Program-made: the position numbers and the translations under genes
Notes under the pieces: generated by a model
Databases searched by the model: none
What the model was told of the DNA's origin: nothing
Seen by the model: the letters and a program-made list of their open reading frames with translations, nothing else
Part shown: piece after piece, positions 1 through 36,033 of the stretch
How the letters are laid out: the number at the start of each line of letters is the position of its first letter
How positions within the stretch are numbered: position 1 is the first letter of the stretch
NCBI GenBank assembly: GCA_964448985.1
Contig: CAYVBI010000004.1
Location: 1-36,033, forward strand
Reading direction: 5' to 3'
Source of the DNA: an uncultured Dehalococcoidales bacterium
GTDB taxonomy: Bacteria > Chloroflexota > Dehalococcoidia > GIF9 > UBA5629
DNA: 36,033 nucleotides

Positions 1-2123
1 CCGTCGGTGTAATGCGGAATGGGGGGTTTCAGCGGCTGTTTCGGCCCGTAGTTGCGGTCCTCGCTGATGGAATCGAGCACGCTGTAGACGATCTCGGTGA
101 CGCCCTTGTGCATGCCCTTGTGTCCCAGCGGCAGCTTGCAGATATGGAGCTCCCATTCGTTATATGATTCGCGCGTCCAGGTGACCGTCCGTCCACCCGC
201 CATCGCTGCGCTCTTTTTGTCGCCCGGTATCACCGCGATGGGCTTGATGGCGGCGTTCTTCCATTGTGTGACGACTGAGCGTAAAAGCTTCTTGGAGGTC
301 GAGCCGCACTCCTCTACGGTTGAGTCTCTCTCAGCCGTGGAGTCGATGGCGCCCGCATAATCAGGCGCGGACAGCTCCTTCTTATCGATCATAGTGGCCA
401 TCTCGGGCAACTCCTGCATCGACGGCGACGGCAGCTCACGTCCCTGGGACAGCTCTTCCTCGTATTTCTGTAGCAATTCGCCGAATTTCTCCATGAGCTG
501 CTCACGTGTGTTCTGCGGCCTCTTGAGCCCTTCGCCGATCATGACCACCGTCGTCTGCGGAGGTATAGCGGCCAGCGGTGGCTGCAGAGGTGGTGGAGGC
601 ATGGGGGGATAAGGCGGGTAATAGACCGGAGGCGGAGGCGGTGGAGGTGGCGGCGGTTGTTGTTGTACCTGCGTAGCCCAGGGATTGACAGGCTGAGGTA
701 TGCGGTCGCGGCGGGTCAGGGCATAGATGCCATAGATAAGTCCGGCGATCACCAGTACGGTGATAGGTATGGTAACTGCCGGCGTCGAGTAGTCGGGGTC
801 CCACTGCACGGAGACGGTCTTGGGCCCCTCTATAAGCGCGGACCCCGAGGTAAGCAGCGCCCTGAACTTGCCGCCGAAGAAGCCGGCGATGCCGGGCATG
901 GCCACCTCTTCCGGGGCTACACTCCATTTGGCGATGCTGCCTGCTTTTTGCCATCCGCCTCCCGTGGTGTTGCCGTATTTTGAGTCCACGGTCAGCCTGT
1001 AATAAAGGTCGTAGGTCGCTATGTACTTGCCGGCTGATTCAACCACGGTGTTGAGCGTGGGCGAGCTGTTTTTTTCACCTGTCGGCGTCAGCCAGTAGGC
1101 AAACCTGTACTGAGATTCGGCGTCCTTGGCCACTTCCTGCGGCGCGCTGATATTGAGCGGTTTGCCTACGCGGTGCCAGCCGGACCCGCTCACCGACGTT
1201 ATGCCGACGGGACTGCTGGTGATATCGATATCGTATTCGGGATAGTAGGTAAACAGCAACTGGCTGACTCCCGCGCTGACGGTGGCTGAGCTGGATTCCG
1301 CCCTATATTGGATATCGGTCCGTCCTGAAGGCGTCACAATATTGTCCACCGCTACCGTCGATGAAGTATCGGGATCGAGCTTGGTCAGCTTGTAAGATTC
1401 GCCTCCCCGCAGCGTAGCCCGGGGCACGTTGTCCACATAGACGCGGGTCTGTCCCTCCTCCAGATCTGAGGATACGCTCACGGTCACGTCGTAGCTGCCC
1501 TTCTCCACGGTCAGGGAGAAGCTCTCCTGTGCCGTGGTGGTTCCCGCCGTGGCCGTGACGGTGAACGAGTAACCGCCTGCCGTGCCGCGCGCAGGCGTGC
1601 CCGATATCTGGCCGTTGTTAAAAGTAAGCCCGGACGGCAGCGAGCCGCTGGTGAGCGCATAGCTGATGGTGCCTGTGCCTCCCGTAGCTACAATGGTGGC
1701 CGAATAGGCCGCCCCCACTGCTGCGGAAGATATGCTGGTGGTGGAGAAGGTCAGGGCGGGTACAGTGATTGTGATGATGAATGGTGTTGTTGTACTACCT
1801 GAGGGATCGTTTACTGTAACTGTGATAGGGTATGATCCTGGTGTTGTCGGATTGCCCGCGATTGTTCTATCTGAGGTAAATAGTCCAGGTGGTATACTGC
1901 CCGAGATTGACCACACCGGGGCCGAGCAGGTCGTGCCGTTGCAGGTGGCCGAGAAGCTGAAGTTGTAGAGTGTGCCCACAACTCCAGAGGGTGGTGAGTT
2001 TGTGATAACAGGCGGCGCCGCATCCGCCCTGCCGTAAAATAAGCCGGCATTAAGGCAGATCAAAATAAGGCACACAGACAGGAACCTGAAGGTTGCGGTA
2101 AGAATATGCCTGTAGCTGTTCAC
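1..2123 (-). CDS. Large single-pass cell-surface protein (signal peptide, 2 putative Ig/He_PIG-like domains, 2 GxGW repeats, TM helix, poly-Pro, cytoplasmic domain); 3' end lies beyond the window
   Basis: Manual translation from GTG at 2123 gives an open frame of 707 codons to the window edge. It begins MNSYRHILTATFRFLSVCLILICLNAGLFYGRADA (signal peptide ending A-D-A), contains GSIPPGL..IAGNPTTPGSYPITVTVND and GSLPSGLTFNNGQISGTP..GGYSFTVTAT, then the TM segment PAVTIPITVLVIAGLIYGIYALTRR and a Pro10 run. Absent from the ORF track because it has no stop in the window. Confidence 0.85.
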   Translation of the reverse strand, partial: MNSYRHILTATFRFLSVCLILICLNAGLFYGRADAAPPVITNSPPSGVVGTLYNFSFSATCNGTTCSAPVWSISGSIPPGLFTSDRTIAGNPTTPGSYPITVTVNDPSGSTTTPFIITITVPALTFSTTSISSAAVGAAYSATIVATGGTGTISYALTSGSLPSGLTFNNGQISGTPARGTAGGYSFTVTATAGTTTAQESFSLTVEKGSYDVTVSVSSDLEEGQTRVYVDNVPRATLRGGESYKLTKLDPDTSSTVAVDNIVTPSGRTDIQYRAESSSATVSAGVSQLLFTYYPEYDIDITSSPVGITSVSGSGWHRVGKPLNISAPQEVAKDAESQYRFAYWLTPTGEKNSSPTLNTVVESAGKYIATYDLYYRLTVDSKYGNTTGGGWQKAGSIAKWSVAPEEVAMPGIAGFFGGKFRALLTSGSALIEGPKTVSVQWDPDYSTPAVTIPITVLVIAGLIYGIYALTRRDRIPQPVNPWATQVQQQPPPPPPPPPPVYYPPYPPMPPPPLQPPLAAIPPQTTVVMIGEGLKRPQNTREQLMEKFGELLQKYEEELSQGRELPSPSMQELPEMATMIDKKELSAPDYAGAIDSTAERDSTVEECGSTSKKLLRSVVTQWKNAAIKPIAVIPGDKKSAAMAGGRTVTWTRESYNEWELHICKLPLGHKGMHKGVTEIVYSVLDSISEDRNYGPKQPLKPPIPHYTD
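627..656 (-). repeat. Low-complexity CCN codon run encoding 10 consecutive prolines
   Basis: Minus strand reads CCG CCG CCA CCT CCA CCG CCT CCG CCT CCG, in frame with the surface protein and within QQQPPPPPPPPPPVYYPPYPPMPPPPLQPP. Confidence 0.9.
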
Positions 2124-2162
2124 TCGATCTTAATCCGTATGGCCGGGAGTTTTTATAACTGT

Positions 2163-2191
2163 ATTATAATGACAATTCATATCGTTGTCGA
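2163..2191 (-). promoter_or_regulatory. Putative sigma70-type promoter of the surface protein gene
   Basis: Minus strand TCGACA (2191-2186), 17 nt, TATAAT (2168-2163), about 40 nt upstream of the GTG start. Confidence 0.6.
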
Positions 2192-2229
2192 CACCATCGC
2201 GTACGCTGACAGGAAAGCCGACTGTACTA

Positions 2230-2264
2230 AAGATTATGAATGAAGATTGTTAAAAGATTATTAA
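2230..2264. repeat. Three imperfect 11-bp direct repeats (AAGATTRTKAA), possible regulator binding site
   Basis: AAGATTATGAA 2230-2240, AAGATTGTTAA 2243-2253 and AAGATTATTAA 2254-2264 in the intergenic region between cobU and the surface gene. Confidence 0.45.
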
Positions 2265-2272
2265 GGGGAGCG

Positions 2273-2812
2273 TTATTTCAGCTTCAACGGCAGGCCTGCC
2301 GTCAAGAGGATGACTTCGTCGGCCGCCCCGGCCAGGCGCTGGTTGGCCTTGCCCAGGGCGTCGCGGTATTGCCGCGCTAAAGCGTTGTCTGGCACAATGC
2401 CGCTGCCGACCTCGTTGGAGACCAATATGAAACTACAGCGTGATCGCTGTATCAGGCCGATGAGATTGTCGACCTCGGCATCGACTGACTTTTCAGCCGC
2501 CGCATAATCAATAGCCTTACCCATGCAGTTGGCGGTCAGCAATGTTATGCAGTCTACTATGACCGTGTCGTACCTTCCGGCTTCATCTGCGAGAGCTGCC
2601 GCCAGGTTGTCTTTAACCTCCAGCGTGTCCCAGCCGGGCGGGCGCGACCGCCTGTGCGCCTGTATACGCTCCCGCATCTCCTCATCAAGCGGCTGGGCCG
2701 TTGCGCAGAAGAGCACCCTGCCGCCCCTGTCCGCGGCCATCTGCTGGGCGTACGAGCTCTTGCCGCTGCGCGCCCCTCCCAGTATCAGTACGATTCTCTT
2801 ATCCGCGGTCAT
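2273..2812 (-). CDS. cobU: Bifunctional adenosylcobinamide kinase / adenosylcobinamide-phosphate guanylyltransferase
   Basis: Motifs LILGGARSGKSSYA, DEEMRERIQAHR, VDCITL, VSNEVGSGIVP, YRDALGKANQ, AGLPLKLK. ATG at 2812 preferred over TTG at 2818. Confidence 0.96.
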   Translation of the reverse strand: MTADKRIVLILGGARSGKSSYAQQMAADRGGRVLFCATAQPLDEEMRERIQAHRRSRPPGWDTLEVKDNLAAALADEAGRYDTVIVDCITLLTANCMGKAIDYAAAEKSVDAEVDNLIGLIQRSRCSFILVSNEVGSGIVPDNALARQYRDALGKANQRLAGAADEVILLTAGLPLKLK

Positions 2813-2818
2813 AACCAA

Positions 2819-3706
2819 TCAAAACGGAAAGGGGATTTTCAACAGGTTGAAGCCGGAGATGTAGGGCAGCAGGCGCACAAAGGCCATGCTTAAGATCAAG
2901 CTGACCACCTCACCTGCCTCGATGAGCGCGCCGCAGCAGTCACCCGTCAGGCCGCCGAAGAGGCGGCTGAAGAGCACGCCCAGACAGTACAGCAGACCGA
3001 AAAGTCCTAACATGATCAGCGGGCCGATGATCAGGCCGTTCATCACAATAGTCACGGCAAGTGCTATGATCGTTGCGCCGATAAAGCCGCTCCAGTCGGC
3101 GCCGCTCTTGAGCGCATTGAAGGAGCCGCTCTCCTTGGCGGCCGGGAAGAGCAACACCAGGCCAGTGATGGCCCATCGGCTGAGGATGGGGAAGGTCAGC
3201 AAGGCATACACGCTTATAACCGCAGAAAGGCATATGTACTTGGTAAGCAGCAGGAGGATGGCGGCTGTGATGCCGAAGGCGCCCACCCGCGTGTCCGTCA
3301 TGATCTCCAGCCTCTGTGCACTGCTCTTGCTTGCTACGAGGGCGTCACAGGTATCCATCAGGCCGTCGATGTGATGTGCTCCCGTGATGACGGCCAGCGC
3401 GGCTATCAGCAGGACGGAGTTCACCGCCGCAGGCAAGGCCGCGCGGAACACGATATAGAGCAGGGCGAGCAGCAGCCCGATGATCAGTCCGACCAGGGGG
3501 AAATACACTGTGGAACGTCCGATCAGCCGTATCTCCTCATCTTTGCCGGGCGCCTCGGGTATGATGAGCACGGTCTTCATATCGGTCGCTGTATGTTCGC
3601 TGCGCTGTTCGGCGGGCGGCGCCGCCAGCCGTGTCTTGCCCGCGCCGCTATCCAATGCCGGCGCCGGCAGTATGGTCAGGAACCGAAGCACGGTCAGGAA
3701 GCTCAG
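2819..3706 (-). CDS. cobS: Adenosylcobinamide-GDP ribazoletransferase (cobalamin synthase)
   Basis: Motifs FLT, YFPLVG, TGAHHIDGLMDTCD, RLEIMTDTRVGAFG, GGLTGDCCGA; multiple TM segments. Start placed at CTG 3706 behind GGAGGTG, overlapping the cobT stop; the ORF-track start at 3784 lies deep inside cobT. Confidence 0.92.
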   Translation of the reverse strand: MSFLTVLRFLTILPAPALDSGAGKTRLAAPPAEQRSEHTATDMKTVLIIPEAPGKDEEIRLIGRSTVYFPLVGLIIGLLLALLYIVFRAALPAAVNSVLLIAALAVITGAHHIDGLMDTCDALVASKSSAQRLEIMTDTRVGAFGITAAILLLLTKYICLSAVISVYALLTFPILSRWAITGLVLLFPAAKESGSFNALKSGADWSGFIGATIIALAVTIVMNGLIIGPLIMLGLFGLLYCLGVLFSRLFGGLTGDCCGALIEAGEVVSLILSMAFVRLLPYISGFNLLKIPFPF

Positions 3707-4782
3707 GATACACCTCCCCCGGGGATATCGGACACGCCGGCCCCCTCGAAGGTGGACATGTCGCGCATCAGGCTGATCGAACACTCCGCTAAAAATATGC
3801 CCAGCGCCGCCCCAGTGCCTTCACCCAGGCGCAGGTCGAGCTCCAGCAGCGGACGCAGCCCCAGGTGTTTCAGGCAGGCGGCGTGTCCCCTCTCCGCCGA
3901 GAGGTGTGCGGCTATCAGGTGATTTTTAATCTGAGGGCAGATGCCAGCCGCTATCAGGGCCGCAGCGCCGGAGATAAAACCGTCGATAACCACCGGTATG
4001 CGGTTGGCCGCCCCCGCTATCATAACGCCGGCCAGCCCCCCTATCTCGAAGCCTCCCACCTTCTCCAGCACTCCGATTGCATCGCCGGGGTCCGGTTTAT
4101 TGACCGCCAGGGCCTGCTCGATGACCTTGACCTTGTGTTCCAACTGCTCATCACCGATGCCGGTGCCGCGTCCCGTCACATCGCGTACCGCTAAGCCCGT
4201 CATGGCCGCCGTGATGGCGCTGGCAGAGGTGGTATTTCCGATACCCATGTCGCCGGTGCCCAGTATGTCAAGGCCCGCAGCCAGCTCGTTTTCAAGGATC
4301 TCCGATCCTGCCAGAAGGCTGTCCATAGCCTGTTCCCGGCTCATGGCCGGGCCGGCGCTCATGTCACCCGTGCCGAAATCGATCATTTTACAGATGATTT
4401 TTTCATATGACGGCAGCCCGCCTTTCACTCCCATGTCCACGATCACCACGCGTGCCCCGACCATGCGGGACAGTACGTTGATAGCGGCGCCCCCCGCTGC
4501 GAAGTTGAGGGCCATCTGGCAGGTAACCTCCTGCGGATAGAGGCTGACGCCGCGGGCGACCACCCCGTGATCGGCTGCCATGGTGATGATTACCTTGTCC
4601 TTGATGCGCGGGATCACCTCTCCGCGTATGCCGGCAATCTGTATGGCCAGGTCCTCCATCGCTCCCAGGCTGCCGCGCGGCTTGGTCAGACTGTTCAACC
4701 TGCGTCTGGCGGCTTCCCGGAACGAAGAGTCGGGGTGCCCTACACGGCTTATAAGATGCTCAAGCTTTTGTGCTTTATCCAT
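3703..4782 (-). CDS. cobT: Nicotinate-nucleotide--dimethylbenzimidazole phosphoribosyltransferase
   Basis: Motifs LTKPRGSLG, AADHGV, GGAAIN, GDMGIGNTT, GRGTG, VGGFEIG, DGFI, LRLGEGTGA. Confidence 0.97.
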   Translation of the reverse strand: MDKAQKLEHLISRVGHPDSSFREAARRRLNSLTKPRGSLGAMEDLAIQIAGIRGEVIPRIKDKVIITMAADHGVVARGVSLYPQEVTCQMALNFAAGGAAINVLSRMVGARVVIVDMGVKGGLPSYEKIICKMIDFGTGDMSAGPAMSREQAMDSLLAGSEILENELAAGLDILGTGDMGIGNTTSASAITAAMTGLAVRDVTGRGTGIGDEQLEHKVKVIEQALAVNKPDPGDAIGVLEKVGGFEIGGLAGVMIAGAANRIPVVIDGFISGAAALIAAGICPQIKNHLIAAHLSAERGHAACLKHLGLRPLLELDLRLGEGTGAALGIFLAECSISLMRDMSTFEGAGVSDIPGGGVS

Positions 4783-4785
4783 GCT

Positions 4786-5310
4786 TTAATACTCGATTCC
4801 CTTGCGCTGATGTACACCTTCCGAAAAGGGGTGCTTGATCATGAGCATCTCGGTCACCAGGTCGGCCTTCTTGATCACCTCCTGCGGCGCCTTGCGTCCT
4901 GTGAGTATAAGCTCCACGTTGGACGGCTTCATTTTTATCAGGTCCACTATCTGCGCCAGGCTGATCATCCCCCGCCAGTGAGCGATGAATATCTCATCCA
5001 GCACCACCATGTCGTACTTTCCCCCGCTCAGGGCGTTCACCGCATAATCGTAGGCCTGCCGCGTCTCAGCCAGCAGTTGCTCTTCTCCCTTCTTGAAAAT
5101 GTCGCCTTTGCCGAACTGGACGATCTCGAAGGGTCTGTACTTATCGGCAAAGAAATGCTCTCCCCCGAGCTGCGTTTTAAGGAACTGGATGAAGATCACC
5201 TTCAGGCCCTGCGCACAGGCCCGCAACGCCTGTCCCAGCGCAGCGGTGGTCTTGCCTTTGCCATCGCCCGTGTAAACCTGTACCAGCCCTTTAAAATCCT
5301 GTTCTGCCAT
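4786..5310 (-). CDS. cobO: Cob(I)yrinic acid a,c-diamide / corrinoid adenosyltransferase (CobA/CobO/BtuR family)
   Basis: Motifs VYTGDGKGKTTAALG, QFLK, VVLDEI, ELILTGR, ADLVTEM, KHPF, RKGIEY; GGAGG RBS upstream. Confidence 0.95.
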   Translation of the reverse strand: MAEQDFKGLVQVYTGDGKGKTTAALGQALRACAQGLKVIFIQFLKTQLGGEHFFADKYRPFEIVQFGKGDIFKKGEEQLLAETRQAYDYAVNALSGGKYDMVVLDEIFIAHWRGMISLAQIVDLIKMKPSNVELILTGRKAPQEVIKKADLVTEMLMIKHPFSEGVHQRKGIEY

Positions 5311-5358
5311 GAGGTCCTCCGCAAGTAATATTGTACAGCATGGGCGTCAGTCCACTTT

Positions 5359-6429
5359 CTATGCCATCGCTGAAATAGCCTGAGCCAGCTTTCTGCAGTC
5401 CTCCATCCGGCGCGGTGATATGCGCACGTAGGCCGGCAGTCCGAAGGACGAGCAGTCACGTACCAGGAATCCCCTTGCGAGCAGACTGCTTTTAAAACCG
5501 GCGGCGTCTCCAACCCTGACCAGGAAAAAGTGCGTGTCGGTGGGGATCGTCCTGTATCCGGTCTTGAATAGCCGGCCTGTCAGGTAAGCCCTGGATTTAT
5601 GCATCCGGTCGTTGCACTGCCGGACATAATCGCCACAGCCCATGGCCGCTATGCCCGCACGCTGGGCCGGTGAGTTTACGTTCCACGGCGGACGCACCTT
5701 TTCCAGACTGCGGATGATGGCCGGGCAGGCCAGACCGTATCCCAGACGCAGGCCGGCCAGGGCGAAGTCCTTGGTCATGGACCGGACGATTAAAACGTTG
5801 GGCTCATCTGCAAGGTCGCGCTCACCGGAGGTTTTCCCGGTAAACGCCATGTACGCCTCGTCCAGTATTATCAGTGTATCGGGGAAGCCTTTCACAAACC
5901 TGCGCAGGTCCTCCCGCGGGAGCAGTTGCCCGGTGGGATTGTTGGGATTGCACAGGAAGACAGCCACGGGATTGTGCGGCTGTGCGAAGGAAGCGAAATC
6001 ATCCAGGCGCAATCGGAAGTCCCGGTCCTCGGGCAGTATATATTTGACGATGGTGGCCCCGGCGATACTGCCGGCCAACTCGTATTCGCCGTAAGTCGGC
6101 GAAACTATGATAACCGTATCGCCCGTTGCCAGATAGGCCAGAGCGGCCAGCCTGATGATCTCGGTCGAGCCGCTGCCGGCTATTACCCTGTCGGCGGCTA
6201 TTTCCAGGTTGCCGGCCAGGGATGCCACCAGTTCGCCTGAACCAGGATCTGGATAGTCTGTGATATTCGTTACACGCAGGGCGCGATATACTTCCCGCGG
6301 CGGACCATAGGGATTGCAGCAGGTGCTGAAGTCCAGCACGCCGGCGGTTTCTTTCAGCCCGGCGTAGCCCGCTCCTCCATGTTCGATGGGAGGCAGGCTG
6401 TTGATATGGGGATTAACGCGCAAGGCCAA
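5359..6429 (-). CDS. cobD: Threonine-phosphate decarboxylase (class I/II PLP enzyme, HisC-like)
   Basis: Motifs HGG..DFSTCCNPYG, LCNPNNPTG, DEAY, RSMTKDFALAGLRLGY, PWNVN; directly downstream of cbiB. Confidence 0.85.
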   Translation of the reverse strand: MALRVNPHINSLPPIEHGGAGYAGLKETAGVLDFSTCCNPYGPPREVYRALRVTNITDYPDPGSGELVASLAGNLEIAADRVIAGSGSTEIIRLAALAYLATGDTVIIVSPTYGEYELAGSIAGATIVKYILPEDRDFRLRLDDFASFAQPHNPVAVFLCNPNNPTGQLLPREDLRRFVKGFPDTLIILDEAYMAFTGKTSGERDLADEPNVLIVRSMTKDFALAGLRLGYGLACPAIIRSLEKVRPPWNVNSPAQRAGIAAMGCGDYVRQCNDRMHKSRAYLTGRLFKTGYRTIPTDTHFFLVRVGDAAGFKSSLLARGFLVRDCSSFGLPAYVRISPRRMEDCRKLAQAISAMA

Positions 6430-7348
6430 CCAGCGCCTCCACTGCAGCGATCATTATTACCCACATACCCGCGGATGTCAGCATCACGGCCTGTGCCTGC
6501 GACACCACGGCGCTCGACAGGGCGTCTCTGCCGCCTGTCAGCGTGTATTCGCCGCTTTTTTCAAGCTCGATGCCCAATGAGCCGGCCATGGAGCACATGG
6601 TCCAGCCTGCATTGGGGCTGGCGGTCCTCCCGTGCTGTTTCAACATGGTACGCCAGCTTCCGTTGACGTCAGCCCGGCAAACGCCGGACGCGATTACGAT
6701 CAGCAGCGCGCTCAAACGGGATGGAATGAAATTGAGAGCGTCATCCAGGCGGGCTGCGAATTTGCCCGTGTATTCCCAGCGGCCGTGGTATCCGATCATG
6801 GCATCGAAGGTATTTACGATACGATATATCATGGCCCCCGGTAGGCCCAGGACGGCGAAATAGAAAAGCGGCGCTATAAAGCTGTCGCAGAGGTTTTCCG
6901 CGCAGGACTCGACGGACGCCGACATAAGTTGTTCTCCCGTTAAGCCGGAGGTGTCCCGGCTGACCAGCGCCGTTGCCTTCAGCCTGGCCTCTGCCGCATC
7001 ATTGCGTTTCAGACACAGCTTGACGTCTTGCACGGCCTGCCACAGTCCTCTCAGGGCGAAGGTGTTCTTGAACAGATAGGCTGAAACAACTATATAGATG
7101 ACCGGATTGAGGCTGAGCAGGAATGCTAAAGCGAAGTAGAGCGGCACGATTACGGCGATACAGGTCGCAACGACTATGACGGCCCCGTAAACTAATTGCC
7201 GCCGCGGCCCCGCAGGCGGCTCGAATTTCAGCTCCAGGGAGATGAGTTTGCCAAGCCAGGCCACGGGATGCCAGCGATTGGGGGCTTCTCCCATTAGCGC
7301 ATCCAGCAGCAGCGCCCCGCACAGTATATACAGGCCCGAAAGCTCCAC
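6413..7348 (-). CDS. cbiB: Adenosylcobinamide-phosphate synthase
   Basis: Motifs HPVAWLGK, LVSRDT, VESCAENLCDSFIAPLFY, YRIVNTFDAMIGY, AARLDDALNFIPSRL, SPNAGW. GTG start overlaps the btuD stop. Confidence 0.95.
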   Translation of the reverse strand: MELSGLYILCGALLLDALMGEAPNRWHPVAWLGKLISLELKFEPPAGPRRQLVYGAVIVVATCIAVIVPLYFALAFLLSLNPVIYIVVSAYLFKNTFALRGLWQAVQDVKLCLKRNDAAEARLKATALVSRDTSGLTGEQLMSASVESCAENLCDSFIAPLFYFAVLGLPGAMIYRIVNTFDAMIGYHGRWEYTGKFAARLDDALNFIPSRLSALLIVIASGVCRADVNGSWRTMLKQHGRTASPNAGWTMCSMAGSLGIELEKSGEYTLTGGRDALSSAVVSQAQAVMLTSAGMWVIMIAAVEALVGLAR

Positions 7349-8145
7349 TATCGGCCCTCCACTTTGTTCGCTGACGTTACCAGCGCCGTGGGCAGTCCGT
7401 TGACCGGGTGAGCATAGACGGCGACGTCGACACCGAAAGCCTCTTTGAGTGTGGATGTGTCAATAACATCATGCGGCCCGCCCTCTTTATACATAGCGGC
7501 GTCCTTGAGCACAATAATCCGGTCGCCGAACTGCGAGGCCAGGTTGACGTCATGGAGGGCTGAGATAATGGTCAGCCCCTTGTCCCGGCAGAGCTTTTTA
7601 AGAAAATCCAGTATGCCTGCCTGATAATTGATATCCAGGTTGGCCGTGGGCTCGTCCAGCAGCAGTATCCCGGCCTCCTGTGCCAGAGAGCGGGCAATCA
7701 GCACCCGCTGCCGCTCACCGCCGGACAGCTGGTTAATGCGCCGGCCGGCCAGCCGGGTGGTCTCAGTGGCCTCCATGGCGTTGGCTACGGCCAGGATATC
7801 GCTGCTGCCCTCGTACCTGAGCAGGCCCAGGTGCGGTGTGCGTCCCATCAGCACGATCTCCATGGCCGTGAAAAGCTCGGGCAGGAAAGCGCTCTGCGGC
7901 ATCAGGGCTATATTGCGGGAGATATATGTGCGGCTATAGCTGCCCATCGGCCGTCCGTCCAGGTTGATCGAACCTTCGAACGGCCTCAGCAGTCCGCACA
8001 TGCCCTTGAGCAGCGTGCTCTTGCCGGAGCCGTTCGGTCCGATCACCGTTAAGAACTCACCGGGCCGCGTCTGCAATGTGATATCGTGAAGGGCCGTCCT
8101 TTCCCCGTATCTGAAGCCTGCTTTTATGAGGGAGATGACCGGCAT
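7348..8145 (-). CDS. btuD: Corrinoid ABC transporter ATP-binding subunit
   Basis: Walker A GPNGSGKST, signature LSGGERQR, Walker B LLLDEPT, H-loop LHDVNLA. True start is ATG 8145 (TGATG overlap with btuC); the ORF-track extension to 8574 overlaps btuC. Confidence 0.9.
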   Translation of the reverse strand: MPVISLIKAGFRYGERTALHDITLQTRPGEFLTVIGPNGSGKSTLLKGMCGLLRPFEGSINLDGRPMGSYSRTYISRNIALMPQSAFLPELFTAMEIVLMGRTPHLGLLRYEGSSDILAVANAMEATETTRLAGRRINQLSGGERQRVLIARSLAQEAGILLLDEPTANLDINYQAGILDFLKKLCRDKGLTIISALHDVNLASQFGDRIIVLKDAAMYKEGGPHDVIDTSTLKEAFGVDVAVYAHPVNGLPTALVTSANKVEGR

Positions 8146-9206
8146 CAGAACACCGCCTTTTTCTTCTGATTCAGCAGGTAGAGGAAGAAGGGCGCGCCGA
8201 TGATGGCGGTGATGATGCCGACGGGTATCTCGGCCGGGGCCATGATAGTCCTGGCGGCCGTGTCCGCCAGTATCAGGAAAGCCGCGCCCCCCAGCAGGGA
8301 CATGGGAAGGAGCAGGCGGTAGTCCGGCCCGCAGGTCATCCTCACGGCGTGGGGGATAATGATGCCCACGAAACCGATGGCGCCGCAGAAACATACGGCT
8401 GCGGCCGTTGTCAGCGTGGCCGCCACCAGAATAATCAGCTTGGTGCGCTCGACATTGATACCCAGTTGTTCGGCCTGCTCCTCGTCCAACTGCATCACGT
8501 TGAGCGGACGTGCCATCAGCAGCAGTACGGCCGCGCCGGCGAATACATAGGGTATCATAACTCCCACCCGCCACCAGTCAGCCAGGGCGAAGGTGCCCAG
8601 CAGCCAGAAAACAATGCCGTGCACCTTGTCATTCGAGATAATGATGAGATAGGAAGTAATCGAGGCCAAAAACGCCCCTACTGCTACACCGCCCAGTATG
8701 AGTGTAGTAACGGGCAGCGTACGGCCCGTCCTTGCTATGGAGTAGACCGCCGCCACGCTGAGTATGGCGCCCAGGAAGGCCAGTACGGGCACCAGGGCAG
8801 CCGGCACGGCAGCCGGAAGCAAAAAGCCGGCGACGGCTCCCAGCGCCGCACCCTGCGAGATGCCTGTGAGATAGGGATCGGCCAGCGGGTTGCGGAACAT
8901 GCCCTGGTAGGCCGCGCCCGCAACTGCCAGCGCAGCTCCGGTAAGGCCGGCCATGATGATGCGCGGCAGCCGGATGTCCCAGATAATCGTATTATAGACG
9001 GCCGAATAGGCATCGGCTTGATCGGGCGTAAATATCCTTGCCTGCAAAATAGCGAAGATATCATGTATGGGTATAGCCGTGCTGCCGGCTGTGATGGCCC
9101 ACAGGCCTACCGAGGCCAGTATCAGGGCCGACAGAATTAAAATTAACCGCCCGCGGCGTACTCTGGCGCGGTGCAGGTCCAATTCAGTTTTTAAGGCTGC
9201 GTCCAT
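8145..9206 (-). CDS. btuC: Corrinoid ABC transporter permease (FecCD/BtuC family)
   Basis: Motifs IWDIRLPR, FRNPLADPY, GAIGFVGIIIPH, EIPVGIITAIIGAPFF; B12 specificity inferred from the riboswitch and cob context. Confidence 0.9.
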   Translation of the reverse strand: MDAALKTELDLHRARVRRGRLILILSALILASVGLWAITAGSTAIPIHDIFAILQARIFTPDQADAYSAVYNTIIWDIRLPRIIMAGLTGAALAVAGAAYQGMFRNPLADPYLTGISQGAALGAVAGFLLPAAVPAALVPVLAFLGAILSVAAVYSIARTGRTLPVTTLILGGVAVGAFLASITSYLIIISNDKVHGIVFWLLGTFALADWWRVGVMIPYVFAGAAVLLLMARPLNVMQLDEEQAEQLGINVERTKLIILVAATLTTAAAVCFCGAIGFVGIIIPHAVRMTCGPDYRLLLPMSLLGGAAFLILADTAARTIMAPAEIPVGIITAIIGAPFFLYLLNQKKKAVF

Positions 9207-9234
9207 CTCGATGTTTCTTTTTCGCGGAGGTGAT

Positions 9235-10161
9235 TTATTGCGTAGACTTGCTGAAGAGGTCCGGGTGCAGGAAGGATGCGGTTTGTTCCAGGGCCGATAT
9301 GCAGCGGGGGCTGTGGCGATATATCAGGTCCCCCTCGATCTTATAGACCCGGCCGTTCTTGACTGCGGAAGTATTGCTCATGCGCGGGTCGGTGGTAATG
9401 AAGTTCCACAATGGATCGCCCTCGTTATCCATGCTGGTCGGCACGATGATGACCTGTGGGTCGGCGCTGATGATTGACTCAAAGTTCATGGAGGCGAAGC
9501 CGTTGATTTCCGTGGCTATATTAGTCCCTCCCGCCAGCCCTATGATGTCGTCGATGAGAGTGGATTTGCTCGCCACCATCAGCGGATCATTCCAGATGAT
9601 GAGCAACGTACGCGGGCGCAGGTCGGGCGCCAGTCCTGCGGTCACTGCTGTAACAGCATCCACGCGTTTTTGCAGTCCGGCGGTCAGCGTTGCGGCGGCC
9701 TGATCGGCGCCGGCCAGCCTGCCGGTAAGAGTGATATCTTTGATGACGCTCTCCACCGTTTTGGGAGAAATAGTAATAACACGGAAGCCCATCTTCTGTA
9801 GCTGCGGTGTAACGCTTTTGTTATGGATTTCGGTTGCGAGCACCAGGTCGGGCTTGAGCCCCACCGCTCTCTCGATGTCCACCGTGCTGAATCCCCCCAC
9901 TTTGGCCTTGTCCCTGGCGGCAGGCGGATAGTTGCAGAACTCCGTCACGCCCACCAGCCTGTCTTGCAGCCCCAGGGCGTAGACTATCTCGGTGTTGGCC
10001 GGGGCCAGCGATATTATGCGCTCTGCGGGCGGCGCAGTTGTTATGGGATTGCCGGAGTCGTCTCTCATCTCCGCCGGCATGGACGGGGCAACGCACGCGC
10101 ATATAAACAGGAGAGCGGCCAGCGCCGTGTAGATCGATAATTTTCGCCGTGCAGTTTTCAT
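9235..10161 (-). CDS. btuF: Corrinoid ABC transporter substrate-binding protein, possibly a lipoprotein
   Basis: Motifs RIISLAPANTEIVYALG, VGVTEFCNYP, GGFST, AVKNGRVY. ATG 10161 has GGAGG at 10172-10168; the ORF-track start 10221 would run through the terminator. Confidence 0.9.
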   Translation of the reverse strand: MKTARRKLSIYTALAALLFICACVAPSMPAEMRDDSGNPITTAPPAERIISLAPANTEIVYALGLQDRLVGVTEFCNYPPAARDKAKVGGFSTVDIERAVGLKPDLVLATEIHNKSVTPQLQKMGFRVITISPKTVESVIKDITLTGRLAGADQAAATLTAGLQKRVDAVTAVTAGLAPDLRPRTLLIIWNDPLMVASKSTLIDDIIGLAGGTNIATEINGFASMNFESIISADPQVIIVPTSMDNEGDPLWNFITTDPRMSNTSAVKNGRVYKIEGDLIYRHSPRCISALEQTASFLHPDLFSKSTQ

Positions 10162-10181
10162 ACTTAACCTCCGTAGATAAC

Positions 10182-10209
10182 AAAAAACCCCTGCTCCCGC
10201 GGGCAGGGG
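10182..10209 (-). terminator. Intrinsic terminator / attenuator in the btuF leader
   Basis: Minus strand CCCCTGC-CCGCGGGA-GCAGGGG followed by TTTTTT, between the riboswitch and the btuF RBS. Confidence 0.85.
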
Positions 10210-10233
10210 GATCGTTAACAAATAACAAATCCC

Positions 10234-10362
10234 GCCTCCTTACTCCGCGGAGGCAGCTTTTCAGCAGGGTGGCGTTCTGACTTTCACAGTAGGCGGGACT
10301 GTACCGGTATTGCGCCGGTTTGCATTCCGTTTAAGCCTGCGGTCACCCGCGGGCGCCCTGCT
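10234..10362 (-). ncRNA. Cobalamin riboswitch, compact form
   Basis: Minus strand: closing stem AGCAGGG/CCCTGCT; hairpin GCGG-GTGA-CCGC; AAACGGAA; T-loop hairpin CCGG-CGCAATA-CCGG; ACAGT-CCCGCCT-ACTGT; B12-box-like AAGTCAGAACGCC. Downstream hairpin GCCTCC-GCGGAGTAA-GGAGGC has loop GCGG complementary to the CCGC loop (kissing loop). Lies upstream of btuFCD-cob genes. Confidence 0.88.
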
Positions 10363-10383
10363 TCAAATATTCAATTGGCATAA

Positions 10384-10412
10384 AGGATATAGTTTAAATC
10401 GCGCGATGTCAA
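10384..10412 (-). promoter_or_regulatory. Sigma70-type promoter of the riboswitch/btu-cob operon
   Basis: Minus strand TTGACA (10412-10407), 17 nt, TATCCT (10389-10384), just upstream of the riboswitch. Confidence 0.75.
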
Positions 10413-10435
10413 AGTATACCCTTGCGGCAAACTCG

Positions 10436-10465
10436 TTGCTATTGCCGGAACCTTAACGCTATAAT
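10436..10465 (+). promoter_or_regulatory. Putative sigma70-type promoter of aglB
   Basis: TTGCTA (10436-10441), 18 nt, TATAAT (10460-10465), about 20 nt before ATG 10485. Confidence 0.55.
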
Positions 10466-10484
10466 CTATCTCAAGGTCAGATAT

Positions 10485-12866
10485 ATGACGTTTAATAAAA
10501 TATGGTCCTGGGCCATCGTGATAGTACTCCTTCTGACTATTGTAATGTTGGCGCTCTGGCTGAGGATTGCGCTCCCCTATGATCAGGTGTTTGTCGGGGA
10601 TTGGGTGAAGATGACGGGTGTGGACGCCTATTACTACATGCGCCTGGTAGATAACCTGATGAAACACTTCCCGCAGCTCACGCAATTCGATCCCTATCTA
10701 CTCTATCCCGGGGGCGTGCTGACCGGGTTACAGCCTGATTTCTTCGCTTATTTCATGGGCGGTATCATATGGCTTCTCAGCCTGGGAAATGCCGATCAGC
10801 ATACTGTGGACGTAATATCGGTGTATATTCCGCCTGTGCTGGCGGTGTTGACCATACTGGCCGTGTTCTTTATCGGCGTACTGCTGGGCAGCAGGTGGCT
10901 GGGGCTGATGTCCGCCGGATTGCTGGCCATCATGCCAGGGGAGTTCCTCAACAGGTCGCTGCTGGGCTATACCGACCATCATATCGCCGAGGTAATGTTC
11001 TCCACAGCCATCATGCTGTTTGTTTTCCTGGCCGTGCGAGTGAGCCGGGAAAGGAGTATAGGCGTGCTGACAAAGGCTGGCTGGGGCGGCATCGGGAAAA
11101 TGGTGACGTTCAGCGCCCTGGCAGGAATTTTTATGGGATTGTACATGTTGACCTGGTCCGGCGCTCTGATGTTCGCCCTGATCATTTTTATATTTATCGT
11201 GGCGCAGGCCATTATCGACCATTTGCACGGTTGGGCTGTCGATTATCTGGGCGTCCTGGGCGCCTGTCTTTTCGGGGTGGGGTTGATTATGTACCTGCCG
11301 TGGATCAAGAGCACGATGACGGTGGTGGGACTCGCTATGGGGTTGCTGTTGTCCGTGCTGTTGCCTCTTATCTCCAGATGGATGAACGGCAGGGGATTGA
11401 AACCGCTTTATTATCCTGTTGTGATTGCGGGACTGGCTGTGCTGGGCGTGGCGTTACTGGCGCTGGTAAGCCCGTTGATATTTCAATTGATGGCAGGCAG
11501 CATGGCCAACATTTTCATCTGGCCCGTGGGGACGACCGTAATGGAGATGCAGCCTCTCCTCATTCAGCAGGGTAATTTCACCTTTGCAGTGGCCCTGGGC
11601 AACTATATGCTGGCCTTTTTCTTAAGCCTTGTATGTATAGCGGTTCTGTTCTACCAGGTGATAAAAAGTGGCCGGGCGGACAGGACACTGCTGCTGGTAT
11701 GGAGCATCATTATTTTACTATCGGCGCTGTCCATGCGGCGTTTCGCCTATTATTTCGCGGTCAACGTCGCGCTGCTGACGGGCTATCTCTGCTGGGTACC
11801 GCTTGACGCGCTAATCAGGAAGAAATACGCGTCAACGGCGGCAGCAGCAACTATGAGAACCGCGGCCAGGGGAAAGAAACGTGCGGCAAAGCAGGCGCAG
11901 CAGTCGAGGTCGGCGAAGCGGACCTCCATGCAGGGCAACTTCGCAATCGCAGCGGTACTGGCTCTGTTAGTGCTGCTGGTGTATTACCCCAATATCGGGC
12001 CGATGCCCGATGGGCAGAAGCCCTCAGTCGACCTGGCCACGCGGCCTTTGTTCGCCCCTTCAAATGCGTGGTGCGAGGCCGTGGACTGGCTGAGGACAGA
12101 AACCCCTGAACCGTTTGGCGATGCAGATACTTACTACGGATTATATAAACCCGTTAACCGGCAGGGAGGATTCGAATACCCTTCCGGCGCCTACGGGATT
12201 ATGGCCTGGTGGGATTACGGCTACTGGATCGCCAGGATAGGTCAGCGGCCACCGGCCACCAACCCGGGGACTGGTCATCTCGGATCGGCTTATTTCTTTA
12301 CTTCCCAGGATGCCCCGTCGGCTGAGCGGGTAATAGACGCATATGGTTCACGTTATGTGATCGTTGATGACCAGATAGCCGCCTATGACGGCAAATTCCA
12401 TGCGCTGGCCTCCTTGAGCGGCTCGGATTACTCGCACTATTACGATATGTTCTTAACCAAACAGAATAACCAGTATGTGCCGTCGATCCGTTTTTACCCG
12501 GAGTATTACCGCAGCATGGTCAGCAGGTTATATAATTTCGACGGGAAGGCTGTGGCGCCGGGGAGCGTTGATGTTATTGCGTACGATGAGTTCACGGCTC
12601 AGGATGGAGGACAGTATAAAGAGATCATCGATAGCCGAAAATTCAACTCATATTCAGCGGCAGAGCAGTTTATCAAAGAAAATGCGGGAAAGAATTACAT
12701 TATAGCCGGCCAGGATCCCGGTGAAAGCCCTGTACCGCTGGACGAATTGAAGGACTACAAGCTCGTTTACAGTTCGCAGCAAAAAGTGCCTGTGGGATCG
12801 AGGTCCCAGCCCAGTATCAAGATATTTGAGTATGAGAGCAATTCGACTCCACCGGCAGGCGATTAG
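10485..12866 (+). CDS. aglB: STT3-family oligosaccharyltransferase, euryarchaeal AglB type
   Basis: Many N-terminal TM helices. Motifs GVDAYYYMR, FDPYLLYPGG, RSLLGYTDHHIAE, TVMEMQP (TIxE-like), RRFAYY, MAWWDYGYWI (WWDYG at 12207-12221), GKFHAL. ATG 10485 preferred over TTG 10422 because a promoter lies between them. Confidence 0.95.
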   Translation: MTFNKIWSWAIVIVLLLTIVMLALWLRIALPYDQVFVGDWVKMTGVDAYYYMRLVDNLMKHFPQLTQFDPYLLYPGGVLTGLQPDFFAYFMGGIIWLLSLGNADQHTVDVISVYIPPVLAVLTILAVFFIGVLLGSRWLGLMSAGLLAIMPGEFLNRSLLGYTDHHIAEVMFSTAIMLFVFLAVRVSRERSIGVLTKAGWGGIGKMVTFSALAGIFMGLYMLTWSGALMFALIIFIFIVAQAIIDHLHGWAVDYLGVLGACLFGVGLIMYLPWIKSTMTVVGLAMGLLLSVLLPLISRWMNGRGLKPLYYPVVIAGLAVLGVALLALVSPLIFQLMAGSMANIFIWPVGTTVMEMQPLLIQQGNFTFAVALGNYMLAFFLSLVCIAVLFYQVIKSGRADRTLLLVWSIIILLSALSMRRFAYYFAVNVALLTGYLCWVPLDALIRKKYASTAAAATMRTAARGKKRAAKQAQQSRSAKRTSMQGNFAIAAVLALLVLLVYYPNIGPMPDGQKPSVDLATRPLFAPSNAWCEAVDWLRTETPEPFGDADTYYGLYKPVNRQGGFEYPSGAYGIMAWWDYGYWIARIGQRPPATNPGTGHLGSAYFFTSQDAPSAERVIDAYGSRYVIVDDQIAAYDGKFHALASLSGSDYSHYYDMFLTKQNNQYVPSIRFYPEYYRSMVSRLYNFDGKAVAPGSVDVIAYDEFTAQDGGQYKEIIDSRKFNSYSAAEQFIKENAGKNYIIAGQDPGESPVPLDELKDYKLVYSSQQKVPVGSRSQPSIKIFEYESNSTPPAGD

Positions 12867-13005
12867 TACGGCGATACAAAAGCGAAGCATAGGCTATAGT
12901 GGGAAGGCCGGAACAATAGGAGCATCGAGTTATCGATGGCGAAATAGTATTAGGGGGCTTTCAGTACATTGTCCACCATCAAATGAAAACACACTTAATT
13001 CATAG

Positions 13006-13014
13006 TGATATAAT
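13006..13014 (+). promoter_or_regulatory. Extended -10 promoter element ahead of the sugar-biosynthesis cassette
   Basis: TGATATAAT (TGn-TATAAT), 23 nt upstream of ATG 13038. Confidence 0.5.
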
Positions 13015-13037
13015 TTGTGTATTAAGAATTGAATGAG

Positions 13038-14255
13038 ATGAAAATACCGATAGCAAAGCCATATATTGGGGAAGAGGAAAAGCGAGCAACAGCTGCGGTG
13101 CTGGAATCAGGCTGGTTAGTGCAGGGTGCTAAAGTAGCTGAGTTCGAGACGATGGTATGCAAATTTACAGGCGTGAAATTTGCAAAGGCATCGAGTTCAT
13201 GTACTACGGCTCTCCATCTTGCACTGGTTTCATTGGGGATTGGTCCCGGTGATGAAGTGCTTGTTCCCTCGTTTACATTTGTTGCATCTGCTAACGCAAT
13301 TGAATATACAGGAGCAAAGCCGGTTTTTATTGATATCGATCCCAAAAGTTTCAACATCGATGTTGACGGGCTGGAAAAGTACCTGTCGCGCAAGAAAAAT
13401 CAAGGGGCAAGGGTGACTGCAATCATGCCTGTTCACCTGTTCGGTCTGTGTGCCGATGTGAGTGGGATCATGGAATTGGCTAAACGGTATGATCTCCTTG
13501 TTATTGAGGATGCCGCATGTGCACTGGGAAGCTACTGCGGCCCCCATCATGCCGGGACTATGGGCGATGCGGGTTGCTTTAGTTTTCACCCTCGCAAGCT
13601 CATAACCACCGGAGAGGGTGGCATGGTTGTCACTAACAGCCCGGACATCTCCAGTTTTGTTTCCAGTTTAAGAGATCACGGAGCATCGGTTTCCGATCTG
13701 GAGAGGCACAAGAAAAACAGCAGTGTGCTTCCCGAATACGACCGTATAGGCTATAACTATCGCCTAACCGATATTCAAGCGGCTATAGGCATAGAGCAAA
13801 TGAAGAAGCTGCAGTGGATCATAGACAGGAGGGCGGAGAAAGCCGCCAGGTATAACGAAGGCCTAGGGGATATTGAATGGCTGCAAATACCACATGTACC
13901 GGAGGGATACAGGCACAGTTACCAGTCCTATGTGGTTATTGTGCGCGATCAGGAGAATGATCTTATGTCGCTGCATAAGATTGACATATTACGCAATATC
14001 CGGGACGCAATAATGGCCAAGCTTGCTGAGAGAGGAATTGCCACTAGACAGGGGACCTCGGCCGTGCATAGGTTAGGTTATTATCGTAACAAGTATGGGC
14101 TGAAAGACAATGATTTCCCGGTTTCTCTTCAAGCGGAGCAGCTGACTATTGCTCTGCCCTTATACCCGCAAATGACCGATGAAGAACAGGATTATGTGAT
14201 TGAAAACCTGCATCAGGCGGTAGGAGAAATTTCACTGTCAAGGGCACGCAAATGA
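13038..14255 (+). CDS. DegT/DnrJ/EryC1/StrS-family PLP sugar aminotransferase
   Basis: Motifs SSCTTALHLAL, GPGDEVLVPSFTFVASANA, PVHLFG, IEDAACALG, FSFHPRKLITTGEGG, GYNYRL, LPLYP. Confidence 0.93.
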   Translation: MKIPIAKPYIGEEEKRATAAVLESGWLVQGAKVAEFETMVCKFTGVKFAKASSSCTTALHLALVSLGIGPGDEVLVPSFTFVASANAIEYTGAKPVFIDIDPKSFNIDVDGLEKYLSRKKNQGARVTAIMPVHLFGLCADVSGIMELAKRYDLLVIEDAACALGSYCGPHHAGTMGDAGCFSFHPRKLITTGEGGMVVTNSPDISSFVSSLRDHGASVSDLERHKKNSSVLPEYDRIGYNYRLTDIQAAIGIEQMKKLQWIIDRRAEKAARYNEGLGDIEWLQIPHVPEGYRHSYQSYVVIVRDQENDLMSLHKIDILRNIRDAIMAKLAERGIATRQGTSAVHRLGYYRNKYGLKDNDFPVSLQAEQLTIALPLYPQMTDEEQDYVIENLHQAVGEISLSRARK

Positions 14256-14905
14256 TTCACGAAACTGTCAGGCTTTACGGTAAAAACACGATCGATGACA
14301 GTTGCTGGTTGCTGGAGGACGTGATCATCGGTTATCCCGATGCCGAGATATTCAATGAGATAAAAAAACACGGTCATAAAATTGAAGATCATAAATTTGT
14401 TGGATCAACTATTCAAGCAAATGCATTGATCAGGTCCGGCACCATTATCTATTGTAAAGTAAATATTGGTAAAAACTTTCGTAGCGGACATCGTGTTTTG
14501 ATCAGAGAAAAGACAGTTATTGGAGAGAACGTTCTTATTGGCAGTAATGTGATAATTGAGGGACATGTCAACATCGGAAACAATGTCAGCATTCAGAGCA
14601 ACGTTTATATTCCTACCAATTCGGTGATCGCCGATTTTGTATTCATCGGCCCCAATGCAGTGCTCAGCAATGATAAATATCCTCCGATGAGGAAAATTAC
14701 GAAGATGAACGGGCCTGTACTGAACAGGGGCGTATCAGTGGGTGCTAACGCCACCATATTGCCTGGCGTAGAAATCGGGGAGGGGAGTATGGTGGCCGCC
14801 GGCGCCGTTGTCGTTAAAAACGTGCCTCCCTGGACTCTGGCGGTTGGCGTTCCGGCCAGATGTACAGACCTGCCCCGAGATACCAAGGTGATCAATAAGC
14901 TGTAA
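14252..14905 (+). CDS. Hexapeptide-repeat (left-handed beta-helix) sugar N-acetyltransferase, WbpD-like
   Basis: Hexapeptide repeats IGENVLIG, IGNNVSIQ; VFIGPNAVLSNDKYP, VGANATILPGVEIG, GVPAR. Confidence 0.88.
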   Translation: MIHETVRLYGKNTIDDSCWLLEDVIIGYPDAEIFNEIKKHGHKIEDHKFVGSTIQANALIRSGTIIYCKVNIGKNFRSGHRVLIREKTVIGENVLIGSNVIIEGHVNIGNNVSIQSNVYIPTNSVIADFVFIGPNAVLSNDKYPPMRKITKMNGPVLNRGVSVGANATILPGVEIGEGSMVAAGAVVVKNVPPWTLAVGVPARCTDLPRDTKVINKL

Positions 14906-14925
14906 TTGTACGCGAGGTTAATCGT

Positions 14926-15831
14926 ATGAGAGTAGGAGTTATCGGCGCTGGTGTGATGGGCAGGCACCATGCAAGGGTTTATCACGAGCTGGGCGCCGAC
15001 CTTGTCGGTATAGCCGACATAGATATAAAGAAGGCTCAAGAGGTAGCCGATAAATATCAAACCAAGGCCTTTAAAAAATATGCGCAATTATTGGAACAGG
15101 GGCTGGACGCTGTTAGCGTAGCGGTACCCTCGAAGTTGCACAGTGTGGTTGCGGTAGATGTTGCCGAACATGGAGTTAATATGCTGGTGGAGAAGCCCAT
15201 TGCTGATACGATGGAGAGCGGAAACAAGATCATCGATGTGGCCAGGAAAGCCAATGTAATTCTCATGGTAGGGCATATTGAGAGGTTTAATCCGGCAGTG
15301 CAAAAACTGGTACAGATTATTAGTGAAGGAGTACTCGGTGACCTGGTGGTATTATCATCCAGAAGAGTGGGACCTTTCGTAACCAGGGTAAAGGATATAG
15401 GGATCACCATGGATGTTGCTTCCCATGACATAGATATTGCCAGGTATTTAACAAACAGGGAACCAGTTGAGGTACTGGCAAAATCAATTAATGTGAAAAA
15501 CAAAAAAGGCGATTGCGCCATCATGATTCTGGATTTTGGCCGGGTGACCGCCTCCATCGAGGTTAACTGGTTTACTCCGCATAAGGTCAGAAGCCTGGTT
15601 GTAACGGGAACTGATGGAATAGCCTACGCTGATTATATCGAACAGAGCGTGACAATTTTTAATTCATCTTGGAAAATGGAACCAAAGATTGAGAAAGGCG
15701 AGCCATTGCGACTGGAGTTGAAGCATTTCTTGGAATGTGTTGAACAGGGGAAAGAACCTTTGATCAGCGGCGAAGACGGCCTCAGGACGCTGGAGATCGC
15801 CTTGAAGATAGAGAGGAGCTCGTTCAAATAA
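14926..15831 (+). CDS. Gfo/Idh/MocA oxidoreductase, likely UDP-HexNAc(A) 3-dehydrogenase (WbpB/GnnA-like)
   Basis: Motifs GVIGAGVMGRHH, LVEKPIA, VGHIERFNPAV, DVASHDID; adjacent to an aminotransferase and acetyltransferase. Confidence 0.85.
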   Translation: MRVGVIGAGVMGRHHARVYHELGADLVGIADIDIKKAQEVADKYQTKAFKKYAQLLEQGLDAVSVAVPSKLHSVVAVDVAEHGVNMLVEKPIADTMESGNKIIDVARKANVILMVGHIERFNPAVQKLVQIISEGVLGDLVVLSSRRVGPFVTRVKDIGITMDVASHDIDIARYLTNREPVEVLAKSINVKNKKGDCAIMILDFGRVTASIEVNWFTPHKVRSLVVTGTDGIAYADYIEQSVTIFNSSWKMEPKIEKGEPLRLELKHFLECVEQGKEPLISGEDGLRTLEIALKIERSSFK

Positions 15832-16811
15832 TGAATTTGAAAAATAAGTCGGTGCTGGTAACAGGCGGCGCCGGTTTCATCGGAAGCCACCTGGTGGACC
15901 GTTTGGTTAAAGAGAAGCCGTCAAATATCATTGTCGTAGACAACTTTTACCTCGGGAAAGAATCAAATCTGCGGGATGCCAGATTGAATTTCCCGTCGCT
16001 TAAGATTGTAAAAATGGATTGCTCGGATCAGAAAAAGATGGAGAGGCTGGTTAAAAATGAGGACGTTGACGTTGTCTTTAACCTGGCGGTGATACCCCTG
16101 CCGATATCTCTGATTGAGCCATGCTGGGTTTATCGGCATAATGTCGACATGGCGCTTAGCGCCTGTGAGCTGGCCCGCAAGGGTTTCTATAAAACACTGG
16201 TACATTTTTCATCTTCGGAGGCATATGGGGATTGTCAATATGCGCCGATGGATGAGGGACATCCACTTAATCCTACGACATCATACGGCGCCAGCAAAGC
16301 TGCCTGCGACCATCTGATCCTTTCATACTGCAAATCGTTTAGAATCGATGCCGTCATTATAAGGCCGTTCAACAACTACGGGCCGCGTCAAAACGAAGGG
16401 AGCTATGCCGGAGTAATTCCAGTAACCATCAAGCGCATTCTTGGCGGTGATAGTCCCATTGTCCATGGAGACGGCGAACAGACCAGGGATTTTATATATG
16501 TTGCCGATACAGCCGAAGCTGCAATTAAGGCGTATAACTGTTTGAAAACCAGGGGCAAAATATTAAATATAGCCAGATCGAAGGAGATTTCGATAAACAG
16601 TCTGGTCGCACTCATAACTGAACACCTGCAATGCAGCAAACCTGTTATTCATGATGAAGAGAGACCCGGAGACTTAAGAAGACTTGTCGGCAGCACTGTT
16701 TTGGCCAAAGAACTAATTGGATTTGAGCCGATCACATCCTGGCAAGATGGACTGAAATCGACGATACAGTGGTTTAAAAAAGCGAGACATAATGTTTCCG
16801 TTAAGAAATGA
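15831..16811 (+). CDS. NAD-dependent nucleotide-sugar epimerase/dehydratase (extended SDR)
   Basis: Motifs LVTGGAGFIGSHL, SSSEAYG, YGASK, RPFNNYGPRQ, GDGEQTRDFIYV. Confidence 0.92.
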   Translation: MNLKNKSVLVTGGAGFIGSHLVDRLVKEKPSNIIVVDNFYLGKESNLRDARLNFPSLKIVKMDCSDQKKMERLVKNEDVDVVFNLAVIPLPISLIEPCWVYRHNVDMALSACELARKGFYKTLVHFSSSEAYGDCQYAPMDEGHPLNPTTSYGASKAACDHLILSYCKSFRIDAVIIRPFNNYGPRQNEGSYAGVIPVTIKRILGGDSPIVHGDGEQTRDFIYVADTAEAAIKAYNCLKTRGKILNIARSKEISINSLVALITEHLQCSKPVIHDEERPGDLRRLVGSTVLAKELIGFEPITSWQDGLKSTIQWFKKARHNVSVKK

Positions 16812-17413
16812 CGGAGGTTTTCAAAGTGTTACCCGAGAGCGAAAAATACCAAACAGAGCGCGCAATACTGACAAAACTGCGGCAGCTGTATAAAAATCTG
16901 AGAAAGGAATTCCGACAGAAATGGGATCGTGACTTTCCTTTTGAAGAGATACTTTTTGATAGATGGGAAAGGGCAAATGATTTAGGCTTTGGTGAAGGTA
17001 CAAGCATCTATCATAGCAGTTATGTTTATGGTGATGTAAAGGTCGGTAAAGGTGCCTGGATAGGACCCTATACACTGCTTGATGGATCAGGAACCCTGGT
17101 TATTGGCGATCACTGTAATATTTCTTCCGGGGTGCAGATATATACGCACGATAGTGTTAAGAGGGCATTGACCGGAGGAATCGCACAAATTGAACATGCG
17201 CCTGTAGTTATAGGTGATTACTGCTATATTGGCCCACAAACTGTGATAACAAAAGGTGTTACTATCGGAGATCATAGCGTTATTGGTGCCTGTTCCCTGG
17301 TAAATAAGGACATACCGCCTTATTCAATAGCTATGGGAATACCATGCAGGATAGCCGGTAATGTTGAAATCGCTGAATCAGACGTAAAATTCCGCTATTT
17401 AAATGACCATTAG
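16808..17413 (+). CDS. Second hexapeptide-repeat acyltransferase
   Basis: Motifs VKVGKGAWIGP, IGDHCNISSGVQIYTH, IGDYCYIG, GVTIGDHSVIGA, GIPCR. Confidence 0.87.
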   Translation: MTEVFKVLPESEKYQTERAILTKLRQLYKNLRKEFRQKWDRDFPFEEILFDRWERANDLGFGEGTSIYHSSYVYGDVKVGKGAWIGPYTLLDGSGTLVIGDHCNISSGVQIYTHDSVKRALTGGIAQIEHAPVVIGDYCYIGPQTVITKGVTIGDHSVIGACSLVNKDIPPYSIAMGIPCRIAGNVEIAESDVKFRYLNDH

Positions 17414-17502
17414 GTGTGTATTATTGAAGCACCCTGCTTATAGTGGAAGCCTTACTCACGATATATTTTGTAGTGCATATTAATACCGGGTGGAGCTTTT
17501 AT

Positions 17503-18517
17503 TTGGGGTATAGATCTATAGTCAATAACATTCCAGGTCTCGAAAAACTATATAGTGCCTACAATTATCTGGATAGGCGGCGTTATGTGAGCTTTGCCAA
17601 TTATCCACACACGATCAGTATTGAATTAACCACCAGATGCAACTCGGTGTGCACATATTGTCCACGTGGGGATCTGGTAAACCGTAATATAAGAAAGATT
17701 CAAGACATGGACTTTAAATTGCTGGAACATATAATTCAACAAATTCGTGTTTCGAAATTTGAACCTCGGGAAATATCGCCTGTCGGATTGGGAGAACCCA
17801 TGTTATATGGAGACCTGATCCCGGCTATCCGTTTGATTAAACGCGAGTTACCATCAGCCTATCTTTCATTGAATACAAATGGTATTCATTTCACTAAAGA
17901 GCAGCAGGACGCTTTGATATCAAATAACGTGGATTGCCTTACAATCAGTCTTAATTTTCATTCCCGTGATATCTATATAAAACACTGCGGTATCGGCGCC
18001 TTTGACCAAGTGTGCACGAATATTGAGCGCTTTCTAAAAGCGAAGCGAAGCAATAAACCTAAGACTATAATACAGATACTCGATATTGATGATAATGTGC
18101 GGGATATGGTGGATTTTAAATCGTTCTGGTCAAAGAGAATAAATTCAAATGACACAATTAGTCTCAGGCCATTTTGTGACTTCGGAGGTACCGTAGCGAT
18201 CTCACAATATAAAGATTAAGAAGAGGTCAGGGAGAAGATATCCCTGCGAGCAGGTATTTAATCAGTTGATGATAAATGTTACGGGCGATTGTTTCCCGTG
18301 TTGCATGGGAATTACTACGGATAGCGATGATTCCCTGTGCATTGGAAATATCAAATACAAAAGTATCACCGATATGTACGCAACTGATTCCAAAGTCCAG
18401 GGTATTCGCAATATGCACAGAATGGATGACTATAGTTCGCTAAATATGTGCAGGGCATGTGATACATGGTTTGTACCTTCGAATATATTCGTAAGCATCG
18501 GTAACAAATGGTATTGA
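17503..18517 (+). pseudogene. Radical SAM + SPASM/twitch protein split by a +1 frameshift near 18197-18216
   Basis: The first frame has IELTTRCNSVCTYCPR, GLGEP, NTNG and ends at TAA 18217-18219. The +1 frame reads KIKKRSGRRYPCEQVFNQLMINVTGDCFPCC..IGNI..CRACD. Probable start is TTG 17503 behind GGAG (alternative GTG 17443). Confidence 0.75.
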
Positions 18518-18565
18518 TGAATCACGGATGCTAATACTGATAGTGCAGGAAATCTGATCATAAGT

Positions 18566-19822
18566 ATGGCTGAAAAAACAGGAGTAAATTTGGGAGACGA
18601 CATCTCTAAACCTGCTTTTAGCGGCAAACGAAAGCGGGTTTTTATCGGCCTGAATGAAATAGCGAATATTAGTGCTACATATGCAAAGGCTTTCCAGAGG
18701 CTCGGTTTTCTGACCTACACGGTTGTCCTGGATAAAAATCCTTATTTTATCGATGAACAATATGACGTGGTAATTGCCGAGAAAATCGGGCGTTTCCATG
18801 GCAGTTCCCTTAATCGTTTTTTTTCGCTGGTGTTTCAGCATTTAATTCTATGTATAGAATTTATTAAAACTTTATTCTGCTGCGATATTTTTATATTTAT
18901 ATACGGCAGCTCTTTTTTTTCGGAAAGCCATATTGACTATCCAATTTTAAAGTTAGCCGGCAAGAAAATAGTAACTATTTTTTGTGGCTGCGACATAAGA
19001 CACTGGTCAGCGTATGAACAGGAATTTGAATCATTGGAATTAGGAACCCTGTATAAGTCTTGCTGTGACGATTGTGATTCAAGGACATCTTGTTATTTAA
19101 CCAGGAAAATCGGAATTGCTAAAGCTGTCGAGAAATACAGTGATTTGATTCTTTCCCAGCGGAATCAATCTCAGTTATTAAGGCGTCCATATATGAGGAT
19201 TAATATACCCTTGATACTGTCGAGATATGAGTTTAATGTGCCGGCCAGAGACATACCCGTGGTTGTTCATGCGCCAACCAACCGGTCGATAAAAGGCACG
19301 GAACAAATAATTGAAGCGGTGAAGAAGCTGAAGGGAGAGGGAATAGAATTCGAATTTCGCTTTATTGAAAACTGTGACAATCATGAAGTACTTAAGATTC
19401 TATCTGATGCAGATATTGTTGTAGACCAGTTATATGCGCAAACAGTTGCTCTGCTGGCTCTGGAATCACTGGCTACCGGTAACGTTGTACTGATCGGCAG
19501 CATGCCGGGTTATGAGCTTATACCCGGTGATTGTCCTGCCATCTACATAAATCATGATAATTTATATAATGAACTTAAGGGCATTATCCTTGATAAGCAA
19601 CGCCGAATATTATTAGCTAAAGCCGGCAGGAAATATGTGGAGACTTATCACAATCATATAACTGTTACTAAACAGGTTCTTAATTGGTTGAAACCAGGCG
19701 GTATAAAGAAATATGATTATTATCCTGATTTTGCACAGAAGCACTATAAAATATCCGTTGATGTGTTAAAGAAAGAGAAGTTCTATCTGGTCAAGGATAT
19801 ACTTCGATTTCTCCGCCGATGA
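18566..19822 (+). CDS. GT-B fold glycosyltransferase (GT4-like, divergent)
   Basis: Motifs GCDIR, VVHAPTNRSIKGT, ADIVVDQL, LALESLATG, GRKYVETYH. Confidence 0.75.
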   Translation: MAEKTGVNLGDDISKPAFSGKRKRVFIGLNEIANISATYAKAFQRLGFLTYTVVLDKNPYFIDEQYDVVIAEKIGRFHGSSLNRFFSLVFQHLILCIEFIKTLFCCDIFIFIYGSSFFSESHIDYPILKLAGKKIVTIFCGCDIRHWSAYEQEFESLELGTLYKSCCDDCDSRTSCYLTRKIGIAKAVEKYSDLILSQRNQSQLLRRPYMRINIPLILSRYEFNVPARDIPVVVHAPTNRSIKGTEQIIEAVKKLKGEGIEFEFRFIENCDNHEVLKILSDADIVVDQLYAQTVALLALESLATGNVVLIGSMPGYELIPGDCPAIYINHDNLYNELKGIILDKQRRILLAKAGRKYVETYHNHITVTKQVLNWLKPGGIKKYDYYPDFAQKHYKISVDVLKKEKFYLVKDILRFLRR

Positions 19823-19865
19823 AATATGGATCACATATCCCCGATGATTTGAAGTGGCATAGACG

Positions 19866-21323
19866 ATGATAACGAAATTGACAAGATTGCTGAAGGAATC
19901 AGCGCTTTATTCTCTAAGTGCGATCGCCTCGCCTTTCATCGGGATTATCCTGGTGCCTATTTACACCAGAATATTCTCACCGGATGAGTACGGGATTATC
20001 GAGCTCATCACAACTGTTACGGCCTTACTGACATTATTCCTGATCGCCGGGTTAGAAACCGGTATAGGCCGATATTATGTTGATACAGGCTCTTCTGACC
20101 ATAAGAGAAAAATTGCCTCAACGGGGATTGCTTATCTGATGTTGACCGCCGTAATCGTAATCGCAGGATTGATGATGTTTTCAAATGATCTGAGTTTGCT
20201 GCTTTTCCACAGTGGTGATTATTCGACTGTTTTATTGGTCGCATTGGCCTGTGTGCCTTTCATAGTGCTGGTATCTTCGTTTGCTAACCTGCTGCGGTTC
20301 AGGTTGCAGCCGATGCGCGCTGTCTTTCTGGCGCTGGGAACATTACTGCTGCAAACGGCGTTGATTATTATTTTCGTAGTCATCATGAATAGGGGAATTG
20401 TAGGGATCTACATAGCAACCCTGATAACACAGTTTGTCTTTGCCCTGGTGGGATTCTTCCTGACCTATGACAGTTATGCGCCGGTTTTTTCATGGAGTAG
20501 GTTAAAGCTGATACTATCCTTTGGCTTGCCTTATTTGCTGCTGTCTTTCTGCTACTTCATTATGACGAATTCGGACAGGTATTTTTTAAATTATTACCAG
20601 GGATTGAGTGCAGTGGGGATTTATGGTATCGGTTATAAAGTAGCATCCGTGATAGGTGTCGCGGTCATGGGCTTTCAACTTGCATGGGGGCCTTTTATCT
20701 ACTCCACATATAAAGACGAAGATGCCAAACGGACATTCGCACGGGTTTTTGATTATGTCTCTGTTGCGGCATGCATCCTTTTGCTGGGCTTATCGCTTTT
20801 CTCCAGGGAACTAATGTATGTTTTTACAACGGCTCAATACTTCGAGGCGTACGTGGTTGTGCCTTTTATATCCGCCGGACTCATAATATATACTCTCGGG
20901 GGCTATTTTTCTATCGGGGTCGGCATAGCCAAGAAAACGATACACGTGGCGTGGACCGGCATTGTAGCTGCCCTGGTTAACCTGTCTTTAAACTGGCTGT
21001 TGATACCACTTTTCGGCATGATCGGTGCGGCTGTTTCAGCGGTCTTCTCGTTCTTACTGCTGGCTGTTCTATTGATGACAATATCGCAAAAGCTGTATAG
21101 GGTACCCTATAGATTTGGCGTGAACGGCATTATGTACCTTGTTACCGCTGTCATAATAGCTGTGGCCTATCTGTTTATGATGAATAGCATAACTTGGATG
21201 AACGCGAGTATTAAAGTACTGCTGCTATTGGGATTTCTGGCAGTTCCCTTTGCCTTAAAGCTATTGGGAGTTGCTGAGGTGAAGTACTTGTTTGGTCTGG
21301 TGACTCGGGCCGGGAGAAGGTAG
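19866..21323 (+). CDS. Oligosaccharide flippase (Wzx/AglR, MOP superfamily)
   Basis: About 12-14 hydrophobic segments; motifs PIYTRIFSPDEYG, FGLP, SDRYFL, VGIYGIGYK, NWLLIPLFGMIGAA. Confidence 0.9.
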   Translation: MITKLTRLLKESALYSLSAIASPFIGIILVPIYTRIFSPDEYGIIELITTVTALLTLFLIAGLETGIGRYYVDTGSSDHKRKIASTGIAYLMLTAVIVIAGLMMFSNDLSLLLFHSGDYSTVLLVALACVPFIVLVSSFANLLRFRLQPMRAVFLALGTLLLQTALIIIFVVIMNRGIVGIYIATLITQFVFALVGFFLTYDSYAPVFSWSRLKLILSFGLPYLLLSFCYFIMTNSDRYFLNYYQGLSAVGIYGIGYKVASVIGVAVMGFQLAWGPFIYSTYKDEDAKRTFARVFDYVSVAACILLLGLSLFSRELMYVFTTAQYFEAYVVVPFISAGLIIYTLGGYFSIGVGIAKKTIHVAWTGIVAALVNLSLNWLLIPLFGMIGAAVSAVFSFLLLAVLLMTISQKLYRVPYRFGVNGIMYLVTAVIIAVAYLFMMNSITWMNASIKVLLLLGFLAVPFALKLLGVAEVKYLFGLVTRAGRR

Positions 21324-21369
21324 TCAGCGGTGGATCGGTGATATAAAAAGAACATGGCCGGATAGTTAA

Positions 21370-22566
21370 ATGAAGGTTAATTTCTTTTTGGATAATAGTT
21401 GCCGGTACGATTCACGGGTTCTTCGTGAAGCGGGCTCACTTGCCGCAAACGGTCATACCCTGGAGATATTGGCTTTTAGAGACGGCGGCCCCGACCTTAC
21501 CGAGGAGAGAGACGGATTTAAGATCATAAGATTGCCGGGTATCAGCCAGCTAAGGCGATTTCAATGGATGCAATTATTCTACTCGGCTTTTGGGATCGTT
21601 CGTTACTATGTCCAGTGCTGGATTTTATTAAAAGATAAATGTGTGGATGTGTGTCATTGCCATGATCTGTGGACATTGCCGATCGGCTATATTGTAAAAA
21701 GACTGCGCGGTTGTTCGCTGGTCTATGATTCACACGAACTATATCTTGAGCAAGCCAGTCTTGGTTTCCTTCGTCGATTACTGGGTAAAATTATTGAGAG
21801 AGCATTAATTGGCCATGCTGACAACGTGATAACGGTAAATTCCTTTATTGCGGAAGAGTTGTTAAAGAGATATAAAATAAGATTACCTCTCGTAATAGCC
21901 AATTATCCGTTAACAACCACGGAGAAATCATTGCTATCGTACGATAACATCCGTGATACACTTTCAGTACCGGATATCGTGCCTATTATTCTATACATTG
22001 GTGGTTACGTGGCTGGCCGCGGTCTTGAGAACTTGATATTATCTGCAAAATTCATACGCCAGGGAGTGATTGTATTTATTGGCTTTGGTACTGCTGAAGG
22101 CAAACTTAAAGAATTGGTCAAAGAACATAGTCTGACGGATAAGGTCAAATTTACCGGTCCGGTTTCGCCTGATTCGCTGATTCAATATATAGAGTCCGCA
22201 AGCCTGGGTGTCGTGTTATTCACTAAAGTTGATCTGAATAACTATTACTGCAGCCCCAATAAATTGTTTGAATACATAAATGCCGGCCTGCCTGTAGTAT
22301 GCAGCGATTTCCCATTCATGAAATCCGTAGTTGAAAACTACGAAGTTGGTAAAACGTGCAATCCTGACGACCCGGAGTGTATTGCCTCAGCAATCAACTG
22401 GGTGCTTGAGGATAATGAAAGGTATCGATATCTGAAGCGTAATGTGCTAAGTGCTGCCGGCATATTTAACTGGGGAAAAGAGTCCCGGAAGCTGATAGCA
22501 TTGTATGAAGAACTGGGAAAGAAGATGATGCAAAGCAGAGGTGAAGGTGCCAGATGTGCGGCATAA
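21370..22566 (+). CDS. GT4-family glycosyltransferase
   Basis: Motifs DSRVLREA, HCHDL, VYDSHE, RGLE, SPNKLFEYINAGLPVVCSD, FNW. Confidence 0.9.
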   Translation: MKVNFFLDNSCRYDSRVLREAGSLAANGHTLEILAFRDGGPDLTEERDGFKIIRLPGISQLRRFQWMQLFYSAFGIVRYYVQCWILLKDKCVDVCHCHDLWTLPIGYIVKRLRGCSLVYDSHELYLEQASLGFLRRLLGKIIERALIGHADNVITVNSFIAEELLKRYKIRLPLVIANYPLTTTEKSLLSYDNIRDTLSVPDIVPIILYIGGYVAGRGLENLILSAKFIRQGVIVFIGFGTAEGKLKELVKEHSLTDKVKFTGPVSPDSLIQYIESASLGVVLFTKVDLNNYYCSPNKLFEYINAGLPVVCSDFPFMKSVVENYEVGKTCNPDDPECIASAINWVLEDNERYRYLKRNVLSAAGIFNWGKESRKLIALYEELGKKMMQSRGEGARCAA

Positions 22567-24608
22567 CAGGCTATCTTAATTTCAACCGGACGGCAATCGG
22601 CATCGATGTTTTGCGCAGAATGTCGGACAGCCTGAAGCACCGCGGGCCGGATGATGAGGGCTATGTGCTGCTGAATATGCAAAAGGCGAATTGCGCTATG
22701 GCTGGCGGAAATGATACGCCGTCCGATGTGTATTCTGCCAGCTACTCTTTTTCACCCCATCAGCGTTTGAATGACATGGATGTCGCCGCAGATGTTTTCA
22801 ACCTGGCCTTTGGACACCGGCGGTTGTCTATTATAGACCTGTCGCCATCGGGGCACCAGCCTATGTGCAGCCTCAATGGTAAGCGCTGGATAGTCTACAA
22901 CGGAGAGATCTTCAATTACATTGAGTTGAGAGAGGAGTTAAAGCAGAGGGGCCATCAATTTGTCACCGAAAGCGATACGGAGGTGATACTTGAGGCTTAC
23001 GATGAGTGGGGATATGAATGTCTGAACAGGTTCAACGGCATGTGGGCTTTCGCCCTGTGGGATTGTGATAAGAGGAGACTCTTTTGCGCACGTGACAGGT
23101 TTGGGATCAAGCCCTTCTATTATTATGCTGACAGCAGCGTATTTATATTTGCCTCGGAGATTAAGGCGATACTACAGCATCCCGCTGTTTGCAGGCAGGT
23201 CAATGATGAAGTGGCCTATAACTACCTGATGTGGGGATTTCTGGGCTATTCGGCGGACACTTTTTTCAAGGGCATAAGGCAGCTTGATCCCGGATATTAT
23301 CTTTCTGTGGATATCTCAGGTGACACTATTATTAAACGCTGGTGGAATCTTGATATCAACACGGAGATCGGACAGGTTTCAAATAACGACGCGCGTAAAA
23401 ATGCGGGGAAACTGGCCTCGTTGTTGGAGGACTCCATCGGGTTGAGGTTGCGCAGCGATGTGCCCATAGGTACCTGTTTGAGCGGCGGATTGGACTCATC
23501 CTCAATTGTTTGCCTGGCAAACAGGCTTATGTTTAATGGTCACTCGGTCAGCCCTTTGATAGCGGGCGACAGACAGAAGACCTTCAGTGCCTGCCATGAA
23601 GATATGCGAATCGATGAAAGAAGATTCATTGAAGAGGTGATTCAGAAAACCAACGCCGAGAGGAATTACGTTTTTCCGAATGGCGAAAAGTTGTGGGAAG
23701 ACCTGCCGGAACTGGTCAGACATCAGGATGAGCCTTTCGCAGGAACAAGCATTTATGCTCAATGGTGCGTAATGAAGCGGGTTAGAGAGAGGGGGGTCAA
23801 GGTACTATTGGACGGTCAGGGCGGGGATGAGCTGCTGGCAGGTTATCAACCATATTATGGAACGTTTTTACTCAACCTATTACTTACGGGGAATGTTTCT
23901 CAGTATCTTGCGGAAGGCGTAGCAATCGCCGGAATAACAGGATGGTATCGTATGATGGCATCGACAGGCATGAGCGCTTCCGTATCCGCCTATAACTTCT
24001 TACCGGTTCAATTGCAGATGGCGGCAAGCCGTCTTAATTCCGCGATGCAAGGTACTCATGTGTACGAACTTATCAGCAGGGATTTTGTTAAGAAACATTT
24101 TGCCGGCGGCGCTGCATCTTTTAAAGACCTTACAGGAGACTATGGTAACCTGCAGAAACGATTGGCAAAGGATGTGGCGACCGAATTGGCGGTGCTATTG
24201 CGCTATGAAGATAGGAACTCAATGACCTTTTCGGTCGAGGCAAGGGTACCTTTCCTCGATTACAGGCTGGTGGAATTTGCCTTTTCGCTGCCCGTTTCTT
24301 ACAAAATCCATAATGGATGGACCAAGTGGATTTTGCGGGAGGCAATGAGAGATATATTGCCGGATCAAATTCGATTAAGGCGGGATAAACTGGGGTTTCC
24401 AACACCGAATAAACAATGGCTTGTGGAAAATCGAGAAAACATTATCGAATTGTTTTCACGCAGCGCATGCATGTCTGCAGGTTATATAGATGCGAGCTAT
24501 ATTGCAGGCAATATAAATGATCTTTTAAGAAGCGATAATTCTGCGGCTGAGTTATGGCGCTTCATTAACTTCGAACTGTGGTTGAGGGCATTTTCTAATG
24601 GAAATTGA
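22554..24608 (+). CDS. Asparagine synthetase B-like glutamine amidotransferase (WbpS-like, probable sugar amidation)
   Basis: Motifs (M)CGITG, HRGPDD, GHRRLSIIDL, NGEIFN, NGMWAF, ARDRFGIKP, LSGGLDSS, LDGQGGDE, EARVPFLD; embedded among glycosyltransferases. Confidence 0.92.
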   Translation: MCGITGYLNFNRTAIGIDVLRRMSDSLKHRGPDDEGYVLLNMQKANCAMAGGNDTPSDVYSASYSFSPHQRLNDMDVAADVFNLAFGHRRLSIIDLSPSGHQPMCSLNGKRWIVYNGEIFNYIELREELKQRGHQFVTESDTEVILEAYDEWGYECLNRFNGMWAFALWDCDKRRLFCARDRFGIKPFYYYADSSVFIFASEIKAILQHPAVCRQVNDEVAYNYLMWGFLGYSADTFFKGIRQLDPGYYLSVDISGDTIIKRWWNLDINTEIGQVSNNDARKNAGKLASLLEDSIGLRLRSDVPIGTCLSGGLDSSSIVCLANRLMFNGHSVSPLIAGDRQKTFSACHEDMRIDERRFIEEVIQKTNAERNYVFPNGEKLWEDLPELVRHQDEPFAGTSIYAQWCVMKRVRERGVKVLLDGQGGDELLAGYQPYYGTFLLNLLLTGNVSQYLAEGVAIAGITGWYRMMASTGMSASVSAYNFLPVQLQMAASRLNSAMQGTHVYELISRDFVKKHFAGGAASFKDLTGDYGNLQKRLAKDVATELAVLLRYEDRNSMTFSVEARVPFLDYRLVEFAFSLPVSYKIHNGWTKWILREAMRDILPDQIRLRRDKLGFPTPNKQWLVENRENIIELFSRSACMSAGYIDASYIAGNINDLLRSDNSAAELWRFINFELWLRAFSNGN

Positions 24609-24611
24609 TAT

Positions 24612-25787
24612 ATGAAGGTATTAATGCTGGTGTCCAGCCCGGTTACCACCGATCCGCGGTTGTACAACGAAGCTCAAGCGCTGGTTCAAAGCGGACATCA
24701 GGTGAGCGTAATCGCATGGGACAAGTTGAAGCAAAATCCCCGTAAGCAGACGTGGGATGGAGTTGATGTACTTCGCCTCAGGATATGCCTGTCGCCCAAG
24801 TGTGGATTGAGCTTACCTCCCTGGCATGCCTTTCACCTGCTATTATGGCAGCGGCAGGCTTATCGGGAAGCATTAGCTCTAAATAAAGAAGCCGCCTTCG
24901 ATGCCATACATTGCCATTTCCTGGATACTTTATCGGTCGGACTAAGGCTTAAGCGGAAACTCGGCGTGCCTTTGATCTACGATGCCCGCGATATGTATGG
25001 CTATATGATGCAGGCATCCTTCCCGCGCTGGATAGCCCGCGTATTCGAGCGGCTGGAGAAGCGGTGGATAGCAGAGGTGGATGTCATTATAGCCGTCAGC
25101 GAAATAATGAGATCATGCCTGAAGCAAATAACCGAAAGGCCGATTTCAGTTATCATGAATTGTAAGCCGCTGCAGAGCACTGAGTATCAGCCACCGGATA
25201 ACGGTGGCAAATTCACGCTGCTGTATATAGGAACATTACATAAGGCGCGCGCTTTACCGCAGCTTATTGCTGCAATGAAAAATTTGACGGGCGTCTCCTG
25301 CATTATCGGGGGTATTGGCGAGTCCGGTTATGTTGAATCTATCAGGGAAGCGTGCCGTGAGATTCCCAATGTCTCGTTTGTGGGGAGAGTACCGGTGGAC
25401 AGGGTACTGCCCATGACAGCAGAAGCAGACGTTATCTTTTGCATGTTCGACCCGGGCAATCCAAATAATAAGATCGGTATGCCGAATAAAATTTTTGAAG
25501 CCATGGCCTGCGGCCGGCCGATCATCTGTACCCGGGGAATATACTCGGGTGAATTTGTCGAAAAGGAAGGAATCGGCCTGGCAGTCGAATATGACGGGGA
25601 AGCTCTCAGGCAGGCCATCATCAAATTCCGTGATGATCCCAAGTTAAGGGAGAGGATGGGGAGAAAAGCTTTGTCGGCGGCGATATCCACCTATAACTGG
25701 CAGACCGAGCAGAAGAAACTGGTGGAACTCTACAGGGACATACATGATTATCACCGCACTCAGAAATCAGCCGGCGAAGCCGGATAA
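24612..25787 (+). CDS. GT4-family glycosyltransferase
   Basis: Motifs DPRLYNEA, IHCH, IYDARD, PNKIFEAMACGRPII, YNW. Confidence 0.9.
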   Translation: MKVLMLVSSPVTTDPRLYNEAQALVQSGHQVSVIAWDKLKQNPRKQTWDGVDVLRLRICLSPKCGLSLPPWHAFHLLLWQRQAYREALALNKEAAFDAIHCHFLDTLSVGLRLKRKLGVPLIYDARDMYGYMMQASFPRWIARVFERLEKRWIAEVDVIIAVSEIMRSCLKQITERPISVIMNCKPLQSTEYQPPDNGGKFTLLYIGTLHKARALPQLIAAMKNLTGVSCIIGGIGESGYVESIREACREIPNVSFVGRVPVDRVLPMTAEADVIFCMFDPGNPNNKIGMPNKIFEAMACGRPIICTRGIYSGEFVEKEGIGLAVEYDGEALRQAIIKFRDDPKLRERMGRKALSAAISTYNWQTEQKKLVELYRDIHDYHRTQKSAGEAG

Positions 25788-25813
25788 GTCTGGTAGAACC
25801 AAAAGGCATTAAT

Positions 25814-28204
25814 TCAATGGCCCTGTATCAACAGCACCTGGGCCCCGCCGTCGTTATAGATCCTGTTGCTTTGATCGATGGTCCCGGCCAGCCCCGGGAT
25901 GTCGGCAAACGCCATATGCTTACGCAGGCCGGTTGAAACCGAGAAGGTGAACGCCTCCCGGCCGACATTGACGCTGTCTAAATACATATAGCTGCCATTC
26001 TGAAGGTACTTGGCATCGTAGGGCAGCTCCAGCAAGGATCCGGGGAATCCATAAAACTGCAAAAGATTGGTTGCATGACGATCAGCATAGGCGTTTGTCA
26101 GGTTATCGGATTTCTGGCTGGCCCATTGTGCGGCAGTGCCGTCCCTTGCATACAACACGCCGGCGAGGTCGAGCCGGTAACTGCTTAAGGCTATTGAGTA
26201 TGGAAGCTCAACTTTATCAGTCACGTTTTGCCCGGTAACTTCGTAAATGAATCCGGATGTGAACAGGAAGTAGGGAATCAGCACGGCCAGAGTGACGAAT
26301 CTGAGGCCGCCCGAACTATCGTCGAATCGTGTTATGCCGGATGGGGCCGGCAAACCCGATCCCCGGCTGCCGGCGATCGCCCGTTTTATCCTTTGCCAGA
26401 CGGATACGGCGCCCAGCCAGAGAGCCTCGCCTCCCAGTATACAGAATGGGGCCAGCGTCATGAGGGCAATATGGTATAGCCTGGTGATATTCAAATAATC
26501 TGCCAGACGCGGCATTATTATAGAGGCCAGGATTAGAAATATAGCAGCCAGGCTCAAAGATAGAAATTCCATTGTAAATTTCAACTTCCTGGGACGCAGT
26601 ATCGTATAAAGAAAGCCGATAATCAGCAGAAGCTGGGTTATATATTGCAGGATCCTGAATCCCTTGCCCGGCGGCGACGCATCGGGAAAATCAAGCCCCA
26701 CAGCCGTCCGGATTAAACCATCGCGATTATTTAATTGAAAGGGAGCCGGTGTTTGGGACGATACCGGGGACGATGCCTGCAAATCCAAACCCGGCACAAC
26801 TTTACTTATCTGCGTAATGATTATTTGAGTTTGCTCGGTCCACATGCGGTCGAACGTGCGGGCAATCAGTGCTGAGCCTATGAAACCGTACCAGAATGCG
26901 CCGGCGATAAAGTAAACGGCTACAAATATCACCGTTGCCTTTGTCCTGAGGGATCCGGCCTGATTCATCCCGGCGTTTGTACTACTCTGTTGCCCGGTCA
27001 GGCGCCTCCATATCCTTTGAAATAAGTTGCTCCCGATAAAAAGCACAATCAACAGCAAAAGGACGGCATATACAAAGCCGATGAAACCCAGGGCGTAATG
27101 CGATACCACTATCCCTGCGGCAAAAATACATAAGAGCGAGAGTTTCTGGAAGGGCTTTAACTTTCTATCTACCAGCAGCAGTATTACCAGGGCCAGGAAA
27201 AGCTCGGCTATCTGCTGGCGGCAAAGGGCGATCATCTCCATTGAGAAAGTGGGCACGGAAATAAAGAAAAATACGGACAGCAAGGCTCTTTTGGGACCGA
27301 TCTGCCGGCTGAAGGCTTCGAATAGGATGAGAGGGACCAGCGCGAAAATAAAGGGGTACACAGCCTTAAACAGCCAGCTGCCGTCTATGCCCAGAAATAG
27401 TGAGTAAACCGGCGCCATTATGGTTATGCTCAGGCACGAGTTGACCGTGCTGGGGATTGCGGCATCCCAGAAGCCGGTGTCCGCTGCCAGACGGTAAAAC
27501 TGATACTCGGTATAGATGTCGCTGCCGATGGGATAGGGCGACATCAGCGTGGTCTGGTAGAGAAGGCAGAGTCCGATCGTGAATATGGTCAGCGGATAGA
27601 GCGCAGGCGTGATAAATTTGCCGAAAGCAGCGAGCCCGATAACCGCTGCGATGCCTATCAGGCAGATGAGCAGCAGTATATTACTCTGGAAACAATCGAC
27701 CAGAGTGACTCCGAGCACGGTAAGGGCCACGAGAAGAATGAGTGACAACACCGGCACAAGGGGTATTTTCGATACAGGTAATGTCGTCGCAGGGGGCATA
27801 AAGCTTTTATCGCGCACCCAGGCAAATATCATCAATATTACAACCAGGGACCCAATAGCGATTGTGACAGGCAGCAATGAAAGCGGCCGTTGGATACCGA
27901 CTACAGGCAGTATGAGATTAATCAGGGCGCCGCTTAACAAAACGAATGCGATGCTCAAGCCTGTCGAATATACCAGACTATTGAGAGTGGTGATGCTGTG
28001 AATTCTGAATATGCGAAGTATTAAAACGCCTGGTATGAAGGCCAGGAAGATGAATCCCGCGATCTGCCTCAGAACCGGTATATCCAAGCCGGCATAGGTG
28101 AGGCCGGTCAATACGGCCATAAGCGCCCATAAGACGGCAGAGACTGTCAGGAGCCTCCGGATCGGCCAGTCGTTAATCGGACTCGTTAAATACCTTGCGA
28201 CCAT
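25814..28204 (-). CDS. DUF2206-family polytopic membrane protein, possible GT-C fold
   Basis: About 800 aa with many TM helices; motifs INDW, LRQIAGFIFLAFIPG, YSTGLS, GSDIYTEY, RQQIAELF, VSHY, RLYHIAL, LAPFCILG, FLFTSGF, NRIYNDG. Start is ATG 28204 or 28225; both overlap the upstream methyltransferase. Confidence 0.8.
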   Translation of the reverse strand: MVARYLTSPINDWPIRRLLTVSAVLWALMAVLTGLTYAGLDIPVLRQIAGFIFLAFIPGVLILRIFRIHSITTLNSLVYSTGLSIAFVLLSGALINLILPVVGIQRPLSLLPVTIAIGSLVVILMIFAWVRDKSFMPPATTLPVSKIPLVPVLSLILLVALTVLGVTLVDCFQSNILLLICLIGIAAVIGLAAFGKFITPALYPLTIFTIGLCLLYQTTLMSPYPIGSDIYTEYQFYRLAADTGFWDAAIPSTVNSCLSITIMAPVYSLFLGIDGSWLFKAVYPFIFALVPLILFEAFSRQIGPKRALLSVFFFISVPTFSMEMIALCRQQIAELFLALVILLLVDRKLKPFQKLSLLCIFAAGIVVSHYALGFIGFVYAVLLLLIVLFIGSNLFQRIWRRLTGQQSSTNAGMNQAGSLRTKATVIFVAVYFIAGAFWYGFIGSALIARTFDRMWTEQTQIIITQISKVVPGLDLQASSPVSSQTPAPFQLNNRDGLIRTAVGLDFPDASPPGKGFRILQYITQLLLIIGFLYTILRPRKLKFTMEFLSLSLAAIFLILASIIMPRLADYLNITRLYHIALMTLAPFCILGGEALWLGAVSVWQRIKRAIAGSRGSGLPAPSGITRFDDSSGGLRFVTLAVLIPYFLFTSGFIYEVTGQNVTDKVELPYSIALSSYRLDLAGVLYARDGTAAQWASQKSDNLTNAYADRHATNLLQFYGFPGSLLELPYDAKYLQNGSYMYLDSVNVGREAFTFSVSTGLRKHMAFADIPGLAGTIDQSNRIYNDGGAQVLLIQGH

Positions 28205-28931
28205 AAATAATCTCAAACCATCCAAAGAGGTTGTACGGTTTTTTCAGCCGTATGCCGTCATCATGATCGTAGATAAACCTGGAAATCGACAGGGGAAAGC
28301 GGTTCCATACGTAAGACGAGGCAACGTACCTGGCGTCTTCCAATCCCGCATCGCGAAAAACATTTCTGAGGTGGATCGGCGATAGTGCTCTTTCATGCGG
28401 CACCAAACCGGTGATCCCCGGCTTGATGCTGTTGAATATATTCATCAGCAGGCCGGAGTGGTTAAATACGTTTGGTTCCAGGGCAATAACCCAACCCCCC
28501 GCTTTTGTAACGCGCACGAATTCATTCACATAATTGATTAAATCGCCCTGCCCTACCAGGTGGTGAAGCAGTCCCGAGCACATGATGTAGTCGAAGCTGC
28601 AATCGGGAAACGGCAGGTTGCCCGTATCAGCCAGTATGCCTTCGAAACCTTTTGCTCTGAATTTCTTGAGGGCGTTTTCCGATATGTCTATACCGGTTAT
28701 GTGTGTCGAGGCTTTTTGCACATGTACCGCGTCTTCACCGTCGCCACATCCAACCTCAAGGATGAGCGAACTGCTGATACATCCCAGTTCCAGTAGCGTA
28801 TCGTATAATCTGGAGCGCACGGCGCTGTGTGCGAATAGATGCCTGGCAGGCATAGATTTAGATTTTGTATCATCCGGTCCCCATTTTTCCCACCATTTCC
28901 TTTCTTCCTCCAACGGATCACGTTTCACCAT
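28173..28931 (-). CDS. Class I SAM-dependent methyltransferase
   Basis: Motifs ILEVGCGDG, GIDIS, LPFPDCSFD, LLHH, RVTKAGG, LEPN. Confidence 0.9.
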   Translation of the reverse strand: MVKRDPLEEERKWWEKWGPDDTKSKSMPARHLFAHSAVRSRLYDTLLELGCISSSLILEVGCGDGEDAVHVQKASTHITGIDISENALKKFRAKGFEGILADTGNLPFPDCSFDYIMCSGLLHHLVGQGDLINYVNEFVRVTKAGGWVIALEPNVFNHSGLLMNIFNSIKPGITGLVPHERALSPIHLRNVFRDAGLEDARYVASSYVWNRFPLSISRFIYDHDDGIRLKKPYNLFGWFEIIYGRKVFNESD

Positions 28932-28979
28932 ATCAGCTTCCTTTTCTGCGGACAGTCCTCTTAATTTGTCGTCTATCGT

Positions 28980-30005
28980 CTAATACGGCCCCGGATTTCT
29001 GCGGCTGCCCAGCTGGCCCGCAACCTTTTTTTCATCTGACGATCTGAAATAACCTGCGATTTTGTATATAAGCGGCGTTAAAGCAGAGTCCATTACTATT
29101 TTGGCTACCAGGCCGCTGTGGAACAGCAGGCCGGAGGCCCTGTCGATCAGAGTACGCTCAATACGAAATTGACGCCTGTATTTGTTCCAATCCGTATTTA
29201 TCTCTATGTCGGCCGGGGCCAGCGGGCCGAGCCCCGCCTTCTCCGCCACGACCAGGTGTTTTATGCTGCGAGGGGAAAATCCCATGATCATTGCTCCCAG
29301 CGCATCGGCAGCCACGGTATTATCGGAAACTAAAAGCATATCTGTTTTCACCGCTTCCCCGTACATGGGGCCGTGTTTATCCAGCGAGTACAATCCATCC
29401 ATTATCACTATGCGTGGCTTGAGCTGGCCGGCGATAAGTGCAAGTTTATGCGAAAGGTCCTGATGCAATAGACATCTCATCGTATCCGGGATGCAGCCCC
29501 AGGAATTTTTCAGGCTCAGTGTTACAGTGGTCATGGCATGGACTTTAAATACGGGCACCGAGATGAAGCAGTCCGTATCATGTAACAGCAGGTCGGGCAA
29601 CCGGACCTTGACTCTTTTACCCAGAATAGTCGATTCGACGATTGACGAGGGCATTCTGGACAGGCTTACCACTTCGGCGCCGGTCTCTTTGCATATATCG
29701 TAAATGCCGTGGCCTTCGAAGGCCTCTTCCGCGGTGAATGCGTGATTGGCGCCGTCCGACTCCCCGAGGATCACCCGGCCCGCTTTCCCCTTCAGCAACC
29801 GCAGCAGGCTGAGTAACAGCTCCGGCGAAGTGGTAACACCCTCTATATGGCGGGGAAAGGTAAAATTGGGCTTTATGAAAACCGTGGATTTATTGTTTAC
29901 GTAACGGTCCCATTCTATGTATTGCAGGCCGCGTTCCAGCGACGCTTTCATATCGTCGCCGGCGCTATCCAGGAAGACGCGGCATTTAACCTTATTCACC
30001 GACAT
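28980..30005 (-). CDS. DUF362-domain protein
   Basis: Motifs VFIKPN, GVTTSP, GES, ISVPVFKVH, TLSLKNSWG, H, IMDGL, GP..G, VAADA; no ferredoxin-type CxxCxxC at the C-terminus. Confidence 0.82.
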   Translation of the reverse strand: MSVNKVKCRVFLDSAGDDMKASLERGLQYIEWDRYVNNKSTVFIKPNFTFPRHIEGVTTSPELLLSLLRLLKGKAGRVILGESDGANHAFTAEEAFEGHGIYDICKETGAEVVSLSRMPSSIVESTILGKRVKVRLPDLLLHDTDCFISVPVFKVHAMTTVTLSLKNSWGCIPDTMRCLLHQDLSHKLALIAGQLKPRIVIMDGLYSLDKHGPMYGEAVKTDMLLVSDNTVAADALGAMIMGFSPRSIKHLVVAEKAGLGPLAPADIEINTDWNKYRRQFRIERTLIDRASGLLFHSGLVAKIVMDSALTPLIYKIAGYFRSSDEKKVAGQLGSRRNPGPY

Positions 30006-30088
30006 AATCAATAGTTGAACCTGCAGTCAATATCATTATAACTGGAAAGCAAATGAGGCCGTACTTTTATCAACAGGAATCGGTGGTC

Positions 30089-31255
30089 CTACTTGAGGCC
30101 TTTGACCATATCGATCAACTGGGCTGCCCTGTGCCTGAAAGTATGTTCTTTCAATATACGTGCCCTCGCGCTGCTGCCTGCCCTTTCCCTTTCGTCCTTA
30201 TCGGCCAGCAGCTTCCGATATAATTCAATTGCCTGACCGGCGCTCTCTACCACGTACATTTCCTTTCCTATGTCAAACCACTGTTCGATGCCGTTATACG
30301 GTTGGGAAACGATACAGCAGCCGAATGCGGCCAGTTCAAACGGCCTTGAGGTCGAGGAGGCGAAAACGCTGGTGTGCGACCATCTGGTGATATTGAGGTT
30401 GATCTTGCTGCGGCAGCAGAATTGCCTCCACTGGCTGTAGGAAAGATCACCGAGCATCTTTGCCGCGCCTAAATCAATACCGAAATTTCCGCCGGCGACT
30501 GCGAAACTCACATCCGGCATCTCCCGGCTGGGTATGGTGATCATTTTCTCCATCCATTCCTCGCGGAAGTCGCTGCCGTAGCCGAAAAACGCTATGTCGA
30601 TATCCTTTTCAACCTCAGCGGGGGTCACCAGGTCGGGATCGATACCGTAATATAGGGCATGGACATTCCGTGCGCCAAGTTTTTCCAGGTCGGGTATGAC
30701 TCCCGCAGAGTTGGTTAAAAAGGCGTCATATTCGGTGAGGTCGGCCCCCTCGTAATAGTTGAATTTGAAGCCCCGGCTGATAGTGTATTTGGGCAGGATG
30801 GTGGGCATGTCGCCGTCATAGTAAACGACCGGGATGCCGAACTCCTTCTTGACGGCGGCGGGAATGCCGGTTATATGGTTGAGAGGTATACTCATCAGGA
30901 AAAGAAGGTCGAAGTCGGTTTCCTTCGTCAGTATTTGCCGCAGATGCCTCGCCCATTTCGGCCTGACATAGTGCTTGATCAGCTGGTCGGCGATGGGCGA
31001 AATCACGGTTTTCTGGCTGGGCGATTTACCACGGCGCTTACGGCTTTCCAGGAATGAGTTATACATGACGCTTTCGCGCGCGCATGGATTGTCGTATGTC
31101 TTCCACCACAGGCTCTCCACAGGTATGCCCATATACGGGATGACGGTGATTTCGTTGCCTTCTTCATAGAGGGCTTTTAAAAGCTGCCACCAGGCCGGGG
31201 TGCATCCCATCTTGTTCTTAAGGTCGATAGTGGAGGCCATGACCAGGATTTTCAT
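30089..31255 (-). CDS. CgeB / Glyco_trans_1_2-like glycosyltransferase
   Basis: Motifs YYDGD, YGIDPD, DIAFFG, SKINLNI, RPFELAAFG, ARILKEHTFRHRA. Confidence 0.82.
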   Translation of the reverse strand: MKILVMASTIDLKNKMGCTPAWWQLLKALYEEGNEITVIPYMGIPVESLWWKTYDNPCARESVMYNSFLESRKRRGKSPSQKTVISPIADQLIKHYVRPKWARHLRQILTKETDFDLLFLMSIPLNHITGIPAAVKKEFGIPVVYYDGDMPTILPKYTISRGFKFNYYEGADLTEYDAFLTNSAGVIPDLEKLGARNVHALYYGIDPDLVTPAEVEKDIDIAFFGYGSDFREEWMEKMITIPSREMPDVSFAVAGGNFGIDLGAAKMLGDLSYSQWRQFCCRSKINLNITRWSHTSVFASSTSRPFELAAFGCCIVSQPYNGIEQWFDIGKEMYVVESAGQAIELYRKLLADKDERERAGSSARARILKEHTFRHRAAQLIDMVKGLK

Positions 31256-31300
31256 ATGTTTCCTCTCAGACCGGGCGCGCCATACTTATAGCGAACGATT

Positions 31301-32293
31301 CTAAATATTTTCAAGCTCCGCAAATCTGTCTTTGGCCCAGTCGTACGTGCTTTTCAATCCCTCTTCAAGGCTCACGCGCGGTTCCCAGTTTAAGACTTTT
31401 TTAACCAGGGTCAGGTCGGCATTTCTGCCCCTGACGCCCTGCGGTTTGGATAGATCGTGTTTGATCTCGATCTTTTTTCCCGAAATTTTGATCGTCATCT
31501 CGGCGAGTTCATCGATGGTCACCATCTGGTCGGAGCCGATATTTATCGACCCCGTGTAATCTGAGTCCATCAATCTCAGCACAGCCTCGATACAATCATC
31601 GATATACAGAAAGCTTCTGGTCTGTTTGCCGTCTCCCCAGACCACATAATCCTGCTCGGGATATTTAATAGCCTTCATAATCAGGTGACAGGGCGCCTTG
31701 CCCTTCTGTTTATCAAATGCGGTATAAACTTCTCCGTAGATATTGTGGAACCGGGCGATCTTTATATTCATACCATAGTCGGTGCGGTAGGCCTCGCACA
31801 GTTTCTCTGTGAATATTTTTTCCCATCCGTAAAACTGGTCAGGATCGGCAGGGTAAGCGTCGTCCTCCTTGAGCGGCGTCACTTTCGCGTCTTTCTGGAG
31901 GTACTCGGGGTAAACGCATGCCGATGAGCTGTAGAAATATTTGATCACCTTGTTTTCGTGGGCGGACTGCAGCATATTGGTGTTGATCAATATGTTATCC
32001 CGCATGATATCCGCTCCGATGCTGGTGATGTATCCTATGCCGCCCATGTTGGCCGCAAACTGGAAAACGTAATCAACCCCCTTAGTCAACTTCAGGCAAT
32101 TCTTCTTGTCCCGCAGGTCTTCCTTGTGGAAATCGATTTTGTTCTTGATGTCCTTGATGTTGTTGAGAGATCCGCTGGAAAGATCATCCGCAACCCTCAC
32201 CCTGGCGCTCCTTTTTAAGAGGGTCCTGGCCATATGTGAACCTATCAGGCCGGCCCCACCCGCCACTAATACTTTGCTATTGGTCCAATCCAC
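31301..32293 (-). CDS. GDP-mannose 3,5-epimerase-like extended SDR
   Basis: Motifs GGAGLIGSH, FAANMGGIGYI, YSSSACVYPE, YGWEK, RFHNIYG, KAP, WGDGKQTRSFLYIDDC, PQGVRGRNAD. GTG start with AAGGAGG RBS. Confidence 0.85.
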   Translation of the reverse strand: MDWTNSKVLVAGGAGLIGSHMARTLLKRSARVRVADDLSSGSLNNIKDIKNKIDFHKEDLRDKKNCLKLTKGVDYVFQFAANMGGIGYITSIGADIMRDNILINTNMLQSAHENKVIKYFYSSSACVYPEYLQKDAKVTPLKEDDAYPADPDQFYGWEKIFTEKLCEAYRTDYGMNIKIARFHNIYGEVYTAFDKQKGKAPCHLIMKAIKYPEQDYVVWGDGKQTRSFLYIDDCIEAVLRLMDSDYTGSINIGSDQMVTIDELAEMTIKISGKKIEIKHDLSKPQGVRGRNADLTLVKKVLNWEPRVSLEEGLKSTYDWAKDRFAELENI

Positions 32294-32428
32294 AGGTATC
32301 CTCCTTTTAGTACGGCATCAGCAAGTACATCGCGTTATACATTAGGGTAACCCATAAAAAGCCCGGGGAATATGGCTTGAGCTGATCTGCAGGCATTGCC
32401 TGATGTGTAAACAGATAACCGGGAATAA

Positions 32429-33124
32429 TTATAGCACAGGTTTTTGCCTGCATAGTTCAACTGCGGTGCGTAGCTGTATCACGCTCCAGGCAACTCCCAG
32501 CCCATGCGTGATCGGATTCATGGTTGAGCTCCCGGAGTGATATAAGCAGGAGGCCGGGACCTCGACGATTTTCAGCCCTTTTTTCCTGGCTTTGACCAGC
32601 ACTTCAATACTGAAGCCAAAATCCGCGCGGGCGATGTCGATCGTTTCCAGCAGCCTGCGGCTGTAAGAGCGAAAACAACTCTGGGAATCAGTGATTTTAT
32701 TCTTTGAGCCGATGTTATACAGCCAGGTAATAATATAGATACCCAGATTGCGGTAGGGGGGCATATTGGTTGAGGGATTAACGAAGCGCGATCCGATTGC
32801 CAGGTCGGCCTCTCCACGCAGCACGGGAGCGATCACAGTGGGAATCTCCGCCGCATCGTGCTGCCCATCACCGTCAAGCGTTACCACTATATCGGCTCCC
32901 GCCTTGAGGGCAGCCAGGAAACCGGTGCGTGTCGCCGCGCCTGCGCCGCGCCGTTTCTCGTGCCTGATCACATCCGCGCCCGCCTGACGGGCGACTTCTC
33001 CGGTGCGGTCGCCGGAGCCATCGTCGATGACGATCACTTTATCAACGAGCTTTACCGCTTTGCCGACGATGTCTCCTATGAAGGTTGCTTCATCCAGGCA
33101 GGGGATGACGGCGATTATTTTCAT
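32429..33124 (-). CDS. GT2 polyprenol-phosphate glycosyltransferase (DPM1/AglJ-like)
   Basis: Motifs VIPCLDE, VIDDGSGD, GAGAA, VTLDGDGQH, IGSRF, TDSQSCFR, VEVP; no C-terminal TM helices. Confidence 0.88.
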   Translation of the reverse strand: MKIIAVIPCLDEATFIGDIVGKAVKLVDKVIVIDDGSGDRTGEVARQAGADVIRHEKRRGAGAATRTGFLAALKAGADIVVTLDGDGQHDAAEIPTVIAPVLRGEADLAIGSRFVNPSTNMPPYRNLGIYIITWLYNIGSKNKITDSQSCFRSYSRRLLETIDIARADFGFSIEVLVKARKKGLKIVEVPASCLYHSGSSTMNPITHGLGVAWSVIQLRTAVELCRQKPVL

Positions 33125-33129
33125 TCAGG

Positions 33130-34908
33130 CTACCTGACGGTGACCGATTTGGCCAGGTTGCGCGGCATGTCGGGATTGCGGCCCCGCCTGGTGGCCATGT
33201 GGTAGGCCAGCAGTTGCAGCGGCACAACGGATACCATGGGGTAGAGCAGGTCGTGCACCTTCGGGATCCTGATCCAGTGGTCATAGACCTCGTTGTTGAC
33301 ATCGGAGACAGCTATTATTTTGGCCCCCCTGGCCTTGGCCTCAATGGCATTGCCCAGCGTCTCTTTGTACGTAAAATCACTGGGACAAATCACCAGCACG
33401 GGCGTGCCCTCCTCGATCAGCGAGAGTGTGCCGTGTTTCAGCTCGCCGGCGGGCATGCCCTCGGCATGGATATAGGAGATCTCCTTCAGCTTCAATGCCC
33501 CCTCCGAGGCTATGGCGAAGTTGATGCCCCGGGCGATGTAGTAGAAATCGTTCTTATCGTGGTATTCCTGCGTGATCCTGGTTATCTCGTCATTGTTCCA
33601 GTCGATGGCCCTGGCGACCTGCCGGCTGACCTTGCGTATATTGTCGACCGCCATATCGAACGAATGCACCATGGAAAATGCCAGCAGATAAAAGATGGCC
33701 AGCTGGTTGAGGAACGACTTGGTGGCGGCCACGCCGATCTCGGGACCGCAGTTCAGGTACAGGACATTGTGGCTGAGCTCACCCAGCAGCGACTGCGGCC
33801 TGTTTATGATTGAGACTATTCTGGCGCCCGCTTTGCGTGCCAGCTCTACGCCGTCGATCACGTCGAGGGTCTCGCCGCTCTGCGATATGGCCAGCACCAG
33901 GGTGTTCCTGCTCACGGATTCGGCGAAGTACTGGAACTCGGAAGCCATGACCACCTCGCAGAATTTTTTACCGACGCTCGAGAAGAGGTAGCGTCCCACC
34001 AGGGCGGCGTAACGCGATGAACCGCAGGCGGTGACTATGACCTGGTCGGCCCTCAGCACATCCAGCGCCACCGCTGTGAAAACGTCCTTGTCCTGGTGCG
34101 TTGCAGATATGAGTGTCTCGGGCTGCTCCATGATCTCTTTGAGCATGAAGTACTCGTACCCTTCCTTATTGTTGTCGTTCCAGACTGCATCCGGCTTAGA
34201 CGCCTTCTTGCTGATCGGTCTCCCGGTGGAGTCGAAGAAAACTGTTTTATCTGCGGTAAGAACCACTATTTCGCGCTCGCCCAGCATGTAAAGCTGGTCT
34301 ATCTGTCCGGCCAGCGCCATTGAGTCGCTGGCTGCGAAGGCCTTATTTTTGCCCAGGCCGACTATCAGAGGACTGCCCTTGCGGGTGCCTACGACCTTGC
34401 CGGGCTCCTCTGTGCTGATCGTGAGAAAGGCGTATGAGCCCTCCAGCCTGGGCGCCACCGCCATCACCGCCTCCTCGAGCGAGCGGCCGCGTTTCATCTC
34501 GTCTTCCAGCATGTGAGGGATGACCTCTGTATCGGTCTCGGAGATAAAGCGGTGTTTGTGCTTGATCAGGTCCTTGCGCAGCTCCTGGTAGTTATCTACG
34601 ATGCCGTTGTGTATCACTGCAATCTTGTTGCTGCAATCGCAGTGTGGGTGTGTGTTGACCTGGGTCACACCGCCATGTGTGGCCCAGCGCGTGTGTCCGA
34701 TGCCTACGCTGCCCGGCATCCTGTCCAGCCGGTATTTCCGGTTTACCTCCTCCAGCCTGCCCACTCCCTTCTTCACCACCAGCTTGCCGTCGTATATCAT
34801 GGCCACGCCCGATGAATCGTAGCCGCGGTATTCCATGCGCTTGAGGTCTTCAAAGATTACCGCCGCAGCCTTGCCGTTCTTGCTGCAATACCCTATGATT
34901 CCACACAT
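33130..34908 (-). CDS. glmS: Glutamine--fructose-6-phosphate aminotransferase (isomerizing)
   Basis: Motifs MCGIIG, EYRGYDS, GHTRWATHG, HNGIVDN, SETDTE, SQSGET, GVAATKS, EGALKLKEISY, ELKHG, PRNLAKSVTV. Confidence 0.97.
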   Translation of the reverse strand: MCGIIGYCSKNGKAAAVIFEDLKRMEYRGYDSSGVAMIYDGKLVVKKGVGRLEEVNRKYRLDRMPGSVGIGHTRWATHGGVTQVNTHPHCDCSNKIAVIHNGIVDNYQELRKDLIKHKHRFISETDTEVIPHMLEDEMKRGRSLEEAVMAVAPRLEGSYAFLTISTEEPGKVVGTRKGSPLIVGLGKNKAFAASDSMALAGQIDQLYMLGEREIVVLTADKTVFFDSTGRPISKKASKPDAVWNDNNKEGYEYFMLKEIMEQPETLISATHQDKDVFTAVALDVLRADQVIVTACGSSRYAALVGRYLFSSVGKKFCEVVMASEFQYFAESVSRNTLVLAISQSGETLDVIDGVELARKAGARIVSIINRPQSLLGELSHNVLYLNCGPEIGVAATKSFLNQLAIFYLLAFSMVHSFDMAVDNIRKVSRQVARAIDWNNDEITRITQEYHDKNDFYYIARGINFAIASEGALKLKEISYIHAEGMPAGELKHGTLSLIEEGTPVLVICPSDFTYKETLGNAIEAKARGAKIIAVSDVNNEVYDHWIRIPKVHDLLYPMVSVVPLQLLAYHMATRRGRNPDMPRNLAKSVTVR

Positions 34909-34910
34909 TT

Positions 34911-35351
34911 TTAATTCTCCGTTACCTTCATGATCAATACCAGCGGGTCTTTGATGTGTGGCCCAGCCCCGTTGTCCTTAAACAGGTAAAAATTCACTCT
35001 TTGGCCTTCCCCGGCATGGTTCAGAGTGAATTCCACCGGCTGCTCCCACTTCTGGCCGTCATTTAATTTGCCCACCGTTATCGACTTGATTATAGCATCA
35101 TTTTCCCTGATTTGAACTGTATAATCAGACAGTATCCCTTCGTGGTTCACGACGCCCACGATTACGCTAACAGGCTGCCCGGATATGGCCTGCGAAGGAT
35201 AATCAGTAGCTGCGCCCTGCTTGTCTAAAATGTAGAACTCGCTGAAGCTCTCAGACGGCTGTGAAGTCACACCCAGGTAGACGATCACCGCGATACATAC
35301 TAATATGGTGATTATTATTATGGCGGAGATTATTTTATTCGAGGTGGTCAT
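34911..35351 (-). CDS. Short DUF1616-family membrane-anchored protein
   Basis: One N-terminal TM helix, then FSEFYILDKQG..DYP, VGVVNHEG, WEQPVEF, FYLFK. ATG 35351 preferred over 35411. Confidence 0.78.
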   Translation of the reverse strand: MTTSNKIISAIIIITILVCIAVIVYLGVTSQPSESFSEFYILDKQGAATDYPSQAISGQPVSVIVGVVNHEGILSDYTVQIRENDAIIKSITVGKLNDGQKWEQPVEFTLNHAGEGQRVNFYLFKDNGAGPHIKDPLVLIMKVTEN

Positions 35352-35402
35352 GGTTTTATCACTTGCGGCGCTGCATTCTACGTACTGCGGGATGCGGTTG
35401 TC

Positions 35403-35484
35403 AATGCGCATATTGACCGGAAGTTAATAATTCAATAATATATAGGCTTAATGTCGGCAAAATATAATATGATAATGCGCATAT
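35403..35484. promoter_or_regulatory. Two copies of AATGCGCATAT (palindromic core ATGCGCAT) in a divergent promoter region
   Basis: Exact copies at 35403-35413 and 35474-35484. The first sits within the inverted repeat GTCAAT-N6-ATTGAC (35400-35417). TATAAT is at 35465-35470. Confidence 0.4.
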
Positions 35485-35509
35485 ACAAGTATATCCGGAA
35501 GCGTCTGTC

Positions 35510-36033
35510 TTGTTAATCGTCGCCTGTATCAAGCAGGTACCGGACACCACTCAGGTTAAGATCGATCCGGATACGGGCACGCTTATCCGCGAGGGCGTCC
35601 CTTCCATCATCAACCCTTTTGATGCCCACGCCCTCGAAGAGGCTTTGCGGCTTAAGGAAAAGTACGGCTTTAAAGTAGTAGCCCTTTCTATGGGGCCGCC
35701 CGGCGCGGAGATGACGTTGCGCAAGGCCCTGGCGGTTGGCGCCGACGACGTGGTGCTGCTGAGCGACCGCGCCTTTGGCGGCGCGGACACGCTGGCTACC
35801 AGCATGGTGTTGAGTTCAGCTATCCGCATGCTGGCCGAAGAGGACGAACTGGCCATGGTGATATGCGGAAAGCAGACCATTGATGGCGATACGGCCCAGG
35901 TGGGGCCTGGCATTGCCACGCGTCTTAAGTGCGCGCAGCTCACCTCGGTCGACCGCATCGAGAGCGTCGACCTCGAGCATAAAAGGATCAGGGTGCGCTG
36001 CAAGTTCGAGGACAGGTACGAGGTGCTGGATTC
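35510..36033 (+). CDS. etfB: Electron transfer flavoprotein beta subunit (EtfB/FixA), truncated by the window end
   Basis: Manual translation from TTG 35510: MLIVACIKQVPDTTQVKIDPDTGTLIREGVPSIINPFDAHALEEALRLKE..SMGPP..ALAVGAD..SDRAFGGADTLATS..CGKQTIDGDTAQVGPGIA; no stop before the edge. Confidence 0.93.
   Translation, partial: MLIVACIKQVPDTTQVKIDPDTGTLIREGVPSIINPFDAHALEEALRLKEKYGFKVVALSMGPPGAEMTLRKALAVGADDVVLLSDRAFGGADTLATSMVLSSAIRMLAEEDELAMVICGKQTIDGDTAQVGPGIATRLKCAQLTSVDRIESVDLEHKRIRVRCKFEDRYEVLD

Follow-up and report, generated by a model that had tools for sequence, protein, structure and literature searches.

The 36,033-nucleotide stretch of DNA analyzed here (the window) contains an uninterrupted open reading frame on the forward strand (10485..12866, +; ATG start, stop codon included) that encodes a protein of 793 aa. 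TIGR04154, Pfam, an AF2 model, and Foldseek identified the gene as aglB-like, encoding a single-subunit oligosaccharyltransferase (OST). An alternative TTG start at 10422, upstream of the ATG, would add 21 residues, and the close homologues (789 to 793 aa) start where ATG 10485 does in the consensus of the family alignment. The initial annotation had described the gene as intact, and indeed no internal stop interrupts it; all six sequence strings that were quoted from its product were located.

A glycan-synthesis cluster, assigned by Pfam and NCBIfam, follows the aglB-like gene in the same direction (13029..25787, +). It encodes a DegT aminotransferase, two hexapeptide acetyltransferases, a GlcNAc 3-dehydrogenase-like protein, an epimerase/dehydratase, a radical SAM protein, an unknown protein of 418 aa, a Wzx-type flippase, two GT4 proteins, and an AsnB-like amidotransferase. 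The GC content of this cluster is 0.451, versus 0.594 in the flank, and its gene content varies among related loci. Glycan genes lie downstream of aglB in all seven loci examined, with a Wzx-type flippase in five of them, and the arrangement in the window (aglB, then glycan genes and the flippase) is the same. Further glycan genes occupy the opposite strand (25814..35411, −), encoding a DUF2206 polytopic membrane protein, a methyltransferase, a DUF362 protein, a GT, an epimerase, an AglJ/PpgS-like GT2 of the polyprenyl-phosphate sugar synthase type, GlmS, and a DUF1616 protein. An initiating phosphoglycosyltransferase (Bac_transf or Glycos_transf_4) was seen neither in the window nor after aglB in the seven loci. 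On the other side of aglB lies a corrinoid salvage and uptake flank (2273..10221, −) that encodes CobU, CobS, CobT, CobO, CobD, CbiB, an ABC ATPase, BtuC, and BtuF. Few exported proteins are encoded in the window, and scans of it against Rfam and for tRNAs returned 0 matches each.

Family, fold, and bacterial host

The 793-aa protein is an AglB-type OST. The NCBIfam model TIGR04154 matched aa 13 to 783 with 586 bits (cut-off, 450; E, 1.4e-175) over profile positions 1 to 740 of 831, and the unmatched end of the profile corresponds to a C-terminal region that is present in archaeal members. Because this model covers the whole protein and the motifs align residue by residue with those of Archaeoglobus fulgidus AglB-L (AfAglB), the resemblance is not a matter of chance, and the observation of an AglB-type OST in this reading frame is confirmed. 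The Pfam matches were STT3 (aa 26 to 434) and AglB_core-like (aa 528 to 632), with STT3-PglB_core absent at E≤0.01. The best PDB sequence match was again A. fulgidus AglB-L (4e-46 with the single sequence and 3e-87 with the family profile); the profile also found human STT3B at 1.6e-13, and its 20 PDB matches at E≤10 included no PglB chain. With the AF2 model (pLDDT, 77.8; pTM, 0.77), Foldseek ranked the AfAglB structure 7E9S first (E, 2.4e-28; TMq, 0.70), above yeast and human STT3 (TMq, 0.50 to 0.61) and Campylobacter lari PglB (TMq, 0.44 to 0.46; ranks 17 to 19), and every one of the top 19 PDB matches was an OST catalytic subunit. Pfam, the AF2 model, and Foldseek together describe an N-terminal polytopic membrane domain and a C-terminal globular domain with the OST fold. 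The profile and structural comparisons bear out the earlier proposal of an AglB type, as found in Archaeoglobi, Methanomicrobia, and their relatives, rather than a PglB type; database pipelines already name the family correctly, and relatives of the protein carry this label.

TIGR04154 is the oligosaccharyl transferase family associated with the archaeosortase A system, whose name implies genomes that also encode archaeosortase A and PGF-CTERM proteins. NCBIfam detected no archaeosortase among the 30 proteins of the window, and a crude regular expression, applied to local DNA only, found a PGF-CTERM-like tail in 0 of 5,311 ORFs from the window and 79 related loci (±10 kb). BtuF scored 151 bits against a model of a PGF-CTERM-anchored binding protein (cut-off, 325), matching profile positions 3 to 272 of 330 only.

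It is very improbable that the contig is truly archaeal, for example, a misbinned Methanomicrobia or ANME fragment with an ordinary AglB in its usual host. Such an origin would fit a protein that scores above the cut-off of a euryarchaeal model, the presence in the window of DUF2206 and DUF1616 genes, which belong to mostly archaeal Pfam families, and the GlcNAc 3-dehydrogenase, which best matches an archaeal NCBIfam model (392 bits, below the cut-off of 450). The corrinoid flank argues against it, as CobU is of the bacterial type (above the NF004469 cut-off) and archaea generally use CobY in place of CobU. Ten flank genes are also syntenic, at 68 to 93% aa identity, with three Dehalococcoidia/Dehalococcoidales MAG loci on independently assembled contigs of 16 to 149 kb, a setting that differs from the euryarchaeal host that TIGR04154 specifies. 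The relatives point the same way: 76 of the 79 related loci come from bacteria, among them 59 from Chloroflexota, 7 from Acidobacteriota, and 5 from Planctomycetota; some relatives sit on contigs of 0.76 to 2.0 Mb, those of Chloroflexota reaching 2.0 Mb; and the nearest Atlas clusters are 89 to 95% Bacteria. The labeled archaeal proteins group in a clade apart (100% SH-aLRT) and carry the AglB_L1 domain that is missing here. The host of the AglB-type gene is a Dehalococcoidia bacterium, and the gene holds a fixed place in Dehalococcoidia genomes, heading a variable glycan island.

Among archaeal proteins, the closest relatives are the AglBs of Halobacteriota (P0205, P0255, and others; 300 to 380 bits among the representatives), and the archaeal sampling of the tree consists of relatives of P0205 only. 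An AU test (iqtree2, LG+F+G4) gave p values of 0.59 (free tree) and 0.41 (tree with monophyletic bacteria), and the PMSF log-likelihood of the constrained tree (−79015.85) was slightly better than that of the free tree (−79018.75). Because the test rejects neither tree, we do not rely on the outgroup-rooted topology that nests the archaea among the bacteria, in which the outgroup branches are very long. It was proposed earlier that this gene had passed from archaea into bacteria on two or more occasions (PMC4973528).

Motifs and acceptor specificity

The catalytic motifs of the protein correspond to those of AfAglB, whose functional motifs, including the role of Asp47, are named in PMC8342417. 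The first acidic motif, GVDAYYYMR (aa 45 to 53; 10617..10643, +), lies on external loop 1, with its Asp47 aligned to AfAglB Asp47. In TDHHIAE (aa 163 to 169; 10971..10991, +), D164-H165-H166 make up the second metal-binding motif, with E169 after them, and match AfAglB D161-H162-H163 in the alignment. TVMEMQP (aa 351 to 357; 11535..11555, +), on external loop 5, contains the TIXE motif T351-V-M-E354, comprising the sequon-pairing strand and the catalytic Glu, and aligns with AfAglB T-I-A-E360. The acidic metal-binding and Asn-activating residues D47, D164/H166, and E354 are therefore matched one by one. Arg419 (11739..11741, +), assigned to the phosphate site of the lipid-linked donor, aligns with AfAglB Arg426, which lies near that site (PMC8342417). 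The WWDYG motif (W575-W576-D577; aa 575 to 579; 12207..12221, +) was located by alignment and forms the pocket that receives the sequon Ser/Thr at +2, a role described in PMC10859629. A variant DK motif with an insertion, D628 ... K637-F-H-A-L641 (12366..12407, +), provides a Lys-type Ser/Thr pocket, with K637 aligned to AfAglB K618; it includes GKFHAL (aa 636 to 641; nt 12390 to 12407), whose final position is Leu. The variant form E<>KXXX(M/I/P) has been reported from Halobacteria, Archaeoglobi, and Methanomicrobia (PMC3703281).

Ten of these positions (D47, D164, H166, E169, E354, R419, W575, W576, D577, and K637) are the same in all 44 aligned relatives, as are T351 and P357 of the TIXE region. 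Position 165 is more variable (H in 26, Y in 14, Q in 3, and S in 1 of the 44), and a regular-expression count over 120 sequences returned DHH in 63, DYH in 41, DQH in 10, DSH in 1, and no match in 5. The DHH second motif stressed in the initial annotation is present here, but the form conserved in the family is D-x-H. The phosphate-site residue His81 of AfAglB aligns with Gly81 in the 793-aa protein, and this column holds G in 28, D in 7, T in 3, S in 2, A in 1, and other residues in 3 of the 44 sequences. This substitution suggests that donor binding may differ.

The Lys/Arg-rich stretch RGKKRAAKQAQQSRSAKR (aa 462 to 479; 11868..11921, +) had been listed among the catalytic signatures, a role that we withdraw. 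By the positive-inside rule, it is predicted to belong to a variable cytoplasmic loop that joins the last two membrane helices, without catalytic meaning. The loop (aa 421 to 485, between hydrophobic segments 402 to 420 and 486 to 504) contains 12 K/R versus 1 D/E, and the stretch is weakly conserved in the family alignment, with a pLDDT of <50. External loop 5 (aa 345 to 369) also has a pLDDT of <50 in the AF2 model, as expected of a mobile loop.

In PglB, Arg331 is located 12 residues after the catalytic Glu, and its yeast counterpart is D362 (PMC7226087). We located the equivalent slot by sequence spacing from the catalytic Glu, the AF2 model being unreliable in this low-confidence loop. 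Yeast D362 presumably likewise lies 12 residues past the catalytic Glu of the yeast enzyme. The positions 11 and 12 residues after E354 are F365 and T366, neither is R/K in any of the 44 aligned relatives (0/44), and no basic residue follows Glu354 before Lys394. The inspection of this position that the initial annotation proposed thus revealed no Arg or Lys. Since the slot lacks a basic residue, plain N-X-S/T is the likely sequon of the 793-aa protein, and with Phe/Thr in place of Arg331, the enzyme probably does not depend on an acidic −2 residue.

The presence or absence of Arg331 is, however, an imperfect predictor of the −2 rule. The relaxed-sequon PglBs of Desulfovibrio retain the Arg331 equivalent (PMC12229607) while ignoring the rule, so this residue alone does not settle the matter, and the earlier view that a conserved Arg331 equivalent would count against a short sequon is only half valid. 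The same observation leaves room for an active enzyme with an extended or restricted acceptor motif, in which residues other than the Arg331 equivalent impose a bacterial-style rule, as does the variability of external loop 5 around TIXE, where R/K occurs at position 356 in 6 and at position 362 in 4 of the 44 relatives. We consider such a restriction unlikely. Both positions are Gln here, no basic residue occurs between E354 and K394, PglB is the remotest OST relative by profile and by fold, and the nearest solved relative and all characterized archaeal OSTs use N-X-S/T (PMC8342417 and PMC12229607).

Proposed mechanism and significance

The intact reading frame, the AglB family and fold, the conserved catalytic positions, the bacterial host, and the linkage to glycan genes lead us to propose, with a probability of roughly 0.7, that 10485..12866 encodes a working single-subunit AglB-type N-oligosaccharyltransferase in Dehalococcoidia. 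In the mechanism we propose, the products of the adjacent genes would assemble a glycan, attached to a polyprenyl-phosphate carrier, on the cytoplasmic side of the membrane, and the Wzx-type flippase would carry the lipid-linked glycan outward. Asp47, Asp164, and His166 of the enzyme would hold a divalent metal, the acceptor backbone would pair with the T-V-M-E354 strand in external loop 5, and W575-W576-D577 together with Lys637 would read the +2 Ser/Thr. The glycan would then be transferred en bloc to the Asn of N-X-S/T in secreted or surface proteins. We infer the activity, the sequon, the carrier lipid with its number of phosphates, and the target proteins; a bacterial host would be expected to use a polyprenol carrier and not dolichol.

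A non-Asn acceptor (a lipid or wall polymer), hydrolysis of the lipid-linked glycan, or inactivity in the host is a less likely possibility than even a restricted sequon. The analysis yielded no protein target, AfAglB is reported to hydrolyze its own donor as well (PMC8342417), and the fold search also returned the GT-C enzymes DPY19 and ArnT. These non-OST matches are far weaker than the best OST match (E, 2e-7 or worse versus 2e-28), and the Ser/Thr pocket (WWD and Lys637) and the TIXE strand, invariant in all 44 relatives, would be useless outside N-X-S/T recognition. In addition, the family is large and conserved, with 800 representatives at E≤1e-30 (2,553 at E≤1e-3), which argues for the transfer to Asn that we propose.

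Bacterial N-glycosylation is usually framed around PglB of Campylobacter and its Desulfovibrio relatives. In the literature outside subscription journals, our search found no published work on AglB/STT3-type OSTs of Dehalococcoidia or Chloroflexi and no report of activity, a glycopeptide, or a lipid-linked donor for the bacterial AglB clade, and the AglB-type OSTs of Dehalococcoidia appear to be unstudied so far. Many Dehalococcoidia are reported to be without peptidoglycan (PMC10284905), and a transfer of the archaellum to Chloroflexota has been traced to Methanotecta, a group related to the Halobacteriota owners of AglB (PMC12488501). As a tentative and rather doubtful extension, peptidoglycan-less, S-layered Dehalococcoidia might run an archaeal-style N-glycosylation as part of a radiation of AglB-type enzymes that reaches Acidobacteriota and Planctomycetota, is natively adapted to polyprenyl-phosphate donors, and keeps the short N-X-S/T. 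If this were true, bacteria would possess, beside PglB, another N-glycosylation system that is widespread and unstudied, its pathway would parallel the archaellum transfer, and its OSTs might function in E. coli free of the −2 rule. If the enzyme is active, the surface proteins of abundant Dehalococcoidia would be N-glycosylated in the archaeal fashion, and the enzyme may provide OSTs that pair a short sequon with lipid carriers of the bacterial kind. Use of the 793-aa protein in glycoengineering is speculation, and heterologous AglBs frequently fail in foreign hosts (PMC5131992).

Comparison with known oligosaccharyltransferases

Among the known enzymes, A. fulgidus AglB-L (PDB 3WAJ, 3WAK, 5GMY, and 7E9S) is the closest in structure, sharing the fold and the set of xxD47, D-H-H, T-x-x-E, WWDYG, the variant DK motif with Lys, and the phosphate-site Arg. 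The identity over the structural alignment is only 21 to 23%, and the two proteins differ at position 81 and in the C-terminal AglB_L1 peripheral domain, which AfAglB-L and other archaeal members carry. The donor of AfAglB is of the mono-phosphate type. The Halobacteriota AglBs (Methanocellales, Methanomicrobia, Syntropharchaeia, and Methanophagales/ANME-1) belong to the same NCBIfam subfamily, TIGR04154, but stand in their own clade with AglB_L1 (PF18079); a regular expression found DHH in 86 of 103 of them and no match in the other 17.

The PglBs of C. lari and C. jejuni resemble the 793-aa protein in being single-subunit bacterial N-OSTs with the GT-C fold and the WWD and TIXE motifs, encoded within a glycan cluster. 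Of the three OST types, C. lari PglB is nevertheless the farthest removed, at 12 to 13% identity. PglB has the MI motif with an Ile-type pocket, D-x-D (with D154 and D156 in the second motif), Arg331, and the D/E-X-N-X-S/T rule (PMC7226087, PMC10859629, and PMC3703281), whereas the 793-aa protein has, by alignment, a Lys-type pocket (Lys637, variant DK), D-x-H, and no Arg in the Arg331 slot. The PglBs of Desulfovibrio, such as D. marinus PglB, are single-subunit OSTs from bacteria that accept N-X-S/T even where position −2 is not acidic, and they already fill the glycoengineering role that the initial annotation had envisaged for the Dehalococcoidia enzyme (PMC12229607). They differ from it in belonging to the PglB lineage, in keeping the Arg331 equivalent along with an SVIE motif, and in working with undecaprenyl-diphosphate donors in E. 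coli (PMC12229607).

Family, fold, and catalytic motifs

The aglB gene occupies window positions 10485 (ATG) to 12866 (end of the stop codon) on the plus strand, exactly the interval assigned by the initial annotation, and encodes an uninterrupted protein of 793 amino acids in which all six strings quoted there were recovered (residues 45 to 53, 163 to 169, 351 to 357, 462 to 479, 575 to 579, and 636 to 641). An alternative TTG start 63 nt upstream of the ATG could lengthen the frame; the ATG is the start also in close homologues (789 to 793 amino acids) and in the family consensus. Related proteins at 73 to 78% identity (P0003, P0005, P0006, P0009, P0010, P0012, and others) occur in a short form of ~790 amino acids, like the query, and a long form of 1016 to 1074 with an additional C-terminal tail of ~250 amino acids. 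The P0012 tail carries a weak FG-GAP-like repeat under the Pfam cut-off, and that of P0003 has no family match.

Comparison with archaeal STT3 and PglB placed the query clearly on the AglB side by NCBIfam, Pfam, profile, and Foldseek searches. Its sole NCBIfam match is TIGR04154 ([quoted passage not shown]; 586 bits versus a cut-off of 450), and Pfam recognizes an STT3 membrane domain (residues 26 to 434) and an AglB core domain (residues 528 to 632), with no STT3-PglB core model at E ≤ 0.01. The best match among PDB sequences is Archaeoglobus fulgidus AglB-L (AfAglB-L), at 4e-46 for the single sequence and 3e-87 for a profile of 44 relatives. This profile also reaches human STT3B (1.6e-13), STT3A, and yeast Stt3, and none of its 20 PDB matches at E ≤ 10 is a PglB chain. 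For the AlphaFold2 model built from the 44-sequence alignment (mean pLDDT, 77.8; pTM, 0.77), Foldseek ranked AfAglB first in the PDB (E, 2.4e-28; TMq, 0.70), followed by yeast and human STT3 (TMq, 0.50 to 0.61) and then by Campylobacter lari PglB (E, 7e-10 to 1e-8; TMq, 0.44 to 0.46).

Pairwise alignment with AfAglB-L equates D47 of the query with D47, D164-H165-H166 with D161-H162-H163, T351-V-M-E354 with T-I-A-E360, R419 with R426, WWDYG (575 to 579) with WWDYG (550 to 554), and K637 with K618. In AfAglB, the metal is held by D47, D161, and H163, E360 acts via water, the sequon backbone pairs with the TIXE strand, and R426 and H81 belong to the phosphate site and K618 to the peptide site (PMC8342417). 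The query differs in having G81 at the position aligned with H81. The insertion-bearing variant of the DK motif is the type of Halobacteria, Archaeoglobi, and Methanomicrobia (PMC3703281), and its lysine lies in the GKFHAL string of the query. Residues D47, D164, H166, E169, T351, E354, P357, R419, W575, W576, D577, and K637 are invariant in all 44 aligned sequences. The DHH second acidic motif, read initially as an archaeal signature, is present in the query, but its middle residue is free (H in 26, Y in 14, Q in 3, and S in 1 of the 44; DHH in 63, DYH in 41, DQH in 10, DSH in 1, and no match in 5 of 120 listed homologues), so that the conserved signature is D-x-H. The Lys/Arg-rich stretch, initially listed among the catalytic signatures, is instead a positive-inside cytoplasmic loop: it lies within 65 residues between the last two hydrophobic segments (12 K/R versus 1 D/E) and shows low conservation in the alignment and low confidence in the model.

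The -2 position and the sequon

PglB Arg331, the partner of the acidic (D/E) residue at -2, lies 12 residues past the catalytic Glu319 (PMC7226087); yeast has Asp362 in its place, and eukaryotic OSTs lack an equivalent (PMC7226087, PMC10859629). Assigned by spacing (E354+11 and E354+12), this slot is F365 and T366 in the query, within a region around the -2 pocket (345 to 369) where the AlphaFold2 model is unreliable. Yeast D362 is presumably as far from the yeast catalytic Glu as Arg331 is from that of PglB. AfAglB has one residue more than the query in the aligned stretch after the catalytic Glu. Arg or Lys occurs at neither position in any of the 44 sequences, and a scan of the query found no basic residue between E354 and K394. 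This pattern fits the N-X-S/T sequon of archaeal OSTs (PMC12229607), and we infer a short sequon for the query, as first proposed. Desulfovibrio PglBs with a relaxed sequon retain the arginine (PMC12229607), indicating that the Arg331 equivalent is not the sole determinant of the -2 rule.

A bacterial host and archaeal relatives of the gene

The host of this gene is a bacterium, a point absent from the initial annotation. Upstream of aglB, the minus strand encodes CobU, CobS, CobT, CobO, CobD, CbiB, and a BtuFCD-type transporter, and this ten-gene set, in unchanged order and at 68 to 93% amino acid identity, also flanks the orthologues in three Dehalococcoidia or Dehalococcoidales MAGs (loci L001 to L003). 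By title, the 79 related loci kept include 59 from Chloroflexota, 7 from Acidobacteriota, 5 from Planctomycetota, and 3 from Archaea, which match weakly; several of the Chloroflexota loci are on contigs of 0.76 to 2.0 Mb. The nearest Atlas clusters are 89 to 95% bacterial, and named proteins among the best 120 matches belong to Dehalococcoidia or Chloroflexi and already carry the family label from NCBI and JGI. This gene family is already known, as are its motifs and its occurrence in bacteria, and pipelines name the bacterial proteins correctly. Some Chloroflexota genomes hold two AglB-type paralogues (L038 and L070 on one 759,519-bp contig; L010 and L037 in one MAG) that fall in separate tree clades.

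No Rfam family matched at gathering thresholds anywhere in the window, including the 263-nt divergent btuF-aglB intergenic region (10222 to 10484), so the operon for corrinoid uptake and salvage has no recognizable cobalamin riboswitch ahead of it; a scan of the window found no tRNA genes. The ABC ATPase ORF as listed (7348 to 8574, minus strand) overlaps the permease gene (8145 to 9206, minus strand) by ~430 nt, and its ABC domain starts only at residue 162; translation probably begins further downstream. A large protein with He_PIG (Ig-like) repeats and a hydrophobic segment at its N terminus (3 to 2123, minus strand), incomplete at the window end, has a 76% identical counterpart beside the cob genes in L002 and five N-X-S/T sites in the 707 visible residues; it is possibly a surface protein.

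A full-library search returned 2553 representatives at E ≤ 1e-3, 800 of them at E ≤ 1e-30. One unlabelled clade in the top 150 is archaeal (P0205 from Ca. Methanophaga [ANME-1] and P0255 from Ca. Syntropharchaeia), and a search with P0205 led to labelled AglBs of Methanophagales, Methanospirareceae, Methanomicrobia, Syntrophoarchaeum, Methanocellales, and Halobacteriota. These archaeal AglBs contain an AglB_L1 domain, which is absent from the bacterial proteins. In an IQ-TREE phylogeny (67 rows, 757 columns, PMSF mixture model) with partial archaeal sampling, the 13 labelled archaeal proteins cluster in a single clade (100% SH-aLRT), and the query groups with L001 to L003 in a Chloroflexota clade. 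Rooting on three very long outgroup branches puts the archaeal clade among bacterial lineages. Constraining the 40 bacterial rows to monophyly does not lower the likelihood under PMSF (-79015.85 versus -79018.75) and is not rejected under LG+F+G4 (AU p, 0.41), so that the gene may have moved in either direction. Lombard found a few bacterial homologues inside the euryarchaeal clade and argued for archaea-to-bacteria transfer at least twice (PMC4973528). Archaellum transfer from Methanotecta to Dehalococcoidia and Anaerolineae has been described in a report that does not mention AglB (PMC12488501), and another reports peptidoglycan loss in Dehalococcoidales and the marine radiation and also describes S-layers (PMC10284905).

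The glycan island and a proposed pathway

Synteny with L001 to L003 breaks immediately past aglB (12867 to 25787 compared). Glycan genes follow aglB in all seven loci examined, with a Wzx-type flippase in five, and their content varies by locus; the first four (DegT, acetyltransferase, dehydrogenase, and epimerase) are common only to L003. GC content, 0.594 in the flank, declines to 0.536 across aglB and to 0.451 across the island (0.416 at 16808 to 21323). The arrangement resembles an exchangeable glycan cassette with its anchor at aglB. Positions 13029 to 15831 (plus strand) encode, close together, a DegT aminotransferase, a hexapeptide acetyltransferase, and a dehydrogenase of the GFO family; the best model for the dehydrogenase is archaeal UDP-GlcNAc 3-dehydrogenase (392 bits, under the cut-off of 450). 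This set of a GlcNAc 3-dehydrogenase-like enzyme, DegT, and an acetyltransferase is a likely 2,3-diacetamido-2,3-dideoxy-sugar route. The island additionally encodes GT4 enzymes, an AsnB-like amidotransferase, a Wzx-type flippase, a radical SAM enzyme (17443 to 18219, plus strand), and a 418-amino-acid protein without a family and with only sub-threshold GT1-like matches (18566 to 19822, plus strand). A DUF2206 polytopic membrane protein of 803 amino acids with many hydrophobic segments (25814 to 28225, minus strand) matches no PDB sequence and belongs to no second family; it may act as a glycosyltransferase at the outer face, supplied with polyprenyl-phosphate sugar by a nearby AglJ/PpgS/GtrB-like GT2 of the polyprenyl-phosphate sugar synthase type (32429 to 33124, minus strand); in L002, a DUF2206 homologue (44% identity) adjoins aglB. 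No initiating phosphoglycosyltransferase family was seen in the window or among the aglB-downstream genes of the seven loci.

In the proposed pathway, island enzymes would build a glycan on a polyprenyl phosphate on the cytoplasmic side of the membrane, to be flipped by the Wzx-type protein. The OST would bind metal via D47, D164, and H166, place the donor phosphate with R419, pair the acceptor with T351-E354, read the +2 Ser/Thr with W575, W576, D577, and K637, and finally move the glycan onto Asn; the comparisons above establish family, fold, residue conservation, host, and gene linkage, and OST activity, the sequon, the carrier and its phosphate number, and the targets are predictions of this scheme. 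A literature search outside subscription journals found nothing on AglB-type OSTs in Dehalococcoidia or Chloroflexi, and how large the bacterial AglB-type clade is, how far it extends across taxa, and what it does in Dehalococcoidia seem to be unstudied. The use of this OST in glycoengineering, suggested initially, is a reasonable lead, yet it faces problems of donor specificity, of the poor record of heterologous AglB function (PMC5131992), and of competition from PglBs with a relaxed sequon, which function in E. coli already (PMC12229607).

Follow-up and report, generated by a model that had tools for sequence, protein, structure and literature searches.

A putative protein N-glycosylation locus built around an archaeal-type oligosaccharyltransferase in a freshwater Dehalococcoidia bacterium

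A stretch of 36,033 nucleotides (hereafter the window), which is the entire contig C4 of a metagenome-assembled genome (MAG) that is 64% complete and divided among 464 contigs, was found to encode an oligosaccharyltransferase (OST) of the archaeal AglB type beside a glycan-building block of approximately 22 kb, the two together occupying positions 10485-35411. The host is a freshwater bacterium of the class Dehalococcoidia that probably lacks peptidoglycan, and the sequence evidence suggests archaeal-type glycosylation of surface proteins in this bacterium. We consider it likely that the locus serves protein N-glycosylation in this wall-less host and is built around an archaeal AglB. To our knowledge, the characterised en-bloc N-glycosylation of bacteria is the PglB system. 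An earlier reading made from the nucleotide sequence alone (the sequence-only reading) knew of no experimental characterisation of such genes, and our literature search likewise found no paper on these homologues; as that reading expected, the close homologues carry automatic gene names and are labelled "Dehalococcoidia" or "Chloroflexota bacterium".

The locus and its oligosaccharyltransferase

The locus is bounded by an OST bearing a WWDYG motif at one end and by DUF1616 and GlmS at the other, and its gene content is as first described, with the flippase, the DPM1-like GT2, DUF2206 and the sugar-modifying enzymes all present by Pfam or NCBIfam matches. Its features are as follows (positions in the window, strand in brackets).

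10250-10412 (-): promoter TTGACA-N17-TATCCT and cobalamin riboswitch of the divergent btuF-cob operon; left boundary marker, outside the system
10436-10465 (+): candidate sigma-70-like promoter TTGCTA-N18-TATAAT, 10/12 consensus positions, predicted function; 20 nt 5' of the OST start codon
10485-12866 (+): AglB-type OST, 793 aa from the ATG at 10485, open frame from 10422; PF02516, PF22627, TIGR04154
13029-14255 (+): DegT/PseC-like sugar aminotransferase; PF01041 E 3e-111; PseC model 323 bits, below cut-off
14252-14905 (+): hexapeptide-repeat sugar N-acetyltransferase; PF00132; NeuD/PglB/VioB-type subfamily match below cut-off
14926-15831 (+): GFO/IDH/MocA oxidoreductase, probable UDP-GlcNAc 3-dehydrogenase; PF01408; NF040723 (archaeal model) 392 bits vs 450 cut-off
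15831-16811 (+): NAD-dependent sugar epimerase/4,6-dehydratase; PF01370, PF16363
16808-17413 (+): second hexapeptide-repeat acetyltransferase; PF00132
17443-18219 (+): radical SAM protein; PF04055 E 1.8e-15; no NCBIfam model at cut-off
18566-19822 (+): 418-aa protein without family, weakly GT-B-like; Glyco_trans_1 E 0.014-0.2, sub-threshold
19866-21323 (+): predicted Wzx/MOP-type lipid-linked oligosaccharide flippase; PF01943, PF13440
21370-22566 (+): GT4 (GT-B) glycosyltransferase; PF00534, PF13579
22554-24608 (+): AsnB-type glutamine amidotransferase; PF00733, PF13537; TIGR01536 463 bits
24612-25787 (+): GT4 (GT-B) glycosyltransferase; PF13439, PF13692
25814-28225 (-): DUF2206 membrane protein; PF09971
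28173-28931 (-): SAM-dependent methyltransferase; PF08241
28980-30011 (-): DUF362 protein; PF04015 E 5.6e-42; 81-83% identity in G008, G002
30089-31255 (-): GT-B glycosyltransferase (Glyco_trans_1_2); PF13524 E 2.9e-30; 68-91% identity in G008, G002, G014
31301-32293 (-): NAD-dependent sugar epimerase/reductase; PF01370
32429-33124 (-): DPM1-like GT2, probable polyprenyl-phosphate sugar synthase; PF00535; conserved in G008, G006, G014
33130-34908 (-): GlmS, glutamine--fructose-6-phosphate aminotransferase; PF01380, PF13522; 82-94% identity in relatives
34911-35411 (-): short DUF1616 protein, one transmembrane helix and the C-terminal domain of the family; PF07760 E 2e-27

The N-terminal STT3 and AglB core domains of the OST were matched by PF02516 (E 8.5e-18, residues 47-455) and PF22627 (E 1.3e-19, residues 549-653), and the NCBIfam model TIGR04154 scored 585.9 bits against a cut-off of 450, which among the control genomes was passed only by H. 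volcanii and M. acetivorans. The best solved relative was A. fulgidus AglB-L (3waj, E 3.4e-46), in which GNDPWYY, NDHH and TIAEV are aligned to GVDAYYY, TDHH and TVMEM of the OST, as are WWDYG (residues 596-600 in the 814-aa OST frame), DGK and, in the region of the DK-type motif, DIEMETGKYYAM to DDQIAAYDGKFHAL of the OST. Residues D47, D164/H166, E354, WWDYG and K637 (793-aa numbering) are invariant in 26/26 OST homologues. We take the roles of the metal-binding acidic residues of EL1 and EL2 and of the TIXE-type motif of EL5 to be those given in the structural papers on A. fulgidus AglB, and the conserved Lys, which matches a Lys in A. fulgidus AglB-L, presumably belongs to a DK-type motif, unlike the MI-type motif of PglB. 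By sequence the OST is an intact AglB with all catalytic motifs present, and it is predicted to transfer a lipid-linked glycan to the Asn of N-X-S/T. A profile of 26 Dehalococcoidia OSTs matched A. fulgidus AglB-L at 1.1e-88 vs human STT3B at 5.4e-15, and no PglB chain was among the PDB sequence matches of the OST (5 matches) or of the profile (24 at E<=10).

In phylogenetic trees the Dehalococcoidia OSTs form a single clade (100/100) nested in archaeal AglB, with ANME-1-labelled AglBs as sister (98/97) within a Methanosarcinia-type group; the nesting in the Methanosarcinia/ANME-1 group was supported at 98/97 and 99/97, and a 67-row quick tree had the same topology. A 140-row FastTree, built without the ANME-1-like rows, again recovered a single Dehalococcoidia clade (100), grouping with AglBs of Methanosarcinales and Archaeoglobi. 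The archaeal sample was chosen by similarity and one motif, and the trees held archaeal and Dehalococcoidia rows, with Asgard, Thermoproteota and PglB sequences outside the sample. The sequence-only assignment of the OST to the archaeal AglB type, and not to the PglB type, was upheld by the TIGR04154 score, the PDB ranking and this nesting. Identity is 64-78% within the genus, and just 34-39% to the nearest archaeal OSTs. These results are consistent with a single entry of the OST gene, unaccompanied by archaeosortase A, into Dehalococcoidia from a donor that would have been an archaeon related to ANME-1/Methanosarcinia. The name of TIGR04154 implies an association with archaeosortase A and PGF-CTERM, which is a naming context and not a catalytic requirement; archaeosortase A (TIGR04125) was found in 0/41 relatives, with positive controls, there were 0 PGF-CTERM matches in the source genome, and exosortase PF09721 had no match in that genome, its control being positive only in M. 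jannaschii. The "Thermodesulfobacteriota" locus L091, considered as a second bacterial lineage, was rejected: it adjoins a Methanosarcinales sequence in the tree, lies on a 3.4 kb contig and is probably a misbinned archaeal contig.

The glycan-building block and DUF2206

Several descriptions of the block required qualification. Three of the four GT-B enzymes named in the sequence-only reading exceed Pfam cut-offs, and the fourth, the 418-aa protein, has sub-threshold matches only, with no Pfam match at E<=0.001 and a homologue at 59% identity in the G008 locus. DUF1616 was correctly recognised, with a PF07760 match confined to the C-terminal half (model positions 143-288 of 307); nine genomes carry this short form inside the locus or close to it. 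"Archaeal-style" applies specifically to the OST, DUF2206 and DUF1616, the remaining genes being of generic polysaccharide types. A flippase, elongating glycosyltransferases and an OST stand in one locus, but the pathway is only putatively complete because its initiator is a candidate.

GC content is 0.38-0.47 over 13-25 kb vs 0.56-0.61 in the flank, and in four same-genus genomes (G008, G006, G002 and G014) the flanks are conserved and the middle is variable. To judge from these sequences, the OST gene and the module on the right (DUF2206 through GT2-GlmS-DUF1616) are chromosomally fixed and the low-GC cassette between them is swapped across species, so that the glycan would differ from species to species. 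Identical short contigs from two metatranscriptome runs, all within 13369-17205, are a weak hint of expression for part of the cassette, as RNA contigs can contain DNA; no RNA contig lay on the OST or past 20.3 kb, an absence that is not evidence.

The GT2 is the sole initiator candidate inside the window, in which there is no PglC-type initiator, and its nearest NCBIfam models were PpgS (122 bits), AglJ (110) and that of a haloarchaeal Dol-P hexose transferase (83.5), none of which reached its cut-off, so that the GT2 may act as initiator or as donor synthase. The WecA/MraY family was not found in the source genome at its 64% completeness, and both WecA/MraY-type and PglC-type initiators were absent from G006 and G018, which are 98-99% complete and both have AglB; the DPM1-like GT2 is therefore the remaining candidate. 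Contig C115 of the source genome carries a PglC/PglF/PglE/PglD-like cluster, which could supply the initiator instead.

For DUF2206, a profile search of PDB sequences gave 0 matches at E<=10, and only the fold search was informative. The AF2 model (pLDDT 80.5, pTM 0.84) places a GT-C module at residues ~200-803, preceded by approximately six additional N-terminal helices and accompanied by a small C-terminal domain. In a search of 48,161 chains, ranks 1-20 were all GT-C enzymes (Z 20.9 to 9.8) of the OST/ALG/ArnT/PMT type, led by AglB 3waj (Z 20.9) and including ArnT (Z 16.9), with unrelated helical matches from Z ~8. D236 and E240, invariant in 30/30 sequences, directly follow helix H207-226, the first of the GT-C module in the predicted model, and are candidates for the conserved acidic residues of a first extracytoplasmic loop. 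On the strength of this model, DUF2206 has the GT-C glycosyltransferase fold, so the locus is predicted to hold a second lipid-sugar-dependent transferase; the fold and the neighbouring DPM1-like GT2 point to a polyprenyl-phosphate-linked sugar donor. In G002, G006, G007, G008, G014, G018 and G025, one contig carries both DUF2206 and the OST, no more than 25 kb apart. In family f4, AglB is present in 7/10 genomes and DUF2206 in 0/10, so the OST does not depend on DUF2206. The DUF2206 tree separates bacteria from archaea (support 100) and is unrooted, and thus gives neither the direction of transfer nor the donor.

The block at 13-35 kb might instead be an ordinary Wzx-dependent surface-polysaccharide locus (capsule, EPS or O-antigen-like), with the adjoining OST using another glycan or substrate, a reading that we regard as unlikely. 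It would account for the DegT, hexapeptide transferase, GT4, Wzx and AsnB genes, which are generic polysaccharide types, and for a hypervariable, low-GC cassette like those of O-antigen loci, and the paralogous OSTs of G002 and G008 adjoin their own WecA- or PglC-type initiators. However, Pfam searches of the window revealed neither a Wzy polymerase nor a chain-length regulator or export protein, and DUF2206 structurally resembles GT-C enzymes that include OSTs. The OST, moreover, flanks the cassette in 5/5 same-genus loci examined (window included) and reads in the same direction as the eleven genes that follow it, the first of which is only 162 bp away.

Host, distribution and contiguity

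That the host is bacterial and Dehalococcoidia-like was confirmed by four same-genus genomes with the same flanks. All the bacterial hallmarks named in the sequence-only reading were recovered: the TTGACA-N17-TATCCT promoter occurs once, at 10384-10412 (-), with 0 expected (100 shuffles); cobU is present (PF02283); and the cobalamin riboswitch gave a full-length match at 10250-10376 (-) with 30.9 bits (E 6.8e-6) in an E-value search, being missed at the default Rfam threshold because its score is 0.6 bit below the gathering score. The order cob operon, OST, DUF2206, GT2, GlmS, DUF1616 and ETF, with other genes between the OST and DUF2206 and between DUF2206 and GT2, recurs with both flanks in the four genomes, one of which has it within a contig of 1.28 Mb, and on account of this shared synteny the junctions of the locus are taken to be contiguous. 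The He_PIG surface protein encoded upstream contains 20 Asn, 5 of them in sequons, too few for any argument.

AglB was found in 30/41 relatives and in 42/301 Dehalococcoidia genomes, and among 401 Chloroflexota genomes all 12 AglB matches over the cut-off fell in Dehalococcoidia. In a cross-tabulation of the genomes of the class, MraY was absent in 41/42 AglB carriers and present in 122/259 non-carriers, so peptidoglycan is probably absent from the carriers; the genomes counted are related, however, and one event may underlie the association.

A narrower role, in which the AglB homologue serves only archaellins or pilins derived from archaea and not the general surface proteome, appears improbable, the more so than a polysaccharide locus. 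An archaellum of Methanotecta origin has been published for Chloroflexota (PMC12488501), and archaellin genes occur in 5/41 relatives, 4 of them with AglB. Against such a role, AglB is present in 26/36 relatives without an archaellin match, no archaellin was found in the 64%-complete source genome, and several single genomes have 2-6 AglB matches, which suggests broad use.

An artefact, whether a misbinned archaeal contig or a chimera of bacterial cob and archaeal glycosylation genes, might be suspected in a fragmented MAG whose window is a whole contig with a GC drop of ~0.15 inside it, but is refuted to the extent that comparative data permit, and we give it next to no credence, since the same junctions recur in four other genomes of the genus, archaeal OSTs are far more distant than those of the genus, and two lake metagenome runs cover 9000-28900 in full (30/30 bins) with contigs of at least 95% identity (63/68 at >=99%, the remaining 5 at 95-99%). 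Among the metagenome contigs listed, none bridges the 10.4 kb junction, where the longest begins at 10458; this absence is not evidence.

Proposed working and wider meaning

In the N-glycosylation reading that we favour, GlmS and the sugar-nucleotide enzymes would supply UDP-HexNAc and modified sugars, the 3-dehydrogenase, aminotransferase and acetyltransferase would yield a 2,3-diacetamido sugar, and this sugar would be modified further by the methyltransferase, the radical SAM protein and the AsnB-type enzyme, the last probably by amidation of a sugar carboxylate. The glycan would be assembled on polyprenyl phosphate at the inner membrane face, with the DPM1-like GT2 as likeliest initiator giving a monophosphate-linked carrier as in Euryarchaeota, and extended by the GT-B enzymes. 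The Wzx-like flippase would then turn it outward, and proteins that are secreted or of S-layer type would receive it en bloc from AglB on the Asn of their N-X-S/T sequons. DUF2206 most likely adds an extra sugar extracellularly from a polyprenyl-P-sugar, a donor supplied by that GT2 or one like it, in a step analogous to AglD/AglS of Haloferax or to ArnC/ArnT.

The locus has the same OST subfamily (TIGR04154) and catalytic motifs as the euryarchaeal AglB pathway (A. fulgidus AglB-L; Haloferax volcanii AglB with AglJ, AglD, AglR and AglS), with which it also shares a DPM1-like GT2, a Wzx-like flippase and a second GT-C that possibly decorates the glycan extracellularly; we presume that its diacetamido-sugar enzymes resemble those for methanogen N-glycans. 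It differs in its bacterial host, in a carrier that is presumably a bacterial polyprenol and not dolichol, in the missing archaeosortase A and PGF-CTERM, in the 34-39% OST identity and in having DUF2206 as the second GT-C, a search for which in H. volcanii gave no match. With the Campylobacter-type pgl system it shares bacterial, en-bloc, lipid-linked N-glycosylation (here predicted), an OST gene beside glycan genes and, on another contig, the PglF/E/C/D-like cluster, whereas its OST is not PglB-like by sequence and the window has no PglC-type initiator. A DPM1-like GT2 and a GT-C membrane enzyme in one locus recall the pairs ArnC/ArnT, GtrB/GtrC and PpgS/Rv3779, ArnT being a structural match of DUF2206 and PpgS the best NCBIfam match of the GT2, although DUF2206 differs in its extra N-terminal helices and small C-terminal domain. 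The archaellum that Chloroflexota acquired from Methanotecta (PMC12488501) is a parallel case, a cell-surface system of archaeal origin that is found in these same bacterial classes and whose donor belongs to the same part of the Archaea, but archaellins are far rarer among the relatives (5/41) than AglB (30/41); that report describes filament O-glycosylation in an Anaerolineae strain, and its text names neither AglB nor an oligosaccharyltransferase.

More tentatively, and with somewhat less than even confidence, we hypothesize that a peptidoglycan-less Dehalococcoidia radiation combined a single capture of AglB from ANME-1-related archaea with the archaeal-family GT-C DUF2206 into an archaeon-like envelope, in which surface or S-layer proteins would be N-glycosylated via a monophosphate-linked polyprenol and then decorated outside the cell, the species-specific cassette providing a variable outer face, for example against phages. 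Were this so, it would constitute a third, independent bacterial route to N-glycosylation and a whole style of envelope crossing domains.

An AglB of clear archaeal descent, intact and often duplicated in many species of wall-less Dehalococcoidia, would broaden the picture of bacterial N-glycosylation and would fit with the recent demonstration of an archaeal archaellum in this phylum. DUF2206 gains a fold and a likely activity, and glycoengineers would find interest in OSTs whose carriers are presumably bacterial polyprenols. For the organisms themselves, the hypothesis that follows is one of cell-surface stabilisation without peptidoglycan in abundant aquatic and sediment bacteria.

Locus layout and chromosomal setting

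The window is the entire contig C4 (36,033 bases) of a 2.5-Mb, 64% complete metagenome-assembled genome (MAG), here G000.

Features of the window (coordinates, strand, description)
3-10221 (-): He_PIG surface protein and cobalamin salvage/uptake operon (cobU, cobS, cobT, cobO, aminotransferase, cbiB, ABC ATPase, permease, BtuF-like binding protein)
10250-10376 (-): cobalamin riboswitch, full-length model match, 30.9 bits, E 6.8e-6 (Rfam gathering score 31.5)
10384-10412 (-): promoter-like TTGACA-N17-TATCCT, seen once against 0 expected
10436-10465 (+): promoter-like TTGCTA-N18-TATAAT, in the opposite direction, 20 nt upstream of the oligosaccharyltransferase (OST) start codon
10485-25787 (+): twelve genes, in order OST, DegT aminotransferase, hexapeptide acetyltransferase, GFO-type oxidoreductase, epimerase/dehydratase, second acetyltransferase, radical SAM, 418-aa orphan, Wzx flippase, GT4, AsnB-type amidotransferase, GT4
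35411 back to 25814 (-): eight genes, in order short DUF1616, GlmS, DPM1-like glycosyltransferase (GT2), epimerase, GT-B, DUF362, methyltransferase, DUF2206
from 35510: ETF gene, beyond the short DUF1616

The Pfam calls bore out the gene inventory of the sequence-only reading overall, with three small corrections: three of its four GT-B enzymes passed the Pfam cut-offs and the fourth fell below them, the DUF1616 at the right end is present but consists of just the C-terminal half of the family, and the cobalamin riboswitch, a full-length match, scores slightly below the Rfam curated threshold. The genes diverge from a 264-bp control region around 10250-10465, in which the TTGACA promoter-like element and the riboswitch would drive the btuF-cob genes on the minus strand and the TTGCTA promoter-like element points towards the plus-strand OST. 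GC content was 0.56-0.61 in the flank (1-10 kb) versus 0.38-0.47 over 13-25 kb. Within the operon, the ABC ATPase frame (7348-8574, minus strand) and the permease frame (8145-9206, minus strand) overlap by 430 bases; because the ABC domain begins at residue 162, translation of the ATPase probably starts downstream of the first codon of this frame.

Every window protein was compared with the OST neighbourhoods of six relatives, four of which (G008, G006, G002, and G014) belong to the same genus. These four keep the order cob operon, btuF, OST on the left and share the order DUF2206 ... GT2, GlmS, DUF1616, ETF on the right, with identities of 57-95% for flank proteins, 64-74% for the OST, and 43-64% for DUF2206; the G008 locus sits within a contig of 1,278,315 bases. 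The block from DegT to radical SAM was missing from all four at E<=1e-10, distant aminotransferase and epimerase paralogues aside, and the orphan (59%) and flippase (88%) were matched at high identity in G008 only, the flippase match in G002 being 24% identical. In G007, the OST and DUF2206 lie 22 kb apart, and over the 20 kb downstream of the OST, ending before DUF2206, an epimerase-like match was the sole overlap with the window. The pattern is that of a fixed chromosomal site carrying what the gene comparisons indicate to be an exchangeable glycan cassette. A site conserved across four same-genus genomes around a variable cassette rules out a chimeric or archaeal contig, in keeping with the sequence-only claim of a bacterial host. 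The homologues carry matching labels: among the best 120 of 582 OST homologues (45-78% identity), those that are named are designated by NCBI 'oligosaccharyl transferase, archaeosortase A system-associated [Dehalococcoidia / Chloroflexi / Chloroflexota bacterium]', and the best 120 of 299 DUF2206 homologues bear the same organism labels.

All 30 of 30 bins across window 9000-28900 were covered by two lake-water metagenome runs, one of which may be the source sample; 63 of the 68 metagenome contigs aligned there were at least 99% identical and five were 95-99% identical. Sequence nearly identical to window 9500-19400 also occurs in lake-water and freshwater metagenomes, four runs containing 0.73-0.89 of the sampled words, and the organism appears to be a freshwater lake Dehalococcoidia. 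The He_PIG protein (3-2123, minus strand) combines a signal-like N-terminus with Ig-like repeats, one transmembrane helix, and a tail rich in proline (PPPPPPPPPPPVYYPPYPPMPPPP); in G008, G006, G007, and G014 it likewise adjoins the cob operon, with 68-84% identity, and the stretch compared in G002 ends before it.

Identity and origin of the oligosaccharyltransferase

The OST scored 585.9 bits against NCBIfam TIGR04154 (cut-off 450), its sole NCBIfam match, and its top match among solved structures was Archaeoglobus fulgidus AglB-L (3waj, E 3.4e-46), with aligned motif pairs GVDAYYY/GNDPWYY, TDHH/NDHH, TVMEM/TIAEV, WWDYG/WWDYG, and DGK/TGK. Residues D47, D164, H166, E354, W575-G579, and K637 (793-aa numbering) are invariant in an alignment of 26 homologues (46-100% identity), and presumably have the metal- and sequon-binding roles of their counterparts in AglB structures. 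A profile of these 26 OSTs matched AglB-L at 1.1e-88, human STT3B at 5.4e-15, STT3A at 5.4e-12, yeast STT3 at 3.7e-6, and the Pyrococcus furiosus AglB C-terminal domain at 3e-5, and no PglB chain was present among its 24 PDB matches at E<=10. The protein is thus, by homology, an intact AglB of archaeal type rather than a PglB, as the sequence-only reading had proposed. Many orthologous OSTs in the homologue list, as well as loci L004, L006, and L009 of a motif scan, are about 1030-1070 aa long, the window copy (about 790) being a short form; the long forms are extended at the C-terminus by roughly 250 aa, and some also have a PF13517 or PF00041 domain.

Scanning named genomes for the motif gave 120 loci, mainly from Methanosarcinaceae, Archaeoglobaceae, Methanotrichaceae, Thermoplasmatota, and Micrarchaeota, and in the phylum of Methanolobus sp. 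ZRKC2, 201 of 301 genomes matched the window OST at E<=1e-40 (best 34-39% identical). Three trees were built: a FastTree phylogeny of 140 rows after removal of duplicate genes and rows shorter than 600 aa; a quick IQ-TREE run of 67 rows, comprising 18 Dehalococcoidia, the 29 sequences of full length among the 30 best archaeal loci, and a further 20 archaeal sequences (17 of named loci and 3 of the genomes behind named loci); and a careful IQ-TREE run (LG+G4) on a 45-row subset of the 67 without the two longest branches, rooted on four Micrarchaeota. The Dehalococcoidia OSTs formed a single clade in all three (100; 100; 100/100). In the careful tree this clade was sister to nine archaeal sequences (98/97), that pair was sister to four more (99/97), and Methanosarcinaceae branched next (91/80). 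Of nine archaeal proteins from these clades looked up by exact sequence, four were in the protein collection, three of them named; two sequences of the sister clade were labelled 'Methanophagales archaeon' (ANME-1) and 'Methanomicrobia archaeon', and one sequence of the next clade was labelled 'Methanosarcinales'. From these trees, whose archaeal rows were picked by similarity or motif, whose models were site-homogeneous, and which left out PglB, eukaryotic, Asgard, and Thermoproteota rows, we infer one transfer from that archaeal region into Dehalococcoidia followed by duplication; the position beside ANME-1-type AglBs agrees with the archaeal affinity suggested earlier.

None of the 41 genomes (G000 and its 40 nearest relatives) gave an archaeosortase A match, with controls positive, and PGF-CTERM was not found in G000, so the words 'archaeosortase A system-associated' in the automatic name are inapplicable here. 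The WWDYGHWI motif was also seen on three bacterial-labelled contigs: L091 (Thermodesulfobacteriota, 3.4 kb), which was rejected as a bacterial AglB since its tree position is nearly identical to Methanosarcinales AglB and it is probably misbinned; L060 (Deltaproteobacteria), which sits on a very long branch (2.24); and L078 (Omnitrophota), which is too short for placement.

DUF2206 and the proposed pathway

Sequence searching alone found no solved relative of DUF2206. A structural model from a 30-sequence alignment (mean pLDDT 80.5, pTM 0.84) was compared with 48,161 PDB representatives, and ranks 1-20 were all GT-C glycosyltransferases or GT-C-fold proteins. The top match was A. fulgidus AglB (Z 20.9, 438 aligned residues, rmsd 6.0), followed by ALG12 (18.9), STT3B (18.7), PglB (17.6), DPY19 (17.2), ArnT (16.9), AftA (16.5), and Pmt (15.7), with ALG9, AftB, ALG3, AftD, PIG-U, PimE, EmbA/B, and ALG6 lower in the GT-C set; beyond it, matches fell to unrelated helical proteins at Z about 8. 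The GT-C match covers residues ~200-803, with about six extra helices N-terminal to it. D236 and E240, invariant in the alignment, directly follow the module's first helix in the model, a position at which GT-C enzymes generally have their catalytic acids. On the predicted structure, DUF2206 is a GT-C enzyme, which is a new fold assignment.

DUF2206 was present in 19 of the 41 genomes, lying within 25 kb of the OST on the same contig in G002, G006, G007, G008, G014, G018, and G025; in Dehalococcoidia family f4, AglB occurred in 7/10 genomes and DUF2206 in 0/10. In the Methanolobus phylum, 55 of the 301 genomes contained full-length homologues (28-37% identity by blastp), and among the control genomes the Pfam family was found in Methanosarcina acetivorans only. 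An unrooted tree split 15 bacterial from 12 archaeal rows (100), which fits one inter-domain transfer in either direction. DUF1616 was detected among controls in Haloferax volcanii and M. acetivorans only and in 23 of the 41 genomes, with a short DUF1616 inside the locus or close to it in G000, G002, G004, G006, G008, G010, G014, G023, and G025. HVO_2173, a DUF1616 protein of H. volcanii, is reported to be glycosylated in an AglB-dependent manner (PMC8241124); the N-X-S/T sequon is absent from the window's copy.

Family membership suggests a five-step pathway of sugar supply, assembly, flipping, AglB transfer, and addition by DUF2206. The GFO-type oxidoreductase scored 392 bits against the archaeal UDP-GlcNAc 3-dehydrogenase model (cut-off 450), and aminotransferase and acetyltransferase genes adjoin it; together these could make up the pathway to 2,3-diacetamido sugars whose three enzymes are known from Pseudomonas (WbpB/E/D) and also from methanococci. 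GT2 is the candidate initiator, both because the AglB-carrying genomes G006 and G018 were without a WecA-type or PglC-type initiator and because euryarchaeal AglB donors are monophosphate-linked. Alternatively, initiation could fall to a PglF/E/C/D-like cluster elsewhere in G000 (contig C115, 66-6717), which resembles the initiation genes of Campylobacter pgl and encodes a PglC-like phosphoglycosyltransferase (PF02397, E 2.8e-57). The other ORFs of this cluster were assigned solely by their size and N-terminal sequence: a PglF-like dehydratase of 615 aa, an aminotransferase resembling DegT, a probable acetyltransferase, and two more ORFs, one of them GT4-like. Second AglB paralogues lie 2-4 kb from a PglC-like gene in G008 (G008:C4:13408-20242) and from a WecA/MraY-family gene, that genome's sole PF00953 match, in G002 (G002:C74:97325-102507). 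Glycans with different initiation may thus serve different AglB copies, and the arrangement suggests a separate glycosylation module for each paralogue. Short contigs identical to the window, confined to 13369-17205, in two metatranscriptome runs from two studies hint at cassette expression, although such libraries can contain DNA.

Distribution and cell-surface context

The OST was matched in 30 of the 41 genomes (19/25 in the high-quality subset), commonly with 2-6 matches per genome. Across 401 evenly drawn Chloroflexota genomes, 12 scored above the TIGR04154 cut-off, every one of them a member of the window's class; the remaining 217 matches were weak and represented other GT-C enzymes, bar an AglB fragment of 218 bits at a contig edge in one genome of the same class (G294). 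In a class survey of 301 genomes, 42 genomes matched AglB at E<=1e-30, 34 of them above the cut-off, and AglB occurred in 33 of 222 high-quality class genomes. Within this survey AglB was concentrated in families f1 (7/7), f4 (5/8), f17, f119, f126, and f134, and was not found in f8, f15, and f23 (each 0/17) or f98 (0/12).

Of these 301 genomes, 123 carried MraY (TIGR00445). A manual cross-check of the AglB and MraY lists showed that 41 of 42 AglB carriers were without MraY, which was present in 122 of 259 non-carriers; the two co-occurred in G438 alone, where the AglB match is sub-threshold and contamination is 9%. WecA/MraY-family genes were not found in G000, G008, G006, and G018. The Chloroflexota AglB and class MraY tallies include five unpublished genomes (G262, G182, G306, G078, and G632), and the conclusions are independent of them. 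Palmer et al. 2023 inferred that peptidoglycan synthesis was lost once, in the common ancestor of Dehalococcoidia orders 10-25 (PMC10284905), so the AglB/MraY association is real but phylogenetically non-independent; 'oligosaccharyl' and 'glycosylation' are absent from the text of that paper. The association places AglB within the wall-less Dehalococcoidia radiation.

Archaeal surface machinery of Methanotecta origin has been described in Dehalococcoidia and Anaerolineae in a 2025 archaellum paper (PMC12488501), in the text of which 'AglB' and 'oligosaccharyltransferase' do not appear. Archaellin genes (PF01917, at most 7 matches per genome) were found in 5 of the 41 genomes (G009, G011, G013, G021, and G023), four of the five with AglB and three in the window's own genus; archaellin was not found in G000, which is 64% complete.

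In the literature search, which covered the main texts of openly accessible papers, no paper connected Dehalococcoid*, Chloroflexi, or Chloroflexota with an OST under the terms oligosaccharyl-, STT3, or AglB, and single co-occurrences of terms were judged unrelated. Within the same texts, DUF2206 was named in no paper, its Pfam accession appearing just in one data-mining study judged unrelated. The locus is already annotated automatically and apparently undescribed in the literature. As judged from sequence comparison, it is real, bacterial, and conserved, with a core of archaeal descent, and its function is probably protein N-glycosylation. It represents a known kind of system in variant form, in which DUF2206 gains a predicted fold assignment.
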